DNA of 64,000 bases from assembly GCA_034007295.1 (NCBI GenBank), contig JAVERC010000002.1:82256-146255 (forward strand), read 5' to 3'. The translations under genes were made by a program, and so were the position numbers. This stretch comes from Desulforegulaceae bacterium (GTDB lineage Bacteria > Desulfobacterota > Desulfobacteria > Desulfobacterales > JACKCP01). A model generated the notes under the pieces. The model saw only the letters and a list, made by a program, of their open reading frames with translations. It was not told the DNA's origin and searched no databases. Each line of letters opens with the position of its first letter. The stretch's first letter is position 1. This document shows, in pieces, positions 1 to 64,000 of the stretch.

Positions 1-81
1 TTTTTAAAAAATTTATTTATATCTTTCATTTTACATGCCTTTAACCTGAGCCATAAACCTTAATTTAAAAAAATTATTACC

Positions 82-226
82 TAGTTGCTGAACGAAAATG
101 GCCTTTTTTGTCCATTATTAAGTCAGATTCAAAATTTAATCCTCAAAATACTAAATGTATCCTAAAGGTTAAATTTTTCATCTTCCTTGAACTGAACAAA
201 AAATTCTCATTTTCGGCCAATCACTA
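82..226 (+). repeat. Family-A self-complementary intergenic repeat, full-length copy A1
   Basis: TAGTTGCTGAACGAAAATGGCCTTTTTTGTCC...TTTTCGGCCAATCACTA. Hand alignment gives 13 differences from the copy at 37893-38036. The left arm aligns with the reverse complement of the right arm. Confidence 0.85.
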
Positions 227-286
227 CCTAAATTGAGGGGGTCATATTTTAAAATCAATAAATTTTCAATGATTAAGCTTATTATA
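227..286 (+). repeat. Module-B repeat, copy B1, abutting the right end of A1
   Basis: CCTAAATTGAGGGGGTCATATTTTAAAATCAATAAATTTTCAATGATTAAGCTTATTATA. Related sequences are at 3195-3256 (reverse complement), 12860-12913 and 52580-52619. Confidence 0.7.
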
Positions 287-302
287 TTTTAAATTAAATA
301 AA

Positions 303-779
303 TCAGGTATTTTTTCTTCTAAAATCGCCACTTTTACCGCCTGTTTTTTCCAAAAGCATAGTATTTTTTATTATCATTTCTTTATCATAAGCCTTGCACA
401 TATCATAAATTGCAAGTGCGGCAAGTGAGGCTCCTGTCAATGCCTCCATTTCAGCTCCGGTTTTATCATCTGCACTGATTTTGCAAAAAATTTCTATAAA
501 TGTTTCGTTTATAACAAAATCAAATTCAATGCCTGTAATTTTTATGGGGTGGCAAAGGAAAATAAGATCAGATGTTTTTTTTGCACCTGCAATTCCAGTA
601 AGTTTTGCTGTCTCAATTACATTGCCTTTTGCTGTATTATTTGACTCAATAAGATTTATTGTTTCTTTTTTTGTGTGAATTTCTGATTTAGCAATTGCTG
701 TTCTTTTTGTGGGAATTTTATCTGATATATTTACCATATGAACTCTTCCCTTAGAATCAAGATGAGTGAATCCCTTCAA
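303..779 (-). CDS. moaC: cyclic pyranopterin monophosphate synthase MoaC
   Basis: 158-aa ORF of typical MoaC length with MoaC-type motifs (HMVNISDK, GAEMEALTGASLAALAIYDMCKA). Confidence 0.9.
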   Translation of the reverse strand: MKGFTHLDSKGRVHMVNISDKIPTKRTAIAKSEIHTKKETINLIESNNTAKGNVIETAKLTGIAGAKKTSDLIFLCHPIKITGIEFDFVINETFIEIFCKISADDKTGAEMEALTGASLAALAIYDMCKAYDKEMIIKNTMLLEKTGGKSGDFRRKNT

Positions 780-837
780 TTTTTTTCCTGCCTTTATTTA
801 AAAATGATTTGTAATAATTGTCTTATTTTTATCTATT

Positions 838-924
838 TAGTTGCTGAACGAAAACGGCCTTTTTTGTCCATTCTTAAGTCAGAATCAAAATTTAATCCTC
901 AAAATACTATTGGGGCAATCACTA
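838..924 (+). repeat. Family-A repeat, short form A2 (left arm plus right terminus only)
   Basis: TAGTTGCTGAACGAAAACGGCCTTTTTTGTCCATTCTTAAGTCAGAATCAAAATTTAATCCTCAAAATACT is joined directly to ATTGGGGCAATCACTA. The central and right-arm portion is missing. Confidence 0.8.
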
Positions 925-980
925 TAAATACTATAAATAAATTTAAAATGAAAAACTTCTGACTTTGGTTTAATCTTGAA

Positions 981-1343
981 TTATTCATTGAGATTTTGCT
1001 TTTTTTTAACTGCTTTTTCTTTTATTTCATTAAGTGTCTTTGACATGGCATAAATTGTATTTTCTCTTATGTCACCAGCAATAGCAATGTGCATTATCTC
1101 ATCTCCAATGTTAAGGGTTGCTTTTTCATGCATATAAAACTTAATATCAATAATACCAGGCAGTTTTTTGTTTGAATTTACAATATTTTCAATAAGAGAA
1201 AAGTCAGGTTCAATATCAAGAGTTTTAATTTTTTTCCCGTCCCTTGATGAGTTTCTTACAATTCCTGTGTGCGTAAGAATCATGCCTGCATTTGATATTT
1301 CTGGATTTTTTTTAAGTTCTTCAATGAGATCATTAATTTTCAT
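981..1343 (-). CDS. MoaE-family protein (molybdopterin synthase catalytic subunit-like)
   Basis: 120 aa. GMILTHTGIVRNSSRDG and the C-terminal GDEIMHIAIAGDIRENTIYA...EIKEKAVKKK align by eye with the MoaE pattern (G.v.tF.G.VRn ... Gd.iv.v.v..hR..af ... K...p.wK.E). It lies next to moaC and is shorter than E. coli MoaE. Confidence 0.6.
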   Translation of the reverse strand: MKINDLIEELKKNPEISNAGMILTHTGIVRNSSRDGKKIKTLDIEPDFSLIENIVNSNKKLPGIIDIKFYMHEKATLNIGDEIMHIAIAGDIRENTIYAMSKTLNEIKEKAVKKKQNLNE

Positions 1344-1506
1344 TTTTTCTCCACTAAGAAAATAGTTTTGTAAATTTTTTTAAAAAACTTAGCATAAATT
1401 TTTCTTGCTGAATATTAGTATAGTTTGTATATTAATTCAAAAAAATTATTTTTCTTTCAGTCACTCCAGATATCTCTAAAATAATATTTAACCTTAGGAA
1501 TCTTTT

Positions 1507-1932
1507 ATGTCGGATTTAAATTTGAACTTGTCTCAAAATGAAAGAATGAGAAGAGAAGATTTTTTTGTTGAAAGGCTGAAGCTCCTTATGGTTATGTGCA
1601 GAGCTTTTATTAAAGGTTATCCCATGGAAGGTTTCAGGCGTGAAGCAGTTTTAAAAAATGCTGAACATGTTTTTTTTGAAACTGCAGACTGGGGTGGCCA
1701 ATATCTAAATGTCAGAGAAAAAGCAATGTATATAAATGGAATTAAGCCTGACAGCTATTTTTATCAGCGTGTAAAGCTTCTTGCACTTATGGCTAAAAGT
1801 TTTGCACAGGGTAATCCGGCAGGATATTTCAGGGTTAAGGCAGTTGAGGATACAATCAATGAAATAGAAAGCACTCTTAAGCTTGACTATGATGAAGATG
1901 TACTGGAAATGAGTTTTTTCAATGTAGCCTGA
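1507..1932 (+). CDS. hypothetical protein with an internal ~40-aa tandem duplication
   Basis: 141-aa ORF. Segment DFFVERLKLLMVMCRAFIKGYPMEGFRREAVLKNAEHV repeats as SYFYQRVKLLALMAKSFAQGNPAGYFRVKAVEDTINEI. I recognise no family. Confidence 0.5.
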   Translation: MSDLNLNLSQNERMRREDFFVERLKLLMVMCRAFIKGYPMEGFRREAVLKNAEHVFFETADWGGQYLNVREKAMYINGIKPDSYFYQRVKLLALMAKSFAQGNPAGYFRVKAVEDTINEIESTLKLDYDEDVLEMSFFNVA

Positions 1933-1947
1933 TGGAGATAATTTTTT

Positions 1948-2316
1948 ATGGAAAATGTGAAAATAATGGTTGTTGAGAACAATCATATGGTCAACTCTCT
2001 TATCAAAGATGTAATGATGTTTTGTGTTAACAGAGATATAATGTCGTTTTTTAATGATGATGATGCAATAAATTATATGCAAAGGTCTGGAGTTGTCCCT
2101 GATCTTGTAATTTCAAGATTTAAGGACGAAGGTGTAAGTGCAGGTAAAATTGCAGGTTATGTAAAGGAAAAAAATAAGAAATCTGTTTTTGTTTTTTCAT
2201 CAGATATTGAAAATGACAAAAATCTTGCAGTAAATGAAGGTGCAGACGCTTTTTTGCAGATCCCTTTTTCAATTTCAGATCTTTTCAAAATAGTTGATGA
2301 TTTTGTTGTTGATTAG
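1948..2316 (+). CDS. degenerate (pseudo-)receiver domain protein
   Basis: 122 aa with CheY-like spacing. The acidic pair is EN (VVENN), the phospho-acceptor position is Arg (DLVISRF) and the conserved Lys is Ile (LQIPF). Confidence 0.6.
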   Translation: MENVKIMVVENNHMVNSLIKDVMMFCVNRDIMSFFNDDDAINYMQRSGVVPDLVISRFKDEGVSAGKIAGYVKEKNKKSVFVFSSDIENDKNLAVNEGADAFLQIPFSISDLFKIVDDFVVD

Positions 2317-2460
2317 CTTTTTTTATTTTCCGGAGAATATTTCTTGTTCGATTATAGATGGAAAATTTAAACTTTAAAATACTTGTTGCTATGTGGCCGA
2401 AAAACTGTTTTTTAAAATTTTAAGAACAGTTTTTTTATAAAGTTAGATTCTTTCAAATTT

Positions 2461-2862
2461 GTGATTAAACAAAATATGAAGTTCTATCCTTTTTTTTTAA
2501 AAACTCCGGTAAATTCTAATAAAAAAATTAGGCTTTTATTTTATTTCTTAATTTTTCTTAATTTTTTTTCATGTACAAATAAACCAGAATTAAATTATTC
2601 TGCTTCTATTGTAATTAATGGCAGAAAAGTGAAAATGACTTTATATGGTCCATATTATGATGCAATTGACCAGTGGGATGAAATTGAATTTGTTTTAAAT
2701 AAAATTTCACAAAACCACTCTGTAAAAAAAATACTTATTCGTTTAGCTCCACTGAAAAATTCAGAAAAAGAAAATTATTTTTCTGAATATTGTCTTAGAA
2801 AAGTAATAAAATATTTTAAAGAAAAAAATATTGTATATGAAATAAAAGATGAAAGAATGTAA
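2461..2862 (+). CDS. hypothetical small lipoprotein
   Basis: 133-aa ORF (GTG start; in-frame ATG at 2476). A hydrophobic stretch LLFYFLIFLNFFSC ends in a lipobox-like Cys. No recognisable family. Confidence 0.45.
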   Translation: MIKQNMKFYPFFLKTPVNSNKKIRLLFYFLIFLNFFSCTNKPELNYSASIVINGRKVKMTLYGPYYDAIDQWDEIEFVLNKISQNHSVKKILIRLAPLKNSEKENYFSEYCLRKVIKYFKEKNIVYEIKDERM

Positions 2863-2905
2863 TCAGTTCTTTTGTGAAAATTATAATTTTTTATTTGGTT
2901 TAATA

Positions 2906-3012
2906 GATGTTAAAACTCAAATATTTTAACATGAATTCAGCGATTACCAAGCGGCCATTTTATCAGAATTTATTTTTGCTGTGTGTGATACAGATTAGTG
3001 CATAAGATGCAA
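2906..3012 (-). repeat. Family-C repeat, copy C1 (weaker similarity)
   Basis: The reverse complement (..CTTATGCACTAATCTGTATCACACACAGCAAAAATAAATTCTGATAAAATGGCCGCT..) aligns by eye with 18329-18428 (..CTTATGCATGTGGCTGCATCACACATAATAAAAATCTTATTAAATTGCCGCT..). Confidence 0.45.
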
Positions 3013-3051
3013 CAATTGGCATGCGTGCAGGGTTCATATTTTTAAATATAA

Positions 3052-3196
3052 TAGTTGTTGATCGAAAGCGGTCTTTTTTGTCTATTTCTGCGTCAGATTC
3101 AAAATTTAATCCTCAAAATACTCAATGTTCTTCTGCGGTTAAATTTTTTATCTTGCTTGAACTGAACAAAAAATTTTAGTTTTCGGCCAATCACTA
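3052..3196 (+). repeat. Family-A repeat, full-length copy A3
   Basis: TAGTTGTTGATCGAAAGCGGTCTTTTTTGTCTATTTCTGCGTCAGATTCAAAATTTAATCCTCAAAATACTCAATG...GAACTGAACAAAAAATTTTAGTTTTCGGCCAATCACTA. Confidence 0.85.
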
Positions 3197-3256
3197 TAAT
3201 AAGCTAAATTAATTGAAAATTTATTGATTTAAATAAGATAAAATGCTCAATTCAGG
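3195..3256 (-). repeat. Module-B repeat, copy B2, inverted relative to B1
   Basis: The plus strand reads TATAATAAGCTAAATTAATTGAAAATTTATTGATTTAAATAAGATAAAATGCTCAATTCAGG. Its reverse complement matches B1, and it overlaps the A3 terminus by 2 nt. Confidence 0.7.
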
Positions 3257-3355
3257 TCGCAATTAGTTTACCAAACTTGATAATGGCTTAATTTAGGATT
3301 AAAATAAATTTTATGTAAATACCATAGCTCCAGGATTTTTGTATAGAGGGTTGAG

Positions 3356-3430
3356 TAGTGATTGAGCGAAAACTAAGAATTTTGTTTCAGTTTAAGGCAT
3401 ACAAAAAAAATAGTTTTAGTTCAGCAACTA
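3356..3430 (-). repeat. Family-A repeat, short form A4 (both termini, centre deleted)
   Basis: The plus strand reads TAGTGATTGAGCGAAAACTAAGAATTTTGTTTCAGTT...TAGTTTTAGTTCAGCAACTA. It ends 11 nt before the receiver ORF. Confidence 0.75.
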
Positions 3431-3441
3431 ATTAAAATGGA

Positions 3442-3861
3442 TTGACAATGAAAATGAATAAGACAGTTTTTTTTGTAGACGATGAAAAAAATGTTTTAAA
3501 TTCAATTAAAAGGCTGTTTAGAAATTCAGATCTTGATATTTTTATTTTTCAGGACCCTTTTGATGTTTTTAAGGCTTCAAGTGAAAATAATCCTGCTGTA
3601 GTTGTTTCAGATTATAGAATGCCTGAAATGAGCGGAGTAGAGCTTCTTGAAAAAATTAGCGTTTTGTTTCCTTCAAGTATAAGAATTATTTTGTCAGCTT
3701 TTACAGATATTGCCATAACTGAAGCTGCAATAAATAAATCTACAGTGAATCTTTTTATTTCTAAGCCTTGGGATGAGGAAGAGTTATTAACTGAAGTAGC
3801 TAATGCAGTAAAGTTATATAATTCTCCAAAGGATAAAAAATCAGGATATGGTTTTTTTTAA
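3442..3861 (+). CDS. single-domain response regulator (receiver)
   Basis: 139 aa with a canonical receiver signature: FVDDE, VVSDYRMPEMSG, ILSAF, ISKPW. The track start is TTG; in-frame ATGs are at 3448 and 3454. Confidence 0.85.
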   Translation: MTMKMNKTVFFVDDEKNVLNSIKRLFRNSDLDIFIFQDPFDVFKASSENNPAVVVSDYRMPEMSGVELLEKISVLFPSSIRIILSAFTDIAITEAAINKSTVNLFISKPWDEEELLTEVANAVKLYNSPKDKKSGYGFF

Positions 3862-3879
3862 GCCATAAAAAGGATTTCT

Positions 3880-4197
3880 ATGGGGTTTAAAACAGATTTT
3901 AAAGATAATGAACTTGTTTTGTGTTTAACAGGTGAATTTACAATCTATGATGTCAGTCAGGCAAAAAAAGAAATTTTAAAATATATAAATAATATTTCTC
4001 GGGTAAAGATAAAATCAGACGAACTCATAAGGGCTGATACAGCAGGTATTCAGCTTGTTATATCCCTTGTTAAGACTTGTATCAAAAATGACATTGAAAT
4101 TATAATGAAAAAAAATTCAAAAATTTTTGAATTTGCATCGTTTCCTGGAAATAATCTCAAAACTTTTTTGTATGAAAGAGTAAAGGATCATGCCTGA
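3880..4197 (+). CDS. STAS domain protein (anti-sigma-factor-antagonist-like)
   Basis: 105 aa with the STAS pattern: L.LTGEFTIYDV...IRADTAGIQLVISL, with Thr at the usual phospho-Ser position. Its end overlaps the cheY start by 8 nt. Confidence 0.7.
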   Translation: MGFKTDFKDNELVLCLTGEFTIYDVSQAKKEILKYINNISRVKIKSDELIRADTAGIQLVISLVKTCIKNDIEIIMKKNSKIFEFASFPGNNLKTFLYERVKDHA

Positions 4198-4570
4198 TAA
4201 GATACTTATTGTAGATGACTCCCCAAGTACTCTCATGCTTATGAAATTTTCTCTGGAAAAAAAAGGATATAATGTGGAAAAAGCACAAAATGCAGAGGAA
4301 GCACTTGAAATAATAGGTGAAAATTCAGATATTGTTTGTCTGATTACAGATATAAATATGCCTGGAATGAGTGGGATTGAGCTTGTAGAAAAAGTTAGGA
4401 AAAATCTTTATTGTAAATTTATGCCTGTAATAGTTTTGACTAATCCAGATAGTCCTGAAAATATAAAAAAAGCAAGAAGTGCCGGAGCAACAGGCTGGCT
4501 TGATAAGCCTTTTAAGCCCGAAGATCTGGTCAAAGTTATAGAAAAAATAAGGAAAAGGCCAGGGAAGTGA
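4190..4570 (+). CDS. cheY: CheY-like response regulator
   Basis: 126 aa: IVDDS, LITDINMPGMSG, VLTN, GATGWLDKPF. All conserved receiver residues are present. Confidence 0.9.
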   Translation: MPDKILIVDDSPSTLMLMKFSLEKKGYNVEKAQNAEEALEIIGENSDIVCLITDINMPGMSGIELVEKVRKNLYCKFMPVIVLTNPDSPENIKKARSAGATGWLDKPFKPEDLVKVIEKIRKRPGK

Positions 4571-6519
4571 ATAGTGGTGAAGGTATAAAAGATACTTTTT
4601 TTGAAGAATCAAGATTTCTTGTTTCGGAAATGGAGTCCCTTGCTCTTGATCTAGAATCTGAACCTGAAAATAAAAGTATTGCTGAGTCTTTATTCAGAGC
4701 AGTTCATACAATAAAGGGAAGCAGCGGAATGTTTGGATTTGAAAATGCTGCTGAGCTTGGTCATTTGCTTGAAAATATAATTACTTTAATCAGGGAAGGG
4801 CATTTAAAGTCTGATAATCGTATAACGGACTTATTTCTTGAATGTGCAGATGAGTTTAAAGTACTTTTTGAAAATAAAGATATTGAAGGCCAAAAATCTC
4901 AAAATTTAAAAGAAAAAATTTTATTTTTATCTGACTTAGCAAACAGCAATAATAAGTCTGGAGAAAAAAATAAACTCAATGAATATAGAATTTTTTTCAG
5001 GCCAATGGAAAAAATTTTTGAAATAGGACTTGATCCTTACACAAATATTGAAGAATTGATTGAATCAGGTGAGTGTGCAATTGAATGCGATACAGCAAAT
5101 GTTCCTGACCTTTTTGAAATTAATCCTGAAAAGTGCTATCTTTCATTTGACATAAAAATTAAAACAAAGCTTTCTGTAAAAGAAATAAAAGATATTTTTC
5201 TTTTTGTTGAAGATGACAGCGAAATAATAATTGAAGAAATCCTTCCTGAGCTGCCTGAAAAAACAGAAGATATTTCTGATAAACTCAAAAAATACATAGG
5301 CAAAAAAGACAGCAGCATAGTTATCTCCACCAAAAAACTAGATGACATGGTAAATCTTGTAGGCGAACTTGTAATGAATCAGTCAAGACTTTACAGGGAA
5401 ATGCTTTTACGTCCAAATGACCCGCTTAAGGTGCTTGCCGAATCAATGGATGAATGTGTCCATGAGTTAAGATCTTCAGTTCTTGACTTGAGAATGACTC
5501 CAATTGGAACAAAATTCAGTCATTTCAGAAGACTTGTAAGGGATTTGTCAGCATCATTGAATAAAAAAGTGGAACTTTATACTTATGGTGAAGATACTGA
5601 ACTTGATAAAAGCATAATAGAAAAAATCTGGGATCCCTTTGTTCATCTGATAAGAAACAGTATAGACCATGGAATAGAAAGCCCTGAAGACAGAATAAAA
5701 AAGGGCAAGTCAGAAACAGGAAGAATAGTGATTTCAGCAAGAACAAAAGAATCAAAAGTTGAAATTTCAATATCAGATGACGGAAAAGGACTAGACGAAG
5801 ATTTTATATTAAATGAAGCAGTAAAAAGGGGTTTTGCTGAAAAGACACAAAATATTTCCAAAAAAAATATACTTGATTTTATTTTTATTCCTGGATTTTC
5901 AACTGCTGAAAAAGTCAGCGGTATTTCAGGAAGAGGAATAGGCATGGATGCAGTAAAAAAGAAAATAGAAGAAGTCAATGGTGAAATAAGAGTTGATTCT
6001 TTAAAAGGCTGCGGTACCACAATTACTATACTTCTTCCTTTAACCCTTGCAATAGTAGATGTATTAATGTTTGAAACAGGGAATATGTGTTTTGCTGTTC
6101 CTTTATCCCATATTGAAGAATGCTTTGATTTTTCTAGATTTAGAATAGAAGGGAAAAGAAAAAGAAATCTTTTAAAACTTAGGGATGAATTTATTCCATA
6201 TTTTAAAATTTCAGATATTTATGATCTTCAAGAAAATACAGATGAAAATTTATGGCAGGTGATTTTGGTTAACCATGGAAGCAGAAAGGCTGGTTTTGTG
6301 GTTGAACGGCTTTTAAGGGCTCAGCAGGCTGTTATAAAATCAATCAGAAACTGGTATGGAAGAGATGATGGGATTACAGGTGCTGCTGTGCTTTATGATG
6401 GAAGTCTTGCCTATGTGATTGATGTAGTAAGGCTTTTAAGTATTTTTACTGGAAATAAAGATATTGAATTGGTTTCAGGTGCAATTGTCGAAAATTCTCT
6501 TAAGATTGGGCAGGCTTGA
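4567..6519 (+). CDS. cheA: chemotaxis histidine kinase CheA
   Basis: 650 aa. It has the HPt motif FRAVHTIKGSSGMFGF, a dimerisation region, an HATPase domain (HLIRNSIDHGIE, DDGKGL, GRGIGMD) and a C-terminal CheW-like domain. The GTG start overlaps the cheY stop. Confidence 0.92.
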   Translation: MNSGEGIKDTFFEESRFLVSEMESLALDLESEPENKSIAESLFRAVHTIKGSSGMFGFENAAELGHLLENIITLIREGHLKSDNRITDLFLECADEFKVLFENKDIEGQKSQNLKEKILFLSDLANSNNKSGEKNKLNEYRIFFRPMEKIFEIGLDPYTNIEELIESGECAIECDTANVPDLFEINPEKCYLSFDIKIKTKLSVKEIKDIFLFVEDDSEIIIEEILPELPEKTEDISDKLKKYIGKKDSSIVISTKKLDDMVNLVGELVMNQSRLYREMLLRPNDPLKVLAESMDECVHELRSSVLDLRMTPIGTKFSHFRRLVRDLSASLNKKVELYTYGEDTELDKSIIEKIWDPFVHLIRNSIDHGIESPEDRIKKGKSETGRIVISARTKESKVEISISDDGKGLDEDFILNEAVKRGFAEKTQNISKKNILDFIFIPGFSTAEKVSGISGRGIGMDAVKKKIEEVNGEIRVDSLKGCGTTITILLPLTLAIVDVLMFETGNMCFAVPLSHIEECFDFSRFRIEGKRKRNLLKLRDEFIPYFKISDIYDLQENTDENLWQVILVNHGSRKAGFVVERLLRAQQAVIKSIRNWYGRDDGITGAAVLYDGSLAYVIDVVRLLSIFTGNKDIELVSGAIVENSLKIGQA

Positions 6520-6537
6520 ATTGTTAGGTGCTAAAAC

Positions 6538-6674
6538 TATTGATTGGGCAAAACAAAGATTTTGTTTAAGTTATATATGACAATTAAACCTTTGTAAAAT
6601 TTAAATATTTTGAGGATTAAATTTTGAATCTGACGCAGAAATGGGCAAAAAAGGCCGTTTTTGTTCAGCAACTA
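6538..6674 (-). repeat. Family-A repeat, near full-length copy A5, between cheA and mcp
   Basis: The plus strand reads TATTGATTGGGCAAAACAAAG...TATTTTGAGGATTAAATTTTGAATCTGACGCAGAAATGGGCAAAAAAGGCCGTTTTTGTTCAGCAACTA. It starts 18 nt after the cheA stop. Confidence 0.85.
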
Positions 6675-6736
6675 GGTATTTTTGATCTGCAGCTTAGCTT
6701 AACTTGGTTAACCCGTCAAATTTGGAGATTTATGAT

Positions 6737-8536
6737 ATGTTAGGCTGGAAAAATGTTAAGATTTTATCTAAAACTTATATAGTTTTTTTTGTTTTTTCTG
6801 TTTTGTTTATTGGTTTTATCAGCTGGTGTATTTGGAATTTAAATCAAATTGTTTTAGTTGATAAAAAAAATATTTATGTGACAAATTTGATTACACGGCT
6901 TGATAATAATGAAGTTTTTCTTGTTGAACTTATAAAAGATCAGTCTGAATATCTCAATGATCAGGCTGATTTTACAGAATCTCCTTTTGATACAAATGAA
7001 ATAAGACTTAGAGAAGTTTTTTCAGAAGAGCTCAAAAGATCAATCCTTGAACTAATACCTTTTCAAAAACTCGCAGTAAAAGAGCTTGATGACAAGTATA
7101 ATATACTTATTAATGATCTTGAAAGAGTCAGTTTAAATTCTGTTGATGGAAGATATTTTGATAATAAGATTGATTTTTTTAATTTTTTTAATTTAAGAGT
7201 TCTTTCAGATTTGGAATCTATTTTAAAAGCTCAGTCTTTATTAAAAAAATATATTAAGGAAGAAGTTATTTTGTCAGATAAAATGGTTGAAACTGTAAAT
7301 TCTTTAAAATTTAAAACAATTTCAGCTGGAATGGTTTTTCTTTGCATTGCTTTATTTACAATTATTTTTTTTGTTGGAATATTAAGAAAAAAAATGGAGA
7401 TATTAATATCTGCATCAAATGAGTTTTCTATGGGTAAATTTGACAAAAAAATTGAGTTTACCAGCATGGATGAATTAGGACTTCTAGCAAACGCTTTAAA
7501 TTCTATTTGTGAAAATTTTAAATATATTTCAGGAACTGCAGAAAGAATCTCAAATGGTGATTTAAGATATGAATTTCTTAATGAAGATGAAAATGACCCT
7601 GTTAAGCAAGCTCTTAAAATTATGTATGAGAAACTCCATGAAATAATTCTAAAGGCAAGAATGATTTCATGTCAGGTTAAAACAGGCAGTACAAGTCTTT
7701 ATTCAATAGCCGATGAAATATCTACTGGAGCAGCTCAGCAGGCAGCTGCAGCAGAAGAAAGCAGTTCATCTATGGAACAAATGTCTGCTACTCTAAAGCA
7801 AAATGCGGTCAATGCAGAAGAAACAGTAAAAATAGCAAATGATATGGTTGAAGCTTCTGAAGACAGCGGAAAATTTGTAGAACAGACTGTTATAGATATG
7901 AAAAATATTGCTGAAAAAATTGAAGTAGTTGAAGATATAGCTAGGCAGACAAATCTTCTTGCACTCAATGCAGCAATTGAGGCGGCAAGGGCAGGAGAAT
8001 ACGGAAAGGGATTTGCTGTTGTTGCAAAAGAAGTTAAAAATCTTGCTGAAAAAAGCCACAAGGCGGCTCTTGAGATTGCTGAAGTTGCAAATGACAGTGT
8101 TGAAAGAGCTGATAGAACAAATAGTGTTACAATGGATGCACTAAATAAAATTAAAAGAACAGCTGAGCTTGTTGAGGAAATTTCAATTACAACAGCAGAG
8201 CAAAGTGATGCTGTAAACCATACTGCTGAAGCAATTACACATTTAGATCAAATTATTCAAAAAAATGCAGAAGTATCTGAAGAAATGGCTTTCTATGCAA
8301 AAGAACTTTCAGAATACTCAGTAAAATTAGGTGAGGTTGTAGATTTTTTTATTATAAACAATGAAGGCAAGCTATGTCCAAATTGTTTTGAAAGTAAAGA
8401 AGCTGAGTATCAAAATCCTTTTGAAAAAGATATTGAAAGTACAAACGATGCTCATTTTGACAAAAATACAAGTAATCATGTCAAAACGGTTTACAAAGGG
8501 AATGATTTTTTAGACGATGATTTTATTAAATTTTAG
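6737..8536 (+). CDS. methyl-accepting chemotaxis protein
   Basis: Two hydrophobic segments, a HAMP-like region, and the signalling hairpin [34 protein letters not shown] prefer the ATG at 6737 (GGAG 9 nt upstream). The ORF track starts at TTG 6704. Confidence 0.88.
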
Positions 8537-8548
8537 AAGGCTTTTTTT

Positions 8549-9010
8549 ATGGGTAAAACACAATCTAAAGAGTATTTGATATTTCAGCTTATGGATGAAA
8601 AATTTGCTGTTTTGTCAGAAAAGACCCTTGAAATTGTCCAGTCAAAAAGAATAACAAAGTTGCCTAAAATGCCTGATTTTTTTTTGGGTATTATGAATTT
8701 GAGGGGGAATCTTTTCCCAGCTGTTGACTTAAGGCTGATTTTTAATATGCCCTATCAGGAAGATACCAAAGAAACTGTTTTTATTGTTGTATCTGTAAAT
8801 AAAGATGAGCCCTCATATGAAGCAGCATTTAGAGTTGATAAAGTATGTGAAGTTGAAACTATTTCAAATTTAAAAATAATGCCCTATCCTGAATCTGGTT
8901 CTCTTATCCCTGAAAAATATCTTTTTGGATCTTTTCATTATAAAGATCAGGTCGTTCTTATTCTTTCTCCTGATGTGCTTTTTTCAAGGCAGGAGCTCGG
9001 GCTTGCTTAA
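8549..9010 (+). CDS. cheW: chemotaxis coupling protein CheW
   Basis: 153 aa, single CheW domain (EYLIFQLMDEKFAV...LGIMNLRGNLFPAVDLR). Confidence 0.9.
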   Translation: MGKTQSKEYLIFQLMDEKFAVLSEKTLEIVQSKRITKLPKMPDFFLGIMNLRGNLFPAVDLRLIFNMPYQEDTKETVFIVVSVNKDEPSYEAAFRVDKVCEVETISNLKIMPYPESGSLIPEKYLFGSFHYKDQVVLILSPDVLFSRQELGLA

Positions 9011-9030
9011 AAATATGTAAGAACAGTATT

Positions 9031-9176
9031 TAGTAATTGGCCGAAAATGGGGATTTTTTGTTCATTCCAATGAAGATGAAAAATTTAACCTTTAGGATAC
9101 ATGGAGTATTTTGAGAATTAAATTTTGAATCTGACGTCGAAATGGGGAAAAAAGACCGTTTTTAGTTCAGCAACTA
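9031..9176 (-). repeat. Family-A repeat, full-length copy A6, between cheW and the second cheY
   Basis: The plus strand reads TAGTAATTGGCCGAAAATGGGGATTTTTTGTTCATTCCAATGAAGATGAAAAATTTAACCTTTAGGATACATGGAGTATTTTGAGAATTAAATTTTGAATCTGACG...TTTTTAGTTCAGCAACTA. Confidence 0.88.
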
Positions 9177-9219
9177 TATTAGAAATTTTTTTTGAATAAT
9201 AAAAAATTGGATTTAAACC

Positions 9220-9603
9220 ATGAACTCATCCATGAAAAAAATTTTGTTTGCTGATGATTCTCCTTCGATGAGGCTTTTTGCTTCTCTTAGTCTTTCAGAT
9301 GAATTTGAAATTGATACTGCCTGTGATGGAGAAGATGCTTTAAAATATTTGAAAACAAAAGATTATGATCTTTTTCTTGTTGATGTATATATGCCTAAAA
9401 TTGACGGCATAAGTCTTGTAAAAAAAATAAGAGAATTTGAAAATTCAAGGTTTAAACCCATAATAATTATAAGCACAGAAGCAGATGAAAGTTTATTTTC
9501 AAAGGGACGGGATGCAGGTGCAACAGGCTGGATTGTAAAGCCCTTTGACAAAGATTACCTTTTAAAAGCTGTTAAGCATATTCTTTTTGGTAAAGGCAGA
9601 TGA
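9220..9603 (+). CDS. cheY: CheY-like response regulator
   Basis: 127 aa: FADDS, FLVDVYMPKIDG, IISTE, GATGWIVKPF. Confidence 0.9.
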   Translation: MNSSMKKILFADDSPSMRLFASLSLSDEFEIDTACDGEDALKYLKTKDYDLFLVDVYMPKIDGISLVKKIREFENSRFKPIIIISTEADESLFSKGRDAGATGWIVKPFDKDYLLKAVKHILFGKGR

Positions 9604-9607
9604 ACTG

Positions 9608-10465
9608 ATGAAAAATATTTTAACCGATGATTTTTTGATTGATGAAATAAAAAACAGATTTACTGAAAAAAATAATCAAATTTTACAATTAAGTTTTGAG
9701 CTTGATGAACTGAGGAAAAAATTATTTGATTCTGAGCATTTAAAGACAAAGTTTTTGTCTATTATTAGAAATGAACTTAAAAACCCTGTTTCTGCAATTT
9801 CTGGCCTTTCAAAACTTGTTGTGCAAAAAGATTTTGATTCTGTAGAAGATATAAAAAAGATAATGGACACAATTAGGCTTGAAGCTGTCAAATTTGCTTT
9901 GCAGCTTGATAATGTCTTAATAGCCTCATCCTATGAAGGAGGCGATAATAATTTGTTTTTATCAGGCTTTGATCTTTGTGAGCTGATTTATGAAGTGAAA
10001 AGATCTTTTGAAGATGAGATAAAATCAAGACAAAAAATAGTTGAAACACAAATGGATCATGAAATTAAAATATATGCAGACAGGGAAAAATTAAAACTTG
10101 TTTTCAAAAATTTTTTGGATAATGCATTAAAGTTCTCTGAAAAAAATATAAAAATTATTGTATTAAAGCGAAAAAATAGTGCAGTGGTTTCTTTTTATAA
10201 TGACGGGTATGAAATTGAAGAAAAAAATCATCATAGAATTTTTGAAAGATTTTCACCTCTTGATTCAGGTCTTTCGAGAAAATATAGCGGTGTAGGGCTT
10301 GGTTTGTGTGTGTGTGGTGCAATAATTGAAAGCCATGGCGGAAAAACAGATTTTTCTTCAGGACAAGGCAGTGGTACTCTTTTTGAAATAGAACTTCCTT
10401 TGGATGATAAAAGTCAGGGGGAAGCTGATGATATTGAATCCGGCGAAGGATTTATAATACTTTGA
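9608..10465 (+). CDS. histidine-kinase-like protein with a degenerate H-box (His replaced by Asn)
   Basis: Cytoplasmic: coiled-coil, DHp-like and HATPase domains (NFLDNALKFS, NDGYEI, GVGLGLCVCGAIIESHGG). The H-box reads FLSIIRNELKNPVSAISG, where SHELRTP is expected. I prefer the ATG at 9608; the track start is TTG 9587. Confidence 0.75.
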   Translation: MKNILTDDFLIDEIKNRFTEKNNQILQLSFELDELRKKLFDSEHLKTKFLSIIRNELKNPVSAISGLSKLVVQKDFDSVEDIKKIMDTIRLEAVKFALQLDNVLIASSYEGGDNNLFLSGFDLCELIYEVKRSFEDEIKSRQKIVETQMDHEIKIYADREKLKLVFKNFLDNALKFSEKNIKIIVLKRKNSAVVSFYNDGYEIEEKNHHRIFERFSPLDSGLSRKYSGVGLGLCVCGAIIESHGGKTDFSSGQGSGTLFEIELPLDDKSQGEADDIESGEGFIIL

Positions 10466-10917
10466 CTGATAGAATAAGAATTTATTTAAAAACCGGAGGA
10501 ATAGTTTTTTCCAAGGAAGCCTCTGAGATCAAAACAATACTTGGCTCCTGTGTAAGTGTGTGTCTATGGGATTTTAAATATAAGGCAGGCGGAATGAATC
10601 ATTTTATTTTCCCAACGTGGACAGGCAGGGGGCTTGCAACTCCCAAATATGGCAATGTTGCAATGGAATTTCTTTATGAAAAAATGATTTCAAACGGATC
10701 AAAGCCAGAAGACTTAATTGCAAAAGTTTTTGGGGGTGGGAAAATTTTTGCATCACTTGATATATCACTAAATCCTGGCCGTCAAAATATTTTAAGTGCC
10801 AAAAAATTTCTGGAAAAGGTCAATATCCCGGTTATAGCAGAAGATACAGGTGGAACAAGAGGACGTACTGTTATTTTTCATACAGACACAGGAGATGTAT
10901 TTGTTAAAAAAAATTGA
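10462..10917 (+). CDS. cheD: chemoreceptor glutamine deamidase CheD
   Basis: 151 aa with the CheD pattern ILGSCVSVCLWD...GGMNHFIFP. The TTG start overlaps the upstream stop. Confidence 0.85.
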   Translation: MTDRIRIYLKTGGIVFSKEASEIKTILGSCVSVCLWDFKYKAGGMNHFIFPTWTGRGLATPKYGNVAMEFLYEKMISNGSKPEDLIAKVFGGGKIFASLDISLNPGRQNILSAKKFLEKVNIPVIAEDTGGTRGRTVIFHTDTGDVFVKKN

Positions 10918-10980
10918 CTCGTATAATGTATTTGATTAAATACTCTTTTTATCCTGATTAAATTATTAAACGGAGTACTT

Positions 10981-12069
10981 ATGAATATTGACCCACCTGA
11001 GTATATAAAAAAAATCAAACCCTATAAGGCAGGAAAACCAATTGAAGAGCTTGAAAGGGAGTACGGTATAAAAAATGCTGTAAAGCTTGCATCAAATGAA
11101 AACCCTTTGGGACCGTCTCCAAAGGCAATGGAGGCTGTTAAAAACTTCTGCACCAGTCTTCATAGATACCCTGACAGCTCAGGATATGAGCTTATAAACA
11201 AAATTTCTTTAAAATTTAATTTACCAGTAAAAAGCATTGTTCTTGGAAACGGCTCTGATGACATAATCGCACTTTTATGCAAGGCATTTGTAAATGAGAA
11301 AAAAAATGTCATTATGCCGGATCCTGGATTTTTAATGTATGAAATTTCTACAAGGTCAGAAGGAGGAACTCCTGTAAAGGTGCCCTTAAAAAATCTCTGC
11401 CTTGATCTTGATAAAATGGCAGAGCTTTGCAATTTTGATACATCAATTATTTTTATAACAAATCCAAATAATCCTACAGGAAGTTTTATTGAAAAAGAAA
11501 AACTTGAAGAATTTTTAAAAAAGATTCCTTCAAACGTAATTGTAGCCTCAGATGAAGCATATATGGAGTTTTCTGAGTCCTGTTACTGCTCATGGGAGCT
11601 GATGGAAAAGTATGAAAACCTTGTTTCCATGAGAACTTTTTCAAAGGCTTACGGCCTTGCTGGTTTAAGGATCGGATACGGAGTTATGAATCCTTTTATT
11701 TCAGAAATACTTAATAGAATAAGGCAGCCGTTTAATACAAGCCTTATTGCCCAGAAAGCAGCTCTTAGTGCACTGGATGATGAATCTTTCCTTGAAAAAA
11801 CAAGAACTCTTATTTTTAAAGAAAGAAAAAAACTTTTTGAAGAACTTGAAAAACTTGGAGTTACTCCATTTAAAAGTGATGCAAATTTTATTCTTGCTGA
11901 TGTTAAAAGGCAGGCAGATGATGTTTATGAAAAGCTTTTAAGAAAAGGGATCATTGCAAGGTCAATGAGTTCATATGGATATCCGCAGTTTTTAAGGATT
12001 ACAATTGGTCTTGAAAATGAAAATGATCTTTTTATCAAATATCTTAAAGAGGTTTTAGATAAAGATTGA
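10981..12069 (+). CDS. hisC: histidinol-phosphate aminotransferase
   Basis: 362 aa, class-II aminotransferase with LASNENPLGPSP, SKAYGLAGLRIGY and the typical C-terminus. Confidence 0.88.
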   Translation: MNIDPPEYIKKIKPYKAGKPIEELEREYGIKNAVKLASNENPLGPSPKAMEAVKNFCTSLHRYPDSSGYELINKISLKFNLPVKSIVLGNGSDDIIALLCKAFVNEKKNVIMPDPGFLMYEISTRSEGGTPVKVPLKNLCLDLDKMAELCNFDTSIIFITNPNNPTGSFIEKEKLEEFLKKIPSNVIVASDEAYMEFSESCYCSWELMEKYENLVSMRTFSKAYGLAGLRIGYGVMNPFISEILNRIRQPFNTSLIAQKAALSALDDESFLEKTRTLIFKERKKLFEELEKLGVTPFKSDANFILADVKRQADDVYEKLLRKGIIARSMSSYGYPQFLRITIGLENENDLFIKYLKEVLDKD

Positions 12070-12722
12070 AAAAAAATACAATAACAATAGACGGCCCTGC
12101 TGCTGCTGGTAAAACAACAGTAAGCAGGCTTATTTCAAATGAGCTTGGGTTTGTGTATGTTGACACTGGTGCAATATACAGAGCTCTTGCCTTATACATG
12201 AAAAAAAAAGGGATTGATTTTCAAAATGAAAAAATAGTTGTAGAAAACTTAAATCCCAAAATAAGACCTTCTGGTGAAAAAATTTTTTTGAACAATGAAG
12301 ATGTTTCAAATGAAATACGTACAGAAGACATATCAATGGGAGCTTCTATAATTTCTTCATATGGTAAAGTACGGGATTATCTTCTTGATATTCAAAGGAA
12401 TGTTGGAGAAGAGTTTGACTGTGTTTTTGAAGGAAGGGATATGGGAACAAAGGTTTTTCCTATGGCTCAGATCAAATTTTATCTAGATGCGGCACTTGAA
12501 ACAAGAGTAAAAAGAAGATTCAATCAGTTAATTGAAAAACGGGAAAATCCAGTATTTGAAAAAGTTTATCAAAATCTTGAAAAAAGAGATATTCAGGATA
12601 TGACAAGGATTCATTCCCCTCTAAAACCTGCCATGGATGCAATTTTAATTGATTCAACATTAATGGATGCAATTTGTGTTAAGGATAAAATGATTGAAAT
12701 AATAAAGCAGAAAATCAAATAG
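12066..12722 (+). CDS. cmk: (d)CMP kinase
   Basis: 218 aa: ITIDGPAAAGKTTVSRL, VDTGAIYRA. Conserved position upstream of rpsA. Confidence 0.9.
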   Translation: MKKNTITIDGPAAAGKTTVSRLISNELGFVYVDTGAIYRALALYMKKKGIDFQNEKIVVENLNPKIRPSGEKIFLNNEDVSNEIRTEDISMGASIISSYGKVRDYLLDIQRNVGEEFDCVFEGRDMGTKVFPMAQIKFYLDAALETRVKRRFNQLIEKRENPVFEKVYQNLEKRDIQDMTRIHSPLKPAMDAILIDSTLMDAICVKDKMIEIIKQKIK

Positions 12723-12732
12723 TTTACATAAA

Positions 12733-12859
12733 TAGCGGCTGAATAAAAACGGTCTTTTTTGTCATTTTCTGCGTCATATCCAAAATTTAATTTTCAAAAA
12801 CCTCTTTAGGTAATTTAAAGGCTCAATTTTTCATATTGTGTAATTAAAAATAAATTTTA
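12733..12859 (+). repeat. Family-A repeat, diverged copy A7 lacking the right terminus
   Basis: TAGCGGCTGAATAAAAACGGTCTTTTTTGTCATTTTCTGCGTCATATCCAAAATTTAATTTTCAAAAAC...AAAGGCTCAATTTTTCATATTG. It starts 10 nt after the cmk stop. Confidence 0.7.
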
Positions 12860-12913
12860 CCTGAATTAGCGTTTCATATTTTTAAATTAATAAATTTCCA
12901 ATGAATTTTGCTT
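12860..12913 (+). repeat. Module-B repeat, copy B3
   Basis: CCTGAATTAGCGTTTCATATTTTTAAATTAATAAATTTCCAATGAATTTTGCTT, in the same orientation relative to A as B1. Confidence 0.65.
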
Positions 12914-12957
12914 GTTTGATGACAATTTATTGAAAACATAAAAGTATTTGTTTTTTC

Positions 12958-12986
12958 TTGAAGTATTCACTTTGTTTTGTTAAATA
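12958..12986 (+). promoter_or_regulatory. sigma70-like promoter candidate for rpsA
   Basis: TTGAAG, 17 nt spacer, TAAATA. It lies downstream of the repeat and about 65 nt upstream of the preferred rpsA start. Confidence 0.5.
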
Positions 12987-13049
12987 GATTTGATTATGCT
13001 TTCTTTGCCAGAAGAGAGCATAAAATATATCCAGGGAGAATTGATAATA

Positions 13050-14795
13050 ATGGCAAACGAAAATTTAGATGTTCAGGACAAATTTGAAGGTGTAGAAACA
13101 ATGGAACAGCTTCTTGATCTCTATGAAGACAGCTTCAGCAGATTTCAGGAAGGTGAAGTGGTAACCGGAAGGGTTATCTCTATCGGCAAGGATTCTGTAA
13201 TCGTTGATATCGGATACAAATCTGAGGGTGCAGTACCTGCTGAAGAATTCAAGGACGAAAACGGCGAGATCACAGTCAAAAAAGGCGACAAGATTGAAGT
13301 AATGATCGAGTTCTGGGATGAGGATGAAGAAGAAGTTGTCCTTTCCAAGGAAAAAGCCGAGAAGCAGAAAGTCTGGGATGAAATTGCAGAAATCCATGAA
13401 AAGGACGGAATTGTTGAAGGTATCATCATTAACAGAGTTAAAGGCGGTTTCTCTGTTGATATCGGAGTACAGGCATTCCTTCCTGGTTCACAGGCTGATC
13501 TTCGTCCGATCAAGAACATGGACGTAATGGTAGGCAAGAAATTCAAGTTCAAGGTTCTTAAATTCAACAAACGCAGAAGCAATATCGTTCTTTCAAGAAG
13601 AGTGATTCTTGAATCCATGAGACAGGAACAGAGATCTGCTACTCTTGAAGAACTGGAAATCGGAAGAGTAATGACCGGTACAGTCAAGAATATTACTGAA
13701 TACGGTGTATTTATCGATCTTGGCGGTGTTGATGGTCTTTTACATATTACAGATATTTCCTGGGGAAGAGTCAAGCATCCTTCTGAGCTTTTTGCTCTTG
13801 GCGATGAAATTGAAGTTAAAATCCTTTCATACGATCTTGAGAAGGAAAGAGTTTCTCTTGGTATGAAGCAGCTTACTCCTGATCCATGGGAAACTGCTGC
13901 ACAGCAGTATCCTGTAGGAAGCAAAGTTAAGGGAAGAGTTGTAAGTCTTACAGATTACGGTGCCTTTGTTGAGCTTGAAGAAGGTATTGAAGGTCTTATC
14001 CATGTTTCAGAAATGTCATGGACTAAAAAAGTTAAGCATCCTTCCAAAATGGTTTCTGTTGGTGAAGAAGTTGAGGCAGTTGTTCTTGACCTTAAACCTG
14101 AAAGCCGCAGAATTTCTCTTGGAATGAAGCAGGTAGAGCCAAATCCATGGGATCTTATAAGCGACAAGTATCCTGTTGGAACAATCATTGAAGGCAAAAT
14201 CAAAAATATTACAGATTTTGGTCTTTTTATTGGAATTGAAGATGATATTGACGGTCTTGTTCATATTTCCGATATTTCATGGACAAAGAGAATCAAGCAT
14301 CCAGGTGAAGTATATAAAAAAGGTGATACTGTTCAGGCAGTTGTTCTTGATATTGACAAGGAAAATGAAAGATTCTCTCTTGGAATCAAGCAGACTCAGC
14401 CTGATCCATGGGAAAGTGCACCAGAAACCTATAAAGTAGGTTCAAAGATCAGCGGTAAAATAACAAATATTACAGATTTTGGTATTTTTGTTGAACTTGA
14501 AGAAGGTGTTGAAGGTCTTGTTCACATTTCAGAAGTTGAAAATGAGAAAAAAGATCTTTCCAAGGAATATCAGATTGGTTCAGACCTTGAAGCAAAGGTT
14601 ATGAACGTAAATACAGAAGAAAGAAGAATCGGTCTTTCTGTAAAGCGTCTTGGAATGGATGATGACGAGGCCATACTTAAAGATTACATGAAGAAAATTG
14701 AAGATGTTCCTCCAACTTCTGCTTTTGGTGAAATGCTCAAGGAAAACATAGAAGAGAAAATCAAGGAAAAAGAAGAAGCTAGAAGTAAACAATAA
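13050..14795 (+). CDS. rpsA: 30S ribosomal protein S1
   Basis: Six S1 repeats (GxV...DxGxxGLxHISE motifs recur). I prefer the ATG at 13050 (MANENLD), with AGGGAGA upstream. The track ORF extends to 12990, inside the predicted promoter/leader. Confidence 0.93.
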   Translation: MANENLDVQDKFEGVETMEQLLDLYEDSFSRFQEGEVVTGRVISIGKDSVIVDIGYKSEGAVPAEEFKDENGEITVKKGDKIEVMIEFWDEDEEEVVLSKEKAEKQKVWDEIAEIHEKDGIVEGIIINRVKGGFSVDIGVQAFLPGSQADLRPIKNMDVMVGKKFKFKVLKFNKRRSNIVLSRRVILESMRQEQRSATLEELEIGRVMTGTVKNITEYGVFIDLGGVDGLLHITDISWGRVKHPSELFALGDEIEVKILSYDLEKERVSLGMKQLTPDPWETAAQQYPVGSKVKGRVVSLTDYGAFVELEEGIEGLIHVSEMSWTKKVKHPSKMVSVGEEVEAVVLDLKPESRRISLGMKQVEPNPWDLISDKYPVGTIIEGKIKNITDFGLFIGIEDDIDGLVHISDISWTKRIKHPGEVYKKGDTVQAVVLDIDKENERFSLGIKQTQPDPWESAPETYKVGSKISGKITNITDFGIFVELEEGVEGLVHISEVENEKKDLSKEYQIGSDLEAKVMNVNTEERRIGLSVKRLGMDDDEAILKDYMKKIEDVPPTSAFGEMLKENIEEKIKEKEEARSKQ

Positions 14796-14824
14796 AAAGG
14801 TTCTTTTTTGATTTGAAAAAATAT

Positions 14825-14858
14825 ACGGATACCTTGTTTTGAGGTATCCGTTTTTTTT
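14825..14858 (+). terminator. intrinsic terminator after rpsA
   Basis: ACGGATACC / GGTATCCGT 9-bp stem followed by T8. Confidence 0.8.
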
Positions 14859-14900
14859 AATGATTGGATCGGTAAAGGTTTATTAATAAAAAAACTTTGA

Positions 14901-14991
14901 GATTCAAATTCAAAGTTTAGTCTTTAAGAGTTTTATTGTTTTTAAGGTTTAAATTTTGAATCTGATTTAAGAACAATCAAAACATTTTTCG
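14901..14991 (-). repeat. degenerate relic of the family-A core
   Basis: AAGGTTTAAATTTTGAATCTGATTTAAGAACAATCAAAACATTTTTCG resembles the reverse complement of the family-A left arm. An opposing GATTCAAATTCAAAG lies at 14901. Confidence 0.4.
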
Positions 14992-15017
14992 ATTATCAGG
15001 CAAGGAGATATTTAAAC

Positions 15018-15899
15018 ATGTTTTCAAGAAGGCACCCGTATCTTTTTTTTATTTTAGTTTTTACACTAATACTATGCTCATCATCAGTCATCATTTCCCT
15101 TGTTTCAGGCGTATCCAAGATCAGTGAAAAAAAAACAGGGAAATACAATATTGGAGTTATTGACATAAACGGAATAATCTTTGAGTCAGAATCTGTAATA
15201 GAAAATTTGAAAAATTTCAGGGAAAGAAAAGATATTGAGGCTGTAGTCTTAAGAATCAATTCTCCAGGAGGCGGCGTTGCACCTTCACAGGAGATTTATG
15301 AATCAGTAAAAAGGCTTAAACAGAAAAAAAAGGTTGTAGCATCCCTTGGAAGTGTTGCAGCATCTGGTGGATATTATATTGCATCTGCAGCCGATAAAAT
15401 CGTGACAAACCCGGGCACAATTACAGGAAGCATCGGTGTAATAATGGAATATACAAATATTGAAGAAGTAATGGATAAAATAGGTGTTTCACCTGTTGTA
15501 ATAAAAAGCGGAAAATTTAAAGATACAGGTTCACCCACAAGACCAATTACAGATGACGAAAAAAAATTTTTACAGGATTTTGTGGATAAAATTCATTCTC
15601 AGTTTGTAGAAGATGTTGCATCTGGAAGAAAAATGGATAAAGAAAAAGTCATGGAATATGCTGACGGCAGAATAATATCTGGATCTGACGCTGTTTTATA
15701 CGGTCTTGCAGATATGACAGGAAATTTTGAAACAGCTCTTGACTATACTGCATTGGAAGCAGGAATTAAAAAGAATGACTATAATCTTGTTTACCCTCCA
15801 AAGGAAAAATTTTCCTTTTTAAGAGAAGTATTAAGTGAGTCTGTTTCAAAATTAAGTGAGGTTGTCTTTAAAAATACAAATTTGATGACCCTGAAATAG
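15018..15899 (+). CDS. sppA: signal peptide peptidase SppA (36K type)
   Basis: 293 aa with an N-terminal TM segment, SPGGGV and GSVAASGGYYIASAADKI motifs. Confidence 0.88.
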   Translation: MFSRRHPYLFFILVFTLILCSSSVIISLVSGVSKISEKKTGKYNIGVIDINGIIFESESVIENLKNFRERKDIEAVVLRINSPGGGVAPSQEIYESVKRLKQKKKVVASLGSVAASGGYYIASAADKIVTNPGTITGSIGVIMEYTNIEEVMDKIGVSPVVIKSGKFKDTGSPTRPITDDEKKFLQDFVDKIHSQFVEDVASGRKMDKEKVMEYADGRIISGSDAVLYGLADMTGNFETALDYTALEAGIKKNDYNLVYPPKEKFSFLREVLSESVSKLSEVVFKNTNLMTLK

Positions 15900-15910
15900 A
15901 AAAAAGTGGA

Positions 15911-16519
15911 TTATTCAAACTCATCAACAATTCCTATTCCTCTTCTTAGTATTTCAGGCTGATCACTGATAAGTGAAATAACGCTGGAGGGGCCGTTTGG
16001 AACGTCTCCTCCATCAATAATAATATCTACAAGATTTTCATAGTGGTCTGCCATTTGTGGAAAAAACTCAAATGGTTTTTCATTTTGGTCAGAGGCTGTA
16101 GTTGAAATGACAGGGTTTTTAAGCGTTTTAACGATTTCTGTGCAGATTTGATTGTCTGGAACTCTTATTCCTGCAGTTTTTCTGTTTGTAAGCATCATTT
16201 TTGGAACTTCTTTTGAACCTTCAAGAATAAATGTGTAGGGACCTGGAAGAAGCCTTTTAAGTATTCTGTATGAAATGTTTGAAACTTTTGCATATTCGCT
16301 GATATGGGTCAGATCAGAGCAGATAAAGCTGAAAGGTGTTTTTTTTGTTCTTTTTTTTATAAGGTTAACTCTTTCAATTGCTTTTTTGTTTTTAATATCG
16401 CATCCAATACCGTAATATGTGTCTGTAGGATAAATAATTATACCGCCGTTTTTGAGGCAGTCACATATTTGGTTTATAAGTCTTTTTTGCGGGTTTTGGG
16501 TATTAATTTCAAGAATCAT
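15911..16519 (-). CDS. tsaC: L-threonylcarbamoyladenylate synthase (TsaC/YrdC family)
   Basis: 202 aa: IIIYPTDTYYGIGCD, LLPGPYTFIL, GIRVPD. Confidence 0.85.
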   Translation of the reverse strand: MILEINTQNPQKRLINQICDCLKNGGIIIYPTDTYYGIGCDIKNKKAIERVNLIKKRTKKTPFSFICSDLTHISEYAKVSNISYRILKRLLPGPYTFILEGSKEVPKMMLTNRKTAGIRVPDNQICTEIVKTLKNPVISTTASDQNEKPFEFFPQMADHYENLVDIIIDGGDVPNGPSSVISLISDQPEILRRGIGIVDEFE

Positions 16520-16604
16520 TTTTGTATTGTCCTTAATAAAACCTTATTAAAAAATAATTTAAAATTTTAGATTACACATGAGATAATAAATTCATTTTTT
16601 TAGA

Positions 16605-16633
16605 TTGCCAAATATTTTCAGTTTTGTTAGTTA
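16605..16633 (+). promoter_or_regulatory. sigma70-like promoter candidate for guaB
   Basis: TTGCCA, 17 nt spacer, TAGTTA. The -10 element is weak. Confidence 0.35.
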
Positions 16634-16695
16634 ATAGTCCAACTTTAATAAGTAAAGTAAATAATTTTTTCTTTATATTCAAACGTTTATAATAA

Positions 16696-18180
<1,485 letters not shown>

Positions 18181-18234
18181 GAATTGATATAAATTTATCT
18201 TGTCTGAAGTCTAGATGGGATTAAAAGATTATAA

Positions 18235-18276
18235 AATCCGGATAAAGGTTAAAAATATTTGTCCGGATTTTTATTT
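18235..18276 (+). terminator. intrinsic terminator after guaB
   Basis: AATCCGGA / TCCGGATT 8-bp stem with a 19-nt loop, followed by TTTTTATTTT. Confidence 0.6.
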
Positions 18277-18298
18277 TGTATATACTGAATTTTTTGTT

Positions 18299-18328
18299 CA
18301 GCCTAAATTTAGGCTGTATATTTTTTTT
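18299..18328 (+). terminator. 18-bp perfect palindrome plus T8 (second terminator-like hairpin)
   Basis: CAGCCTAAATTTAGGCTG followed by TATA and T8. Confidence 0.45.
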
Positions 18329-18428
18329 GTGTCTTATGCATGTGGCTGCATCACACATAATAAAAATCTTATTAAATTGCCGCTAAATGTGGCAGACTTC
18401 AAAATTATTCAAATTAGGTTTAAAAATC
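18329..18428 (+). repeat. Family-C repeat, copy C2, directly upstream of dnaE
   Basis: See C1 (2906-3012). Shared blocks are CTTATGCA, CTG.ATCACACA and AT.AAAT.GCCGCT. Confidence 0.45.
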
Positions 18429-18441
18429 CAAAGGGGTAAAA

Positions 18442-21400
18442 ATGTCTGATTTAAAGTTTACGCACCTTCATCTTCATTCTCAGTATAGTCTTTTAGACGG
18501 TGCCATAAGATTCAAGCAGCTTTTTAAAAAACTAAAAGACAACAATATGGATTCTGTTGCTATAACTGATCATGGAGTAATGTTTGGAGTTGTTGAATTT
18601 TATGATCTTGCAAAAAAAGAGGGTATCCATCCTGTACTTGGCTGTGAATGCTATGTTGCAAAAAAATCTTTAAAAGACAAAACACCCCAGGATAAAGATT
18701 CTTCCCATCTTGTTCTTTTAGCTGAAAATAACGAAGGTTATCAGAATTTATGTAAACTAGCATCAATAGCAAAGCTTGAAGGATTTTACTATAAGCCAAG
18801 AATTGATGATGAGGTTTTGGAAAAATATTCAAAAGGCCTAATAGCACTGTCAGCATGTATCAAGGGTGAAATCCCTCAGCTGATTTTGAAAAATGATATT
18901 GAGGGAGCAAAAAAAAAAGCTCTTTATTATAATCAGCTTTTTGGCAGCAATAATTTTTTTCTTGAGATTCAGAAAAATGGTTTAAGGGAGCAGGAAATTG
19001 TAAATAAAGAAATTGCAAAAATTTCAAAAGAATTATCAATTCCAATGGTTGCAACAAATGACTGTCATTATCTAAATAAAGAAGATGCAAGAGCCCATGA
19101 AATTCTTCTTTGCATTCAGACAGGAAAAACCATTGATGACCCAACAAGGTTTAAATTTGAAACAAATTCCCTTTATGTAAAAACCCCGGAAGAAATGCAG
19201 CGTGATCTTGGTGAATACGAAGGTGCAATTGAAAACACTTATGAAATTGCACACAGATGCAAGGTTGAGTTTGATTTCAATACCTATCACTTCCCTGCAA
19301 TTGAACTGGAAAAAGGTGAGTCTGAAGCTGAAATGTTTGAGCGTGAGGCTTTGGAAGGATTTGAAAAAAGAATTAAAGAGGTAAAAAAAAGAAATCCTGA
19401 CGCAAATGAAGAAGAGTATCGAAAAAGACTTCAATACGAAATTGATACAATAAAGAAAATGGGGTTTGCTGCCTATTTTATAATTGTTGCAGACTTTATA
19501 AGATACAGTAAAAACAATAATATACCAGTTGGACCAGGAAGGGGTTCTGCTGCCGGAAGTATGGTTGCATATTCAATGCGGATAACAGACCTTGATCCAA
19601 TTGAACATAATCTTATTTTTGAAAGATTTTTAAATCCTGCAAGAATAAGCATGCCAGATATTGACGTTGATTTTTGTATTAACGGCCGTGAAAAAGTTTT
19701 TAAATACGTTGTCCAAAAGTATGGAAAAGACAAAGTTTCCCAGATCATTACGTATGGAACAATGAAATCAAGAGGTGTAATAAGAGATGTTGGAAGAGCT
19801 CTTGGGATTCCTCTAAAAGAAGTAGACTATATAGCAAAGCTTATTCCTGACAAAATTGGAATAAGTCTTGATGAGTCAATTGAGCAGGAACCTGAAATTA
19901 TGAATACTGTTCAGGGAAGAGATGACCTTATGGAACTTATTCAAGTTTCAAAAGTCCTTGAAGGCCTTACAAGACATGCATCAACACATGCAGCAGGGGT
20001 TGTTATCGGAGACAAGCCTTTGTCAGACTATCTTCCTTTATATTCAGGCAAACATGATGAAACAATGACCCAGTTTGACATGAAATATGTTGAAAAAATA
20101 GGTCTTGTAAAATTTGACTTTTTAGGTCTTAGAAACCTTACAGTTATTGCAGATGCACTTAGATTAATAGAAAAACAAGGACTTGTTCCCCCTGATCTTG
20201 AAAATCTTGATCTTGGAGATGAAGCCACCTTTAATCTTCTTCAAAAGGGAGATACAACAGGGGTTTTCCAGCTCGAAAGCTCAGGTATGAAAGACCTTTT
20301 AAAACGCTTAAGACCAGGCTGCTTCAATGATATAACAGCTCTTGTTGCCCTATACAGACCAGGTCCCCTTGAAAGCGGAATGGTAAATGATTTTGTGAAA
20401 AGGAAGCACGGTGAAGAACCAATTGTATATACTATTCCAGAGCTTGAGCCAATATTAAAGGAAACTTATGGAGTAATTTTATACCAGGAACAGGTAATGA
20501 AAATTGCAAGTGTTCTTGCAAATTATTCAATGGCAGATGCTGACGGCTTGAGAAAAGCAATGGGTAAGAAAATAAAGTCCATGATGGACGAGCACAGAGC
20601 AAAATTTTTAGATGGAGCAAAGGATAACAATATAGATCAGGATAAAGCAGAATATATTTTTGATCTTATGGAAAAGTTTGCAGGCTATGGATTTAATAAA
20701 TCACATAGTGCTGCCTATGCTCTTATTTCATACCAGACTGCATATTTAAAAACTCATTTTCCTGTTGCATTCATGGCTGCACTTTTAAACAGTGAAATAA
20801 ATTCAATAGATGGAGTTGTGAAATTTATTGATGAATGTAAACTCCAGAAAATTGAAATTTTAAAGCCAAACATTAATAAATCTGACACATATTTTAAAGT
20901 TGAGGACAATAAAATCAGGTTTGGACTTGCAGCAACAAAAAATGTTGGGGAAGCGGTAATTGACCAGATTGTGGAAGAAAGAAATACTAACGGAGAATTT
21001 ACAGATATTTTTGATTTTTGTGAAAGATGCGATTTAAGAAAGGTTAACAAAAGGGTTTTGGAAGCTCTAATAAAATGCGGAGCATTTGACTGTACAGGAA
21101 TGAAACGAGCCCAGCTTGTTTCTGTTATTGAAGAAGCTTCTGAATATGCACAGAGAGCAAAAAAAGACAAGGCAAATCCTCAAATGGGTTTTTTTGATTC
21201 GGATGAAACTTTTTCAGCAATGTTTGAAAAACCATCCATTCCAGATATTGAAGAATGGGATACAAAAGATCTTCTTATGCAGGAAAAGGAAGCCCTTGGA
21301 TTTTATATTTCAGGCCATCCCTTAAACTCATACAGGGATGTGATTAAAACATATTCCAATGCAAATTCATCAACTCTTGATGAATTAAATGACGGTGATA

Positions 21401-21963
21401 TTGCAATAGTTGGTGGAATTGTAAACAAGACCAAGGTAATTTATACAAAAAAAAATGATAAAATGGCTTTTCTTACAATTGAAGACTTTAAGGATTTTCT
21501 TGAAGTTGTTGTTTTTTCAGATCTTTATGCAAAAGTTTCAGACTATTTTTTTGAAGACAGCGTGCTTATGATAGCAGGACAAGTGCAGAAAAATGAAAAG
21601 GGATTGAGCCTTATTGCAAAGGAAATTTATCCTGCTGATATTGCAGAAGAAATGTTAAGCGGTTGTATTTATATTACACTTGAGTCAGTTTTTCATACAC
21701 CTGAAGATATATTAAAACTCCAGGACATTTTAAGAAAATATCCTGGAACAAAAAAGGTTTTTATTGAAGTTTTTACACAGTCTGGAGCACAGGTTTTAAT
21801 GGAGCTTCCAGATATTTTAAATGTCAACATAACAAAGTTTCTTATTGAAGAATTAAAGGAATTTGCAGGTGAGGAAAGAATTCTTGTAAAGCCCATTGAA
21901 TTGAATGTATTTGCCGAAAAAGAAAAGAAAACAAGATTTAAGCCAAGAGAAAATGCATTGTAA
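18442..21963 (+). CDS. dnaE: DNA polymerase III subunit alpha
   Basis: 1173 aa with a PHP domain (HLHLHSQYSLLDG), polymerase core (PDIDVDF) and OB-fold C-terminus. Confidence 0.95.
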   Translation: MSDLKFTHLHLHSQYSLLDGAIRFKQLFKKLKDNNMDSVAITDHGVMFGVVEFYDLAKKEGIHPVLGCECYVAKKSLKDKTPQDKDSSHLVLLAENNEGYQNLCKLASIAKLEGFYYKPRIDDEVLEKYSKGLIALSACIKGEIPQLILKNDIEGAKKKALYYNQLFGSNNFFLEIQKNGLREQEIVNKEIAKISKELSIPMVATNDCHYLNKEDARAHEILLCIQTGKTIDDPTRFKFETNSLYVKTPEEMQRDLGEYEGAIENTYEIAHRCKVEFDFNTYHFPAIELEKGESEAEMFEREALEGFEKRIKEVKKRNPDANEEEYRKRLQYEIDTIKKMGFAAYFIIVADFIRYSKNNNIPVGPGRGSAAGSMVAYSMRITDLDPIEHNLIFERFLNPARISMPDIDVDFCINGREKVFKYVVQKYGKDKVSQIITYGTMKSRGVIRDVGRALGIPLKEVDYIAKLIPDKIGISLDESIEQEPEIMNTVQGRDDLMELIQVSKVLEGLTRHASTHAAGVVIGDKPLSDYLPLYSGKHDETMTQFDMKYVEKIGLVKFDFLGLRNLTVIADALRLIEKQGLVPPDLENLDLGDEATFNLLQKGDTTGVFQLESSGMKDLLKRLRPGCFNDITALVALYRPGPLESGMVNDFVKRKHGEEPIVYTIPELEPILKETYGVILYQEQVMKIASVLANYSMADADGLRKAMGKKIKSMMDEHRAKFLDGAKDNNIDQDKAEYIFDLMEKFAGYGFNKSHSAAYALISYQTAYLKTHFPVAFMAALLNSEINSIDGVVKFIDECKLQKIEILKPNINKSDTYFKVEDNKIRFGLAATKNVGEAVIDQIVEERNTNGEFTDIFDFCERCDLRKVNKRVLEALIKCGAFDCTGMKRAQLVSVIEEASEYAQRAKKDKANPQMGFFDSDETFSAMFEKPSIPDIEEWDTKDLLMQEKEALGFYISGHPLNSYRDVIKTYSNANSSTLDELNDGDIAIVGGIVNKTKVIYTKKNDKMAFLTIEDFKDFLEVVVFSDLYAKVSDYFFEDSVLMIAGQVQKNEKGLSLIAKEIYPADIAEEMLSGCIYITLESVFHTPEDILKLQDILRKYPGTKKVFIEVFTQSGAQVLMELPDILNVNITKFLIEELKEFAGEERILVKPIELNVFAEKEKKTRFKPRENAL

Positions 21964-23120
21964 TGGAAAAATTTGATTTTTATATAAGAAAAGTTAAATC
22001 AAGGATAAATAAAAACCAGAAAAGAGCACTTGATTCATATCTGCCTTTAAATAATGGAAGAATAGAAAAAAACGGCAATATTTATTTGAATTTAAGTTCA
22101 AATGATTACCTTGGACTCTCATTAAATCCAATTCTTATTGAAAGAGGTTGTGAATACGCAAGAAAATATGGATGCGGAACAGGTGCATCAAGACTTGTTA
22201 CAGGAAGTCCGGAAATTTTTTTTGGAGTTGAAGAAAAAATTTCAAATTTAAAAAAAATGGATAAAGCCATTATTTTAAACTCCGGGTATCAGGCAAATAT
22301 TGGAGTTGTATCTTCACTTGCATCAAGAAAAAGCATAATTTTTTCAGATTATCTAAATCATAACAGTCTTGTAAGAGGTGCAATTTTAAGCGGAGCTGAA
22401 ATTAAAAGATTTAAGCACAATAACTTAAATCATTTGGAAGAGCTTCTTAAAGAAACAAAAGACAAAAACTATTCTTCAAAAATTATTGTAACAGAATCGG
22501 TTTTCAGCATGGATGGAGATATTCCAGATCTTGAAAAAATAGCGGATCTAAGTGAAGAATACGGATGTATTTTTGTTGCAGACGAAGCCCATGCAACTGG
22601 AGTTTTTGGTGAAAATCACATGGGTCTTGCAAAAAGAGCAGATATTGTAATAGGTACCTTTGGAAAAGGCGGAGGGTCTTTTGGAGCATATGTATCATGT
22701 TCTGAAACAATGTATGACTATTTTGTTAATTTTTGTGAATCTCTTATTTTTTCAACTTCTCTTACTCCATTTAATATTGGAGCAATTTCAGCTTTTCTTG
22801 ATCTTGTTCATGATTTAGATGATAAAAGATCCAGGCTTTTAAACAATGCTGCTCTTTTAAGAGACGGCCTTAAAAATCTCGGGTTTGAAGTTATTGATGG
22901 AATTACCCAGATTATTCCGGTTTTAACAGGAAGTGAAAAAAAGGCAATTGAGCTTTCCATGTTTTTAAAGGAAAGAAAAATTCTTTCAATTCCCATAAGA
23001 CCCCCGACTGTGCCTGAAAATATGTCAAGAATAAGGCTTAGTTTATCTGCCTCTCACAGTAAAAACGATATAGACTATACTCTAAGTGTGTTTGATGAAT
23101 ATAAAAAAAGATCAGCCTGA
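21963..23120 (+). CDS. bioF: 8-amino-7-oxononanoate synthase
   Basis: 385 aa: SNDYLGL, FSMDGD, DEAHATG, and the PLP-Lys region TFGKGGGSFG. Confidence 0.88.
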   Translation: MEKFDFYIRKVKSRINKNQKRALDSYLPLNNGRIEKNGNIYLNLSSNDYLGLSLNPILIERGCEYARKYGCGTGASRLVTGSPEIFFGVEEKISNLKKMDKAIILNSGYQANIGVVSSLASRKSIIFSDYLNHNSLVRGAILSGAEIKRFKHNNLNHLEELLKETKDKNYSSKIIVTESVFSMDGDIPDLEKIADLSEEYGCIFVADEAHATGVFGENHMGLAKRADIVIGTFGKGGGSFGAYVSCSETMYDYFVNFCESLIFSTSLTPFNIGAISAFLDLVHDLDDKRSRLLNNAALLRDGLKNLGFEVIDGITQIIPVLTGSEKKAIELSMFLKERKILSIPIRPPTVPENMSRIRLSLSASHSKNDIDYTLSVFDEYKKRSA

Positions 23121-23772
23121 ATTTATTCTTCAGCATGGATGGGGACTTTCTTCATCATGCTGGAGAAGATGGAAAGAAAGGCTTGAAAAAGATTATAAAG
23201 TTACTCTTCCAGACCGTGGTTATTTTGGGTCTCAAAAAAGAATAAAAAATTTTAAAACAAAATCCAAAAAAATTCTTGTATCCCATTCTTTTGGTCTTTT
23301 TCTATTTGAAAAATCAGTTTTGGAACAGGCTGATTTTATTGTAATAATAAGCGGTTTTACAAAATTTCATCCAGAGGAAGCAAGGGAGGCAAGAAGGTCA
23401 AGGCTTCTTATGAAATTTATGCAGAAAAAGCTTTATCTTGAGCCTGAAAAACTTTTAACAGATTTTTACAATGGCCATGATTTAAGGGGTGATTTTGATT
23501 TGAATCCTGATGTTTCACTTCTTTTTAAAGACCTTGAAAGAATAAACAGCGAAGCTCCAGACCTTGAATCTATAAGGAAAATAAAAAATATTTTAATTGT
23601 TCATGGGAAAAAAGATATGGTTGTACCTTTTTCAAGGGGAGTTTATTTGAAAAATTATTTTTCAGGTGCCAAAATGATTGAGTTTGAAAACGGAGATCAT
23701 GCACTTCCATTTATTTATCAAGATAAAATTATAGAACAAATAATTGATTTTTTGGGTATTAAAGAAAAATGA
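23095..23772 (+). CDS. alpha/beta hydrolase, BioH-like pimeloyl-ACP methyl ester esterase candidate
   Basis: About 225 aa: HGWG, nucleophile elbow SHSFG, DMVVP, GDHALP. It sits between bioF and bioC. I prefer the ATG at 23095; the track start is GTG 23086. Confidence 0.6.
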   Translation: MNIKKDQPEFILQHGWGLSSSCWRRWKERLEKDYKVTLPDRGYFGSQKRIKNFKTKSKKILVSHSFGLFLFEKSVLEQADFIVIISGFTKFHPEEAREARRSRLLMKFMQKKLYLEPEKLLTDFYNGHDLRGDFDLNPDVSLLFKDLERINSEAPDLESIRKIKNILIVHGKKDMVVPFSRGVYLKNYFSGAKMIEFENGDHALPFIYQDKIIEQIIDFLGIKEK

Positions 23773-24533
23773 AGGATTTAATAAGAAAAAGTTTTTCTAA
23801 AAATACATCTACTTATGATGATTACGCAATTGCCCAGACAAAAGGAGCTTTGGTTTTAAAAAATGAACTTATAAAAGATAAAATTTATGAAAAAAATATT
23901 GAAAACATTATTGAATTTGGTTGTGGAACAGGTCTTTTAAGCCATTATATCCATGATCTTTTTAATAATTCAAATATTTATTTTTCTGATATTTCTCCAG
24001 AAATGGTTTTGGAATGCCAAAAAAAATTTGTAAATAAAAGCAAAAGGTATTTTTTTGCAGTTAATGGAGAAGATTATAAAAAAGATAATTTTTTTGACTT
24101 AATAGTTTCATCTTTTACACTTCAATGGTTTGAAGATTATCAAAATGCTTTGAAAAATTATTTCTTTTCTCTTAAAAGAGGCGGATTCTTATACCTCGCA
24201 TTTCAGGGACCAGGTTCTTTTTTTGAATGGAAAAAAATTGCCTGTGAATTAGACCTGCCATTTACCGGAAATTTAATGCCTGATCCTGAACTAATTGAAA
24301 ATTCAATCAAAAATTTCAGCTCATATGAAATTTTTAAAAAAGAAATAAAACTTAAATACAAATCATCTCTTGATTTTTTTAAGTCATTGCAAAAAATTGG
24401 AGCAGGTCATAAAACTGGCAAAAAATCATATTCTAAAAAAGAACTTATGAATCTTATAAGGTACTGGGATAATAAGACTCACAATAATATTGAAATTACC
24501 TATGAAGTTTATTTTGTAAAAGGCATAAAATAA
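23769..24533 (+). CDS. bioC: malonyl-ACP O-methyltransferase
   Basis: 254 aa: FSKNTSTYDDYAIAQ and the SAM motif EFGCGTGLL, in bio operon context. Confidence 0.8.
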   Translation: MKDLIRKSFSKNTSTYDDYAIAQTKGALVLKNELIKDKIYEKNIENIIEFGCGTGLLSHYIHDLFNNSNIYFSDISPEMVLECQKKFVNKSKRYFFAVNGEDYKKDNFFDLIVSSFTLQWFEDYQNALKNYFFSLKRGGFLYLAFQGPGSFFEWKKIACELDLPFTGNLMPDPELIENSIKNFSSYEIFKKEIKLKYKSSLDFFKSLQKIGAGHKTGKKSYSKKELMNLIRYWDNKTHNNIEITYEVYFVKGIK

Positions 24534-25171
24534 TGAAAAAAATAATTCTTCCAAAAAAAATTTTTGTTACGGGAACTGACACAGAAATTGGAAAAACATT
24601 TGTGTCATGTGTTCTTGCAAAAAAAATGAATGCTTCATACTGGAAGATAATCCAGACTGGAGATGACAGTGATAAAGATTTTGTAAAAAATATTACCGGC
24701 TTTGAAAAAGAAAAATTTATTGATGAAGCATATAAGCTAAAAAATCCTCTTTCTCCATATGCAGCTTCAGTCAAGGAAAACAAAAATATTGAAATAGAAA
24801 ATATTTTAAAAAAATTTAATGAAATTAAGGATGAAAAACTTGTATGTGAAGGTGCCGGAGGGGTGATGGTACCTATAAAAAAAGATTATTTTATGTCTGA
24901 TCTTATAAAAGATTTAAACCTTTCTAGTGTTGTTGCTGCAAGATCAGGCCTTGGAACAATAAATCACAGTCTTTTGACCATAGAACATTTAAAAAATAAA
25001 GGCATTGACATCTCATGTATAATTTTAAACGGTGAACTAAATTATGATAATGAAAAAATAATTGAGGAAATTACAGAAATTCCTGTTTTATCCTTTGGTT
25101 ATTTTGATTTTTCTAAAAAAATTGATTTTCAAAAATTGTTTGAAGATAAGTTCAGGTTTGAAATAAATTAG
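24533..25171 (+). CDS. bioD: dethiobiotin synthase
   Basis: 212 aa: FVTGTDTEIGKT, EGAGG. Confidence 0.88.
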   Translation: MKKIILPKKIFVTGTDTEIGKTFVSCVLAKKMNASYWKIIQTGDDSDKDFVKNITGFEKEKFIDEAYKLKNPLSPYAASVKENKNIEIENILKKFNEIKDEKLVCEGAGGVMVPIKKDYFMSDLIKDLNLSSVVAARSGLGTINHSLLTIEHLKNKGIDISCIILNGELNYDNEKIIEEITEIPVLSFGYFDFSKKIDFQKLFEDKFRFEIN

Positions 25172-25205
25172 AGTTTTTTGTCTATACAATAAGTCTGGAG
25201 TGAGC

Positions 25206-26489
25206 ATGAAAAACAATGATTCAAATTTCTGGCTTCCGTTTACACAAATGAAGGAAGTTGATGAAATTATAGAAATAGTAAAAGGAGAAGGTGCATATCT
25301 TTTTACTAAAGACGGAAGAAAAATTTTAGATGCAATCTCAAGCTGGTGGGTTACAATTCACGGCCATGGAAATCAGGTTGTTGCTGATTCAATTGCAAAG
25401 CAGGCAAAAATTCTTGAGCAGGTTATTTGTGCAGGTTTTACCCATTCAAATGCTGAAATTTTATCAAAAAGGCTTGTAAATGTTTTGCCTCCAAAAATTA
25501 CAAGAATGTTTTATTCAGATAATGGGTCAACAGCAGTTGAAGTAGGTCTTAAAATGGTTTTTCAGTATTGGAAAAACATAGGCGACAAAAACAGAAAAAA
25601 ATTTATTTCATTTGAAAATGCCTATCACGGGGACACTCTTGGAGCAATGTCGGTTGGAGGGAGATCCATTTTTACAGATCAGTTTAAAGAGCTTATGTTT
25701 GATACAATTTATCTTGAATATCCTTCTACTTTTGAAGGCGATGATAAAGCTGAAGAAAAAGAAAATAAAGTAGTTAAAAAGCTTAATGAAATTTTGGAAA
25801 GCCAGGGCAGTGCTATTGCAGGCTTAATAATTGAGCCGCTCATTCAGGGTGCCGGCGGAATGAACATGGCAAGGCCGGTTTTTTTGCAGAAAATTGAAGC
25901 CATAATGAAATCACATAAAATCCCTGTTATTTATGATGAAGTAATGACAGGTTTTGGAAGAACAGGTAATTTGTTTGCCTGTTTAAAGGCAAATACAAAC
26001 CCTGATATTATTTGTGTTTCAAAAGGTATTACAGGCGGTTTTATGCCGCTTGCAGGAACATTTTGTACAGATGAAATTTATGAATCATTTTATTCAGATG
26101 ATCCTTTAAAAACTTTTTTTCACGGCCATTCATATACTGCAAATCCAATTGGATGTGCAGCAGGCGTTGCATCCTTGGAGCTTTTGCTTAAAAATAGAAA
26201 ATTTGAAAAAATTGAAGACTGGCATAAAGAACAGATAAAAAAGTTTAAAGATAATAAAAATATTGAAAAAATAAGGGTTTGTGGAACAATAATGGCTTTT
26301 GATGTAAAAACCTCTAATGGAGGATACCTTGACAAGGTAGGCAAATTTTTAAAAAAAGAATTTTTAAAAAAAGGATTCCTTTTAAGACCCCTTGGCAATG
26401 TATTGTATTTTCTTCCTCCTTACTGCATTGAAAAAGAAGAGCTTGAAGTTTTGTATGATTGTGTAAATGAAGTTACATCATCACTTTAG
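25206..26489 (+). CDS. bioA: adenosylmethionine-8-amino-7-oxononanoate aminotransferase
   Basis: SSWWVTIHGHGN, YDEVMTGFGRTG, SKGITGG. I prefer the ATG at 25206 (CTGGAG upstream); the track start is GTG 25200. Confidence 0.9.
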   Translation: MKNNDSNFWLPFTQMKEVDEIIEIVKGEGAYLFTKDGRKILDAISSWWVTIHGHGNQVVADSIAKQAKILEQVICAGFTHSNAEILSKRLVNVLPPKITRMFYSDNGSTAVEVGLKMVFQYWKNIGDKNRKKFISFENAYHGDTLGAMSVGGRSIFTDQFKELMFDTIYLEYPSTFEGDDKAEEKENKVVKKLNEILESQGSAIAGLIIEPLIQGAGGMNMARPVFLQKIEAIMKSHKIPVIYDEVMTGFGRTGNLFACLKANTNPDIICVSKGITGGFMPLAGTFCTDEIYESFYSDDPLKTFFHGHSYTANPIGCAAGVASLELLLKNRKFEKIEDWHKEQIKKFKDNKNIEKIRVCGTIMAFDVKTSNGGYLDKVGKFLKKEFLKKGFLLRPLGNVLYFLPPYCIEKEELEVLYDCVNEVTSSL

Positions 26490-26500
26490 GGAGTCATTAG

Positions 26501-27232
26501 ATGGAAAATGAAAAAAGAATCGCACTTGTGACAGGAGCTTCAAGGGGAATAGGAAAATCTATTGCATTAAAACTTGCAAAAATGGGTTTTAAAGTAATAA
26601 TAAATTTTTCATCCTCTGAAAATGAAGCAAAAAAAGTTCTTGAAGAAATTGAAAATTTTGGCGGCCAGGGACGTCTTGCATGTTTTGATGTTACTGACAG
26701 AAAAGCATGCAAAGAAGAGTTTTCCAAAATAACTGAAACAGAAAAAAGACTTGACGTATTAATTCATAACGCAGGAATAAGAAAAGACGGACTTGCCGTA
26801 AGAATGAAGGATGAAGACTGGGACAGAGTAATTGATGTAAATCTTACAGCTTTTTTTAACCTTGCAAAACCTTCAGTCAAGCTGATGCTCAAAAATAAAT
26901 GGGGAAGAATAGTAGGCATTTCATCTACTTCTGGTCAGGCTGGAGTTCCAGGGCAGATAAATTATTCAGCTTCAAAGGCAGGTCTTATAGGAGCTTTGAA
27001 ATCCCTTTCAAAAGAAATAGGTGTAAGAAACATTACTGTAAATGCAGTAAGTCCAGGATTTATTGAAACTGAAATGACAGAAGCCCTTGACAGGGAAAAA
27101 ATAATTGAAACAATACCTATGCAAAGATTTGGAACTGTGGCAGAAGTTGCATCTGTTGCAGGATTTTTATGCTCTGAAGAAGCATCATATGTAACAGGGC
27201 AGGTAATCGGCGTTAACGGCGGAATATATTAA
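26501..27232 (+). CDS. fabG: 3-oxoacyl-ACP reductase FabG (paralog adjacent to the bio operon)
   Basis: 243 aa SDR: TGASRGIGKSIA, NAGI, YSASKAG. Confidence 0.85.
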   Translation: MENEKRIALVTGASRGIGKSIALKLAKMGFKVIINFSSSENEAKKVLEEIENFGGQGRLACFDVTDRKACKEEFSKITETEKRLDVLIHNAGIRKDGLAVRMKDEDWDRVIDVNLTAFFNLAKPSVKLMLKNKWGRIVGISSTSGQAGVPGQINYSASKAGLIGALKSLSKEIGVRNITVNAVSPGFIETEMTEALDREKIIETIPMQRFGTVAEVASVAGFLCSEEASYVTGQVIGVNGGIY

Positions 27233-27249
27233 TCTGAAAGGAAATTAAA

Positions 27250-27426
27250 ATGGCTTTGGATAAAGAATTGCTTGATATACTTGCATGTCCTGTATGCAAG
27301 GGTGATGTTTATGAATCAGAAGATAAAAATTTTCTTATCTGTGAAAAATGCAGGCTTAAATTTCCTGTAAAGGAAGGTATCCCTGTAATGCTTCCTGAAG
27401 AAGCACTGCCTCTTGATGAAAAATAA
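27250..27426 (+). CDS. Trm112/UPF0434-family small zinc-ribbon protein
   Basis: 58 aa, translated by hand: MALDKELLDILACPVCKGDVYESEDKNFLICEKCRLKFPVKEGIPVMLPEEALPLDEK. It is below the ORF-track size cut-off. Confidence 0.75.
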   Translation: MALDKELLDILACPVCKGDVYESEDKNFLICEKCRLKFPVKEGIPVMLPEEALPLDEK

Positions 27427-27431
27427 TATTA

Positions 27432-27962
27432 ATGAGTAAACCTTTTTTTCCGAAAAAAGGACTTGTAATAACAGCCCTTATGACAGGCAATAAAAAGCTT
27501 TTTACTTTTGCATTAAAAGAGCTTGAAAAAGAATTCGGGGGCTGTTTTCTTATTAGTCCCTGGTCAAAATTTACCCATTCCGTCTATTATGAAGATGAAA
27601 TGGGTAAAAATCTTGAAAAAAGGTTTATTTGTTTTAAAAACCCTGTAAACCAGGGCAGCCTTTCAGATATCAAGCATAAGGTTTATCAAATTGAGAATAA
27701 ATATCTTGAAGGAAACAAAAGAACACTGAATTTAGATCCTGGGATTTTAACCCCTGACAAGTATGTATTGTCAACATTCAAAAACTTTTCCCATAGAATT
27801 TATATCGGGGATAAAGTATTTGCTGAAGTTGAGTTCACATTTAAAAATAATGAACCTGTTTTTTTTGAATGGACATATCCAGATTACAGGCAAAAGAACA
27901 TTTGTTTATTTTTTATGATAGCAAGAAAATATCTGTTGTTTTTTAATTCGTTTAATAATTAA
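27432..27962 (+). CDS. conserved hypothetical protein (DUF4416-like)
   Basis: 176 aa. The family assignment is from memory of DUF4416-type sequences in deltaproteobacteria and is not verified. Confidence 0.45.
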   Translation: MSKPFFPKKGLVITALMTGNKKLFTFALKELEKEFGGCFLISPWSKFTHSVYYEDEMGKNLEKRFICFKNPVNQGSLSDIKHKVYQIENKYLEGNKRTLNLDPGILTPDKYVLSTFKNFSHRIYIGDKVFAEVEFTFKNNEPVFFEWTYPDYRQKNICLFFMIARKYLLFFNSFNN

Positions 27963-27977
27963 TGAAAGCGAGTTTTT

Positions 27978-28859
27978 ATGATTTCAAGTATGACCTCATA
28001 TGCAAGATCTGAGAAAATAAATGAGAATATTAAAATATTTGTTGAAGCAAGAACCTATAACAGCAGATTCCTTGATATATCATTAAAAATTTCTTCTGAT
28101 TTTACAGACTTAGAAGAAATAATCAAAAAAAGGATTTCAGCTGTTATATCAAGGGGCAGAGTAGAAATTAAGTTTCACATTGAAGATTTGAGTGAAAATG
28201 ATGCTTTGTTTTATTTGGATTACGCCAAAGCAAAGGCATATTATAATATGTATGAAAAACTTAAAAATGAGCTTGGGCTTTCAGAAGAAATTAAAATAGA
28301 ACAGATTTTAAAATCTGAAGGTGTGATAAAAAAAAATGACAAAAAGGATAATTCAAAATACCTTGGGCTTTTAAATGAAGTAATGGATGAAATGCTTTCT
28401 GACCTTGTAAAAATGAGGAAGGTAGAAGGTGAGGTTATTTACAATGATTTTTGTGAAAGGCTTACCTTTATAGAAGTATTGATGAAAGAAATTGAATCTG
28501 AATCTGAAAATGCCGCAAAGGAATATTTTGATAAGCTTAATTTAAAAATAAAAGAACTTGTTTGTTCATCAGATATGGAAATAGATCAGGCAAGGCTTGC
28601 ACAAGAAGCAGCTTTTCTTGCCGATAAAACAGATGTTTCTGAAGAAATTTTAAGAATTAAAAGTCATCTTGTTCAATTTAAAAAATATATGGATTCAAAT
28701 AATCCTCCAGGCAGAAATCTCAATTTTTTACTTCAGGAGCTTCATCGTGAAATAAACACCCTAGGTGTGAAGCAGGGGAATGTCCTTATTTCAAAAAATT
28801 GTGTTGAAATTAAATCTGAACTAGAAAAATTAAGGGAGCAGGTGCAAAATGTTGAATAA
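27978..28859 (+). CDS. yicC: YicC/YloC family protein
   Basis: 293 aa with N-terminal SMTSYAR and the C-terminal DUF1732-type motif GRNLNFLLQELHREINTLG. Confidence 0.85.
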   Translation: MISSMTSYARSEKINENIKIFVEARTYNSRFLDISLKISSDFTDLEEIIKKRISAVISRGRVEIKFHIEDLSENDALFYLDYAKAKAYYNMYEKLKNELGLSEEIKIEQILKSEGVIKKNDKKDNSKYLGLLNEVMDEMLSDLVKMRKVEGEVIYNDFCERLTFIEVLMKEIESESENAAKEYFDKLNLKIKELVCSSDMEIDQARLAQEAAFLADKTDVSEEILRIKSHLVQFKKYMDSNNPPGRNLNFLLQELHREINTLGVKQGNVLISKNCVEIKSELEKLREQVQNVE

Positions 28860-29059
28860 ATTCTAGATTTGTTTTAAAAAGGGTTGAAAATTAAAATTAA
28901 ACCCTGAATTAATAATTTAAAATAAGTTATTTATTCGTGTTCTCTTTTTTTTGCATTTTTTCATAAAATTTTTAAAAAACAGATTGATATGTAAGGAGGT
29001 CTAAATAAATTTTTATTCTTTTTTATAAATAATCAATCGAACTTTAAGGGCTTGTTATA

Positions 29060-29404
29060 ATGACTAATTCGTCCATAGGGAAAAATTTATCCCTGAAATT
29101 AAAATCAAATCAGCTTCTTTTAAACATTGGTTTTGGAAGTACAGTTGTAGCTGAGCGTGTTGTGGCAATTTTATCTCCTAACTCTGCACCAATGAAAAGG
29201 CTTAAAGACGATGCAAGAGATGACAGACGGCTTGTTGATGCTACACATGGGAGAAGAACTAGATCCATTATTATTTTGGACAGTAATCATGTTGTTTTAT
29301 CTGCAATTCAGGCTGAAACAATTTCCCATAGATATGCTGCACTAACTGAACATAAAGAAGAACCTGCAAGTTTGGATGATGAAGAAGTAGAAGAGGTGGA
29401 TTAA
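29060..29404 (+). CDS. DUF370 / RemA-like protein
   Basis: Core [34 protein letters not shown]...[31 protein letters not shown]. It carries an acidic C-terminal tail. The yicC-remA-gmk arrangement is conserved. Confidence 0.8.
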
Positions 29405-29961
29405 TGACAGGAAAAATTTTTGTGATTTCAGCACCTTCTGGTGCAGGTAAATCAACGCTTTGTAATTATCTGCTTGATGAAATGAAAGAACTTTCATTTT
29501 CTGTTTCATATACAACAAGAGAAGCTAGAAAAAATGAAACAGATGGAAAAGATTATTTTTTTATTGATAAAAATAGATTTGAAAATTGGATTAATGAAGA
29601 AAGATTTATTGAGTATGCCTTTGTTCACGGAAATTATTACGGCACATCAAAGGATTATCTGCAAAAGTCCATAAATGAAGGGAAAAATATTATTCTTGAA
29701 ATAGATGTTCAGGGTGCAAAGCAGATAAGGGAAAAATTTGATAACGCAGTTCTTATATTTATTAATCCTCCTTCTTTTGAGGAACTTAAAAAAAGACTTA
29801 TAAACAGAGGCACTGACAGCGAAGAAATTATAAAGCAAAGGCTTGAAGCTGCAGAAAATGAAATGAATGCTTCAAAGTTTTTTGATCATATTGTTGTAAA
29901 TGATGACTTTGAAAAAGCATCAAAAGAATTAAAAAACCTAATTAAAGATTATATTCCCTGA
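29404..29961 (+). CDS. gmk: guanylate kinase
   Basis: 185 aa: ISAPSGAGKSTL, SYTTREAR, GNYYGT. Confidence 0.92.
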   Translation: MTGKIFVISAPSGAGKSTLCNYLLDEMKELSFSVSYTTREARKNETDGKDYFFIDKNRFENWINEERFIEYAFVHGNYYGTSKDYLQKSINEGKNIILEIDVQGAKQIREKFDNAVLIFINPPSFEELKKRLINRGTDSEEIIKQRLEAAENEMNASKFFDHIVVNDDFEKASKELKNLIKDYIP

Positions 29962-29972
29962 AAGAAAAACCA

Positions 29973-30704
29973 ATGGCAGAAAATGAATTTATATTTGGTC
30001 GACATAGTGTACTTGCTGCAATAAAAGCAGAAAAAAGGAAAATAAATAAAATTTATATATCTGAGAAAAACAGTTTTTCAGATGAAATTTATTTTGAGGC
30101 CGATAAAAGAAATATCCAGGTTATATCAGCTGATAAGGATAAAATATCAGCACTTACCAAAGCCAAAAATCACCAGGGGATTGCAGCAGATGTAGGTTTG
30201 CTTCCATTCCTTGATTTTGATGAATTTTTAAATTCAAAAATATTTCAAAATAAGTTTGCAGTAATTCTTGACAGCCTTGAAGACCCATTAAATCTTGGCT
30301 CAATAGCACGTTCTGCACTTTGTCTTGGAGCAGATGTTCTTATTATTCCAAAGGACAGGTCTGTTCGTCCAACACCTTTTGCATCAAAAATTTCAGCAGG
30401 TGCACTTGAATATATCCCACTGATTGTCCAGACAAATATTGTAAATACAATAAAAGATCTTAAAACAAACGGTTTCTGGATAGGCGGGCTTGACGGGGAT
30501 GGCAGTGATACAATTGAAAATTCTTCAATAACACCGCCATTTGCACTTGTTGTTGGCAGCGAAGGAAAAGGTATAAGGCCTCTTGTTAGAAAAAATCTTG
30601 ATTTTGTGTTTAAAATTGAGCAAACAGGCCCTGTTACATCTCTTAATGCATCTTCAGCTGCAGCAATTGGAATTTATGAGTGTGCAAAAAAAATAAAATT
30701 TTAG
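29973..30704 (+). CDS. rlmB: 23S rRNA 2'-O-methyltransferase, SpoU/TrmH family (RlmB-like)
   Basis: 243 aa: LDSLEDPLNLGSIARSA, LVVGSEGKGIR, SLNASSAAAI. Confidence 0.8.
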   Translation: MAENEFIFGRHSVLAAIKAEKRKINKIYISEKNSFSDEIYFEADKRNIQVISADKDKISALTKAKNHQGIAADVGLLPFLDFDEFLNSKIFQNKFAVILDSLEDPLNLGSIARSALCLGADVLIIPKDRSVRPTPFASKISAGALEYIPLIVQTNIVNTIKDLKTNGFWIGGLDGDGSDTIENSSITPPFALVVGSEGKGIRPLVRKNLDFVFKIEQTGPVTSLNASSAAAIGIYECAKKIKF

Positions 30705-30707
30705 TTT

Positions 30708-31970
30708 TTATTGTAAAATTTCATTTTTATCAAATGCTTGAATAATTTTTCCTGAAAGATAAATAGAGCCTGCAACACAAATGATATCGTTTTTTGATGC
30801 TATTTCAATTGCTTTTAAACATGCCTTTACAGGGTCTTTTTCAATTATTGAATTAATTTTTGTTAAATTTTTAAGCTCAATTGGATCAAGTGCCCTTGGC
30901 GAGTCTGGTTTTGTAAAAATAAAGGTTTTTGACAAAGGCTCAAGAATTTTTAAATTTTTTAAATAATCTTTGTCATTTAAAGATCCAAATACAAAAATTA
31001 TTTTTTGATTTTCCCCTTCAAGGTATTCTCTTAAGACCCTGCAGGAATCAGGGTTATGAGCACAGTCAACAATTAATTTGGGAGAGTTTAAAAATTTTTC
31101 CAGTCTTCCTCTCCATGATGTTTTTTTTATGGCAGCTTCTATGAGGCTTTTTTTTAAATCAAATATTTCTGGATAAAATTCATTGAGTTTAAGGCATGCA
31201 AATGCTGCAACACCAGAATTAATTATCTGGTGATATCCTTTAAGGTTTGGTGAAAGTTCAATTTTTTCATTGCAGTCAAGAAAAAAAATATTTTCTTGCT
31301 TTGTTATTTTAAAATCTGAATTGATAATAAATAAATCAGATTTTTTAAAATCGGATTCTTTTTTAAGAATTTCAATTATATTGGCGGCTGTTTCTCCGGT
31401 CACAACAGGAATGTTATCTTTAATAATTCCGGCTTTTTCTTTTGCAATAAGTTCAATTTTATCACCTAGAAAATCACTGTGATCCATGGTTACATTTGTT
31501 ATTACAGATAAATGGGGGTTAATTACATTGGTTGAATCAAAACGCCCACCCATTCCTGTTTCAATAACTGCTGCATCAATTTTGTTTTCTTCAAAATATT
31601 TAAATGCAAGTGCTGTTGTAAATTCAAAAAAAGTTGCTTTTCTATTTCCTGTATCATTTTTTTCTATTATTTCAAATAGTCTTAATAGAGAATCATTATC
31701 TATCATTTCCCCTGATATTTTTATTCTTTCCCTGAAATCATAAAGATGAGGGGAGGTGTAAAGACCTGTTTTGAAACCATGATAACTTAATATTTGTTCA
31801 ATATAAGAAGCAGTTGAACCTTTAGCATTTGTTCCAGCAATATGAATGCTTATAAATTTATCCTGTGGGTTACCAAGATTTTGAAGAAGATTTTTGGTAA
31901 TTTCAAGCCCAGGTTTAATCCCTGAAGCTGTTTTTGAAAAAAGAAAGTTTAATTTTGAATTTATGTCCAT
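30708..31970 (-). CDS. folC: bifunctional folylpolyglutamate synthase / dihydrofolate synthase
   Basis: 420 aa Mur-ligase fold: IAGTNAKGST, ETGMGGRFD, DCAHNPD. Confidence 0.88.
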   Translation of the reverse strand: MDINSKLNFLFSKTASGIKPGLEITKNLLQNLGNPQDKFISIHIAGTNAKGSTASYIEQILSYHGFKTGLYTSPHLYDFRERIKISGEMIDNDSLLRLFEIIEKNDTGNRKATFFEFTTALAFKYFEENKIDAAVIETGMGGRFDSTNVINPHLSVITNVTMDHSDFLGDKIELIAKEKAGIIKDNIPVVTGETAANIIEILKKESDFKKSDLFIINSDFKITKQENIFFLDCNEKIELSPNLKGYHQIINSGVAAFACLKLNEFYPEIFDLKKSLIEAAIKKTSWRGRLEKFLNSPKLIVDCAHNPDSCRVLREYLEGENQKIIFVFGSLNDKDYLKNLKILEPLSKTFIFTKPDSPRALDPIELKNLTKINSIIEKDPVKACLKAIEIASKNDIICVAGSIYLSGKIIQAFDKNEILQ

Positions 31971-32070
31971 AGAATTATCGTAATCAGTTTTAAACTAATA
32001 AATAGTGACTGCCAAAAAACAGCAGTTTTAGTTTAAGGCTTATAAATAGGATTTGTAATCAATTTAGAAA

Positions 32071-32096
32071 TAAAAAACCCGGCCATAAGACCGGGC
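32071..32096 (-). terminator. intrinsic terminator after rpsU
   Basis: The minus-strand RNA reads CCCGGUC UUAU GGCCGGG, a 7-bp stem including one G-U pair that exists only on the minus strand, followed by U6. Confidence 0.7.
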
Positions 32097-32127
32097 TTTT
32101 AAAACTTAAACAAAGGATATTTTAAAT

Positions 32128-32346
32128 CTATTTTCTAAAACTTCTGCGTTTTGAATCCGCAATGCGCTGACGGCGTCTTGCTTCACGCATTTTACGTCTT
32201 TTAAGCTCGTTTGGCTTTTCATAATATTTTTTAAGACGAAGACGCTTGAAAAGTCCGTCATTCTGGATTTTTTTCTTAAGTACTTTAAGAGCTTTTTCCA
32301 GATCTTCATCATGAACTTTAACTTCGATATCCTTCAAGTAAATCAC
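32128..32346 (-). CDS. rpsU: 30S ribosomal protein S21
   Basis: Basic small protein ...EKALKVLKKKIQNDGLFKRLRLKKYYEKPNELKRRK.... The track start is GTG 32346. An in-frame TTG at 32337 has better spacing from AAAGGGG. Confidence 0.9.
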   Translation of the reverse strand: MIYLKDIEVKVHDEDLEKALKVLKKKIQNDGLFKRLRLKKYYEKPNELKRRKMREARRRQRIADSKRRSFRK

Positions 32347-32404
32347 CCCTTTGCATAGATTTTTTTAAACTTTATAGGTGTACTACAAGGATTAATATTT
32401 TGCA

Positions 32405-32431
32405 ATAAAAAACCGCAGATAATCTGCGGTT
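32405..32431 (-). terminator. intrinsic terminator after adk
   Basis: ACCGCAG / CTGCGGT 7-bp stem with a 5-nt loop. The minus-strand RNA is followed by a U-run. Confidence 0.7.
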
Positions 32432-32441
32432 TGATTTTAAA

Positions 32442-33116
32442 TTAGTCAAGAGCTTTCATAAGAGCTTCTTTAACTGTATTTATAGGTGCATCGCCTTCAA
32501 GAACTATATATTTTGTTTCACCTTTATCAGCAAGAGCCTTGAAGTAGTATGCTGATGCAAGAGTACCGTTTGTTTCATCATAGTAAATATCATGACGCTT
32601 GTTTATTGCTGCTTCATCCTGGTCGTCTGCACGAGTTGAAAGTGCACCGCCACAAACTCTGCACTTGTCGCCGTCAGGTTTGATAGCATCTATATTAACA
32701 TTGTTTGGGTGTCCGTTGTCATTTTCACAAAGTCTTCTGCCCATGATTCTTCCCTTGGCAATTTCTCTGTCAAGCTTGATTTCTACAACATAGTCAAGCT
32801 TCATGCCGGCAGCCTTAAGTGCTTCATCAAGTTTTTCTGCCTGTACTTTGTTTCTTGGGAAGCCGTCTAGAAGCCATCCGCCTGCATTTTCAGGTTTTTT
32901 AAGTGTATCAAGGATCATTGGGATGGTAATTTCATCAGGAACAAGATCGCCTTTGTCTATAAATGCTTTGGCTTTTTTACCAAGCTCGGTTCCGCCTTTG
33001 ATGTTTTCACGGAAAATACCGCCTGATTCAATGTGGGAAACATTGTATTTGCCTTTAATAAGTGATGCCTGAGTTCCTTTTCCACCGCCGTTTGGTGCAA
33101 AAATAAGGATGTTCAT
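32442..33116 (-). CDS. adk: adenylate kinase
   Basis: 224 aa: P-loop GAPNGGGKGTQ and a long LID region with CxxC (CRVCGG). Confidence 0.93.
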   Translation of the reverse strand: MNILIFAPNGGGKGTQASLIKGKYNVSHIESGGIFRENIKGGTELGKKAKAFIDKGDLVPDEITIPMILDTLKKPENAGGWLLDGFPRNKVQAEKLDEALKAAGMKLDYVVEIKLDREIAKGRIMGRRLCENDNGHPNNVNIDAIKPDGDKCRVCGGALSTRADDQDEAAINKRHDIYYDETNGTLASAYYFKALADKGETKYIVLEGDAPINTVKEALMKALD

Positions 33117-33405
33117 AATTTCTCCTTTTTTTAAAAAAATAATAATGTTTTATACTTAATTAAGTTAAATATTAAATTCAGCCTTTTTCAGGCAGTTTTT
33201 TTAAATCAAAAAGTTTTTAAGTCTAAGTTTAAAAATCAAATTTTTAGCACTTATTTAAAAAAATTAACTAATAAGATAAGTTTTTTTTGTCAAGCAAGAT
33301 TAAACTTGTCACATATATTAGTTTTTTTATTTATTGTAAATGGCTTAATTTCTAATTGATGGTTTTTTAATATGATAAATAAATTAAAATTTTTAAAAAA
33401 AAATC

Positions 33406-33433
33406 TTGCAATGAATTGAGATTATAGTATTAA
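33406..33433 (+). promoter_or_regulatory. sigma70-like promoter candidate for coaE
   Basis: TTGCAA, 16 nt spacer, TATTAA, about 40 nt upstream of coaE. Confidence 0.4.
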
Positions 33434-33473
33434 AACTTTTGATAAATTTATATGCTGCATCAGGGAGGAAAAT

Positions 33474-34064
33474 TTGGTTCGCATAGGATTGACAGGCGGG
33501 CCTGGCAGCGGAAAATCTACTGTTGCTAAAATTTTTAAAAGGCAGAATACAGCATTTTCAGATCTAGATCACCTTTCTAGAATTGCAGTGGAACCGGGGC
33601 GGCCTGCATTTAATAAAATAGTTGAATATTTTGGAAAATCTGCAGTTAATGATTCAGGTGATCTTGACAGGGCTTTTTTAAGAGACAGACTTATAAAAAA
33701 TCCAGGGGACAAAAAGGTTTTAGAAGAAGTAATTCATCCTGAGGTATTTAGGCTCCTTGCACTTGAAGAAGAAAACTATCTTAAGGCTGGAGAAAAAATT
33801 TTTTGCGTTGAAGCACCCTTGCTTTTTGAAGCTGGAATGGAAGATTATTTTGACTATATAGTGACTGTTTACTGTTCAAAGGATTTACAGATAAAAAGAG
33901 TTATAGAACGGGATGGTCAGTCATATGAAAGTGCAAAAGGTCTAGTTGATTCTCAGATCTCTCTTGACAAAAAAGCTCATAATTCTGATTTTGTAATTTA
34001 TAATGAAAACGGTATTGATGGGCTTGAAAAACAAGTGTTGGAAATTCTGAAACAATTGAATTAA
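33474..34064 (+). CDS. coaE: dephospho-CoA kinase
   Basis: 196 aa: IGLTGGPGSGKST. TTG start preceded by AGGGAGGA. Confidence 0.88.
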   Translation: MVRIGLTGGPGSGKSTVAKIFKRQNTAFSDLDHLSRIAVEPGRPAFNKIVEYFGKSAVNDSGDLDRAFLRDRLIKNPGDKKVLEEVIHPEVFRLLALEEENYLKAGEKIFCVEAPLLFEAGMEDYFDYIVTVYCSKDLQIKRVIERDGQSYESAKGLVDSQISLDKKAHNSDFVIYNENGIDGLEKQVLEILKQLN

Positions 34065-34255
34065 ACCCTTGACTTTGCTTGGTAAATAATTTAGCTTAGG
34101 CAAATAACCTGCCGTCATGTTTGTAAAAACAAAATAAGGTTCTTCCTGAAAATAAATTCATCATAAATATAATGGCATAAATCAATTAGTTTTGTTGGAA
34201 TCAATCCGTAATAATTTATTTAAAAATTACTTTATTAATCTTATTAGGTGGTTAA

Positions 34256-35560
34256 ATGAAATCTACTAGAACCAGCGGGCAAAAAAAACAGTCTTTGAAA
34301 ACTTTAGACTCGGTAAATTTAACATCTCTTAAAAGGATGTCAGTCCCGGATCTTGCTTCTTTAGCTAAAAGCTATGGAATAGACTGTCCTGCAGGAATGC
34401 TGAAGCAGGAGCTTATTTTTGCACTTCTCCAGCATCATATTGACAAAAACGGAGCAATATACGGAGAAGGTACGCTTGAAGTTCTTCCAGATGGCTTTGG
34501 TTTTTTAAGAGCTCCTGACTATAATTATCTTCCAGGGCCGGATGATATTTATGTTTCTCCTTCTCAGATTCGAAAATTCAATCTTAGAACCGGAGATACA
34601 GTCTCAGGGCAGATAAGACAGCCAAAGGACACTGAAAGATATTTTGCACTTTTAAAAGTAGAAGCAATTAATTACGAAGATCCAAATATCGCCAGAGAAA
34701 AAACCCTTTTTGACAACCTGACTCCTCTTTATCCAGATCTGAAAATTCAGCTTGAATCAGCACCAGACAATTATTCAATGAGAATTATGGACCTTTTAGC
34801 CCCAATAGGATTTGGTCAGAGAGGTCTTATTGTATCGCCTCCAAGAGCTGGAAAAACAGTTCTTTTACAAAATATTGCAAACAGTATAATCGCACATCAC
34901 AGTCATGTGATTCCCATGGTTCTTCTTATAGATGAAAGACCTGAGGAAGTAACTGATATGGCAAGGAATGTTAATGCTGAAGTAATAAGCTCTACCTTTG
35001 ATGAACCTGCTGAACGTCACGTTCAGGTTGCTGAAATGGTTATTGAAAAAGCAAAAAGACTTGTTGAACATAAAAAAGATGTTGTTATTCTTCTTGATTC
35101 CATCACAAGACTTGCTAGAGCATACAACTCTGTGATACCACCAAGCGGAAAAGTTTTGTCAGGCGGTGTTGACTCCAATGCTCTTCACAGGCCAAAAAGA
35201 TTTTTCGGTGCTGCAAGAAATGTAGAAGAAGGCGGTAGTCTCACAATTATAGCAACAGCACTTATTGATACTGGCAGCAGAATGGACGAGGTTATTTTTG
35301 AAGAATTCAAGGGAACCGGCAATATGGAAATTGTTCTTGACAGAAAACTTGCTGACAGAAGGGTGTTCCCATCAATCGACATTAAGAAGTCGGGAACAAG
35401 AAAAGAGGACCTTCTACTTGACCAAAGTATTCTTAACAGGGTATGGATATTAAGAAAATTGCTGGCCAACTTAAATAGTGTTGACAGTATGGAATTTTTG
35501 ATTGATAAAATGGGCGGAACTTCAAATAATGAAGATTTCCTTGAATCAATGAACAACTAA
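34256..35560 (+). CDS. rho: transcription termination factor Rho
   Basis: 434 aa: GFGFLR, RNP-like motif, Walker A PPRAGKT, and the RecA-type ATPase core. Confidence 0.95.
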
Positions 35561-35636
35561 TGATTTAATGGGAATTGTAGTTTTTTTGTTCAATTTTTAA
35601 TTGAAAAATAAAATAATGTTATACAGGAGAAAGAAA

Positions 35637-35858
35637 ATGAAGCAGGGAATTCATCCTGAATATGGAAAAACAAAAATAACATGTGCCTGTGGCAATGTTT
35701 TGGAAGTAGGGTCTGCAAAAAAAGATATGAATGTGGAAATTTGTTCAAAATGTCATCCTTTTTTTACAGGAAAGCAGAAACTTGTTGATACTGAAGGCCG
35801 TGTTGATAGATTCAGAAAAAAATTCGGCGATTACAAGGACAAGCTTACAAAAAAATAA
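35637..35858 (+). CDS. rpmE: 50S ribosomal protein L31
   Basis: MKQGIHPEY...CxC...[11 protein letters not shown] prefer the ATG at 35637 (AGGAGA upstream); the track ORF starts at 35601. Confidence 0.92.
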
Positions 35859-35880
35859 ATTTTTTTGTCAAACTTATGAA

Positions 35881-35918
35881 AAAGCGTTCTCTTTTTATTT
35901 TTAAAGAACGCTTTTTTT
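35881..35918 (+). terminator. intrinsic terminator after rpmE
   Basis: AAAGCGTTCT / AGAACGCTTT 10-bp stem followed by a T-run. Confidence 0.8.
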
Positions 35919-35940
35919 CTTTTTTACGGATGTGTAAATT

Positions 35941-37008
35941 ATGTACGAAAAACTTGAAGGCGTTCTTGATAGATTTGAGCAGCTTGAGCAGCTGCTAAGT
36001 GACCCAGATGTAATTAAGGACAGAGAAAACTATCAGAAATACATGAAAGAGCATGGTGAGCTTATTCTTCTTGTAGATAAATACAGGGAATATAAGGATA
36101 TCAATGCTGAAATAGCTGAGCATAAAGAACTTACAAAGGATAAAGATCCAGAAATAAGAGATCTTGCGTATGAAGAACTGCCAGATCTTGAGGAAGAAAA
36201 AGCAAAAATTTCAAAAGAACTTAAAATGCTTTTAATTCCAAAGGATCCAAATGACTCAAAGGATATTATTCTTGAAATAAGGGCAGGAACTGGCGGGGAT
36301 GAGGCAGGGCTTTTTGCAGCTGATCTTTTTAAGATGTACTCAAAGTATGCAGAATCTAAAAATATGAAAATTGAAATAATGGATGCCAGTTATTCCGGTG
36401 CCGGAGGTTTTAAGGAAGTAATTGCTCACATAAAAGGAAAAGACGCCTTCAGGATATTCAAATATGAAAGCGGAACTCACAGAGTTCAAAGAGTCCCTAC
36501 AACTGAAACCCAGGGAAGAATTCATACATCTGCTGTTACAGTTGCAATTTTACCTGAAGCTGAAGATGTTGATGTTCATATTGATCCCACAGATTTGAGG
36601 ATAGATTATTTCAGAGCAACAGGACCTGGCGGTCAGTCTGTTAATACAACAGATTCTGCTGTAAGAATAACCCATCTTCCTACAGGTGTTGTTGCAACCT
36701 GCCAGGATCAGAAATCTCAGCACAAGAATAAAGACAAGGCAATGAAAGTTTTAAAGGCAAGAATTCTTGATGCAATGATAACAGAGCAGAACCAAAAAAG
36801 ATCCCAGGACAGGAAAGAACAGGTAGGTACAGGTGACAGAAGCGGAAGAATACGTACATATAACTATCCCCAGGGAAGAGTTACAGACCACAGAATAAAT
36901 CTAACCCTTTATAAACTAGATCAGGTAATGGAAGGGGATGTTGATCCGCTCACAGATGCACTTCTTGCTCATTATAATGCAAAGGCTTTGCAGGATGAGC
37001 AGCAATAA
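35941..37008 (+). CDS. prfA: peptide chain release factor 1
   Basis: 355 aa with the PTT-type tripeptide region ([10 protein letters not shown]) and the GGQ motif (GPGGQSVN). Confidence 0.95.
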
Positions 37009-37891
37009 TAATGATAGTTCATCGGATAACTGGACAATTTCAAAAATTTTAAGCTGGACTGAATCTTACTTTAAATCGAAAAACATAGAATCTCCAAGGC
37101 TTGGGGCAGAACTTTTGTTATGCAGTGTTTTAAAGTGCTCAAGAATCAGTCTTTATACAAATTTTGACAAGCCTCTTTTGAAAAATGAACTTGAAATTTT
37201 TAAATCATTTATTAAAAGAAGAGTCGATTTTGAGCCGGTTTCTTATATTACTAATGAAAAATCTTTTTTTGATTTGGATTTTTATGTAAATTCAAATGTT
37301 TTGATCCCTCGTCCTGATACAGAAAAACTTATTGAAGTTGTGATTGAGCTGTTTTCTGACAGAAAAGAAGATAAACTCAAAATACTTGAGTTGGGGACTG
37401 GAAGCGGTATAATATCCGTTTGTCTTGCAAATTATTTTAAAAAAGCTTTTTTTGCTTCAGTAGATATTTCCATGGATGCATTAAGAACAGCAGAATTTAA
37501 TGCAGAAAAAAATAATGTTTTATCAAACATTTCTTTTATTAATTCAAGCTGGTTTTCAGGAATAAAGGAAAATAATTTTTTTGATCTGATTGTTTCAAAT
37601 CCTCCCTATATTAAAACTTCAGATATTGATCTTCTTCAGATAGAAATCAAAAAATATGAGCCTGTTTTAGCTCTTGACGGTGGAGAGGATGGGCTTTTCT
37701 GCATTCATGAAATAATAAAAAAAGCTGATAAGTTTTTAAAAAATAACGGATTTTTAATATTTGAAGCAGGATTTGACCAAAAAGAAGAAATAGAAAATCT
37801 GACAAGTAAAAATAAAAATTTATCGTTTATAGATATGATTAAAGATTATGGAAACAGGGACAGAGTGGCAGTTATTAAAAAATTTTATTAA
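36995..37891 (+). CDS. prmC: release factor glutamine N5-methyltransferase
   Basis: LGTGSG, NPPY. I prefer the ATG at 36995 (MSSNNND), overlapping prfA by 14 nt. The track ORF begins at 36938. Confidence 0.88.
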
Positions 37892-37892
37892 G

Positions 37893-38036
37893 TAGTTGCT
37901 GAACGAAAACGGCCTTTTTTGTCCATTTTTAAGTTAGATTCAAAATTTAATTCTCAAAATGCTCAATGTATCCTAAAGGTTAAATTTTTCATCTTCCTTG
38001 AACTGAACAAAAAATTTTGTTTTCAGCTAATTGCTA
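37893..38036 (+). repeat. Family-A repeat, full-length copy A9
   Basis: It starts 1 nt after the prmC stop: TAGTTGCTGAACGAAAACGGCCTTTTTTGTCCATTTTTAAGTTAGATTCAAAATTTAATTCTCAAAATGCTCAATGTATCCTAAAGGTTAAATTTTTCATCTTCCTTGAACTGAACAAAAAATTTTGTTTTCAGCTAATTGCTA. Confidence 0.88.
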
Positions 38037-38143
38037 AGTAAAATAATGATTTTTTATTTAAAAAAATATTCTGGATATAGATTTTGAGTTTAGTCTGGAA
38101 TAAATAAAAAAAGAAAGTTTTTGTTTTACGGTAACTTAGTCTC

Positions 38144-38172
38144 TTGAAATTGAATACAATATTTGTTATTAA
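38144..38172 (+). promoter_or_regulatory. sigma70-like promoter candidate for rpsB-tsf
   Basis: TTGAAA, 17 nt spacer, TATTAA. This leaves a leader of about 100 nt. Confidence 0.5.
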
Positions 38173-38192
38173 AAGCTGTTTTACATAAAGCA

Positions 38193-38250
38193 CGCATTTT
38201 GATTTTTATCCCCGGTGCCTTAAAGGTTGGGATAAAAGGCGAAAGATGCG
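38193..38250 (+). promoter_or_regulatory. structured 5' leader of rpsB (nested helices)
   Basis: The inner 9-bp perfect helix is TTTTATCCC (38204-38212) / GGGATAAAA (38229-38237). The outer helix is CGCAT (38193-38197) / ATGCG (38246-38250). Confidence 0.35.
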
Positions 38251-38279
38251 GATGAATAACCAAACTAAGGAGAAAAAAT

Positions 38280-39116
38280 ATGGCTTACGTATCAATGAAA
38301 GACCTTCTTGAAGCAGGTGTCCATTTTGGACATCAGACCAGACGCTGGAATCCTAAAATGAAACCTTATATATTTGGTGCAAGAAACGGAATATATATAG
38401 TTGATCTTCAGCAGACATTAGATATGTTCAAAAAAGCATACGACTTTATTGAAGAAGTTTGTGAAGCTGGAGAAACTGTTTTGTTTGTAGGAACAAAAAG
38501 ACAGGCAAGGGATGTGATTTACGAAGAAGCAAACCGTTGTGAAATGTTTTATGTTCAAAACAGATGGCTTGGCGGAATGCTTACAAATTTCAAGACAATA
38601 AGAAACAGTGTTGAAAGGCTTAAGTATCTTCATGAAATTGAAAATGACGGAAGAATTGAGCTTTTCCCAAATAAAGAAAAAATTCAGCTTCATAAGGAAA
38701 GAGTAAAGCTTGATGCAAACATAGGCGGTATCCAGAATATGAAGTCTCTTCCTGGTGCTCTTTTTATAGTTGATCCAAAAAATGAAGCAATTGCAATTAA
38801 GGAAGCAAAAAAACTCCATATACCAGTTATTGCTCTTGTTGATACAAATTGCGATCCAGATGATATTGATTTTGTAATCCCAGGAAACGACGATGCAATC
38901 CGTTCTATTTCACTGATTACTTCTCGAATTGCAGATGCATGTATAGAAGGCAGAAGAAGATATGAAGAAAGAGCTCAGTCTGAATCTGATAAAGCTTCGG
39001 ATGAAAAGCCTGAAAAAACTGCTGATCTTAAACCTGGAGAAAGAAAAGTTATTTCTGATGGAGAAGGTGGCCCTGTAGTTGAAGTTGTTAAAAAGAAAAC
39101 TTCTGTTGAAGAATAA
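38280..39116 (+). CDS. rpsB: 30S ribosomal protein S2
   Basis: 278 aa: [19 protein letters not shown], with an acidic C-terminal extension. Confidence 0.95.
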
Positions 39117-39135
39117 TTAAATTTAAAAATTTTAA

Positions 39136-39180
39136 AAAACTGAACTGTGATTGATTTGGTCTAAATCCTAGTTCAGTTTT
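39136..39180 (+). promoter_or_regulatory. rpsB-tsf intercistronic stem-loop (possible attenuator)
   Basis: AAAACTGAAC (39136-39145) pairs perfectly with GTTCAGTTTT (39171-39180). Confidence 0.4.
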
Positions 39181-39230
39181 ATAATTGTATATTTTTATAA
39201 AGATTAAATATAATTCAAGGAGAGTTTGAA

Positions 39231-39827
39231 ATGGCAGACATTAGTGCTCAGATGGTTAAAGAGCTTCGTGATAAAAGCGGTGCAGGTATAATGGACTGCA
39301 AGCAGGCACTTAAAGAGTGTGGTGGTGATATTGAAAAATCAATAGATTTTCTAAGAAAAAAAGGACTTGCAACAGCTCAGAAAAAAGCTGGAAGAGATGC
39401 TTCTGAAGGAAGAATTGAAGCTTACATTCACATGGGCGGCAAAATTGGTGTTATTGTTGAAGTGAATTGTGAAACTGACTTTGTTGCAAAAAATGACGAC
39501 TTTGTTGAATTTTGTAAAAATCTTGCAATGCACATTGCTGCTACAGCTCCTGGTGCAATAGTTCCGGACGATCTTCCAAAAGATGCATGCGACAGGGAAA
39601 GAAAAGTATATGAAGATCAGGTAAGAGAAATGGGTAAACCTGAAAACATGATCTCAAAAATTGTAGATGGAAAAATGGAAAAATTTTACAAAGACTCATG
39701 CCTTCTTACCCAGCCATATGTTAAAGATCCAAAGCTTTCAGTACAGGATGTAATTAATGAGCTTGTTGCTAAAGTAGGCGAAAATATAGTTGTTAAAAGA
39801 TTCTCCAGATTCCAGATTGGAGGTTGA
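39231..39827 (+). CDS. tsf: elongation factor Ts
   Basis: 198 aa: VKELRDKSGAGIMDCKQAL, VEVNCETDFVAKN. Confidence 0.93.
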   Translation: MADISAQMVKELRDKSGAGIMDCKQALKECGGDIEKSIDFLRKKGLATAQKKAGRDASEGRIEAYIHMGGKIGVIVEVNCETDFVAKNDDFVEFCKNLAMHIAATAPGAIVPDDLPKDACDRERKVYEDQVREMGKPENMISKIVDGKMEKFYKDSCLLTQPYVKDPKLSVQDVINELVAKVGENIVVKRFSRFQIGG

Positions 39828-39830
39828 TAA

Positions 39831-40559
39831 TTGTCTGAGCCCAAATTTGGAAGAGTTCTTCTCAAATTAAGCGGTGAGGCACTTATGGGTGACAAGGGCT
39901 ATGGTTTATGCCCTGACACCCTTAAATATGTAGCTTCCGAGCTTGAAGAACTTTACAACAAAAATGTTGAAGTTGCAGTAGTTGTAGGCGGAGGAAACAT
40001 ATTCAGAGGTGTTGCAGCAGGAACTTATGGAATGGACAGGGCACCAGCTGACCATATAGGAATGCTTGCGACTGTAATGAACAGTCTTGCATTGCAAAAT
40101 GCCCTTGAAAAAAGAGGCGTTCCAACAAGGGTTCAGAGTGCTATTTCCATGGATGAAGTTGCAGAACCTTATATATTGAGGCGAGCTGTAAGGCATCTTG
40201 AAAAGAAAAGAATAGTAATTTTCGGTGCTGGAACAGGAAGCCCTTATTTCACAACAGATACGGCAGCAGTGTTGAGAGCTCACGAAATACATGCCGAGAT
40301 TCTTTTAAAAGCAACAAAAGTTGACGGGGTTTACGATAAAGACCCAGAAAAAAATCCAGATGCTGTTCTATATAAAAATCTTACATATATGGAAGTACTT
40401 GAAAAACAGCTTAGAGTTATGGATATGACTGCCATTTCACTTGCCATGGATCATGAACTTCCTCTGTGTGTTTTTAATCTGAGACAAAAAGGTGCAATCG
40501 ACAGTATTATTTTAGGAACTCAGGTCGGCACCATCATAAGAAATAACAGTAAAGGGTAA
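39831..40559 (+). CDS. pyrH: UMP kinase
   Basis: 242 aa: [24 protein letters not shown] start 7 nt after GGAGG. Confidence 0.93.
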
Positions 40560-40563
40560 GATT

Positions 40564-41121
40564 ATGGTTAACGAAGTTCTAAAAGAAACAAAAGATAAAA
40601 TGAAAAAAGCTCTTGAAGCTCTTAGGCATGAACTTCTTAAGGTAAGAACAGGAAGAGCTTCAGCAAGTCTTGTAGATTCAGTATCAGTCGAATATTACGG
40701 AGCAAAGACACCGCTAAATCAGCTTGCTTCAGTAACTGTTCCTGAAAGCAGACTGGTTGTTATTCAGCCTTGGGACTCTACTGCCATTAATGATATAGAA
40801 AAGGCTATTTTAAAGGCTAATATCGGTATTACTCCATCAAATGACGGCAAAGTTATCAGGCTTTCGATTCCTCCTCTTACAGAAGAAAGAAGAAAGGATA
40901 TTGTAAAGCAGGTAAGTAAAATCTGCGAAGACTATAAAGTTGGAATAAGAAATATTAGAAGAGATTCAAACGAAGATCTGAAGTCCTTAAAAAAAGACGG
41001 TGATATTTCTGAAGATCAGATGTTTAAAGGTCAGGACGAAGTTCAAAAGCTTACTGATTCACATATTAAGGAAATTGAAGAGCTGAATAAAGTTAAGGAA
41101 AAAGAAATTCTTGAATTCTAA
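40564..41121 (+). CDS. frr: ribosome recycling factor
   Basis: 185 aa: LRHELLKVRTGRAS, LTEERRKD. Confidence 0.95.
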   Translation: MVNEVLKETKDKMKKALEALRHELLKVRTGRASASLVDSVSVEYYGAKTPLNQLASVTVPESRLVVIQPWDSTAINDIEKAILKANIGITPSNDGKVIRLSIPPLTEERRKDIVKQVSKICEDYKVGIRNIRRDSNEDLKSLKKDGDISEDQMFKGQDEVQKLTDSHIKEIEELNKVKEKEILEF

Positions 41122-41857
41122 AAGAGAAAATTTTCTAAAAAAATATTCACTTTCAGATAAAAATTTCCCTGTTCATATTGCCGTAATTATGGACGGTAAC
41201 GGCAGATGGGCCAAAAAAAGGCTTATGAACAGGGTTAAAGGTCATGAAAAAGGTGCAGATGCAATAAGGGGGATAGTTGAGCTTTCAAGAGAAATCGGGC
41301 TTAAATATCTGTCCCTTTATGCTTTTTCTACAGAAAACTGGAACAGGCCAAAAACTGAAGTATCTGCTCTTATGAGTCTTCTTGAGAAGTTTATTAAAAA
41401 TGAAAGAAGTAATTTTTTAGAAAATGATATAAGACTCAATGCCTTTGGCGACCTTGAAAAATTGCCGGAAAAGGTGTTGAAAAAACTTAATGCTCTCATG
41501 GATGAAACAAGATATAACTCAACTATGTGTCTTAATCTGTGCTTAAGTTATGGTGGAAGAAACGAAATTTTGCATGCTGTAAGAAAAATTGCAGCTGATG
41601 TTGAAAATAATCTTATAAGTTCTGATGATATAAGTGAAGAAACAATTTCAGCAAATTTATATACTAAGGGTTTTCCAGATCCAGATATTCTTATAAGAAC
41701 CAGCGGTGAAATGAGGCTGAGCAACTTTATGATGTGGCAGCTTTCCTATGCCGAACTTTTTTTTACTAAGACACTTTGGCCAGATTTCACAAGGGAAGAA
41801 TTTCTTGATATAATAAGAAAATTTCAGACAAGAGACAGAAGATTTGGAAAAGTTTAA
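41111..41857 (+). CDS. uppS: isoprenyl transferase (undecaprenyl diphosphate synthase)
   Basis: 248 aa: HIAVIMDGNGRWA, FSTENW, RTSGE.RLSNF. Confidence 0.92.
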   Translation: MNSKRENFLKKYSLSDKNFPVHIAVIMDGNGRWAKKRLMNRVKGHEKGADAIRGIVELSREIGLKYLSLYAFSTENWNRPKTEVSALMSLLEKFIKNERSNFLENDIRLNAFGDLEKLPEKVLKKLNALMDETRYNSTMCLNLCLSYGGRNEILHAVRKIAADVENNLISSDDISEETISANLYTKGFPDPDILIRTSGEMRLSNFMMWQLSYAELFFTKTLWPDFTREEFLDIIRKFQTRDRRFGKV

Positions 41858-41873
41858 AAAAAAAGGATAAACT

Positions 41874-42674
41874 GTGGAAACTTCACATAAAAACCGTTGG
41901 ATTACAGCTCTCGTTGCCCTGCCTCTCCTGATAGTGCTTATTTTAAAAGGAGGGGCTTTTTTATTTTCTTTTCTTCTTATTGCTGTTTCAGGCATTGGAT
42001 TTTATGAGTGGCAGAAAATAACCAATATAAAACATTATTCACTGGAAAGAGCCAAAAATATTCCATTCCTTTTCATTCCGGTGCTTTATTTTTTTTCTTT
42101 TTACTCACCCTCATCCCATATTCTTGCAGCAATGCTTTCGGCAGGAGCAATTCTTTTTGCTCTTTTAAAAGGTTTTGACGGTACAGAATCCCATTTTAAG
42201 GGAAGCATCTATATTTTAACAGGTTTTATATATTCATCGATTTTTTTATCATTTGCTTCAAGAATTATGATAGAAACAGGCCCAAAAGGGCTATTTTTTC
42301 TTTTGATTACTGTTTTTGCATCTGATACAGGTGCTTTTTATGCAGGAAGAAAATTTGGAAAAAATAAGCTTATGGAAAATGTAAGCCCCAAAAAAACAAT
42401 AGAAGGTTTTGCAGGAGGATTTGTACTTTCTGTTTTTGCTGCAATTTTGTGTAAAATTATTTTTTTTGAAGAACTTTTATTTTTTAATGCCTTGTTATGC
42501 GGTATTGCTGCTGGAGCTCTTGTTCCCCTTGGAGATCTTTTTGAGTCAATGACAAAAAGAGTATTCAATGTTAAGGATTCGGGTAATATTTTACCTGGGC
42601 ACGGTGGGATTCTTGACAGGATTGACGGACTTTTATTTGCTGTGCCGGTGTTTTATATTCTTTATACTTTTTAA
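41874..42674 (+). CDS. cdsA: phosphatidate cytidylyltransferase
   Basis: 266 aa polytopic membrane protein: SPKKTIEG, PGHGGILDRID. Confidence 0.9.
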   Translation: METSHKNRWITALVALPLLIVLILKGGAFLFSFLLIAVSGIGFYEWQKITNIKHYSLERAKNIPFLFIPVLYFFSFYSPSSHILAAMLSAGAILFALLKGFDGTESHFKGSIYILTGFIYSSIFLSFASRIMIETGPKGLFFLLITVFASDTGAFYAGRKFGKNKLMENVSPKKTIEGFAGGFVLSVFAAILCKIIFFEELLFFNALLCGIAAGALVPLGDLFESMTKRVFNVKDSGNILPGHGGILDRIDGLLFAVPVFYILYTF

Positions 42675-42683
42675 GGGTTTGTA

Positions 42684-43841
42684 ATGAAAAAAATTGCAGT
42701 TCTTGGTTCAACCGGTTCAATAGGCCTTAATACTCTAGATATTGTAAGAAGATTTCCTGAAAAATTTAAAATAACATCCCTTTCATGTAAATCTAGTATA
42801 GATGCTTTAGTTGAGCAGATAATTGAGTTCAGGCCTATAATAGCTTCAGTTTTTGAAAAAAAAGATGCATATGAGCTTAAATCGAGATTAGGCAACAATA
42901 CCAGCACAAAAATTGTTTTCGGAGACGAGGGTTATAAGGAAGCAGTTTCTTTAAAAGATGTTGATGTTGTAGTTTCAGCCATAGTTGGAACTGCAGGATT
43001 AAGGCCGACAATTGAAGCCATTTATGCAAATAAGGAAATTGCACTTGCAAATAAGGAGTCACTTGTTGCTGCCGGAGATATTGTTATAAATGAAGCAAAA
43101 AAAAGAAATTTAAAAATTCTTCCTATTGACAGCGAGCATAGTGCAATTTTTCAATGTCTAGAGGGAAACCAAAAAAAAGAAGTCTCAAAAATATTTCTTA
43201 CAGCATCAGGAGGTCCTTTCAGAAAAAAAGAGATCTCAGAATTTAAAAATATTACACCGGAGCAGGCTCTGAATCATCCAACCTGGTCCATGGGAGCCAA
43301 AATTTCAATAGATTCTGCTACATTAATGAACAAGGGACTTGAAATTATAGAAGCCTGCGTTCTTTTTGATCTACCTCCTGAAAAGATAGAAGTTGTTGTA
43401 CACCCCCAGTCCATTGTCCATTCAATGGTTGGTTATGTTGACGGGAGCATAATTGCACAGCTTGGAAAGCCTGACATGCGAGAGGCTATTTTATATTCTC
43501 TTTCCTGGCCTGAAAGGTTTGAAACAAATTTTGGGTTTCCGGATTTTACAATGCTTGATTTAAATTTTGAAAAACCTGATTTTAATAAATTCAGGTCTCT
43601 TGAGTTTGCATTTGAAGCAGCATCAATAAAAAAATCGATGCCATGTACAATGAATGCAGCAAATGAAGAAGCTGTTTATGCCTTTTTAAAGGGAAAAATA
43701 AGATTTGATCAGATTTATGATATTGTAGAAAATGTAATGAAAAATCATAATGTTTTTTCATTTTCATCCATTGAAGATGTTTTTTATGCAGATAAGCAGG
43801 CAAGATCAAAAGCACTTGAATATATAGCAAACAATCACTAA
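42684..43841 (+). CDS. dxr: 1-deoxy-D-xylulose-5-phosphate reductoisomerase
   Basis: 385 aa: LGSTGSIG, LANKESLV, PIDSEHSAIFQC, NHPTWSMG. Confidence 0.95.
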   Translation: MKKIAVLGSTGSIGLNTLDIVRRFPEKFKITSLSCKSSIDALVEQIIEFRPIIASVFEKKDAYELKSRLGNNTSTKIVFGDEGYKEAVSLKDVDVVVSAIVGTAGLRPTIEAIYANKEIALANKESLVAAGDIVINEAKKRNLKILPIDSEHSAIFQCLEGNQKKEVSKIFLTASGGPFRKKEISEFKNITPEQALNHPTWSMGAKISIDSATLMNKGLEIIEACVLFDLPPEKIEVVVHPQSIVHSMVGYVDGSIIAQLGKPDMREAILYSLSWPERFETNFGFPDFTMLDLNFEKPDFNKFRSLEFAFEAASIKKSMPCTMNAANEEAVYAFLKGKIRFDQIYDIVENVMKNHNVFSFSSIEDVFYADKQARSKALEYIANNH

Positions 43842-43884
43842 CTTTATCAAAAAAATAAAAATTTGGTAAATCGGAGAATTATAT

Positions 43885-45216
43885 ATGGTTACAATTATTT
43901 CATTTGTAATAGTCCTTGGCATTTTAATTTTTGTTCATGAATTTGGCCATTTCATAGCTGCAAGAGCATGCGGAGTTGGCGTAGAAAAATTTTCAATTGG
44001 ATTTGGGCCAAAAGTTTTCGGGTGGAAAAGAGGCGAGACAGATTACATGCTTTCTGCAATCCCCCTTGGCGGATATGTTAAAATGATAGGCGAAGAACCA
44101 GATGCTCCATTAACTGAAGATGAAAAAAAATACTCATTTACACACAAGGAAGTATGGAAAAGATTTATAATTGTTGCAGCAGGTCCTTTTTTTAATTTTT
44201 TTCTTGCCATATTTTTATATTTTGCTTTGTTTCTTTTTTATGGAACCTATTTTTATCCCCCTGTAATAGGTCAGACTGAACCAGGCACTCCATCCTATGA
44301 AAGGCTTGCTGTTGGAGATGAAATTTTATCAATAAATGATAATAAAATTACTTCATGGTCTGAGCTTGAAAAAACAATAGAAAAATCAAAAGGAAGCGAA
44401 CTGCTTTTTAAGATCAAAAGAGGAAATGATTTAAAGGAAGTAGTTTTAAAACCGGCACTTCTTGATTCAGAGTCCATATTTGGAGAAAAAATAAAAAAAT
44501 ATTCCCTTGGAATAAAACCATATCTTCCTCCGGTAATTGGAAGTGTTGCACCTGATTCGCCTGCTCTTAAGGCTGGAATTGAGGTTGGTGACAAAATTGT
44601 TGAGATTAATTCCCAAAAAATTACAACCTGGTATGATGTCTCAGATGCAATATCTATGTCTAAATCTGAAATTGAGCTTGTTTTTGAAAGAAACACTGAA
44701 TTAATTAAAAAGACGATTAAGCCTGAAATTAAGGAACTTAAAGACCATCTTGGCAAATCCTATGAGAGAAAACTAATAGGGATTGCAGCAAAAGATATTA
44801 CAAAACAGAAAAAAGCAGGTCCTATTACAGCAATGTCTGAAAGCCTTAGCCAGACATGGAAGGTTATTGAGCTTACTTTTGTCGGCATAGTAAAAATGGT
44901 AGACGGTACAATTTCAAAAGACAATCTTGGCGGGCCAATTATGATTGCACAAATGGCAGGGGATCAGGCAAAGCAGGGTCTTACAAGTTTTCTTGTTTTC
45001 ATCTGTCTTATAAGCATAAACCTGGGCCTCTTAAATCTTTTGCCTGTACCTGTTCTTGATGGTGGACATCTTATGTTTTTTTTAATAGAGATGGTGACAG
45101 GAAAACCGGTCAGCATAAAAGTAAGGGAAGTTGCCCAGCAGATAGGCCTTTTCCTTCTTCTTTCGCTTATGGTTTTTGCATTTTACAATGATATTTTAAG
45201 GTTATTTTCAAATTAA
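43885..45216 (+). CDS. rseP: RIP zinc metalloprotease RseP (M50)
   Basis: 443 aa: HEFGH, two PDZ-like regions, NLLPVPVLDGGH. Confidence 0.92.
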   Translation: MVTIISFVIVLGILIFVHEFGHFIAARACGVGVEKFSIGFGPKVFGWKRGETDYMLSAIPLGGYVKMIGEEPDAPLTEDEKKYSFTHKEVWKRFIIVAAGPFFNFFLAIFLYFALFLFYGTYFYPPVIGQTEPGTPSYERLAVGDEILSINDNKITSWSELEKTIEKSKGSELLFKIKRGNDLKEVVLKPALLDSESIFGEKIKKYSLGIKPYLPPVIGSVAPDSPALKAGIEVGDKIVEINSQKITTWYDVSDAISMSKSEIELVFERNTELIKKTIKPEIKELKDHLGKSYERKLIGIAAKDITKQKKAGPITAMSESLSQTWKVIELTFVGIVKMVDGTISKDNLGGPIMIAQMAGDQAKQGLTSFLVFICLISINLGLLNLLPVPVLDGGHLMFFLIEMVTGKPVSIKVREVAQQIGLFLLLSLMVFAFYNDILRLFSN

Positions 45217-45235
45217 TATAACAGGAGCAGGGCAC

Positions 45236-48229
45236 ATGATCTACAGGCTGGAAACAGCTCTTAAAAGTTCTCTAAAAGATCCGGAAGGAGAAAATTTAAG
45301 AAAAAAGGCAAAGGACTATTTTAATATAGAGCTTGAAAAGGTAAGAACAATTAATGTTTTACTTTTTGATCTTCCCATATCAGAAACAGAGTTTGAGTTT
45401 GTGTCAAAAGAGATTTTTTCAAATCCTGTTACTGAAATTTATTCCTTTTCAAATATAGACGAGGATTTTGATTTTTGCATAAGAGTTGGATTTAGACCCG
45501 GAGTCTGTGATACAGCTGGAAATACTGCAGTTGAAGCAATTTCAGATATTTTGTCAAAACAGTTTCCAAAGGACAGTGGCGTTTATACAGGAAAAAGATA
45601 CTGCATTAAAGGCAAAGACCTTTCAATGGAAAAAATGGATCTTCTTGCCTCTGAACTTCTTGCAAACGATACAGTCCAGTCCTGGAATATTTATTCAAAG
45701 GATTTTGTTTCAAAAAATGGTTTCCCAAAAGATTTAATCCCAAAGGTAATTTTAAATCATGAGCCTGAAGTTTTGGAAATTAAGTTTTCAAGTGATGAAG
45801 AACTTAACAAAATAAGCAATGAAAGAAATTTGGCCTTAAATCCAAATGATGTTCCTGTAATAAGAGAGTATTTTTTCGATGAAAAAGTAATTTTAAAAAG
45901 AAAAGAATTCAATCTTTCAAATCCAACAGACCTTGAACTTGAATTTATTGCACAGGCAAGAAGTGATCATTGCAATCACAATACTTTTCAGGGAAAGTTT
46001 TATTACAAAGATAAAGATACAGGTGAAGAATTTGTAATAGACAATCTTTTCAAAACCTGTATCAAAGAGCCTACAATCAAGCTTAAAAACGAACTTGACT
46101 GGGTTGTTTCCGTTTTGTGGGACAATGCAGGCTCTGCTGTTTTTGATGATACATACAATTATACAATTACCGGAGAAACCCATAACTCCCCTTCAAACAT
46201 GGAAGCCTACGGCGGTTCTCTTACAGGAATTGTAGGTGTTTACAGAGACCCCCTTGGAACAGGACTTGGGTCAAAACTTATTATGGGTAGTTATGGATTT
46301 TGCACAGGTTTAAGAGATTACAGCGGAGAATTAAAACCGAAACTTCACCCGAGAAGACTTCTTGACGGAATTATTGAAGGTGTAAAAGACGGGGGAAACA
46401 AAAGCGGTGTTCCAACAACTTTTGGTCAGGTATATTTTGACAACAGATATATTGGAAAATGTCTTGTATATGTTACAGCTCTCGGACTTATGCCAAAAGA
46501 AGTAAATAATAAACCGTGCCATGAAAAAGAAACATCTCCTGGTGAATTAATAGTAATGTGCGGCGGAAGGGTTGGAAAAGACGGAATTCACGGTGTAACA
46601 GCCTCTTCAGAAACTTTTTCTGAAAATACTCCTGCAGGTCATGTTCAGATTGGAGATCCATATACACAAAAGAAAATGCACGATTTTCTTCTTGAAGCAA
46701 GGGATCTCGGTCTTATGACATTTATTACAGACAACGGAGGCGGAGGTCTTTCTTCTTCAATCGGAGAATCTGCAAGATTAAGCGGAGGGTGTGTTGTAAA
46801 TCTTGAAAAGGTTCCGCTTAAATACGAAGGTCTTGACCCATGGGAAATATGGATTTCAGAGTCACAGGAAAGAATGACTGCTGCTGTTACAAAGGAAAAC
46901 ATTGATAAATTCCTTTCACTCTCAGCAAAGCATGAGGTTGAATCAACTGTAATCGGAGAATATACAGATTCGGGAATGCTTCATGTAAAATGGAATGAAG
47001 ATACAATTGCATATGTAGATATTGATCTTCCTGAAAAAGGTTTTCCACAGTGGATTTTTGAAGCAGAGTGGTCATCTCCCAAATCAAGGGGAATGATTGA
47101 GCCTGTTATTACTTCTCCAAAGGATTATAACAGTCTTTGTCTTAAACTTATTTCTTCTCCCAATATGTCTTCCAAAAAATGGATAACAAGACAATATGAC
47201 CATGAAGTTCAGGGAACAAGTGTAATCAAGCCTCTTACAGGAGTAAACAGAAATGTTCCGTCAGATGCATCAGTAATAAGACCTAATCTTGAAAGTGAAA
47301 AAGGACTTTTATTCACCCAGACAATAAATCCCGGATTTTCAGATATTGATACTGACAACATGACAAGGCTTGTTGTTGACGAAGCATTCAGAAGGCTTGT
47401 TGTAACAGGAGCAGACCCTGAAAAAATAGGCGGTGTGGATAATTTCTGCTGGCCTGCAATAACATATGATGAAAAAACAAATCCCGACGGAAAACTAAAG
47501 GCTGCAAAGCTTGTAAGATCTTGTCTTGCACTGAAAGATATCTGTCTTGAATACAAGGTTCCTCTTCTTTCAGGAAAGGACAGCATGTATGTTGACGGAC
47601 ATTTAAAAGGGCCTTACGGAGAAACAAGAAAGGTTTCTGCACCTGAATCTTTGCAGTTTTCAGCAACAGGAATAATGGATGACTGTAAAAAAGCTGTAAC
47701 ATCAGGATTTAAATTTTCAGGCGACAGAATTTATCTTCTTGGAAAAACCCTTGACGAGCTTGGCGGTTCAGAATTTTACAGCCTTTTAAATGAAAAGGGC
47801 GTAAATATCCCCAAAGTTGATCAGAAAACAAACCTTGAGATTTATAAAAAATATTTTAATGCAAATCAAAAGGATCTTGTTAATTCAGGTAAATCCCTTG
47901 GAAAAGGCGGTCTTTTTACAGCACTTGCATTTTCTTCCATAGCAGGAGGTTTTGGAGCTGAAATTTACCTTGACAAGGTTTTAAATGACAAGAGTCTTGA
48001 AGATTTCAAAATTCTTTTCTCTGAATCTTCAGGCAGAATTTTAGTAAGTGTATCCAATGAAAATATTGAAGAATTTGAAAATTTAATGGGCAGTTCAAGC
48101 TGCTGTCATATTGGTTTTGTAAGGGAAGACAAAAACTTTATTGTAAATTCAGGCTCTGATAAGATAATCAATCTAAGTGTTGATGATCTTGAATCAGCCT
48201 TTGAAAAAAGATTTGGAGAACTTGTATGA
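45236..48229 (+). CDS. purL: phosphoribosylformylglycinamidine synthase subunit PurL with an N-terminal PurS-like extension
   Basis: 997 aa. The PurL core begins near ARSDHCNHNTF, about 200 aa later than in stand-alone PurL. The N-terminus contains PurS-like segments (...LANDTVQSWNIY). Confidence 0.9.
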   Translation: MIYRLETALKSSLKDPEGENLRKKAKDYFNIELEKVRTINVLLFDLPISETEFEFVSKEIFSNPVTEIYSFSNIDEDFDFCIRVGFRPGVCDTAGNTAVEAISDILSKQFPKDSGVYTGKRYCIKGKDLSMEKMDLLASELLANDTVQSWNIYSKDFVSKNGFPKDLIPKVILNHEPEVLEIKFSSDEELNKISNERNLALNPNDVPVIREYFFDEKVILKRKEFNLSNPTDLELEFIAQARSDHCNHNTFQGKFYYKDKDTGEEFVIDNLFKTCIKEPTIKLKNELDWVVSVLWDNAGSAVFDDTYNYTITGETHNSPSNMEAYGGSLTGIVGVYRDPLGTGLGSKLIMGSYGFCTGLRDYSGELKPKLHPRRLLDGIIEGVKDGGNKSGVPTTFGQVYFDNRYIGKCLVYVTALGLMPKEVNNKPCHEKETSPGELIVMCGGRVGKDGIHGVTASSETFSENTPAGHVQIGDPYTQKKMHDFLLEARDLGLMTFITDNGGGGLSSSIGESARLSGGCVVNLEKVPLKYEGLDPWEIWISESQERMTAAVTKENIDKFLSLSAKHEVESTVIGEYTDSGMLHVKWNEDTIAYVDIDLPEKGFPQWIFEAEWSSPKSRGMIEPVITSPKDYNSLCLKLISSPNMSSKKWITRQYDHEVQGTSVIKPLTGVNRNVPSDASVIRPNLESEKGLLFTQTINPGFSDIDTDNMTRLVVDEAFRRLVVTGADPEKIGGVDNFCWPAITYDEKTNPDGKLKAAKLVRSCLALKDICLEYKVPLLSGKDSMYVDGHLKGPYGETRKVSAPESLQFSATGIMDDCKKAVTSGFKFSGDRIYLLGKTLDELGGSEFYSLLNEKGVNIPKVDQKTNLEIYKKYFNANQKDLVNSGKSLGKGGLFTALAFSSIAGGFGAEIYLDKVLNDKSLEDFKILFSESSGRILVSVSNENIEEFENLMGSSSCCHIGFVREDKNFIVNSGSDKIINLSVDDLESAFEKRFGELV

Positions 48230-49041
48230 TGAAAGTCAAAGCCCTTGTACTTACAGGATTCGGGCTTAACTGCGACAATGAAACAGCACATGCTTTAACA
48301 CTTGCAGGGGCTGAGGCAGATAAGGTTCATATTAACGATCTTGTAAATAAAAATGTTTTGGTAAAAGACTACAAAATTCTTGCATTTGGCGGAGGCTTCA
48401 GCTGGGGTGACGAGCATGGAGCAGGGGTTTTGCAGGCAATCAGAATGAAAACCCATTTTGGAGAAGATCTTCAGAAATTTGTCGAACAGGACAATCTTAT
48501 AATAGGTATATGCAACGGTTTTCAGACCCTTGTAAACATTGGTCTTTTACCTGGATTTGACACAAAATCCATGGAAAGAAAAGTTGCCCTTATAAACAAT
48601 GACCATGGAAACTTTATTGATGACTGGATTTATTTAAATGCTGAAAAAGGGTCAAACTGTGTTTTCACAAAAGGCCTTGAAACATTTGAGCTTCCAATCA
48701 GGCATGGTCAGGGAAAACTCTACACAGACGATGAAACTCTTAAAAAAATAGAAGAAAACAATCAGGCTGTTTTAAGATATTCATCTAAAGAAGGTAAAAA
48801 AGCTGAAAATAAATTTCCAGAAAATCCAAACGGTTCCTTAAACGACATAGCAGGGCTTTGCGACTCTACAGGAAGGGTTTTTGGACTTATGCCCCATCCC
48901 GAGGCTTTTGTTCACTGGACTCATCATCCCCAGTGGACTGTCATGAAACAGAAAATGAAAAAGAATAATCAGGATCTTTTTGATTCCGGTATTCCTGATG
49001 GGCTTAAAATTTTTATTAATGCTGTTGATTATTTTTCATAA
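48226..49041 (+). CDS. purQ: phosphoribosylformylglycinamidine synthase glutaminase subunit (PurQ-like)
   Basis: 271 aa class-I amidotransferase: GGFSWGD, catalytic GICNGFQ, MPHPE. Confidence 0.85.
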   Translation: MMKVKALVLTGFGLNCDNETAHALTLAGAEADKVHINDLVNKNVLVKDYKILAFGGGFSWGDEHGAGVLQAIRMKTHFGEDLQKFVEQDNLIIGICNGFQTLVNIGLLPGFDTKSMERKVALINNDHGNFIDDWIYLNAEKGSNCVFTKGLETFELPIRHGQGKLYTDDETLKKIEENNQAVLRYSSKEGKKAENKFPENPNGSLNDIAGLCDSTGRVFGLMPHPEAFVHWTHHPQWTVMKQKMKKNNQDLFDSGIPDGLKIFINAVDYFS

Positions 49042-49049
49042 AGTGTAAT

Positions 49050-49069
49050 GGCGGATTTAAATATCCGCC
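49050..49069. terminator. hairpin between convergent purQ and the helicase gene
   Basis: GGCGGAT TTAAAT ATCCGCC. There is no clear U-tract on either strand. Confidence 0.35.
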
Positions 49070-49099
49070 AAATAACAAATCTTTGGTTCCAAGACAGAT

Positions 49100-50359
49100 T
49101 TAACTAGATTTAGGTTTGATTTTTCTATTGGATCTTTTTTTGCCTCGGTTTTTTATCCAATCCTCATTTGCATTTATCATATCATGGATATCCTGATGAC
49201 TGTCAGATACTTCGACTGTGAAAGAATAATCGCTTTTGCTGATTTTTATTTTTTCTATAGGCTTAGTGATAAAGTTTTCTATTTCTTTGAGTAGATTTAT
49301 TTCACCTGAACTGCAAAATGATATTGCAGAACCTTTTGAACGACCTCTTCCAGTTCGGCCAACCCGATGAACATAAACTTCCTTTTGATCAGGCAAATCG
49401 TAATTGATCACATAATCCACATTTGGTATGTCAATACCTCTTGCGGAAACATCTGTTGCTATAAGGATATTTTGAGCTCCACTCTTAAATGCATTCATTA
49501 CGGCAAGCCTATGGTCTTGATCTTTTTTTCCATGTATAGTCAAAGAGCTTATTTGTGCACGTTCCAATGATTTTGCAACACGGTCTGCCCTTATTGTTGT
49601 TCTCACAAAAACTATAATTTTTGAATCCTTGTGGTCACGGATAAAACTTCTCAGAAAAAAACGCTTATCATCCATTTCCACATCAATCACATAATGTGAG
49701 ATATTTTTGGACACAGGGTCATTTGGTGAAATCTGTATTCTTATGGCACTGGATTTTACCTGTGAAAAGGCAAGTTTTTTTATTTCTTTATTGATGGTGG
49801 CGGAAAAAAACAGAGTCTGGTGACGCTGTTTCAAATGCCGTTTTATTGATTGAATGTCGTAAATAAAGCCTCGGTCAAGCATCTGGTCTGCTTCGTCTAA
49901 AACCAGAATCCGGACATTGCTTGCATCAATGGCCTTTTGGGATATTAGATCAAACATCCGGCCAGGGGTGGCAATAAGAATGTCTACTCCAGTTTGTAGC
50001 TTGTTTATTTGGCTTTCCTGCTCTACTCCTCCGTAAACTCCAAGTGTAATTACCTTGGTATTTTTGCAAAGAGATGAAAAAACTCCATGAATCTGAGCAG
50101 CAAGCTCTCTTGTCGGTACCATGACAATGGCATATATTCCCTTTTGTCTTCGAGTTGTTTTTGCCTGAATTATCATGTGGATTACAGGAATAGCAAAGGC
50201 AAGTGTTTTTCCTGTTCCAGTCTGTGCAATGGCCATTACATCCTCTCCCTTTAAAATGGAAGGGATCGCCTTGAATTGAATGTCTGTAGGACGTTTCAGC
50301 CCCTGCTCAGCAAGGTTTTTTTTCAAAATATCGCTGATGTGATAGTTTTCAAATATCAT
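49100..50359 (-). CDS. DEAD-box ATP-dependent RNA helicase
   Basis: 419 aa: AQTGTGKT, PTRELA, DEAD, SAT, HRVGRTGR, with a basic C-terminal tail. Confidence 0.92.
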   Translation of the reverse strand: MIFENYHISDILKKNLAEQGLKRPTDIQFKAIPSILKGEDVMAIAQTGTGKTLAFAIPVIHMIIQAKTTRRQKGIYAIVMVPTRELAAQIHGVFSSLCKNTKVITLGVYGGVEQESQINKLQTGVDILIATPGRMFDLISQKAIDASNVRILVLDEADQMLDRGFIYDIQSIKRHLKQRHQTLFFSATINKEIKKLAFSQVKSSAIRIQISPNDPVSKNISHYVIDVEMDDKRFFLRSFIRDHKDSKIIVFVRTTIRADRVAKSLERAQISSLTIHGKKDQDHRLAVMNAFKSGAQNILIATDVSARGIDIPNVDYVINYDLPDQKEVYVHRVGRTGRGRSKGSAISFCSSGEINLLKEIENFITKPIEKIKISKSDYSFTVEVSDSHQDIHDMINANEDWIKNRGKKRSNRKIKPKSS

Positions 50360-50734
50360 TAATTATCTTTCATATTATGTGTGTTAATTAAATATTGATG
50401 TAGTTATTATGTCCTGACTAGTTGTAAATTGAACCTAGATTAATAAGGCATTGCTTAGTCAGGTTATACATGCTTTTTACGAATAAACCTAACAACTTCA
50501 TGGAAAATTATTGTGAAAAAAGGATCAAGGCAAAATAAGCTTTTGAAATAATATTAGAAATGAATTTTTTAAATTTTTTTAGATATGCTGATTTATTTGA
50601 GCTGTGTTTTTTTATTTTTCATGGATAGTGATAGCAGGTTTTTGGCCAAAATTTATTAAGATTGTTGATCTTTGCGAAGATAAGTTGGTTTTTTTTGTAT
50701 GCTCTAGTTTGCCTAGAGCATATCATTTTAAAAA

Positions 50735-51691
50735 CTAAGAACTTACTATCCAAACTGCTTTGTTAAAAGCCATGTGAATCAGTTTTTCTCCAACTCTTCC
50801 AATTATAAAATCCTGGACTTTTGAAATGCCTTTTCTTCCAACCATAATTGTTCCCCAGTTGTTTTTTTCAGCTGTTTCATAAAGGCCAAGTGAACGGCTT
50901 ATATATGAGTCAATTGTTCCTGTGTCTGAGTTTTTTTTATCAAATCCAAGATGTTCAAGCTTTTCAACAGCTTTTTCAAGCTCAGGGTTAATCTTTGAAG
51001 TTCTCATTTTTTCTCTTTCATGTTCAATTGGCATTGAATCAGAATCAAGTGTTGTAAAAGTGAGATTATAATCTCCACTGATAAGATTTACAGATCTTGA
51101 AACATGTCTGATATGTATTTTTTTTGAGGAATCAACAAAAAGCTGGCCTGCTGTTTTAATGCATTCTTTTGCACCGTCAGATGCATCAAAGCCAATTAAA
51201 ATATTTTCAGTTTCAGGGTTTTCGCCAACAAGTATAAGTGTTGTTGAGTTAAGTTTTGAAATTAATTTGCCAGCAACAGAGCCAATTGGAATATTTTTTA
51301 GATTGGTAAGTCCTTTTCTTCCTGCAAATACAGCCTCATAGCCTTTAGAAGCTTCAGCAATTATATCTCTTGTTATTCCAATTTGCCTTGGCTGTGTTTT
51401 AATGTGAACTTTTTCTTCAGGGAAACCTTTATCAATGAATTGTTTTTTTACCTTTGAAAGCGTATTAGTAAAAATTTTATTATGCTTTGTAATCCAATCT
51501 TTCAAAGTTTCTTTTTTAAGAGTTTCATCCGGTATCTCATCAATATCCCAAAATGATTCAGGGATATCTGTGCCAACAAGAAAAATTACTATTTCAGATG
51601 TTTTTGACGGAAGAATTTTTGATGCATAGTCAACGGCATGAATTGAAGATGTTGAGCCGTCTACAGCAACAAGATATTTTTTATTATTCAT
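50735..51691 (-). CDS. tandem universal stress protein (two UspA domains)
   Basis: Two Usp repeats (YLVAVDGS...GRKG...GSV; ILIGFDAS...GRKG...GRV). I prefer the ATG at 51691, preceded by AGGAGG. The track start is 51709. Confidence 0.85.
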   Translation of the reverse strand: MNNKKYLVAVDGSTSSIHAVDYASKILPSKTSEIVIFLVGTDIPESFWDIDEIPDETLKKETLKDWITKHNKIFTNTLSKVKKQFIDKGFPEEKVHIKTQPRQIGITRDIIAEASKGYEAVFAGRKGLTNLKNIPIGSVAGKLISKLNSTTLILVGENPETENILIGFDASDGAKECIKTAGQLFVDSSKKIHIRHVSRSVNLISGDYNLTFTTLDSDSMPIEHEREKMRTSKINPELEKAVEKLEHLGFDKKNSDTGTIDSYISRSLGLYETAEKNNWGTIMVGRKGISKVQDFIIGRVGEKLIHMAFNKAVWIVSS

Positions 51692-51719
51692 TTTGCACCT
51701 CCTGTGCATTAATAATTAT

Positions 51720-51822
51720 TAGTAAATGAACGAAAACGTCTTTTTGGCTATTTCTACACTTGACTAAAAATTTAATTTTCAATTGTGCTGAAACAAAAAA
51801 ACTAGTCTTCGTCCAGTCACTA
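51720..51822 (+). repeat. Family-A repeat, short diverged copy A10, in the usp 5' region
   Basis: TAGTAAATGAACGAAAACGTCTTTTTGGCTATTTCTACACTTGACTAAAAATTTAATTTTCAA...GCTGAAACAAAAAAACTAGTCTTCGTCCAGTCACTA. Confidence 0.7.
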
Positions 51823-51835
51823 ATTAAGTTTTTTG

Positions 51836-51866
51836 CTGAGATCAGCATCCCATTATGCTGATTCAG
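51836..51866. repeat. hairpin with a module-B-like end next to A10
   Basis: CTGAGATCAGCAT / ATGCTGATTCAG, a 12-bp stem with one bulge. ATGCTGATTCAGGT resembles the ATGCTCAATTCAGGT end of B2. Confidence 0.4.
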
Positions 51867-52072
51867 GTATGGAGATAGAAAAAATTAAAAAAAGATGTGA
51901 GTAATTAAATTGTTAGAATAATATATAAATATTACGTCTGTATTTTGTTCTATGCAAGGATAATTTTAAACATAAATAAAGGTGAAATTTTAAATTTGCC
52001 AAATATAAGATATAGATTTTTTTCAGTTTTTAAAATGCAAAACCTTAAAATAAAATTTAATAAAGGAGTGAA

Positions 52073-52573
52073 ATGAATATTTTTAATCTTTTTTTAAAAG
52101 ATCCTTTAAATTCATGGGGAAAAAAATCAAAACAGAAATTGTATTTAGATTTGTCTGATTTTACTCTTAATAATTTGAAGATTGGGAGCAATAAAAATGA
52201 GATAATTAAATTTGGAAGACCAAACAATAAAAAAGCATATAAAAAAAATTATTTTGAATATTATGAAAATGGGCTGATTATTGAGACAGAAAAAGATAAA
52301 ATTATTTATTTTGCTGTAATTATAGATAAAGATGAATTTTCTGATAAATTTTCAAACGCAGATTTATATATATCTAATCCGGGATCAGATCCGATTTTTG
52401 TTGCTAATGGAATGATTAGAAGCGATTTAATAAAAATAATAAACCTGGAATTAAAGGGAACAGACAAAGATGAAATTGAAATTATAGATTATATTAAAAA
52501 GGAAGATCATATTATAGAAGTTGAATCATTTGCAAATGAGAGGGTAAAACGGATTAATATATATAAGAGTTGA
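52073..52573 (+). CDS. hypothetical protein (orphan, Lys/Ile/Asn-rich)
   Basis: 166-aa ORF with AAAGGAG upstream. No recognisable motif. Confidence 0.45.
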   Translation: MNIFNLFLKDPLNSWGKKSKQKLYLDLSDFTLNNLKIGSNKNEIIKFGRPNNKKAYKKNYFEYYENGLIIETEKDKIIYFAVIIDKDEFSDKFSNADLYISNPGSDPIFVANGMIRSDLIKIINLELKGTDKDEIEIIDYIKKEDHIIEVESFANERVKRINIYKS

Positions 52574-52579
52574 TTTTGG

Positions 52580-52619
52580 CCTGAATTGAGTATTTTACAC
52601 TTAAATTAATATATTTTCA
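52580..52619 (+). repeat. Module-B repeat, partial copy B4
   Basis: CCTGAATTGAGTATTTTACACTTAAATTAATATATTTTCA matches B1 and B3 block by block. Confidence 0.55.
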
Positions 52620-52647
52620 GGGACAAAAAAAGCCCCTGAAAATTTTT
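52614..52647 (+). terminator. intrinsic terminator between convergent genes
   Basis: TTTTCAGGG / CCCTGAAAA 9-bp stem followed by T5. Confidence 0.7.
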
Positions 52648-52659
52648 AGAAAGAATAGT

Positions 52660-54078
52660 TTATTGTTGTGGAGATCTTCCGTAAATATCATCAAACCTTA
52701 CAATATCGTCTTCTCCAAGATAGCTTCCGGATTGAACTTCAACTATTTCAAGGGGTATTTTTCCGGGATTGTAAAGTCTGTGAAGAGTTCCAAGGGGAAT
52801 ATATATTGATTCGTCTTCCTTTAAAAGAATCTCATCTTCTCCCCTTGTAACAACAGCAGTTCCCCTTACAACAACCCAGTGTTCTGCTCTGTGGTGGTGT
52901 TTTTGAGCTGAAAGTTTTTCACCGGGCTTTACTGTAAGTCTTTTGACCTGAAATCTTTCTGAAATATCAATTGTTTCGTAATTTCCCCATGGCCTGTATA
53001 CTTTTTTATGAATATCTGGCTCATTCCTGTTGTCTTTTTTAAGCTGTTCAACAATTTTTTTAACATCTTGAACCTTGTCCCTTGAGGCAACAAGAACAGC
53101 ATCTGATGTTTCTATTACAACATGATTTTCTATTCCAACAGCTGCAACAATTCTGGAGGTAGAATGGAGTAAAGAATTTTTTACATCTGAAAGATAAACA
53201 TCTCCATAAGTTACATTGTTGTTTTCATCTTTTTCCTTTGTCTGCCATAAAGCCTCAAAAGATCCAAGGTCATTCCATTTGCATGAAATGGGAATAACAG
53301 CAGCACGCTTGGTTTTTTCCATTATTGCATAATCTATTGAATCTTCAGGAGAAAGGCTGAAGCTTTCCCTGTCAAGCCTCATAAAATCAAGATCAACACT
53401 GCTTTTTTCAACTGCTTTTTTTGAGCATTTTAAAATTTCAGGAGAATTTTTTTCAAACTCTTGTATTATTGTTTTTGCCTTGAAAATAAACATCCCGCTG
53501 TTCCAGAAATATTTGCCTGATTCAAGGTATTTTTTTGCTGTTTCAAGGTCTGGTTTTTCAACAAATTTTTCTACCATTGAAACCTTTTCTGAAACCTGAT
53601 TTCCTTTTTTTATATATCCGTAACCTGTTTCAGGAGATGAGGGAACAATTCCAAATGTAATTACAAGGTCATTTTCAGCAGCTTCATAACCTGTTTTAAT
53701 GCTTTTTTTGAAATTTTTCATATCACCTATGTAATGGTCAGCTGGAAGAACAATTAAAGTAGGATCGCTGTCAAGTTCAAGTGATTTTATTGCAGCAGCA
53801 GCTATTGCAGGAGCTGTGTTTTTAGCTACAGGTTCTAAAATTATTGAAGGGTTTTTTATGTTTATCTGCCTCAGCTGTTCTGCAACCATGAATCTGTGCT
53901 CTTCATTGCAGATTATTATTGGATCTGAAAGGTTTTCTATATTTTCAAGCCTTAAAATTGTTTCCTGAAGCATTGTTTTGTCTGAAGTCAGTTCAATGAG
54001 CTGTTTTGGGTAAAGTCTTCTTGAAAGCGGCCAAAGTCTTGTTCCTGAACCTCCGGCTAGAATTACTGGAATAAGCAT
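52660..54078 (-). CDS. manC: mannose-1-phosphate guanylyltransferase / mannose-6-phosphate isomerase
   Basis: ILAGGSGTRLWPLSR at the N-terminus and a cupin C-terminus (HHRAEHWVVV.G). I prefer the ATG at 54078; the track start is 54108. Confidence 0.9.
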   Translation of the reverse strand: MLIPVILAGGSGTRLWPLSRRLYPKQLIELTSDKTMLQETILRLENIENLSDPIIICNEEHRFMVAEQLRQINIKNPSIILEPVAKNTAPAIAAAAIKSLELDSDPTLIVLPADHYIGDMKNFKKSIKTGYEAAENDLVITFGIVPSSPETGYGYIKKGNQVSEKVSMVEKFVEKPDLETAKKYLESGKYFWNSGMFIFKAKTIIQEFEKNSPEILKCSKKAVEKSSVDLDFMRLDRESFSLSPEDSIDYAIMEKTKRAAVIPISCKWNDLGSFEALWQTKEKDENNNVTYGDVYLSDVKNSLLHSTSRIVAAVGIENHVVIETSDAVLVASRDKVQDVKKIVEQLKKDNRNEPDIHKKVYRPWGNYETIDISERFQVKRLTVKPGEKLSAQKHHHRAEHWVVVRGTAVVTRGEDEILLKEDESIYIPLGTLHRLYNPGKIPLEIVEVQSGSYLGEDDIVRFDDIYGRSPQQ

Positions 54079-54259
54079 GATTTCTCCGTTGATTTTATGA
54101 TTAACCATATATTTTTAAGGATTAATGTTTTTTAGTATTTATTAACTGTTTATTTGAATTTCAGTCAATATTAAATTAGATTTATTTAATTGACACGCAT
54201 GGTTTGTGTGAATAACTTCTTTTTATTTTATTAAGTATTATAAGTGATGGGAAAAAGAA

Positions 54260-54835
54260 TTGGAAATTAAAATTGACAGAAAAGAAATTGCCTTTGATTT
54301 TGATGGAGTAATGGCAGACACAATGGGACTTTTTGTGTCTCTCATGAAAAAACAATATAATAGAAATGATATTTCTATTTCAGATATTACTGACTATGAC
54401 TTAAGAAAATGTCTTGATGTTTCAGATCAAATTTTAATGGACATAGGTTTTAAAATAATCAGTGAAGACTGTTACAGTTGTTTAAGGCCAATTGAGGGTG
54501 CAGTTGATGTATTGACAGAATATGTTAAATCAGGCGAAAAGCTTTTGATAATTACTGCAAGGCCAAATGAAAAACCAGTTGAACTCTGGGTTAAAAATTA
54601 TCTGGATATAGATGAATCAAAATTTAGCGTTGTTGCAACAGGTGATTTTAATTCAAAAACAGAAGCCTTACATGATTTTAAAAAAAAATATCTTGTAGAA
54701 GACAGGATTGAAACCTGTTTTCATTTAAAGGAAAACGGATTTGAGCCTGTTGTTTTTGTACAGCCATGGAACAGACTTCCAAATAATTTTATTGAAGTAA
54801 GTTCATGGTATGAAATTTCAAATCTTTTTGGCTGA
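54260..54835 (+). CDS. HAD-superfamily hydrolase (5'-nucleotidase-like)
   Basis: 191 aa with HAD motif I (FDFDGVMADT) and LIITAR. TTG start. Confidence 0.6.
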   Translation: MEIKIDRKEIAFDFDGVMADTMGLFVSLMKKQYNRNDISISDITDYDLRKCLDVSDQILMDIGFKIISEDCYSCLRPIEGAVDVLTEYVKSGEKLLIITARPNEKPVELWVKNYLDIDESKFSVVATGDFNSKTEALHDFKKKYLVEDRIETCFHLKENGFEPVVFVQPWNRLPNNFIEVSSWYEISNLFG

Positions 54836-54840
54836 TAAAT

Positions 54841-55740
54841 ATGGAAAATCAGACATGGGGAAAAATTATTTTAGATTTTGTATCTTTTATTAAAACTGAA
54901 AAAAATGCTAGTGAGCATACAATTACAGCCTATAATAAAGATATTGAAGATTTTTATCTGTTTATCAAAAAAAATTTCACTAAGCTTAAACCTGAAGATG
55001 TAAAAAAGGAGCAGATAAGAAATTATCTTTATTTTCTTCATTCAAAAAAATTAAAATCTTCTTCAATTAGAAGGAAAATTGCTTCCATAACATCATTTTA
55101 CAATTATCTTGTTAAAACAGAAAAAGTTAAGAAAAATCCATGTACAGGTATAAGTCTTCCAAAGCTTGCACAAGCAATTCCTTCATTTATTGGAATTGAC
55201 GATATGTTTCATTTTCTTGATTCAATAACAGTTAAAACCTGGCTGGATGCAAGAAACAAGGCTGTTTTTGAACTCATGTATTCAACAGGAATAAGGGTTT
55301 CAGAACTTGTTTTGTTAAATGTTGAAGATGTTTTTGATTCCGGTTTTATCAAGGTTTTTGGAAAAGGAAGAAAGGAAAGAATAGTGCCTTGCTCTTCAAA
55401 GGCCTTAAAATATGTCAGGGATTATATTGAGCTTGCTGAAATGGAAATACATAAAAAGCTTGAAGGAGCTCTTTTTTTAAACAGGTTTAAAACAAGAATT
55501 TCAGCAAGATCCATTGCAAGAATTCTTGACAGCCTTATATTGAAAGCCGGACTTCATTTTAAAACATCTCCACATAAAATAAGGCATAGTTTTGCAACAC
55601 ACATGCTTGATAACGGAGCTGACTTAAGGTTTATTCAGGAATTTTTAAACCATAAAAGTCTTTCAACCACACAAAAATATACTCATGTTACCATGGACAG
55701 ATTAATGGAAGTATATGACAAATCACACCCAAGGAATTAG
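54841..55740 (+). CDS. xerC: tyrosine recombinase XerC/XerD family
   Basis: 299 aa: GIRVSEL, HKIRHSFATHML, LNHKSLSTTQKYTHV. It sits upstream of hslVU, as xerC does in many bacteria. Confidence 0.8.
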   Translation: MENQTWGKIILDFVSFIKTEKNASEHTITAYNKDIEDFYLFIKKNFTKLKPEDVKKEQIRNYLYFLHSKKLKSSSIRRKIASITSFYNYLVKTEKVKKNPCTGISLPKLAQAIPSFIGIDDMFHFLDSITVKTWLDARNKAVFELMYSTGIRVSELVLLNVEDVFDSGFIKVFGKGRKERIVPCSSKALKYVRDYIELAEMEIHKKLEGALFLNRFKTRISARSIARILDSLILKAGLHFKTSPHKIRHSFATHMLDNGADLRFIQEFLNHKSLSTTQKYTHVTMDRLMEVYDKSHPRN

Positions 55741-55760
55741 GGAAATCAGGAGTTTTTAAT

Positions 55761-56303
55761 ATGGATAAATTCAAGGGAACCACAATTTTAAGCATCAGAA
55801 AAGACAATAAGGTTGTTGTTGCAGGAGACGGTCAGGTCACATTAGGAAGTTCTGCAATAAAAAAGACAGCAAGGAAAGTAAGAAGAATTTACAATGATAA
55901 AATTATTGTAGGTTTTGCAGGAGCAACAGCAGATGCATTTACTCTTACAGAAAGGCTTGAATCAAAACTTGAGCAATACAGCGGAAATCTTACAAGAGCA
56001 TCTGTTGAGCTTGCAAGGGAGTGGAGAACTGATAAATATTTAAGGCAGCTTGAAGCAATGATGATTGCTGCAGATGATACAAGCACATATCTTATTTCTG
56101 GAACAGGAGATGTGATTGAGCCTGATGAAGGCGTAATTTCAATAGGTTCAGGAAGCATTTCAGCTCAGTCTGCAGCTCTTGCACTTTTCAGAAATACAAA
56201 AATGGATATTGAAGATATTGTTTTAAGTGCAATGAAAATTGCAGCTGAAACATGTATTTATACAAATTCAAATTTTACAATTGAAAAAATAGAGAAAAAA
56301 TAA
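55761..56303 (+). CDS. hslV: ATP-dependent protease subunit HslV
   Basis: 180 aa with an N-terminal GTTILSIRK (Thr nucleophile) and GSG. Confidence 0.95.
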
Positions 56304-56316
56304 AGGGAAATTTATT

Positions 56317-57666
56317 ATGCTTAACCTTACACCAGCAATGATTGAACAGGAACTGGACAAATATATAATAGGTCAGAAAAATGCCAAAAAATCAGTTGCC
56401 ATAGCACTTAGAAACCGGTGGAGAAGGCGAAATGTTGAAGAAGATTTAAGGGATGAGATTTCTCCAAAAAACATAATTTTAATAGGCTCAACAGGTGTTG
56501 GAAAAACAGAAATTGCAAGAAGGCTTGCAAAACTTGCAGGCTCTCCATTTGTAAAGGTTGAAGCCTCAAAATTTACTGAAGTAGGTTATGTTGGAAGAGA
56601 TGTTGAGTCAATGGTTCGAGATCTTTTAAATACAGCAATTACAATGGTTAAGGTTGAAGAGGAAGAAAGAGTAAGGGAAAAGGCTGGAAAAATTTCTGAG
56701 GAAAAGGTTTTAGATCTTTTGCTCCCTGGTTCAGGACAAAGTGAAGGCCAAAACTCCCTGGATGTTGTTGAAACAGCTGAAACCAGTGAAAAAACAAGAG
56801 AAAAATTAAGAAAAATGCTTGAAAACGGAAAACTTGATGAAAGGGAAGTTGAAGTTGAGGTAAATGAACGCTCAACTCCAATGGTTGAAGTTTTTTCAAA
56901 TATGGGAATGGAAGAGCTTGGATTTAATTTTAAGGACATGATGGGAAATATTTTTCCAAAAAATACCAAAAAAAGAAAAATGAAGGTTAAAGATGCCCTT
57001 AAAATAATTGAAGATGAAGAAGCAGCTTCTTTAATAGATATGGATGCAGTTTCAAAAAAAGCAATTGAGCTTACAGAGCAGTCAGGAATAATTTTTCTTG
57101 ATGAAATAGACAAGGTTACTGCAAGAACAGGCGGTAAAGGCCCTGATGTTTCAAGGGAAGGTGTTCAGCGTGATCTTCTTCCAATTGTTGAGGGAAGCAC
57201 AGTTGTAACAAAATACGGAAGCGTAAAAACAGACCATATTCTTTTTATTGCAGCTGGAGCTTTTCATATATCAAAACCATCAGATCTTATTCCAGAACTT
57301 CAGGGAAGATTTCCAATAAGAGTTGAGCTCGATTCCCTTGGTGCAGACGATTTTTACAGAATTTTAACTGAACCTCAAAACGCACTTACTTTACAATATA
57401 TTGCACTTTTAAGAACAGAAGGAATAAATCTTTCGTTCACTGATGAAGCTGTAAAAGAAATTTCAAAAATTGCAGAAGAGGTTAATGCAGGAACAGAAAA
57501 TATTGGAGCAAGAAGGCTTCATACAATAATGGAAAAGCTTCTTGAAGAAATTTTATATAAAGCTCCAGATATTGATGAGAAAAATATTGAAATTGATGGT
57601 GCTTTTGTTAAGGATAAACTTTCTGACATTAAAAATAATCAGGATTTGAGCAGATACATTTTATAA
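56317..57666 (+). CDS. hslU: ATP-dependent protease ATPase subunit HslU
   Basis: 449 aa: [32 protein letters not shown]. Confidence 0.95.
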
Positions 57667-57682
57667 AAAGAGAAAATTAGAA

Positions 57683-58594
57683 ATGACAGACACTATTTTT
57701 GATTCACAAAGCCCTGGAAAAGTAGCTGATATACTTATTGAAGCTCTTCCATACATCAGAAAATTTGCAGGCATGACAATAGTTATAAAGTACGGCGGTC
57801 ATGCCATGGTAGATGAAAAGCTTAAACATGATTTTGCAAAGGATATTACGCTTTTAAAGTTTATTGGTATTAATCCTGTAGTTGTACACGGAGGCGGCCC
57901 TCAGATTAACAATGTCCTTAAAAGAATGGGTATTGAAACAAAGTTTGTTCAGGGGATGAGATTTACAGATGAAGAAACCATGGATGTTGTTGAAATGGTT
58001 TTAGGCGGAAAAGTTAATAAGTCTATTGTTGCACTTATTTCCGGAGAAGGCGGAAAATGCGTCGGCCTTACCGGAAAAGACGGCGGTCTTATTGTTGCTG
58101 AAAAAATGCAGATTCTTCAAAAATCTGATGAAAACAAACCCCCTGAAATTTTAGATCCAGGAATGGTAGGACGTGTTGTTGAAATAAGACCTGAAATTAT
58201 AAAAACCCTTTCTGAAAAAGGATTTATTCCTGTTATTGCACCTGTTGGAGTTGGTAAAAACGGTGAAACATACAATATTAATGCTGATATTGTTGCCTCT
58301 GAAATTGCATCATCTCTTAATGCCGGACGACTTATTTTAATGACAGACGTTGATGGTGTTTTAGATAAAAATAAAAATCTTATTTCATCAATAGACTCAA
58401 TTAAAGCAAAAGAAATGATAGATTCAGAAGAAATTGTAGGGGGAATGATTCCAAAAATTGAGTGTGCATTAAAAGCTGTTGAATCAGGTGTTGGAAAAAC
58501 CCAGATAATAAACGGAACAAAAAGCCATGCAATTTTACTGGAGCTTTTTACTAACCAGGGTGTAGGAACAGAGGTGTTTTCATGTCAGAATTGA
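57683..58594 (+). CDS. argB: acetylglutamate kinase
   Basis: 303 aa: [23 protein letters not shown]. Confidence 0.93.
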
Positions 58595-59772
58595 TTGAAG
58601 TTTCAAATTCAAATATTGCAGAAACATATGCACGCTATCCTTTCATGATAGAGCGGGGTGAAGGACTTAAAATCTATGATGAAAATGGACGCTCATTTTA
58701 TGATTTTTTTTCAGGGATTGCAGTATGCAGTCTTGGACACTGTCATCCAGAAGTTGTAGAAGCAGTAAAAAATCAGGCTGAAAAGCTTTTTCATGTTTCA
58801 AATCTTTATTATACCCTTCCACAGACAAACCTTGCGAAAAAACTTGTAGACTCAAGTTTTGCAGACAGGGTTTTTTTTGCAAATTCCGGAGCTGAGGCAA
58901 ATGAGGCTGCAATAAAGCTTGCAAGAAAATACGGGTGCGACAATTACGGAATTCATAAAAATAAAATCATTACTTTTTTAAATTCATTTCACGGAAGAAC
59001 CCTTGCAACAATAGCTGCAACTGGACAGGATAAAATTAAAAAAGGTTTTGCTCCAATTCCAGAAGGTTTTGATTATGCAGTTTTTAATGATATTGAGTCT
59101 GTAAAAAAACTTGTAAGCGAAAATACCTGTGCAATCATGCTTGAGCCGGTTCAGGGAGAAGGCGGAGTAAGACCTGCCGATAAAAAGTTTTTAAAGGATT
59201 TAAGAGAACTTTGTGACAAAAACCATATTCTTCTTATTTTTGATGAAATCCAGACAGGCATTGGAAGAACAGGAAAACTTTTCTGCTATGAAAACTATGA
59301 TGTTGTTCCAGATATTATGACTCTTGCCAAGGCTCTTGGAAATGGAATGCCAATAGGGTGCATGCTTGCCTCAAATCATGTAATGCAGGCTTTTGGGCCT
59401 GGATCCCATGGAACAACTTTTGGAGGCAACCCTGTCTCATGTGCAGCAGCAGACAAAGTCCTTGAAATTATAAAAAGGGATAATCTTTGTGAAAAAGCTT
59501 TGGAAAAAGGAAGATATTTACTTGATTTAATGATGAAATTAAAGGAAAAACATAAAATTATCAAAGATGTCAGAGGACTTGGTCTTTTAATGGGTATTGA
59601 ACTTGATGAAAATTTTGATGTTTCAAGTCTTGTAAAAAGCTTTTATGAAAAAGGTTTTTTGATAAACATAATTCAGGGACACATAATAAGGCTTGCACCG
59701 CCTTTGACAATAGATACTGAAACTATGGACATGTTTGCAAAAACTGCAGACATTGTTTTTGGCGAATTTTAA
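58582..59772 (+). CDS. argD: acetylornithine aminotransferase
   Basis: 396 aa: [28 protein letters not shown], and LAKALGNG (PLP Lys). Confidence 0.9.
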
Positions 59773-59789
59773 AAAAAATAGAGGTTAAA

Positions 59790-60719
59790 TTGAAAAAGGA
59801 TCTGCTTCATTTAGGAGAATTAAAAAAAGAAGAGCTTGTTTATTTTATTGAAAGAGCATTGGAATTAAAAAAAAGATTTAAAAACGGGATAATTGACCGT
59901 CCTTTTATTTCAAAAACAATGGCCCTTATTTTTGACAAGGCCTCCACAAGAACAAGGGTTTCCTTTGAAGTTGCATTTGCACAGCTTGGCGGACATCCAA
60001 TGTTTTTAAGCTCAGGTGCTACCCAGATGAGCAGAAGTGAGCCTGTAAAAGATACTGCAAGGGTTCTTGAAAGATACTGCGATATTCTTGTAATAAGAAC
60101 CTATGCTCAGGAACTTGTGGAAGATTTTGCAAAATACAGCAAAATTCCTGTTATAAATGCACTTACAGACCTGTATCATCCATGCCAGATTTTAAGTGAC
60201 TTAATGACTGTTGCAGAGCATAAAGGCGGAATAAATAATCTTTCAAATTTAAAATATACCTGGGTTGGAGACGGCAACAATGTTGCAAATTCATGGATAA
60301 ACGCTGCAAAGGTTTTAGGATTTGAATTAAGTCTTGCAATTCCACAAAACTATGACCCTGATAAAGAAGTTCTTGAAAAGGCCCTTGAAGCAAATAAAAA
60401 TATAAAAATATTCAGAGATCCAAAAGAAGCTGTAAAAGATGCAGACATTATTTATACAGATGTATGGGCAAGCATGGGACAGGAAGCTGAACAAAAGGAA
60501 AGGGAAAAGGTTTTCAAAAACTTTTTTGTTGATTCCTCTCTTTTAAGCCATGCTGCAAAAGACTGCTCTGTGATGCACTGCCTTCCAGCACACAGGGGAG
60601 AGGAAATAAGCGATGAAGTCATGGAGGGAAGTCATTCAATAATTTTTGATGAAGCAGAAAACAAGCTTCACATGCACAAGGCTCTTTTGGATATTTTTAT
60701 TACTAACAATATTAAATAA
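59790..60719 (+). CDS. argF: ornithine carbamoyltransferase
   Basis: 309 aa: [21 protein letters not shown] start. Confidence 0.93.
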
Positions 60720-60730
60720 CAGAGGTAATC

Positions 60731-61939
60731 ATGTCAGATATAAAAAAAGTTGTTCTTGCATATTCCGGAGGACTTGACACTTCAGTAATATTGAAGTGGC
60801 TCATTGAAACATATGAATGCGAAGTAATAGCCTATACAGCAGATTTGGGCCAGGAGGAAGAACTTGATTTTGTAGAGCCAAAAGCACTTAAAACAGGAGC
60901 TTCAAAGGTTTATATAGAAGATCTTAGGGAAGAATTTGTTAAAGATTATATTTTTCCGGCTTTTCGTGCAAATGCAATTTATGAGGGAAATTATCTTTTA
61001 GGAACTTCCATTGCAAGACCTCTTATTGCAAAAAAACAGGTTGAAATTGCAAGAAAAGAAGGTGCTGATGCAGTAAGTCACGGTGCAACAGGAAAAGGAA
61101 ACGATCAGGTAAGATTTGAACTTTCCTATCTTGCTCTTGAACCAAACATCAAGTGCATAGCCCCATGGAGAGACTGGGACTTAAATTCCAGAACTGCTCT
61201 CATGGCTTTTGCAAAAAAACATGGAATAGAGGTTCCTACAACAATTGAAAAGCCTTACTCAACAGACAGAAATATTTTACACATAAGTTATGAAGGCGGA
61301 GTCTTGGAAGATCCATGGGAATCTGCAACTGAAGATATGTATACAATGAGTATTCCTCCAGAAAAAGCTCCAGACAAGCCTGAAATAATTGAAATCGAGT
61401 TTGAAAACGGCGACCCTGTTGCAGTAAACGGTAAATATCTGTCTCCAGGAGTTCTTTTTGCAAAATTAAACCAGATTGCAGGACAAAACGGCATAGGAAG
61501 AATAGATCTTGTTGAAAACAGATTTGTTGGAATGAAGTCAAGGGGAGTATATGAAACTCCAGGCGGTACAATTTTGAGAAATGCACATATGGCAATTGAA
61601 TCAATTACACTTGACCGTGAAGTTGCACACATAAGAGATTCCCTTATTCCAAAATATGCCGAGCTTATCTACAACGGATTCTGGTTTTCACCTGAAATGA
61701 AAATGCTTCAGACCATGATAGACCATACTCAGCAGGTAGTATCAGGTACAGTTAAGATGAAGCTTTACAAGGGAAATTCCTATATTCTTGGAAGAAAATC
61801 TAAAAATTCACTTTACAACCCTGATATTGCAACCTTTGAAGAAGACAACAGAGCCTATAATCAAAAAGACGCAGAAGGATTTATACGCCTTAATGCGCTT
61901 CGTTTAAGAATTCAGGAAATGATGCGGAGGAGTTCATGA
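60731..61939 (+). CDS. argG: argininosuccinate synthase
   Basis: 402 aa: [22 protein letters not shown]. Confidence 0.95.
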
Positions 61940-63336
61940 GTTCCAAACTCTGGGGAGGGCGTTTTTCTGTAACAACTGACAAGGCTGTGGAAAAGTTTTC
62001 TTCTTCCATAGACTTTGATTCAGCCCTTTATAAGGAAGACATAAAGGGAAGTATTGCCCACTCAAAAATGCTTTCTGAGTGCGGTATCATATCAAAGGAA
62101 GATGCAAAAAAAATTGAGCAGGGTCTTTTAAAAATAGAAAAAAGAATAGAATCAGGTGATTTTTTACATGATGATTCACTTGAAGATATTCATATGCACA
62201 TTGAGTCTTATCTTACTGAAGAAATCGGCGATGCCGCAAGAAAGCTCCATACTGCAAGAAGCAGAAATGATCAGGTAGGACTCGATATAAGGCTTTACCT
62301 TAAAACTGTAATAAATGAAGTTGTGGAAGGTCTTTTTTATTTAAGAAAAAACTTTTATGAAAAAGCAGTTTTAAATATTGACACAATTTTACCTGGCTAT
62401 ACCCATATGCAAAGAGCCCAGCCTGTTTCTTTTGCCCATCATATGCTTGCATACTATGAAATGTTTACAAGGGATGCCTCAAGGTTTTTTGACTGCTTAA
62501 AAAGATTTGATGAAAATCCCTTAGGGTCTGCAGCCCTTGCAGGAACTCCCCATAAAATAGACAGAAAAAGAACAACTGAGCTTTTAAGTTTTTCAACCTA
62601 TACAAAAAACAGCATGGATGCAGTTTCAGACAGGGATTTTGTAATAGAGTTTTTGTCATGTGCATCAATATGCATGATGCATTTAAGCAGAATTTCAGAA
62701 GAACTTATTTTATGGTCAACATCTGAATTTTCCTTTGTAACCATTTCAGACGGTTTTACAACAGGAAGTTCTATTATGCCCCAAAAGAAAAATCCTGATA
62801 TTCCAGAACTTGTAAGGGGTAAAACAGGACGTGTTTACGGAAGTCTTGTTGCAATTTTAACTTTGATGAAATCCCTTCCAATGGCATATAACAGAGATAT
62901 GCAGGAAGACAAGCCCCCTTTGTTTGACGGTGCAAAAACTCTTTTGTCATGCATTGATATTTACAACAGAATGCTTCCTGAAATTAAGATAAACAAAGAC
63001 AAAATGCTTGAAGCAACAAAGTCAGGGTTTTTAAATGCAACAGATATGGCAGATTATCTTGTAGAAAAAAATGTGGCTTTCAGGGTTGCCCATGAAATTA
63101 CCGGAAAAGCTGTTGCTCTTGGCCTTGATAAGGGATGCGAACTTGAAAATCTAAGCCTTGATGATTTAAGGACAATATCAGATGTTTTTGATGATGATAT
63201 TTACTCATATCTTGATATAGAAGCTGTTGTAGATAAAAGAAAATCTCTTGGCGGCACATCAAGGGAAAATATTAAAAACGAACTAAAAAATATTGCAGAG
63301 CTTCTTGATGAAGAACAAAAGAAATTTAATTATTAG
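61936..63336 (+). CDS. argH: argininosuccinate lyase
   Basis: 466 aa: [19 protein letters not shown]. Confidence 0.95.
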
Positions 63337-63685
63337 TTTTGTTTTTGTCTGCCTTTTTTTTTCAGGCTGCGGAAGAAAGGCAATGCCTTTTGTTCCAGAA
63401 AAGGAAACAGTTCCAATGCCTGAAAATTTGGAAATTGTTTCAAAGGATCAAAACCATACTCTTTTTTTTGATTATAAAGGAAATGCAGATTATTTTGTTT
63501 TGGAACTTTCTAAAACAGAATGTGAGTCATGCCCTGATTCTTTTGTAAAGATTGCAGAAATCGAAGGCGAGCGTGATTATCATGTTTTTTCAGATTTTGG
63601 GCAGGGCCGTTATAAGCTGAGGCTTACAGCTGTAAAAAATGACAAAAAAAGCAAGTCTGCCTTAAAAGAATTTGAGATTAGGTAA
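63308..63685 (+). CDS. hypothetical small lipoprotein
   Basis: [21 protein letters not shown] lipobox. I prefer the ATG at 63308; the track ORF starts at 63293. It overlaps the argH end. Confidence 0.5.
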   Translation: MKNKRNLIISFVFVCLFFSGCGRKAMPFVPEKETVPMPENLEIVSKDQNHTLFFDYKGNADYFVLELSKTECESCPDSFVKIAEIEGERDYHVFSDFGQGRYKLRLTAVKNDKKSKSALKEFEIR

Positions 63686-64000
63686 TGGCTGATGTTTATT
63701 TAAGTCTTGGCTCTAATATTAAAAAAAGAACTGATAATTTAAAAAAAGCTCTTTTTTTTCTTGAAAATGAATTTGGCAGACTTAAAGTTTCTGATTTTTA
63801 TGAAACAGAACCTGTTGATTATAAGAAACAGTCAGATTTTATAAACTGCTGTGTTTTTTTAAAATCAGACCTAAGTCCTTATAAAATTTTTGAAATAACA
63901 AAAAATATTGAAAAAAAGATGGGCCAGGTTGAAAAAAAAATAAGGTTTGGCCCAAGAACTATAGATATTGACATAATATTTTATTCAGATGAAATAATTG
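63685..64000 (+). CDS. folK: 2-amino-4-hydroxy-6-hydroxymethyldihydropteridine diphosphokinase (partial; runs off the window)
   Basis: Hand translation gives MADVYLSLGSNIKKRTDNL...FYETEPVDY...RFGPRTIDIDII. The ATG overlaps the upstream TAA (TAATG). It is absent from the ORF track because no stop codon lies in the window. Confidence 0.8.
   Translation, partial: MADVYLSLGSNIKKRTDNLKKALFFLENEFGRLKVSDFYETEPVDYKKQSDFINCCVFLKSDLSPYKIFEITKNIEKKMGQVEKKIRFGPRTIDIDIIFYSDEII

Follow-up and report, generated by a model that had tools for sequence, protein, structure and literature searches.

A repeat of about 145 bp that recurs in the intergenic spacers of the 64-kb window (the whole stretch of Desulforegulaceae DNA that we analysed) is most probably a non-autonomous DNA transposon, or MITE; we put the probability of this reading at roughly 0.85. 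The initial annotation had likened the repeat to MITE, ERIC, and Correia-type elements, and this is borne out by its terminal inverted repeats, flanking duplications, dispersal, empty orthologous sites, lineage-specific insertions, and deletion derivatives. Prokaryotic MITEs are shorter than 500 bp and usually shorter than 200 bp. Those described from bacteria are less than 200 bp long and A+T-rich, with terminal inverted repeats, TA termini, target duplications, and long RNA stem-loops (PMC2229807, PMC3184786). The repeat would be a new MITE of this known kind, in a host clade unrelated to those of Correia and ERIC.

Full copies are 143-146 bp long and A+T-rich, and derivatives measure 40-103 bp. 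The terminal inverted repeats are imperfect and extend for about 34 bp, with termini TAGT...ACTA: the left one is TAGTTGCTGAACGAAAACGGCCTTTTTTGTCC and the right one, as its reverse complement, is TAGTGATTGGCCGAAAACGAGAATTTTTTGTTC (in short form, the ends are TAGTTGCTGAAC.../...CCAATCACTA). Over these first ~34 nt, the two have TAGT, TG, CGAAAACG, TTTTTTGT, and C in common, and the ends T-A-G-T...A-C-T-A are kept in 34-37 of the 38 unique full copies. The arms had been described as self-complementary over almost their full length, and when BLASTN compares the left arm with the reverse-complemented right arm, the two do align over 147 nt at 67% identity (E = 6e-11). Likewise, the imperfect hairpin of about 70 bp that had been predicted from either strand is found for each full copy, with folding z-scores of −2.8 to −8.6 (the copy at 82..226 reaches −33 kcal/mol on the plus strand and −50 kcal/mol on the minus strand). 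One frame is open across 47 codons; 145 bp is too small for a gene, and we take the element to be non-coding.

By searching with BLASTN (using the consensus from the initial annotation) and with an nhmmer profile, we recovered all ten of the intergenic segments that had been listed, either at the same coordinates or a few bases off. The nhmmer E-values of full copies were 1e-42 to 1e-45, and the left-end 20-mer matched the window seven times with up to 3 mismatches (0.00 expected from shuffles). Full-length copies lie on the plus strand at 82..226 (145 bp, E = 1e-44), 3052..3196 (E = 8e-43), and 37893..38036, and on the minus strand at 9031..9176, between cheW and a response-regulator gene. 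The first of these (A1) and the one at 37893..38036 (A9), which starts 1 nt past the stop codon of prmC and lies 244 nt upstream of rpsB, differ at exactly the 13 positions that had been counted by hand. A near-full copy with a degenerate right end runs from 6538 (6542 in one search) to 6674 on the minus strand, between cheA and an MCP gene, and a diverged copy that is truncated at its right end occupies 12733..12859 on the plus strand, between cmk and rpsA. A family-B repeat follows directly after the latter copy, and another adjoins the right end of the copy at 3052..3196. Three copies are shorter. In the internally deleted copy at 838..924 (plus strand), element positions 1-72 (search match 838-909) are joined to the terminal ~15 nt, ending at 924; it sits between moaC and an upstream molybdopterin-synthase-like gene on the minus strand. 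The 75-bp form at 3356..3430 (minus strand) keeps both termini. A diverged form of 103 bp at 51720..51822 (plus strand) lies within a divergent promoter region, upstream of a Usp-domain gene at a distance of 11 nt. Finally, the relic that had been placed at 14901-14991 is present, but its extent is wider: profile and BLASTN searches matched only around 14904-14999, and the comparison with relatives that lack it shows it to be an old, strongly diverged full-length copy at about 14872..15004 on the minus strand, between the rpsA terminator and sppA. There are also possible weak relics at 1447-1540 (E 0.1) and 2336-2399 (E 0.03). Many window copies are 74-90% identical to the consensus and others are deleted, and in the first 15 kb nearly every spacer of more than 100 nt holds a copy.

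Every window copy is intergenic, and none of 56 classified places lies within a credible gene (the lone apparent exception, a 90-aa ORF running across the element, is spurious). The copies are confined to intergenic spacers, often immediately past stop codons or terminators. They decay by point mutations and by internal deletions that spare the ends, and derivatives of 40 and 50 bp (L031 and L015) retain both the ends and the duplication. One tandem insertion has a shared duplicated TT. Integron attC sites are expected in uniform orientation at the 3' ends of cassettes, with an integrase nearby; we rejected this candidate because the ends do not fit the RYYYAAC...GTTRRRY core (by inspection) and because the copies lie in both orientations between housekeeping genes.

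The flanks follow the pattern TA-NN-[TAGT...ACTA]-NN-TA, where NN varies. In 27 of 38 unique copies, the dinucleotides to the left and right of the element agree (permutation mean 6.6, maximum 15, 10,000 permutations), and the flanks have T/A at −4/−3 in 34 and 35 of the 38 and at +3/+4 in 35 and 34. TA is fixed inside the element ends and preferred 2 bp outside. The duplicated dinucleotides include AT, TT, CT, AG, CC, AA, and others: in the window, CC at 82..226 (attaCC/TAGT...ACTA/CCtaaa), AG/AG at 37893..38036, and AT/AT at 51720..51822. The initial annotation was right that the elements begin and end with TA, but these bases belong to the termini, and its suggestion of a TA target duplication gives way to duplication of the variable dinucleotide. 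In particular, the copy at L060:10086 (flanks TG-AG/.../AG-GC) keeps its own TA termini in a target without TA, and this speaks for TA as part of the element and for a duplication of 2 bp. The sequences fit a TA-NN-TA target whose central 2 bp are duplicated; this reading draws on flank statistics because the available empty sites come from genomes that are 10-25% diverged. Readings of 4 bp (ANNT) or 6 bp (TANNTA) are formally equivalent to it, since the empty site that they lead to is identical, and the pairs L022/L034, L016/L019, and window/L085 gave no clean, recent filled and empty site at single-base level, being too diverged or unspanned at the junction.

We propose that a transposase encoded elsewhere would bind both ends of the element and insert it into intergenic A+T-rich sites with the consensus (T)TA-NN-TA(A), that the target would be cut with a 2-bp stagger, and that repair would leave the variable NN duplicated on either side. 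IS30 cuts its target strands 2 bp apart, and the resulting 2-bp direct repeats vary in sequence and come from the central 2 bp of hot-spot targets that are nearly palindromic (PMC9333248). A duplicated NN within TA-NN-TA has the same geometry, and we read the likeness as a possible mode of action, not as membership. IS630-type elements duplicate TA only. Mobilization by an IS630/Tc1-mariner transposase, as for MITEs of the RUP, Nezha, or Stowaway type, should duplicate exactly TA and does not fit the variable dinucleotide.

Another way to spread such a unit would be as a REP/REPIN-like palindrome, moved in the form of single-stranded hairpin intermediates by a RAYT (a tyrosine transposase related to IS200/IS605). 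The whole unit does form a single long imperfect hairpin on either strand, its copies are strictly intergenic, and no DDE transposase turned up in the ORFs and loci checked. Nevertheless, we find this explanation scarcely credible. Neither REP/REPIN units nor IS200/IS605-type mobility leave a target duplication, in contrast to the 27 of 38 copies with matching dinucleotides in a conserved TA-NN-TA frame. REP/REPIN units are short G+C-rich stem-loops, whereas this one is A+T-rich and 145 bp long. Their hallmark is a RAYT gene flanked by the units, and no RAYT-like gene was seen beside the copies checked. Also, REPs are without MITE signatures (PMC3184786).

A MITE should leave filled and empty sites among relatives, and the family is found at 64 places on more than 20 contigs in all the DNA collected. 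The carriers are at least three related species of uncultured Desulfobacterales, known from MAGs labelled Desulforegulaceae or Desulfobacteraceae: the GTDB species representatives HK-STAS-DESU-1 and CA_2019_NHSR_17, and the window's own species as a third. The comparison of orthologous sites that the initial annotation suggested was informative, as four spacers that are filled in the window (cheA-MCP, cheW-RR, cmk-rpsA, and rpsA-sppA, 184-273 nt) are empty in L087/L088 (35-85 nt). L026 and L027 lack a copy in the cmk-rpsA and rpsA-sppA spacers as well; where the latter spacer is empty (L026, L027, and L087), the sppA ribosome-binding site comes directly after the rpsA terminator. In all, three further relatives have short syntenic spacers without the element. 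HK-STAS-DESU-1 has the rpsA-sppA copy in common with the window and a copy of the same orientation in the cheA-MCP spacer (L085 3430-3566), which is 35 nt and empty in L087. In contrast, only the window species has the cheW-RR copy (the spacer lacks it in L085, 103 nt, and L087, 51 nt), whose flanks are canonical in the sister strain L086 (TA-AA/.../AA-TA). In the cmk-rpsA spacer, the HK-STAS-DESU-1 copy has the opposite orientation to the window copy, which indicates an independent insertion, and L085:11874-12015 is an intact copy without a counterpart in the window. As insertions differ between species, the element kept transposing once they had diverged. Within one narrow clade of uncultured Desulfobacterales, the activity of the family thus both preceded and outlasted the split of at least two species. 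Moreover, copies match the consensus at 92-98% identity even where the genes that flank them are only 77-94% identical between species. The value of recognizing it is foremost for annotation: it accounts for much of the "extra" DNA between genes in this clade, and its filled and empty sites can serve as markers when strains or species are compared.

In keeping with the earlier claim, the ORFs of the window up to position 57683 include no transposase, and the Pfam gene tables of the syntenic loci list none. Some 16 ORFs that adjoin copies or copy clusters include neither a transposase nor a RAYT-like gene, about 300 kb of MITE-bearing loci contains no pair of matching ends 0.7-3 kb apart, and an all-against-all BLAST of the loci gave no other multi-copy segment of IS size. 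We also scanned metagenomes for a parent IS, using the end pattern together with "not-MITE" positions that screen out the interior of the MITE. The 57 resulting loci were indel-bearing MITE copies and chance matches, with no longer element that has the same ends, and the family appeared only in Ga0265295 (the same strain as HK-STAS-DESU-1), always as MITEs. Two sets of candidates were rejected: the partial matches in L009, L021, L015, and L031 are truncated or mini copies beside ordinary genes, and the ORFs around the copy clusters in L003, L034, and L063 are ordinary genes.

Perhaps the family is a fossil: its transposase would have disappeared from these genomes, as presumed for Correia or ERIC, and the copies would be immobile relics changed only by recombination and decay. 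Besides the outcome of the partner search in the loci and metagenomes covered, the divergence or deletion of many window copies is in keeping with this, and the window and its sister strain (98.4% identical) have every site in common, with no polymorphism at that depth. Even so, we consider loss possible but rather doubtful: each carrier species has copies that are 95-98% identical to the consensus, insertions differ between species, and the partner search covered less than about 10% of any carrier genome. A more elaborate version of the MITE reading, which seems improbable to us, is that the transposase follows a target rule (duplication of any dinucleotide, framed by TA) foreign to the families with which TA-ended bacterial MITEs are commonly associated, and that it belongs to an undescribed branch of IS30 or of IS630/Tc1, or to a new family, and that some copies may additionally have been co-opted as ~70-bp RNA hairpins in operons. 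For transposon biology, a TA-NN-TA target whose variable central 2 bp are duplicated is a minor curiosity that opens no long-standing question, and this signature could point to the responsible transposase family via whole-genome searches.

The sequence itself matches nothing described in the collections that we searched. The consensus had no BLASTN match in 72,556 plasmids, a 60-nt end probe had a single chance match in 5,426 E. coli genomes, a degenerate end pattern had 0 matches in viral contigs, and a full-text literature search with four end 12-mers returned unrelated primers only. Rfam 15 had 0 matches in the window at gathering thresholds and chance-level matches only for copy A1 at E <= 1, in line with the earlier remark that the sequence was not recognised. 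Parallels are in architecture: the Correia elements of Neisseria (CREE/NEMIS) are 100-155 bp long, with more than 100 intergenic copies (PMC2229807, PMC10969869). Like this element, they are A+T-rich and intergenic, are bounded by terminal inverted repeats whose outermost bases are TA, occur in full and internally deleted size classes, can form long hairpins, are often co-transcribed, and have no identified cognate transposase. The host phylum is unrelated, however, and by eye the consensus is unlike the Correia sequence; also, we found no IHF-like site in the element (up to 1 mismatch to WATCAANNNNTTR) and no consistent promoter. Correia duplicates TA itself, whereas this element duplicates a variable dinucleotide between two TAs. 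ERIC (IRU) and RU-1 of enterobacteria are similar too, as imperfect palindromes of about 127 bp with TA termini that are intergenic, are transcribed with their neighbours, and vary in presence between related species (PMC2229807), but ERIC has a different sequence and a different host. RUP of Streptococcus pneumoniae and Nezha of cyanobacteria are likewise small, non-autonomous, and bounded by terminal inverted repeats, with filled and empty sites and A+T-rich targets that contain TA (PMC3184786, PMC2229807). They have terminal inverted repeats in common with a known IS (IS630-Spn1 and ISNpu3, respectively), in contrast to this element, for which no partner was found.

Finally, the hairpins could be what selection maintains: a cis-acting RNA or DNA structure (a stabilising or RNase III-cleaved mRNA hairpin, an attenuator, or a protein-binding site) kept for its function and not by selfish spread. 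A copy that is co-transcribed with its neighbours would present an RNA hairpin of about 70 bp, although any regulatory effect is hypothetical. The folding is strong (z down to −8.6), several copies lie within operons and would be co-transcribed (moaC, the che cluster), and Correia and ERIC alter transcripts via RNase III or RNase E (PMC10969869); the effects of ERIC on mRNA through RNase E are documented (PMC10969869). The hairpin potential raised by the initial annotation is real, but the pairing reflects descent, as 91.0% of cells are paired versus 90.5% in column shuffles. The covariation score is unexceptional (70/500), and the RNAalifold covariation term is near zero. With no covariation beyond shared descent, and with no Rfam match, an RNA function of the hairpin is not indicated. 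Furthermore, copies are found in both orientations, the orthologous spacers of close relatives do without the element, copies decay freely (in the 97.5%-identical sister strain, the prmC-rpsB copy has lost 22 nt of its left end), and a promoter and terminator scan gave no consistent motif, just two copies with a weak 4-5-bp stem and a T-run. We therefore think it very unlikely that function accounts for the family, and we caution annotators to take the long hairpins of these spacers for the ends of a transposon rather than for riboregulators. In tandem-gene contexts, 21 copies are oriented so that the transcribed strand gains G-U pairs and 10 are oriented the other way; this 2:1 preference for the better-folding strand falls short of significance (two-sided binomial p ~0.07) but hints at the co-option of some copies as operon hairpins.

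Family A, the intergenic repeat of about 145 bp, is a new family of MITEs from a narrow clade of uncultured Desulfobacterales. All ten segments that the initial annotation had claimed were recovered by BLASTN with its consensus and by nhmmer with a profile of four full copies, and a repeat finder independently returned the same families and the same inverted pairs. The left-end 20-mer from that annotation matches 7 times with at most 3 mismatches, versus 0 times in 100 shuffles. In a multiple alignment, the copies form a single family whose members are full-length, internally deleted, or truncated. Two distant copies, A1 (82-226, forward) and A9 (37893-38036, forward, in the prmC-rpsB spacer), differ at exactly 13 positions, as had been counted by hand. 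The window is A+T-rich (G+C of about 30-38%) and holds housekeeping genes (moaC; a che cluster; cmk-rpsA-sppA; dnaE; rho-rpmE-prfA-prmC; rpsB-tsf-pyrH-frr-uppS-cdsA; purL; xerC-hslVU), and every copy is strictly intergenic. The supposed relic near 14.9 kb does derive from family A, but it is really a diverged full-length copy (about 14872-15004), which was recognized because it could be aligned with relatives that lack it.

Two intergenic spacers gave weak matches to the profile (1447-1540, E of about 0.1, and 2336-2399, E of about 0.03) and may contain older relics. If both are real, then a copy is present in almost every spacer longer than 100 nt within the window's first 15 kb. The repeat finder also reported 261-bp periodic direct repeats at 13693-14534, which are the S1 domains of rpsA and not a mobile or tandem repeat. 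Frame +3 of the family-A consensus is open through all 47 codons, which is probably chance among six frames; the copies seen are all intergenic.

The ends of the element are TAGTTGCTGAACGAAAA and, as the reverse complement of the other end, TAGTGATTGGCCGAAAA. Among 38 unique full-length copies, 34-37 have the termini TAGT...ACTA. TA-NN precedes the element and NN-TA follows it, with T at −4 (34/38), A at −3 (35/38), T at +3 (35/38), and A at +4 (34/38), and with weaker preferences one position farther out (T at −5, A at +5). The variable dinucleotides on the two sides match in 27 of the 38 copies (permuting the right flanks gave a mean of 6.6 and a maximum of 15 in 10,000 trials), which identifies them as a target-site duplication. 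In the frame TA-NN-TA-...-TA-NN-TA, the empty site expected is TA-NN-TA whether the duplication is 2 bp (NN), 4 bp (ANNT), or 6 bp (TANNTA). One copy in another fetched locus (L060:10086) points to the 2-bp duplication, with TA being part of the element: it reads TG-AG, then TAGT...ACTA, then AG-GC, so that the tips are kept in a target without TA. The initial annotation had placed TA at the element's tips, which holds, and had suggested TA as the duplicated sequence, which is not quite right because the duplicated bases vary; TA is the tip and the preferred target context.

Short derivatives have the same architecture. The short forms in the window (75-103 bp) keep both tips. A 40-bp remnant (L031 6648-6687) is flanked by TTA-AT on the left and AT-TAA on the right, and a 50-bp end-to-end mini-element (L015 4134-4183) lies in tandem with a full copy, with the duplicated TT in common. 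Both consist of little beyond the ends, and the flanking duplication is still present.

We compared filled and empty orthologous sites, as the initial annotation had proposed. We fetched syntenic DNA via relatives of RpsA, including L087/L088 (75-90% nucleotide identity to the window) and L026 and L027. Four spacers that are filled in the window are empty in L087/L088: cheA-MCP (184 nt versus 35 nt), cheW-RR (209 nt versus 51 nt), cmk-rpsA (~270 nt versus 85 nt), and rpsA-sppA (222 nt versus 79 nt). In L026 and L027, the latter two spacers are 148 and 139 nt (cmk-rpsA) and 82 and 86 nt (rpsA-sppA), and the che cluster is absent. No family-A member was found in the 14-22 kb from these loci. In the empty genomes, the ribosome-binding site of sppA directly follows the rpsA terminator; in the window, about 130 nt more lie between them, with ends that still resemble both terminal inverted repeats (TIRs). 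Thus, the earlier MITE-like reading is supported by the TIRs, the flanking duplication, the dispersed copies, and the filled and empty sites. As a side observation, the chemotaxis cluster (3442-10917; two CheY-like genes, STAS-like, cheA, MCP, cheW, RR, HK, and cheD) is missing at the syntenic position in L026 and L027 and is present in L085 (from HK-STAS-DESU-1), L086 (from a sister strain of the window species), and L087; in the window, family-A copies are interspersed through it, while the cluster in L087 has none.

The distribution of the family is narrow. The homologs of the window's RpsA are from uncultured Desulfobacterales MAGs labeled as Desulfobacteraceae or Desulforegulaceae; among cultured relatives, the closest (Desulfobotulus and Desulfococcus) have an RpsA that is only about 73% identical. 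A 29-nt pattern from the left end, run against GTDB species (one genome each), gave 22 loci, all from two MAGs, HK-STAS-DESU-1 (JACKCP01, GCA_020633955.1) and CA_2019_NHSR_17 (JBFWJK01). The flanks of these loci do not match the window, so family A is in at least three species. Across all of the fetched DNA, nhmmer found 64 family-A places. Copies taken from separate species match a single consensus at 92-98% identity, while their flanking genes are much more diverged; copying from a conserved source would give this pattern. An exact left-end match was the criterion for picking the first 22 loci, which biases them toward young copies.

Insertion took place both before and after species divergence, as L085 (77-94% identical to the window) and the window have both shared and unshared copies. 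The cheA-MCP copy is present in both, as is the old relic between rpsA and sppA. The cheW-RR copy is absent from L085, which has an extra intact copy (11874-12015) and, in its cmk-rpsA spacer, a copy in the opposite orientation to the window's. By an exact match of RpsB, the window lies on contig k141_775770 of ENA ERZ27247324 (100% identity). A sister strain of the window species (JGI metagenome 3300035545; 97.5-98.4% identical) shares all family-A sites. Its prmC-rpsB copy (L024 2640-2761 / L025; window 37893-38036) has lost 22 nt from the left end and has several extra substitutions. In this comparison with a 97.5%-identical strain, the element region changes faster than its own flanks.

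The anatomy of family A agrees with the general description of bacterial MITEs, which are intergenic, under 200 bp, and A+T-rich, with TIRs, TA tips, target duplications, and long stem-loops (PMC2229807; PMC3184786; PMC10969869). It works like Correia, ERIC, and RUP but falls outside these named families, with an unrelated host and an unrecognized sequence. It is unlikely to be in a MITE catalog because the largest recent census was based on RefSeq and excluded most MAGs (PMC11602168). It belongs to a known kind of element, and its target signature is mildly unusual.

Which transposase might move family A? It does not follow the rule of IS630-type elements, in which TA is duplicated. Its right end also resembles Tc1-type ends (CAGTGCTGGCCAAAAAG), which is a lead only. 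The target geometry is that of IS30 at hot spots, where a variable 2-bp duplication lies at the center of a near-palindromic A+T-rich site (PMC9333248), which makes an IS30-like enzyme a sensible candidate for the partner. As had been noted, no transposase is apparent in the window: there is none among its ORFs up to 57683 or in the Pfam tables of the syntenic loci. The ORFs around clusters of copies are ordinary genes, there is no other IS-sized multi-copy segment among the fetched loci, and partial hits that we considered as possible IS ends are truncated family-A copies beside ordinary genes. We also scanned metagenomes for a degenerate end pattern with positions required to differ from the MITE interior, so as to favor any longer element that shares the family-A ends. 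This gave 57 loci, with family A only in those from Ga0265295, which is identical to HK-STAS-DESU-1; these are all MITE copies with indels, and the remaining loci match by chance, on unrelated contigs of higher G+C content. The window, the fetched loci, and the metagenome scan revealed no partner; as they cover only a minor fraction of each carrier genome, this argues only weakly that none exists.

Another possibility is that the repeat acts as an RNA or a DNA site. The self-complementarity described earlier is real (67% over 147 nt against its own reverse complement), and either strand of every full copy folds into one long hairpin, with shuffled controls folding far less well. In tandem-gene contexts, 21 copies are antisense and 10 are sense when the element is read from left to right; the majority orientation puts the strand that gains G-U pairs into the transcript, and the skew is not significant. 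Across an alignment of 29 copies, 91.0% of cells are paired in the hairpin versus 90.5% in column shuffles, the covariation score is unremarkable, and the RNAalifold covariation term is about zero. We found no Rfam match, no consistent promoter or terminator motif, and no IHF-like site in family A, and relatives have the same spacers without it. We conclude that family A can form a hairpin simply because its ends are inverted repeats, and some copies could have an exapted role. (The TPP riboswitch at L018 1718-1824, in a locus of CA_2019_NHSR_17, is unconnected with family A; RF00059, 82.7 bits.)

Family B, another dispersed repeat found between genes, is about 63 nt and A+T-rich (consensus TACCTRARTTGAGCGTTTCATATTTTTAAATTAAKAAATTTTTAATGAATTAAGCTTATTATA). 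It has no predicted hairpin (z > 0) and no Rfam match. It occurs in the window at 226-286 (+), 3195-3258 (−), 12859-12919 (+), and weakly at 52580-52620 (+), and elsewhere at L084 4319-4380, L031 4339-4400, L018 6257-6317, L063 2248-2289, L037 185-225, and L050 717-767. Four of its loci have AAACCCTGCGGGCTTTTCAATTT after the repeat. Family B may act as a promoter-like module, or it may be a small mobile element in its own right. In about 5 of 11 places, a family-A copy abuts an end of family B; the family-B ends in question look like the target of family A.
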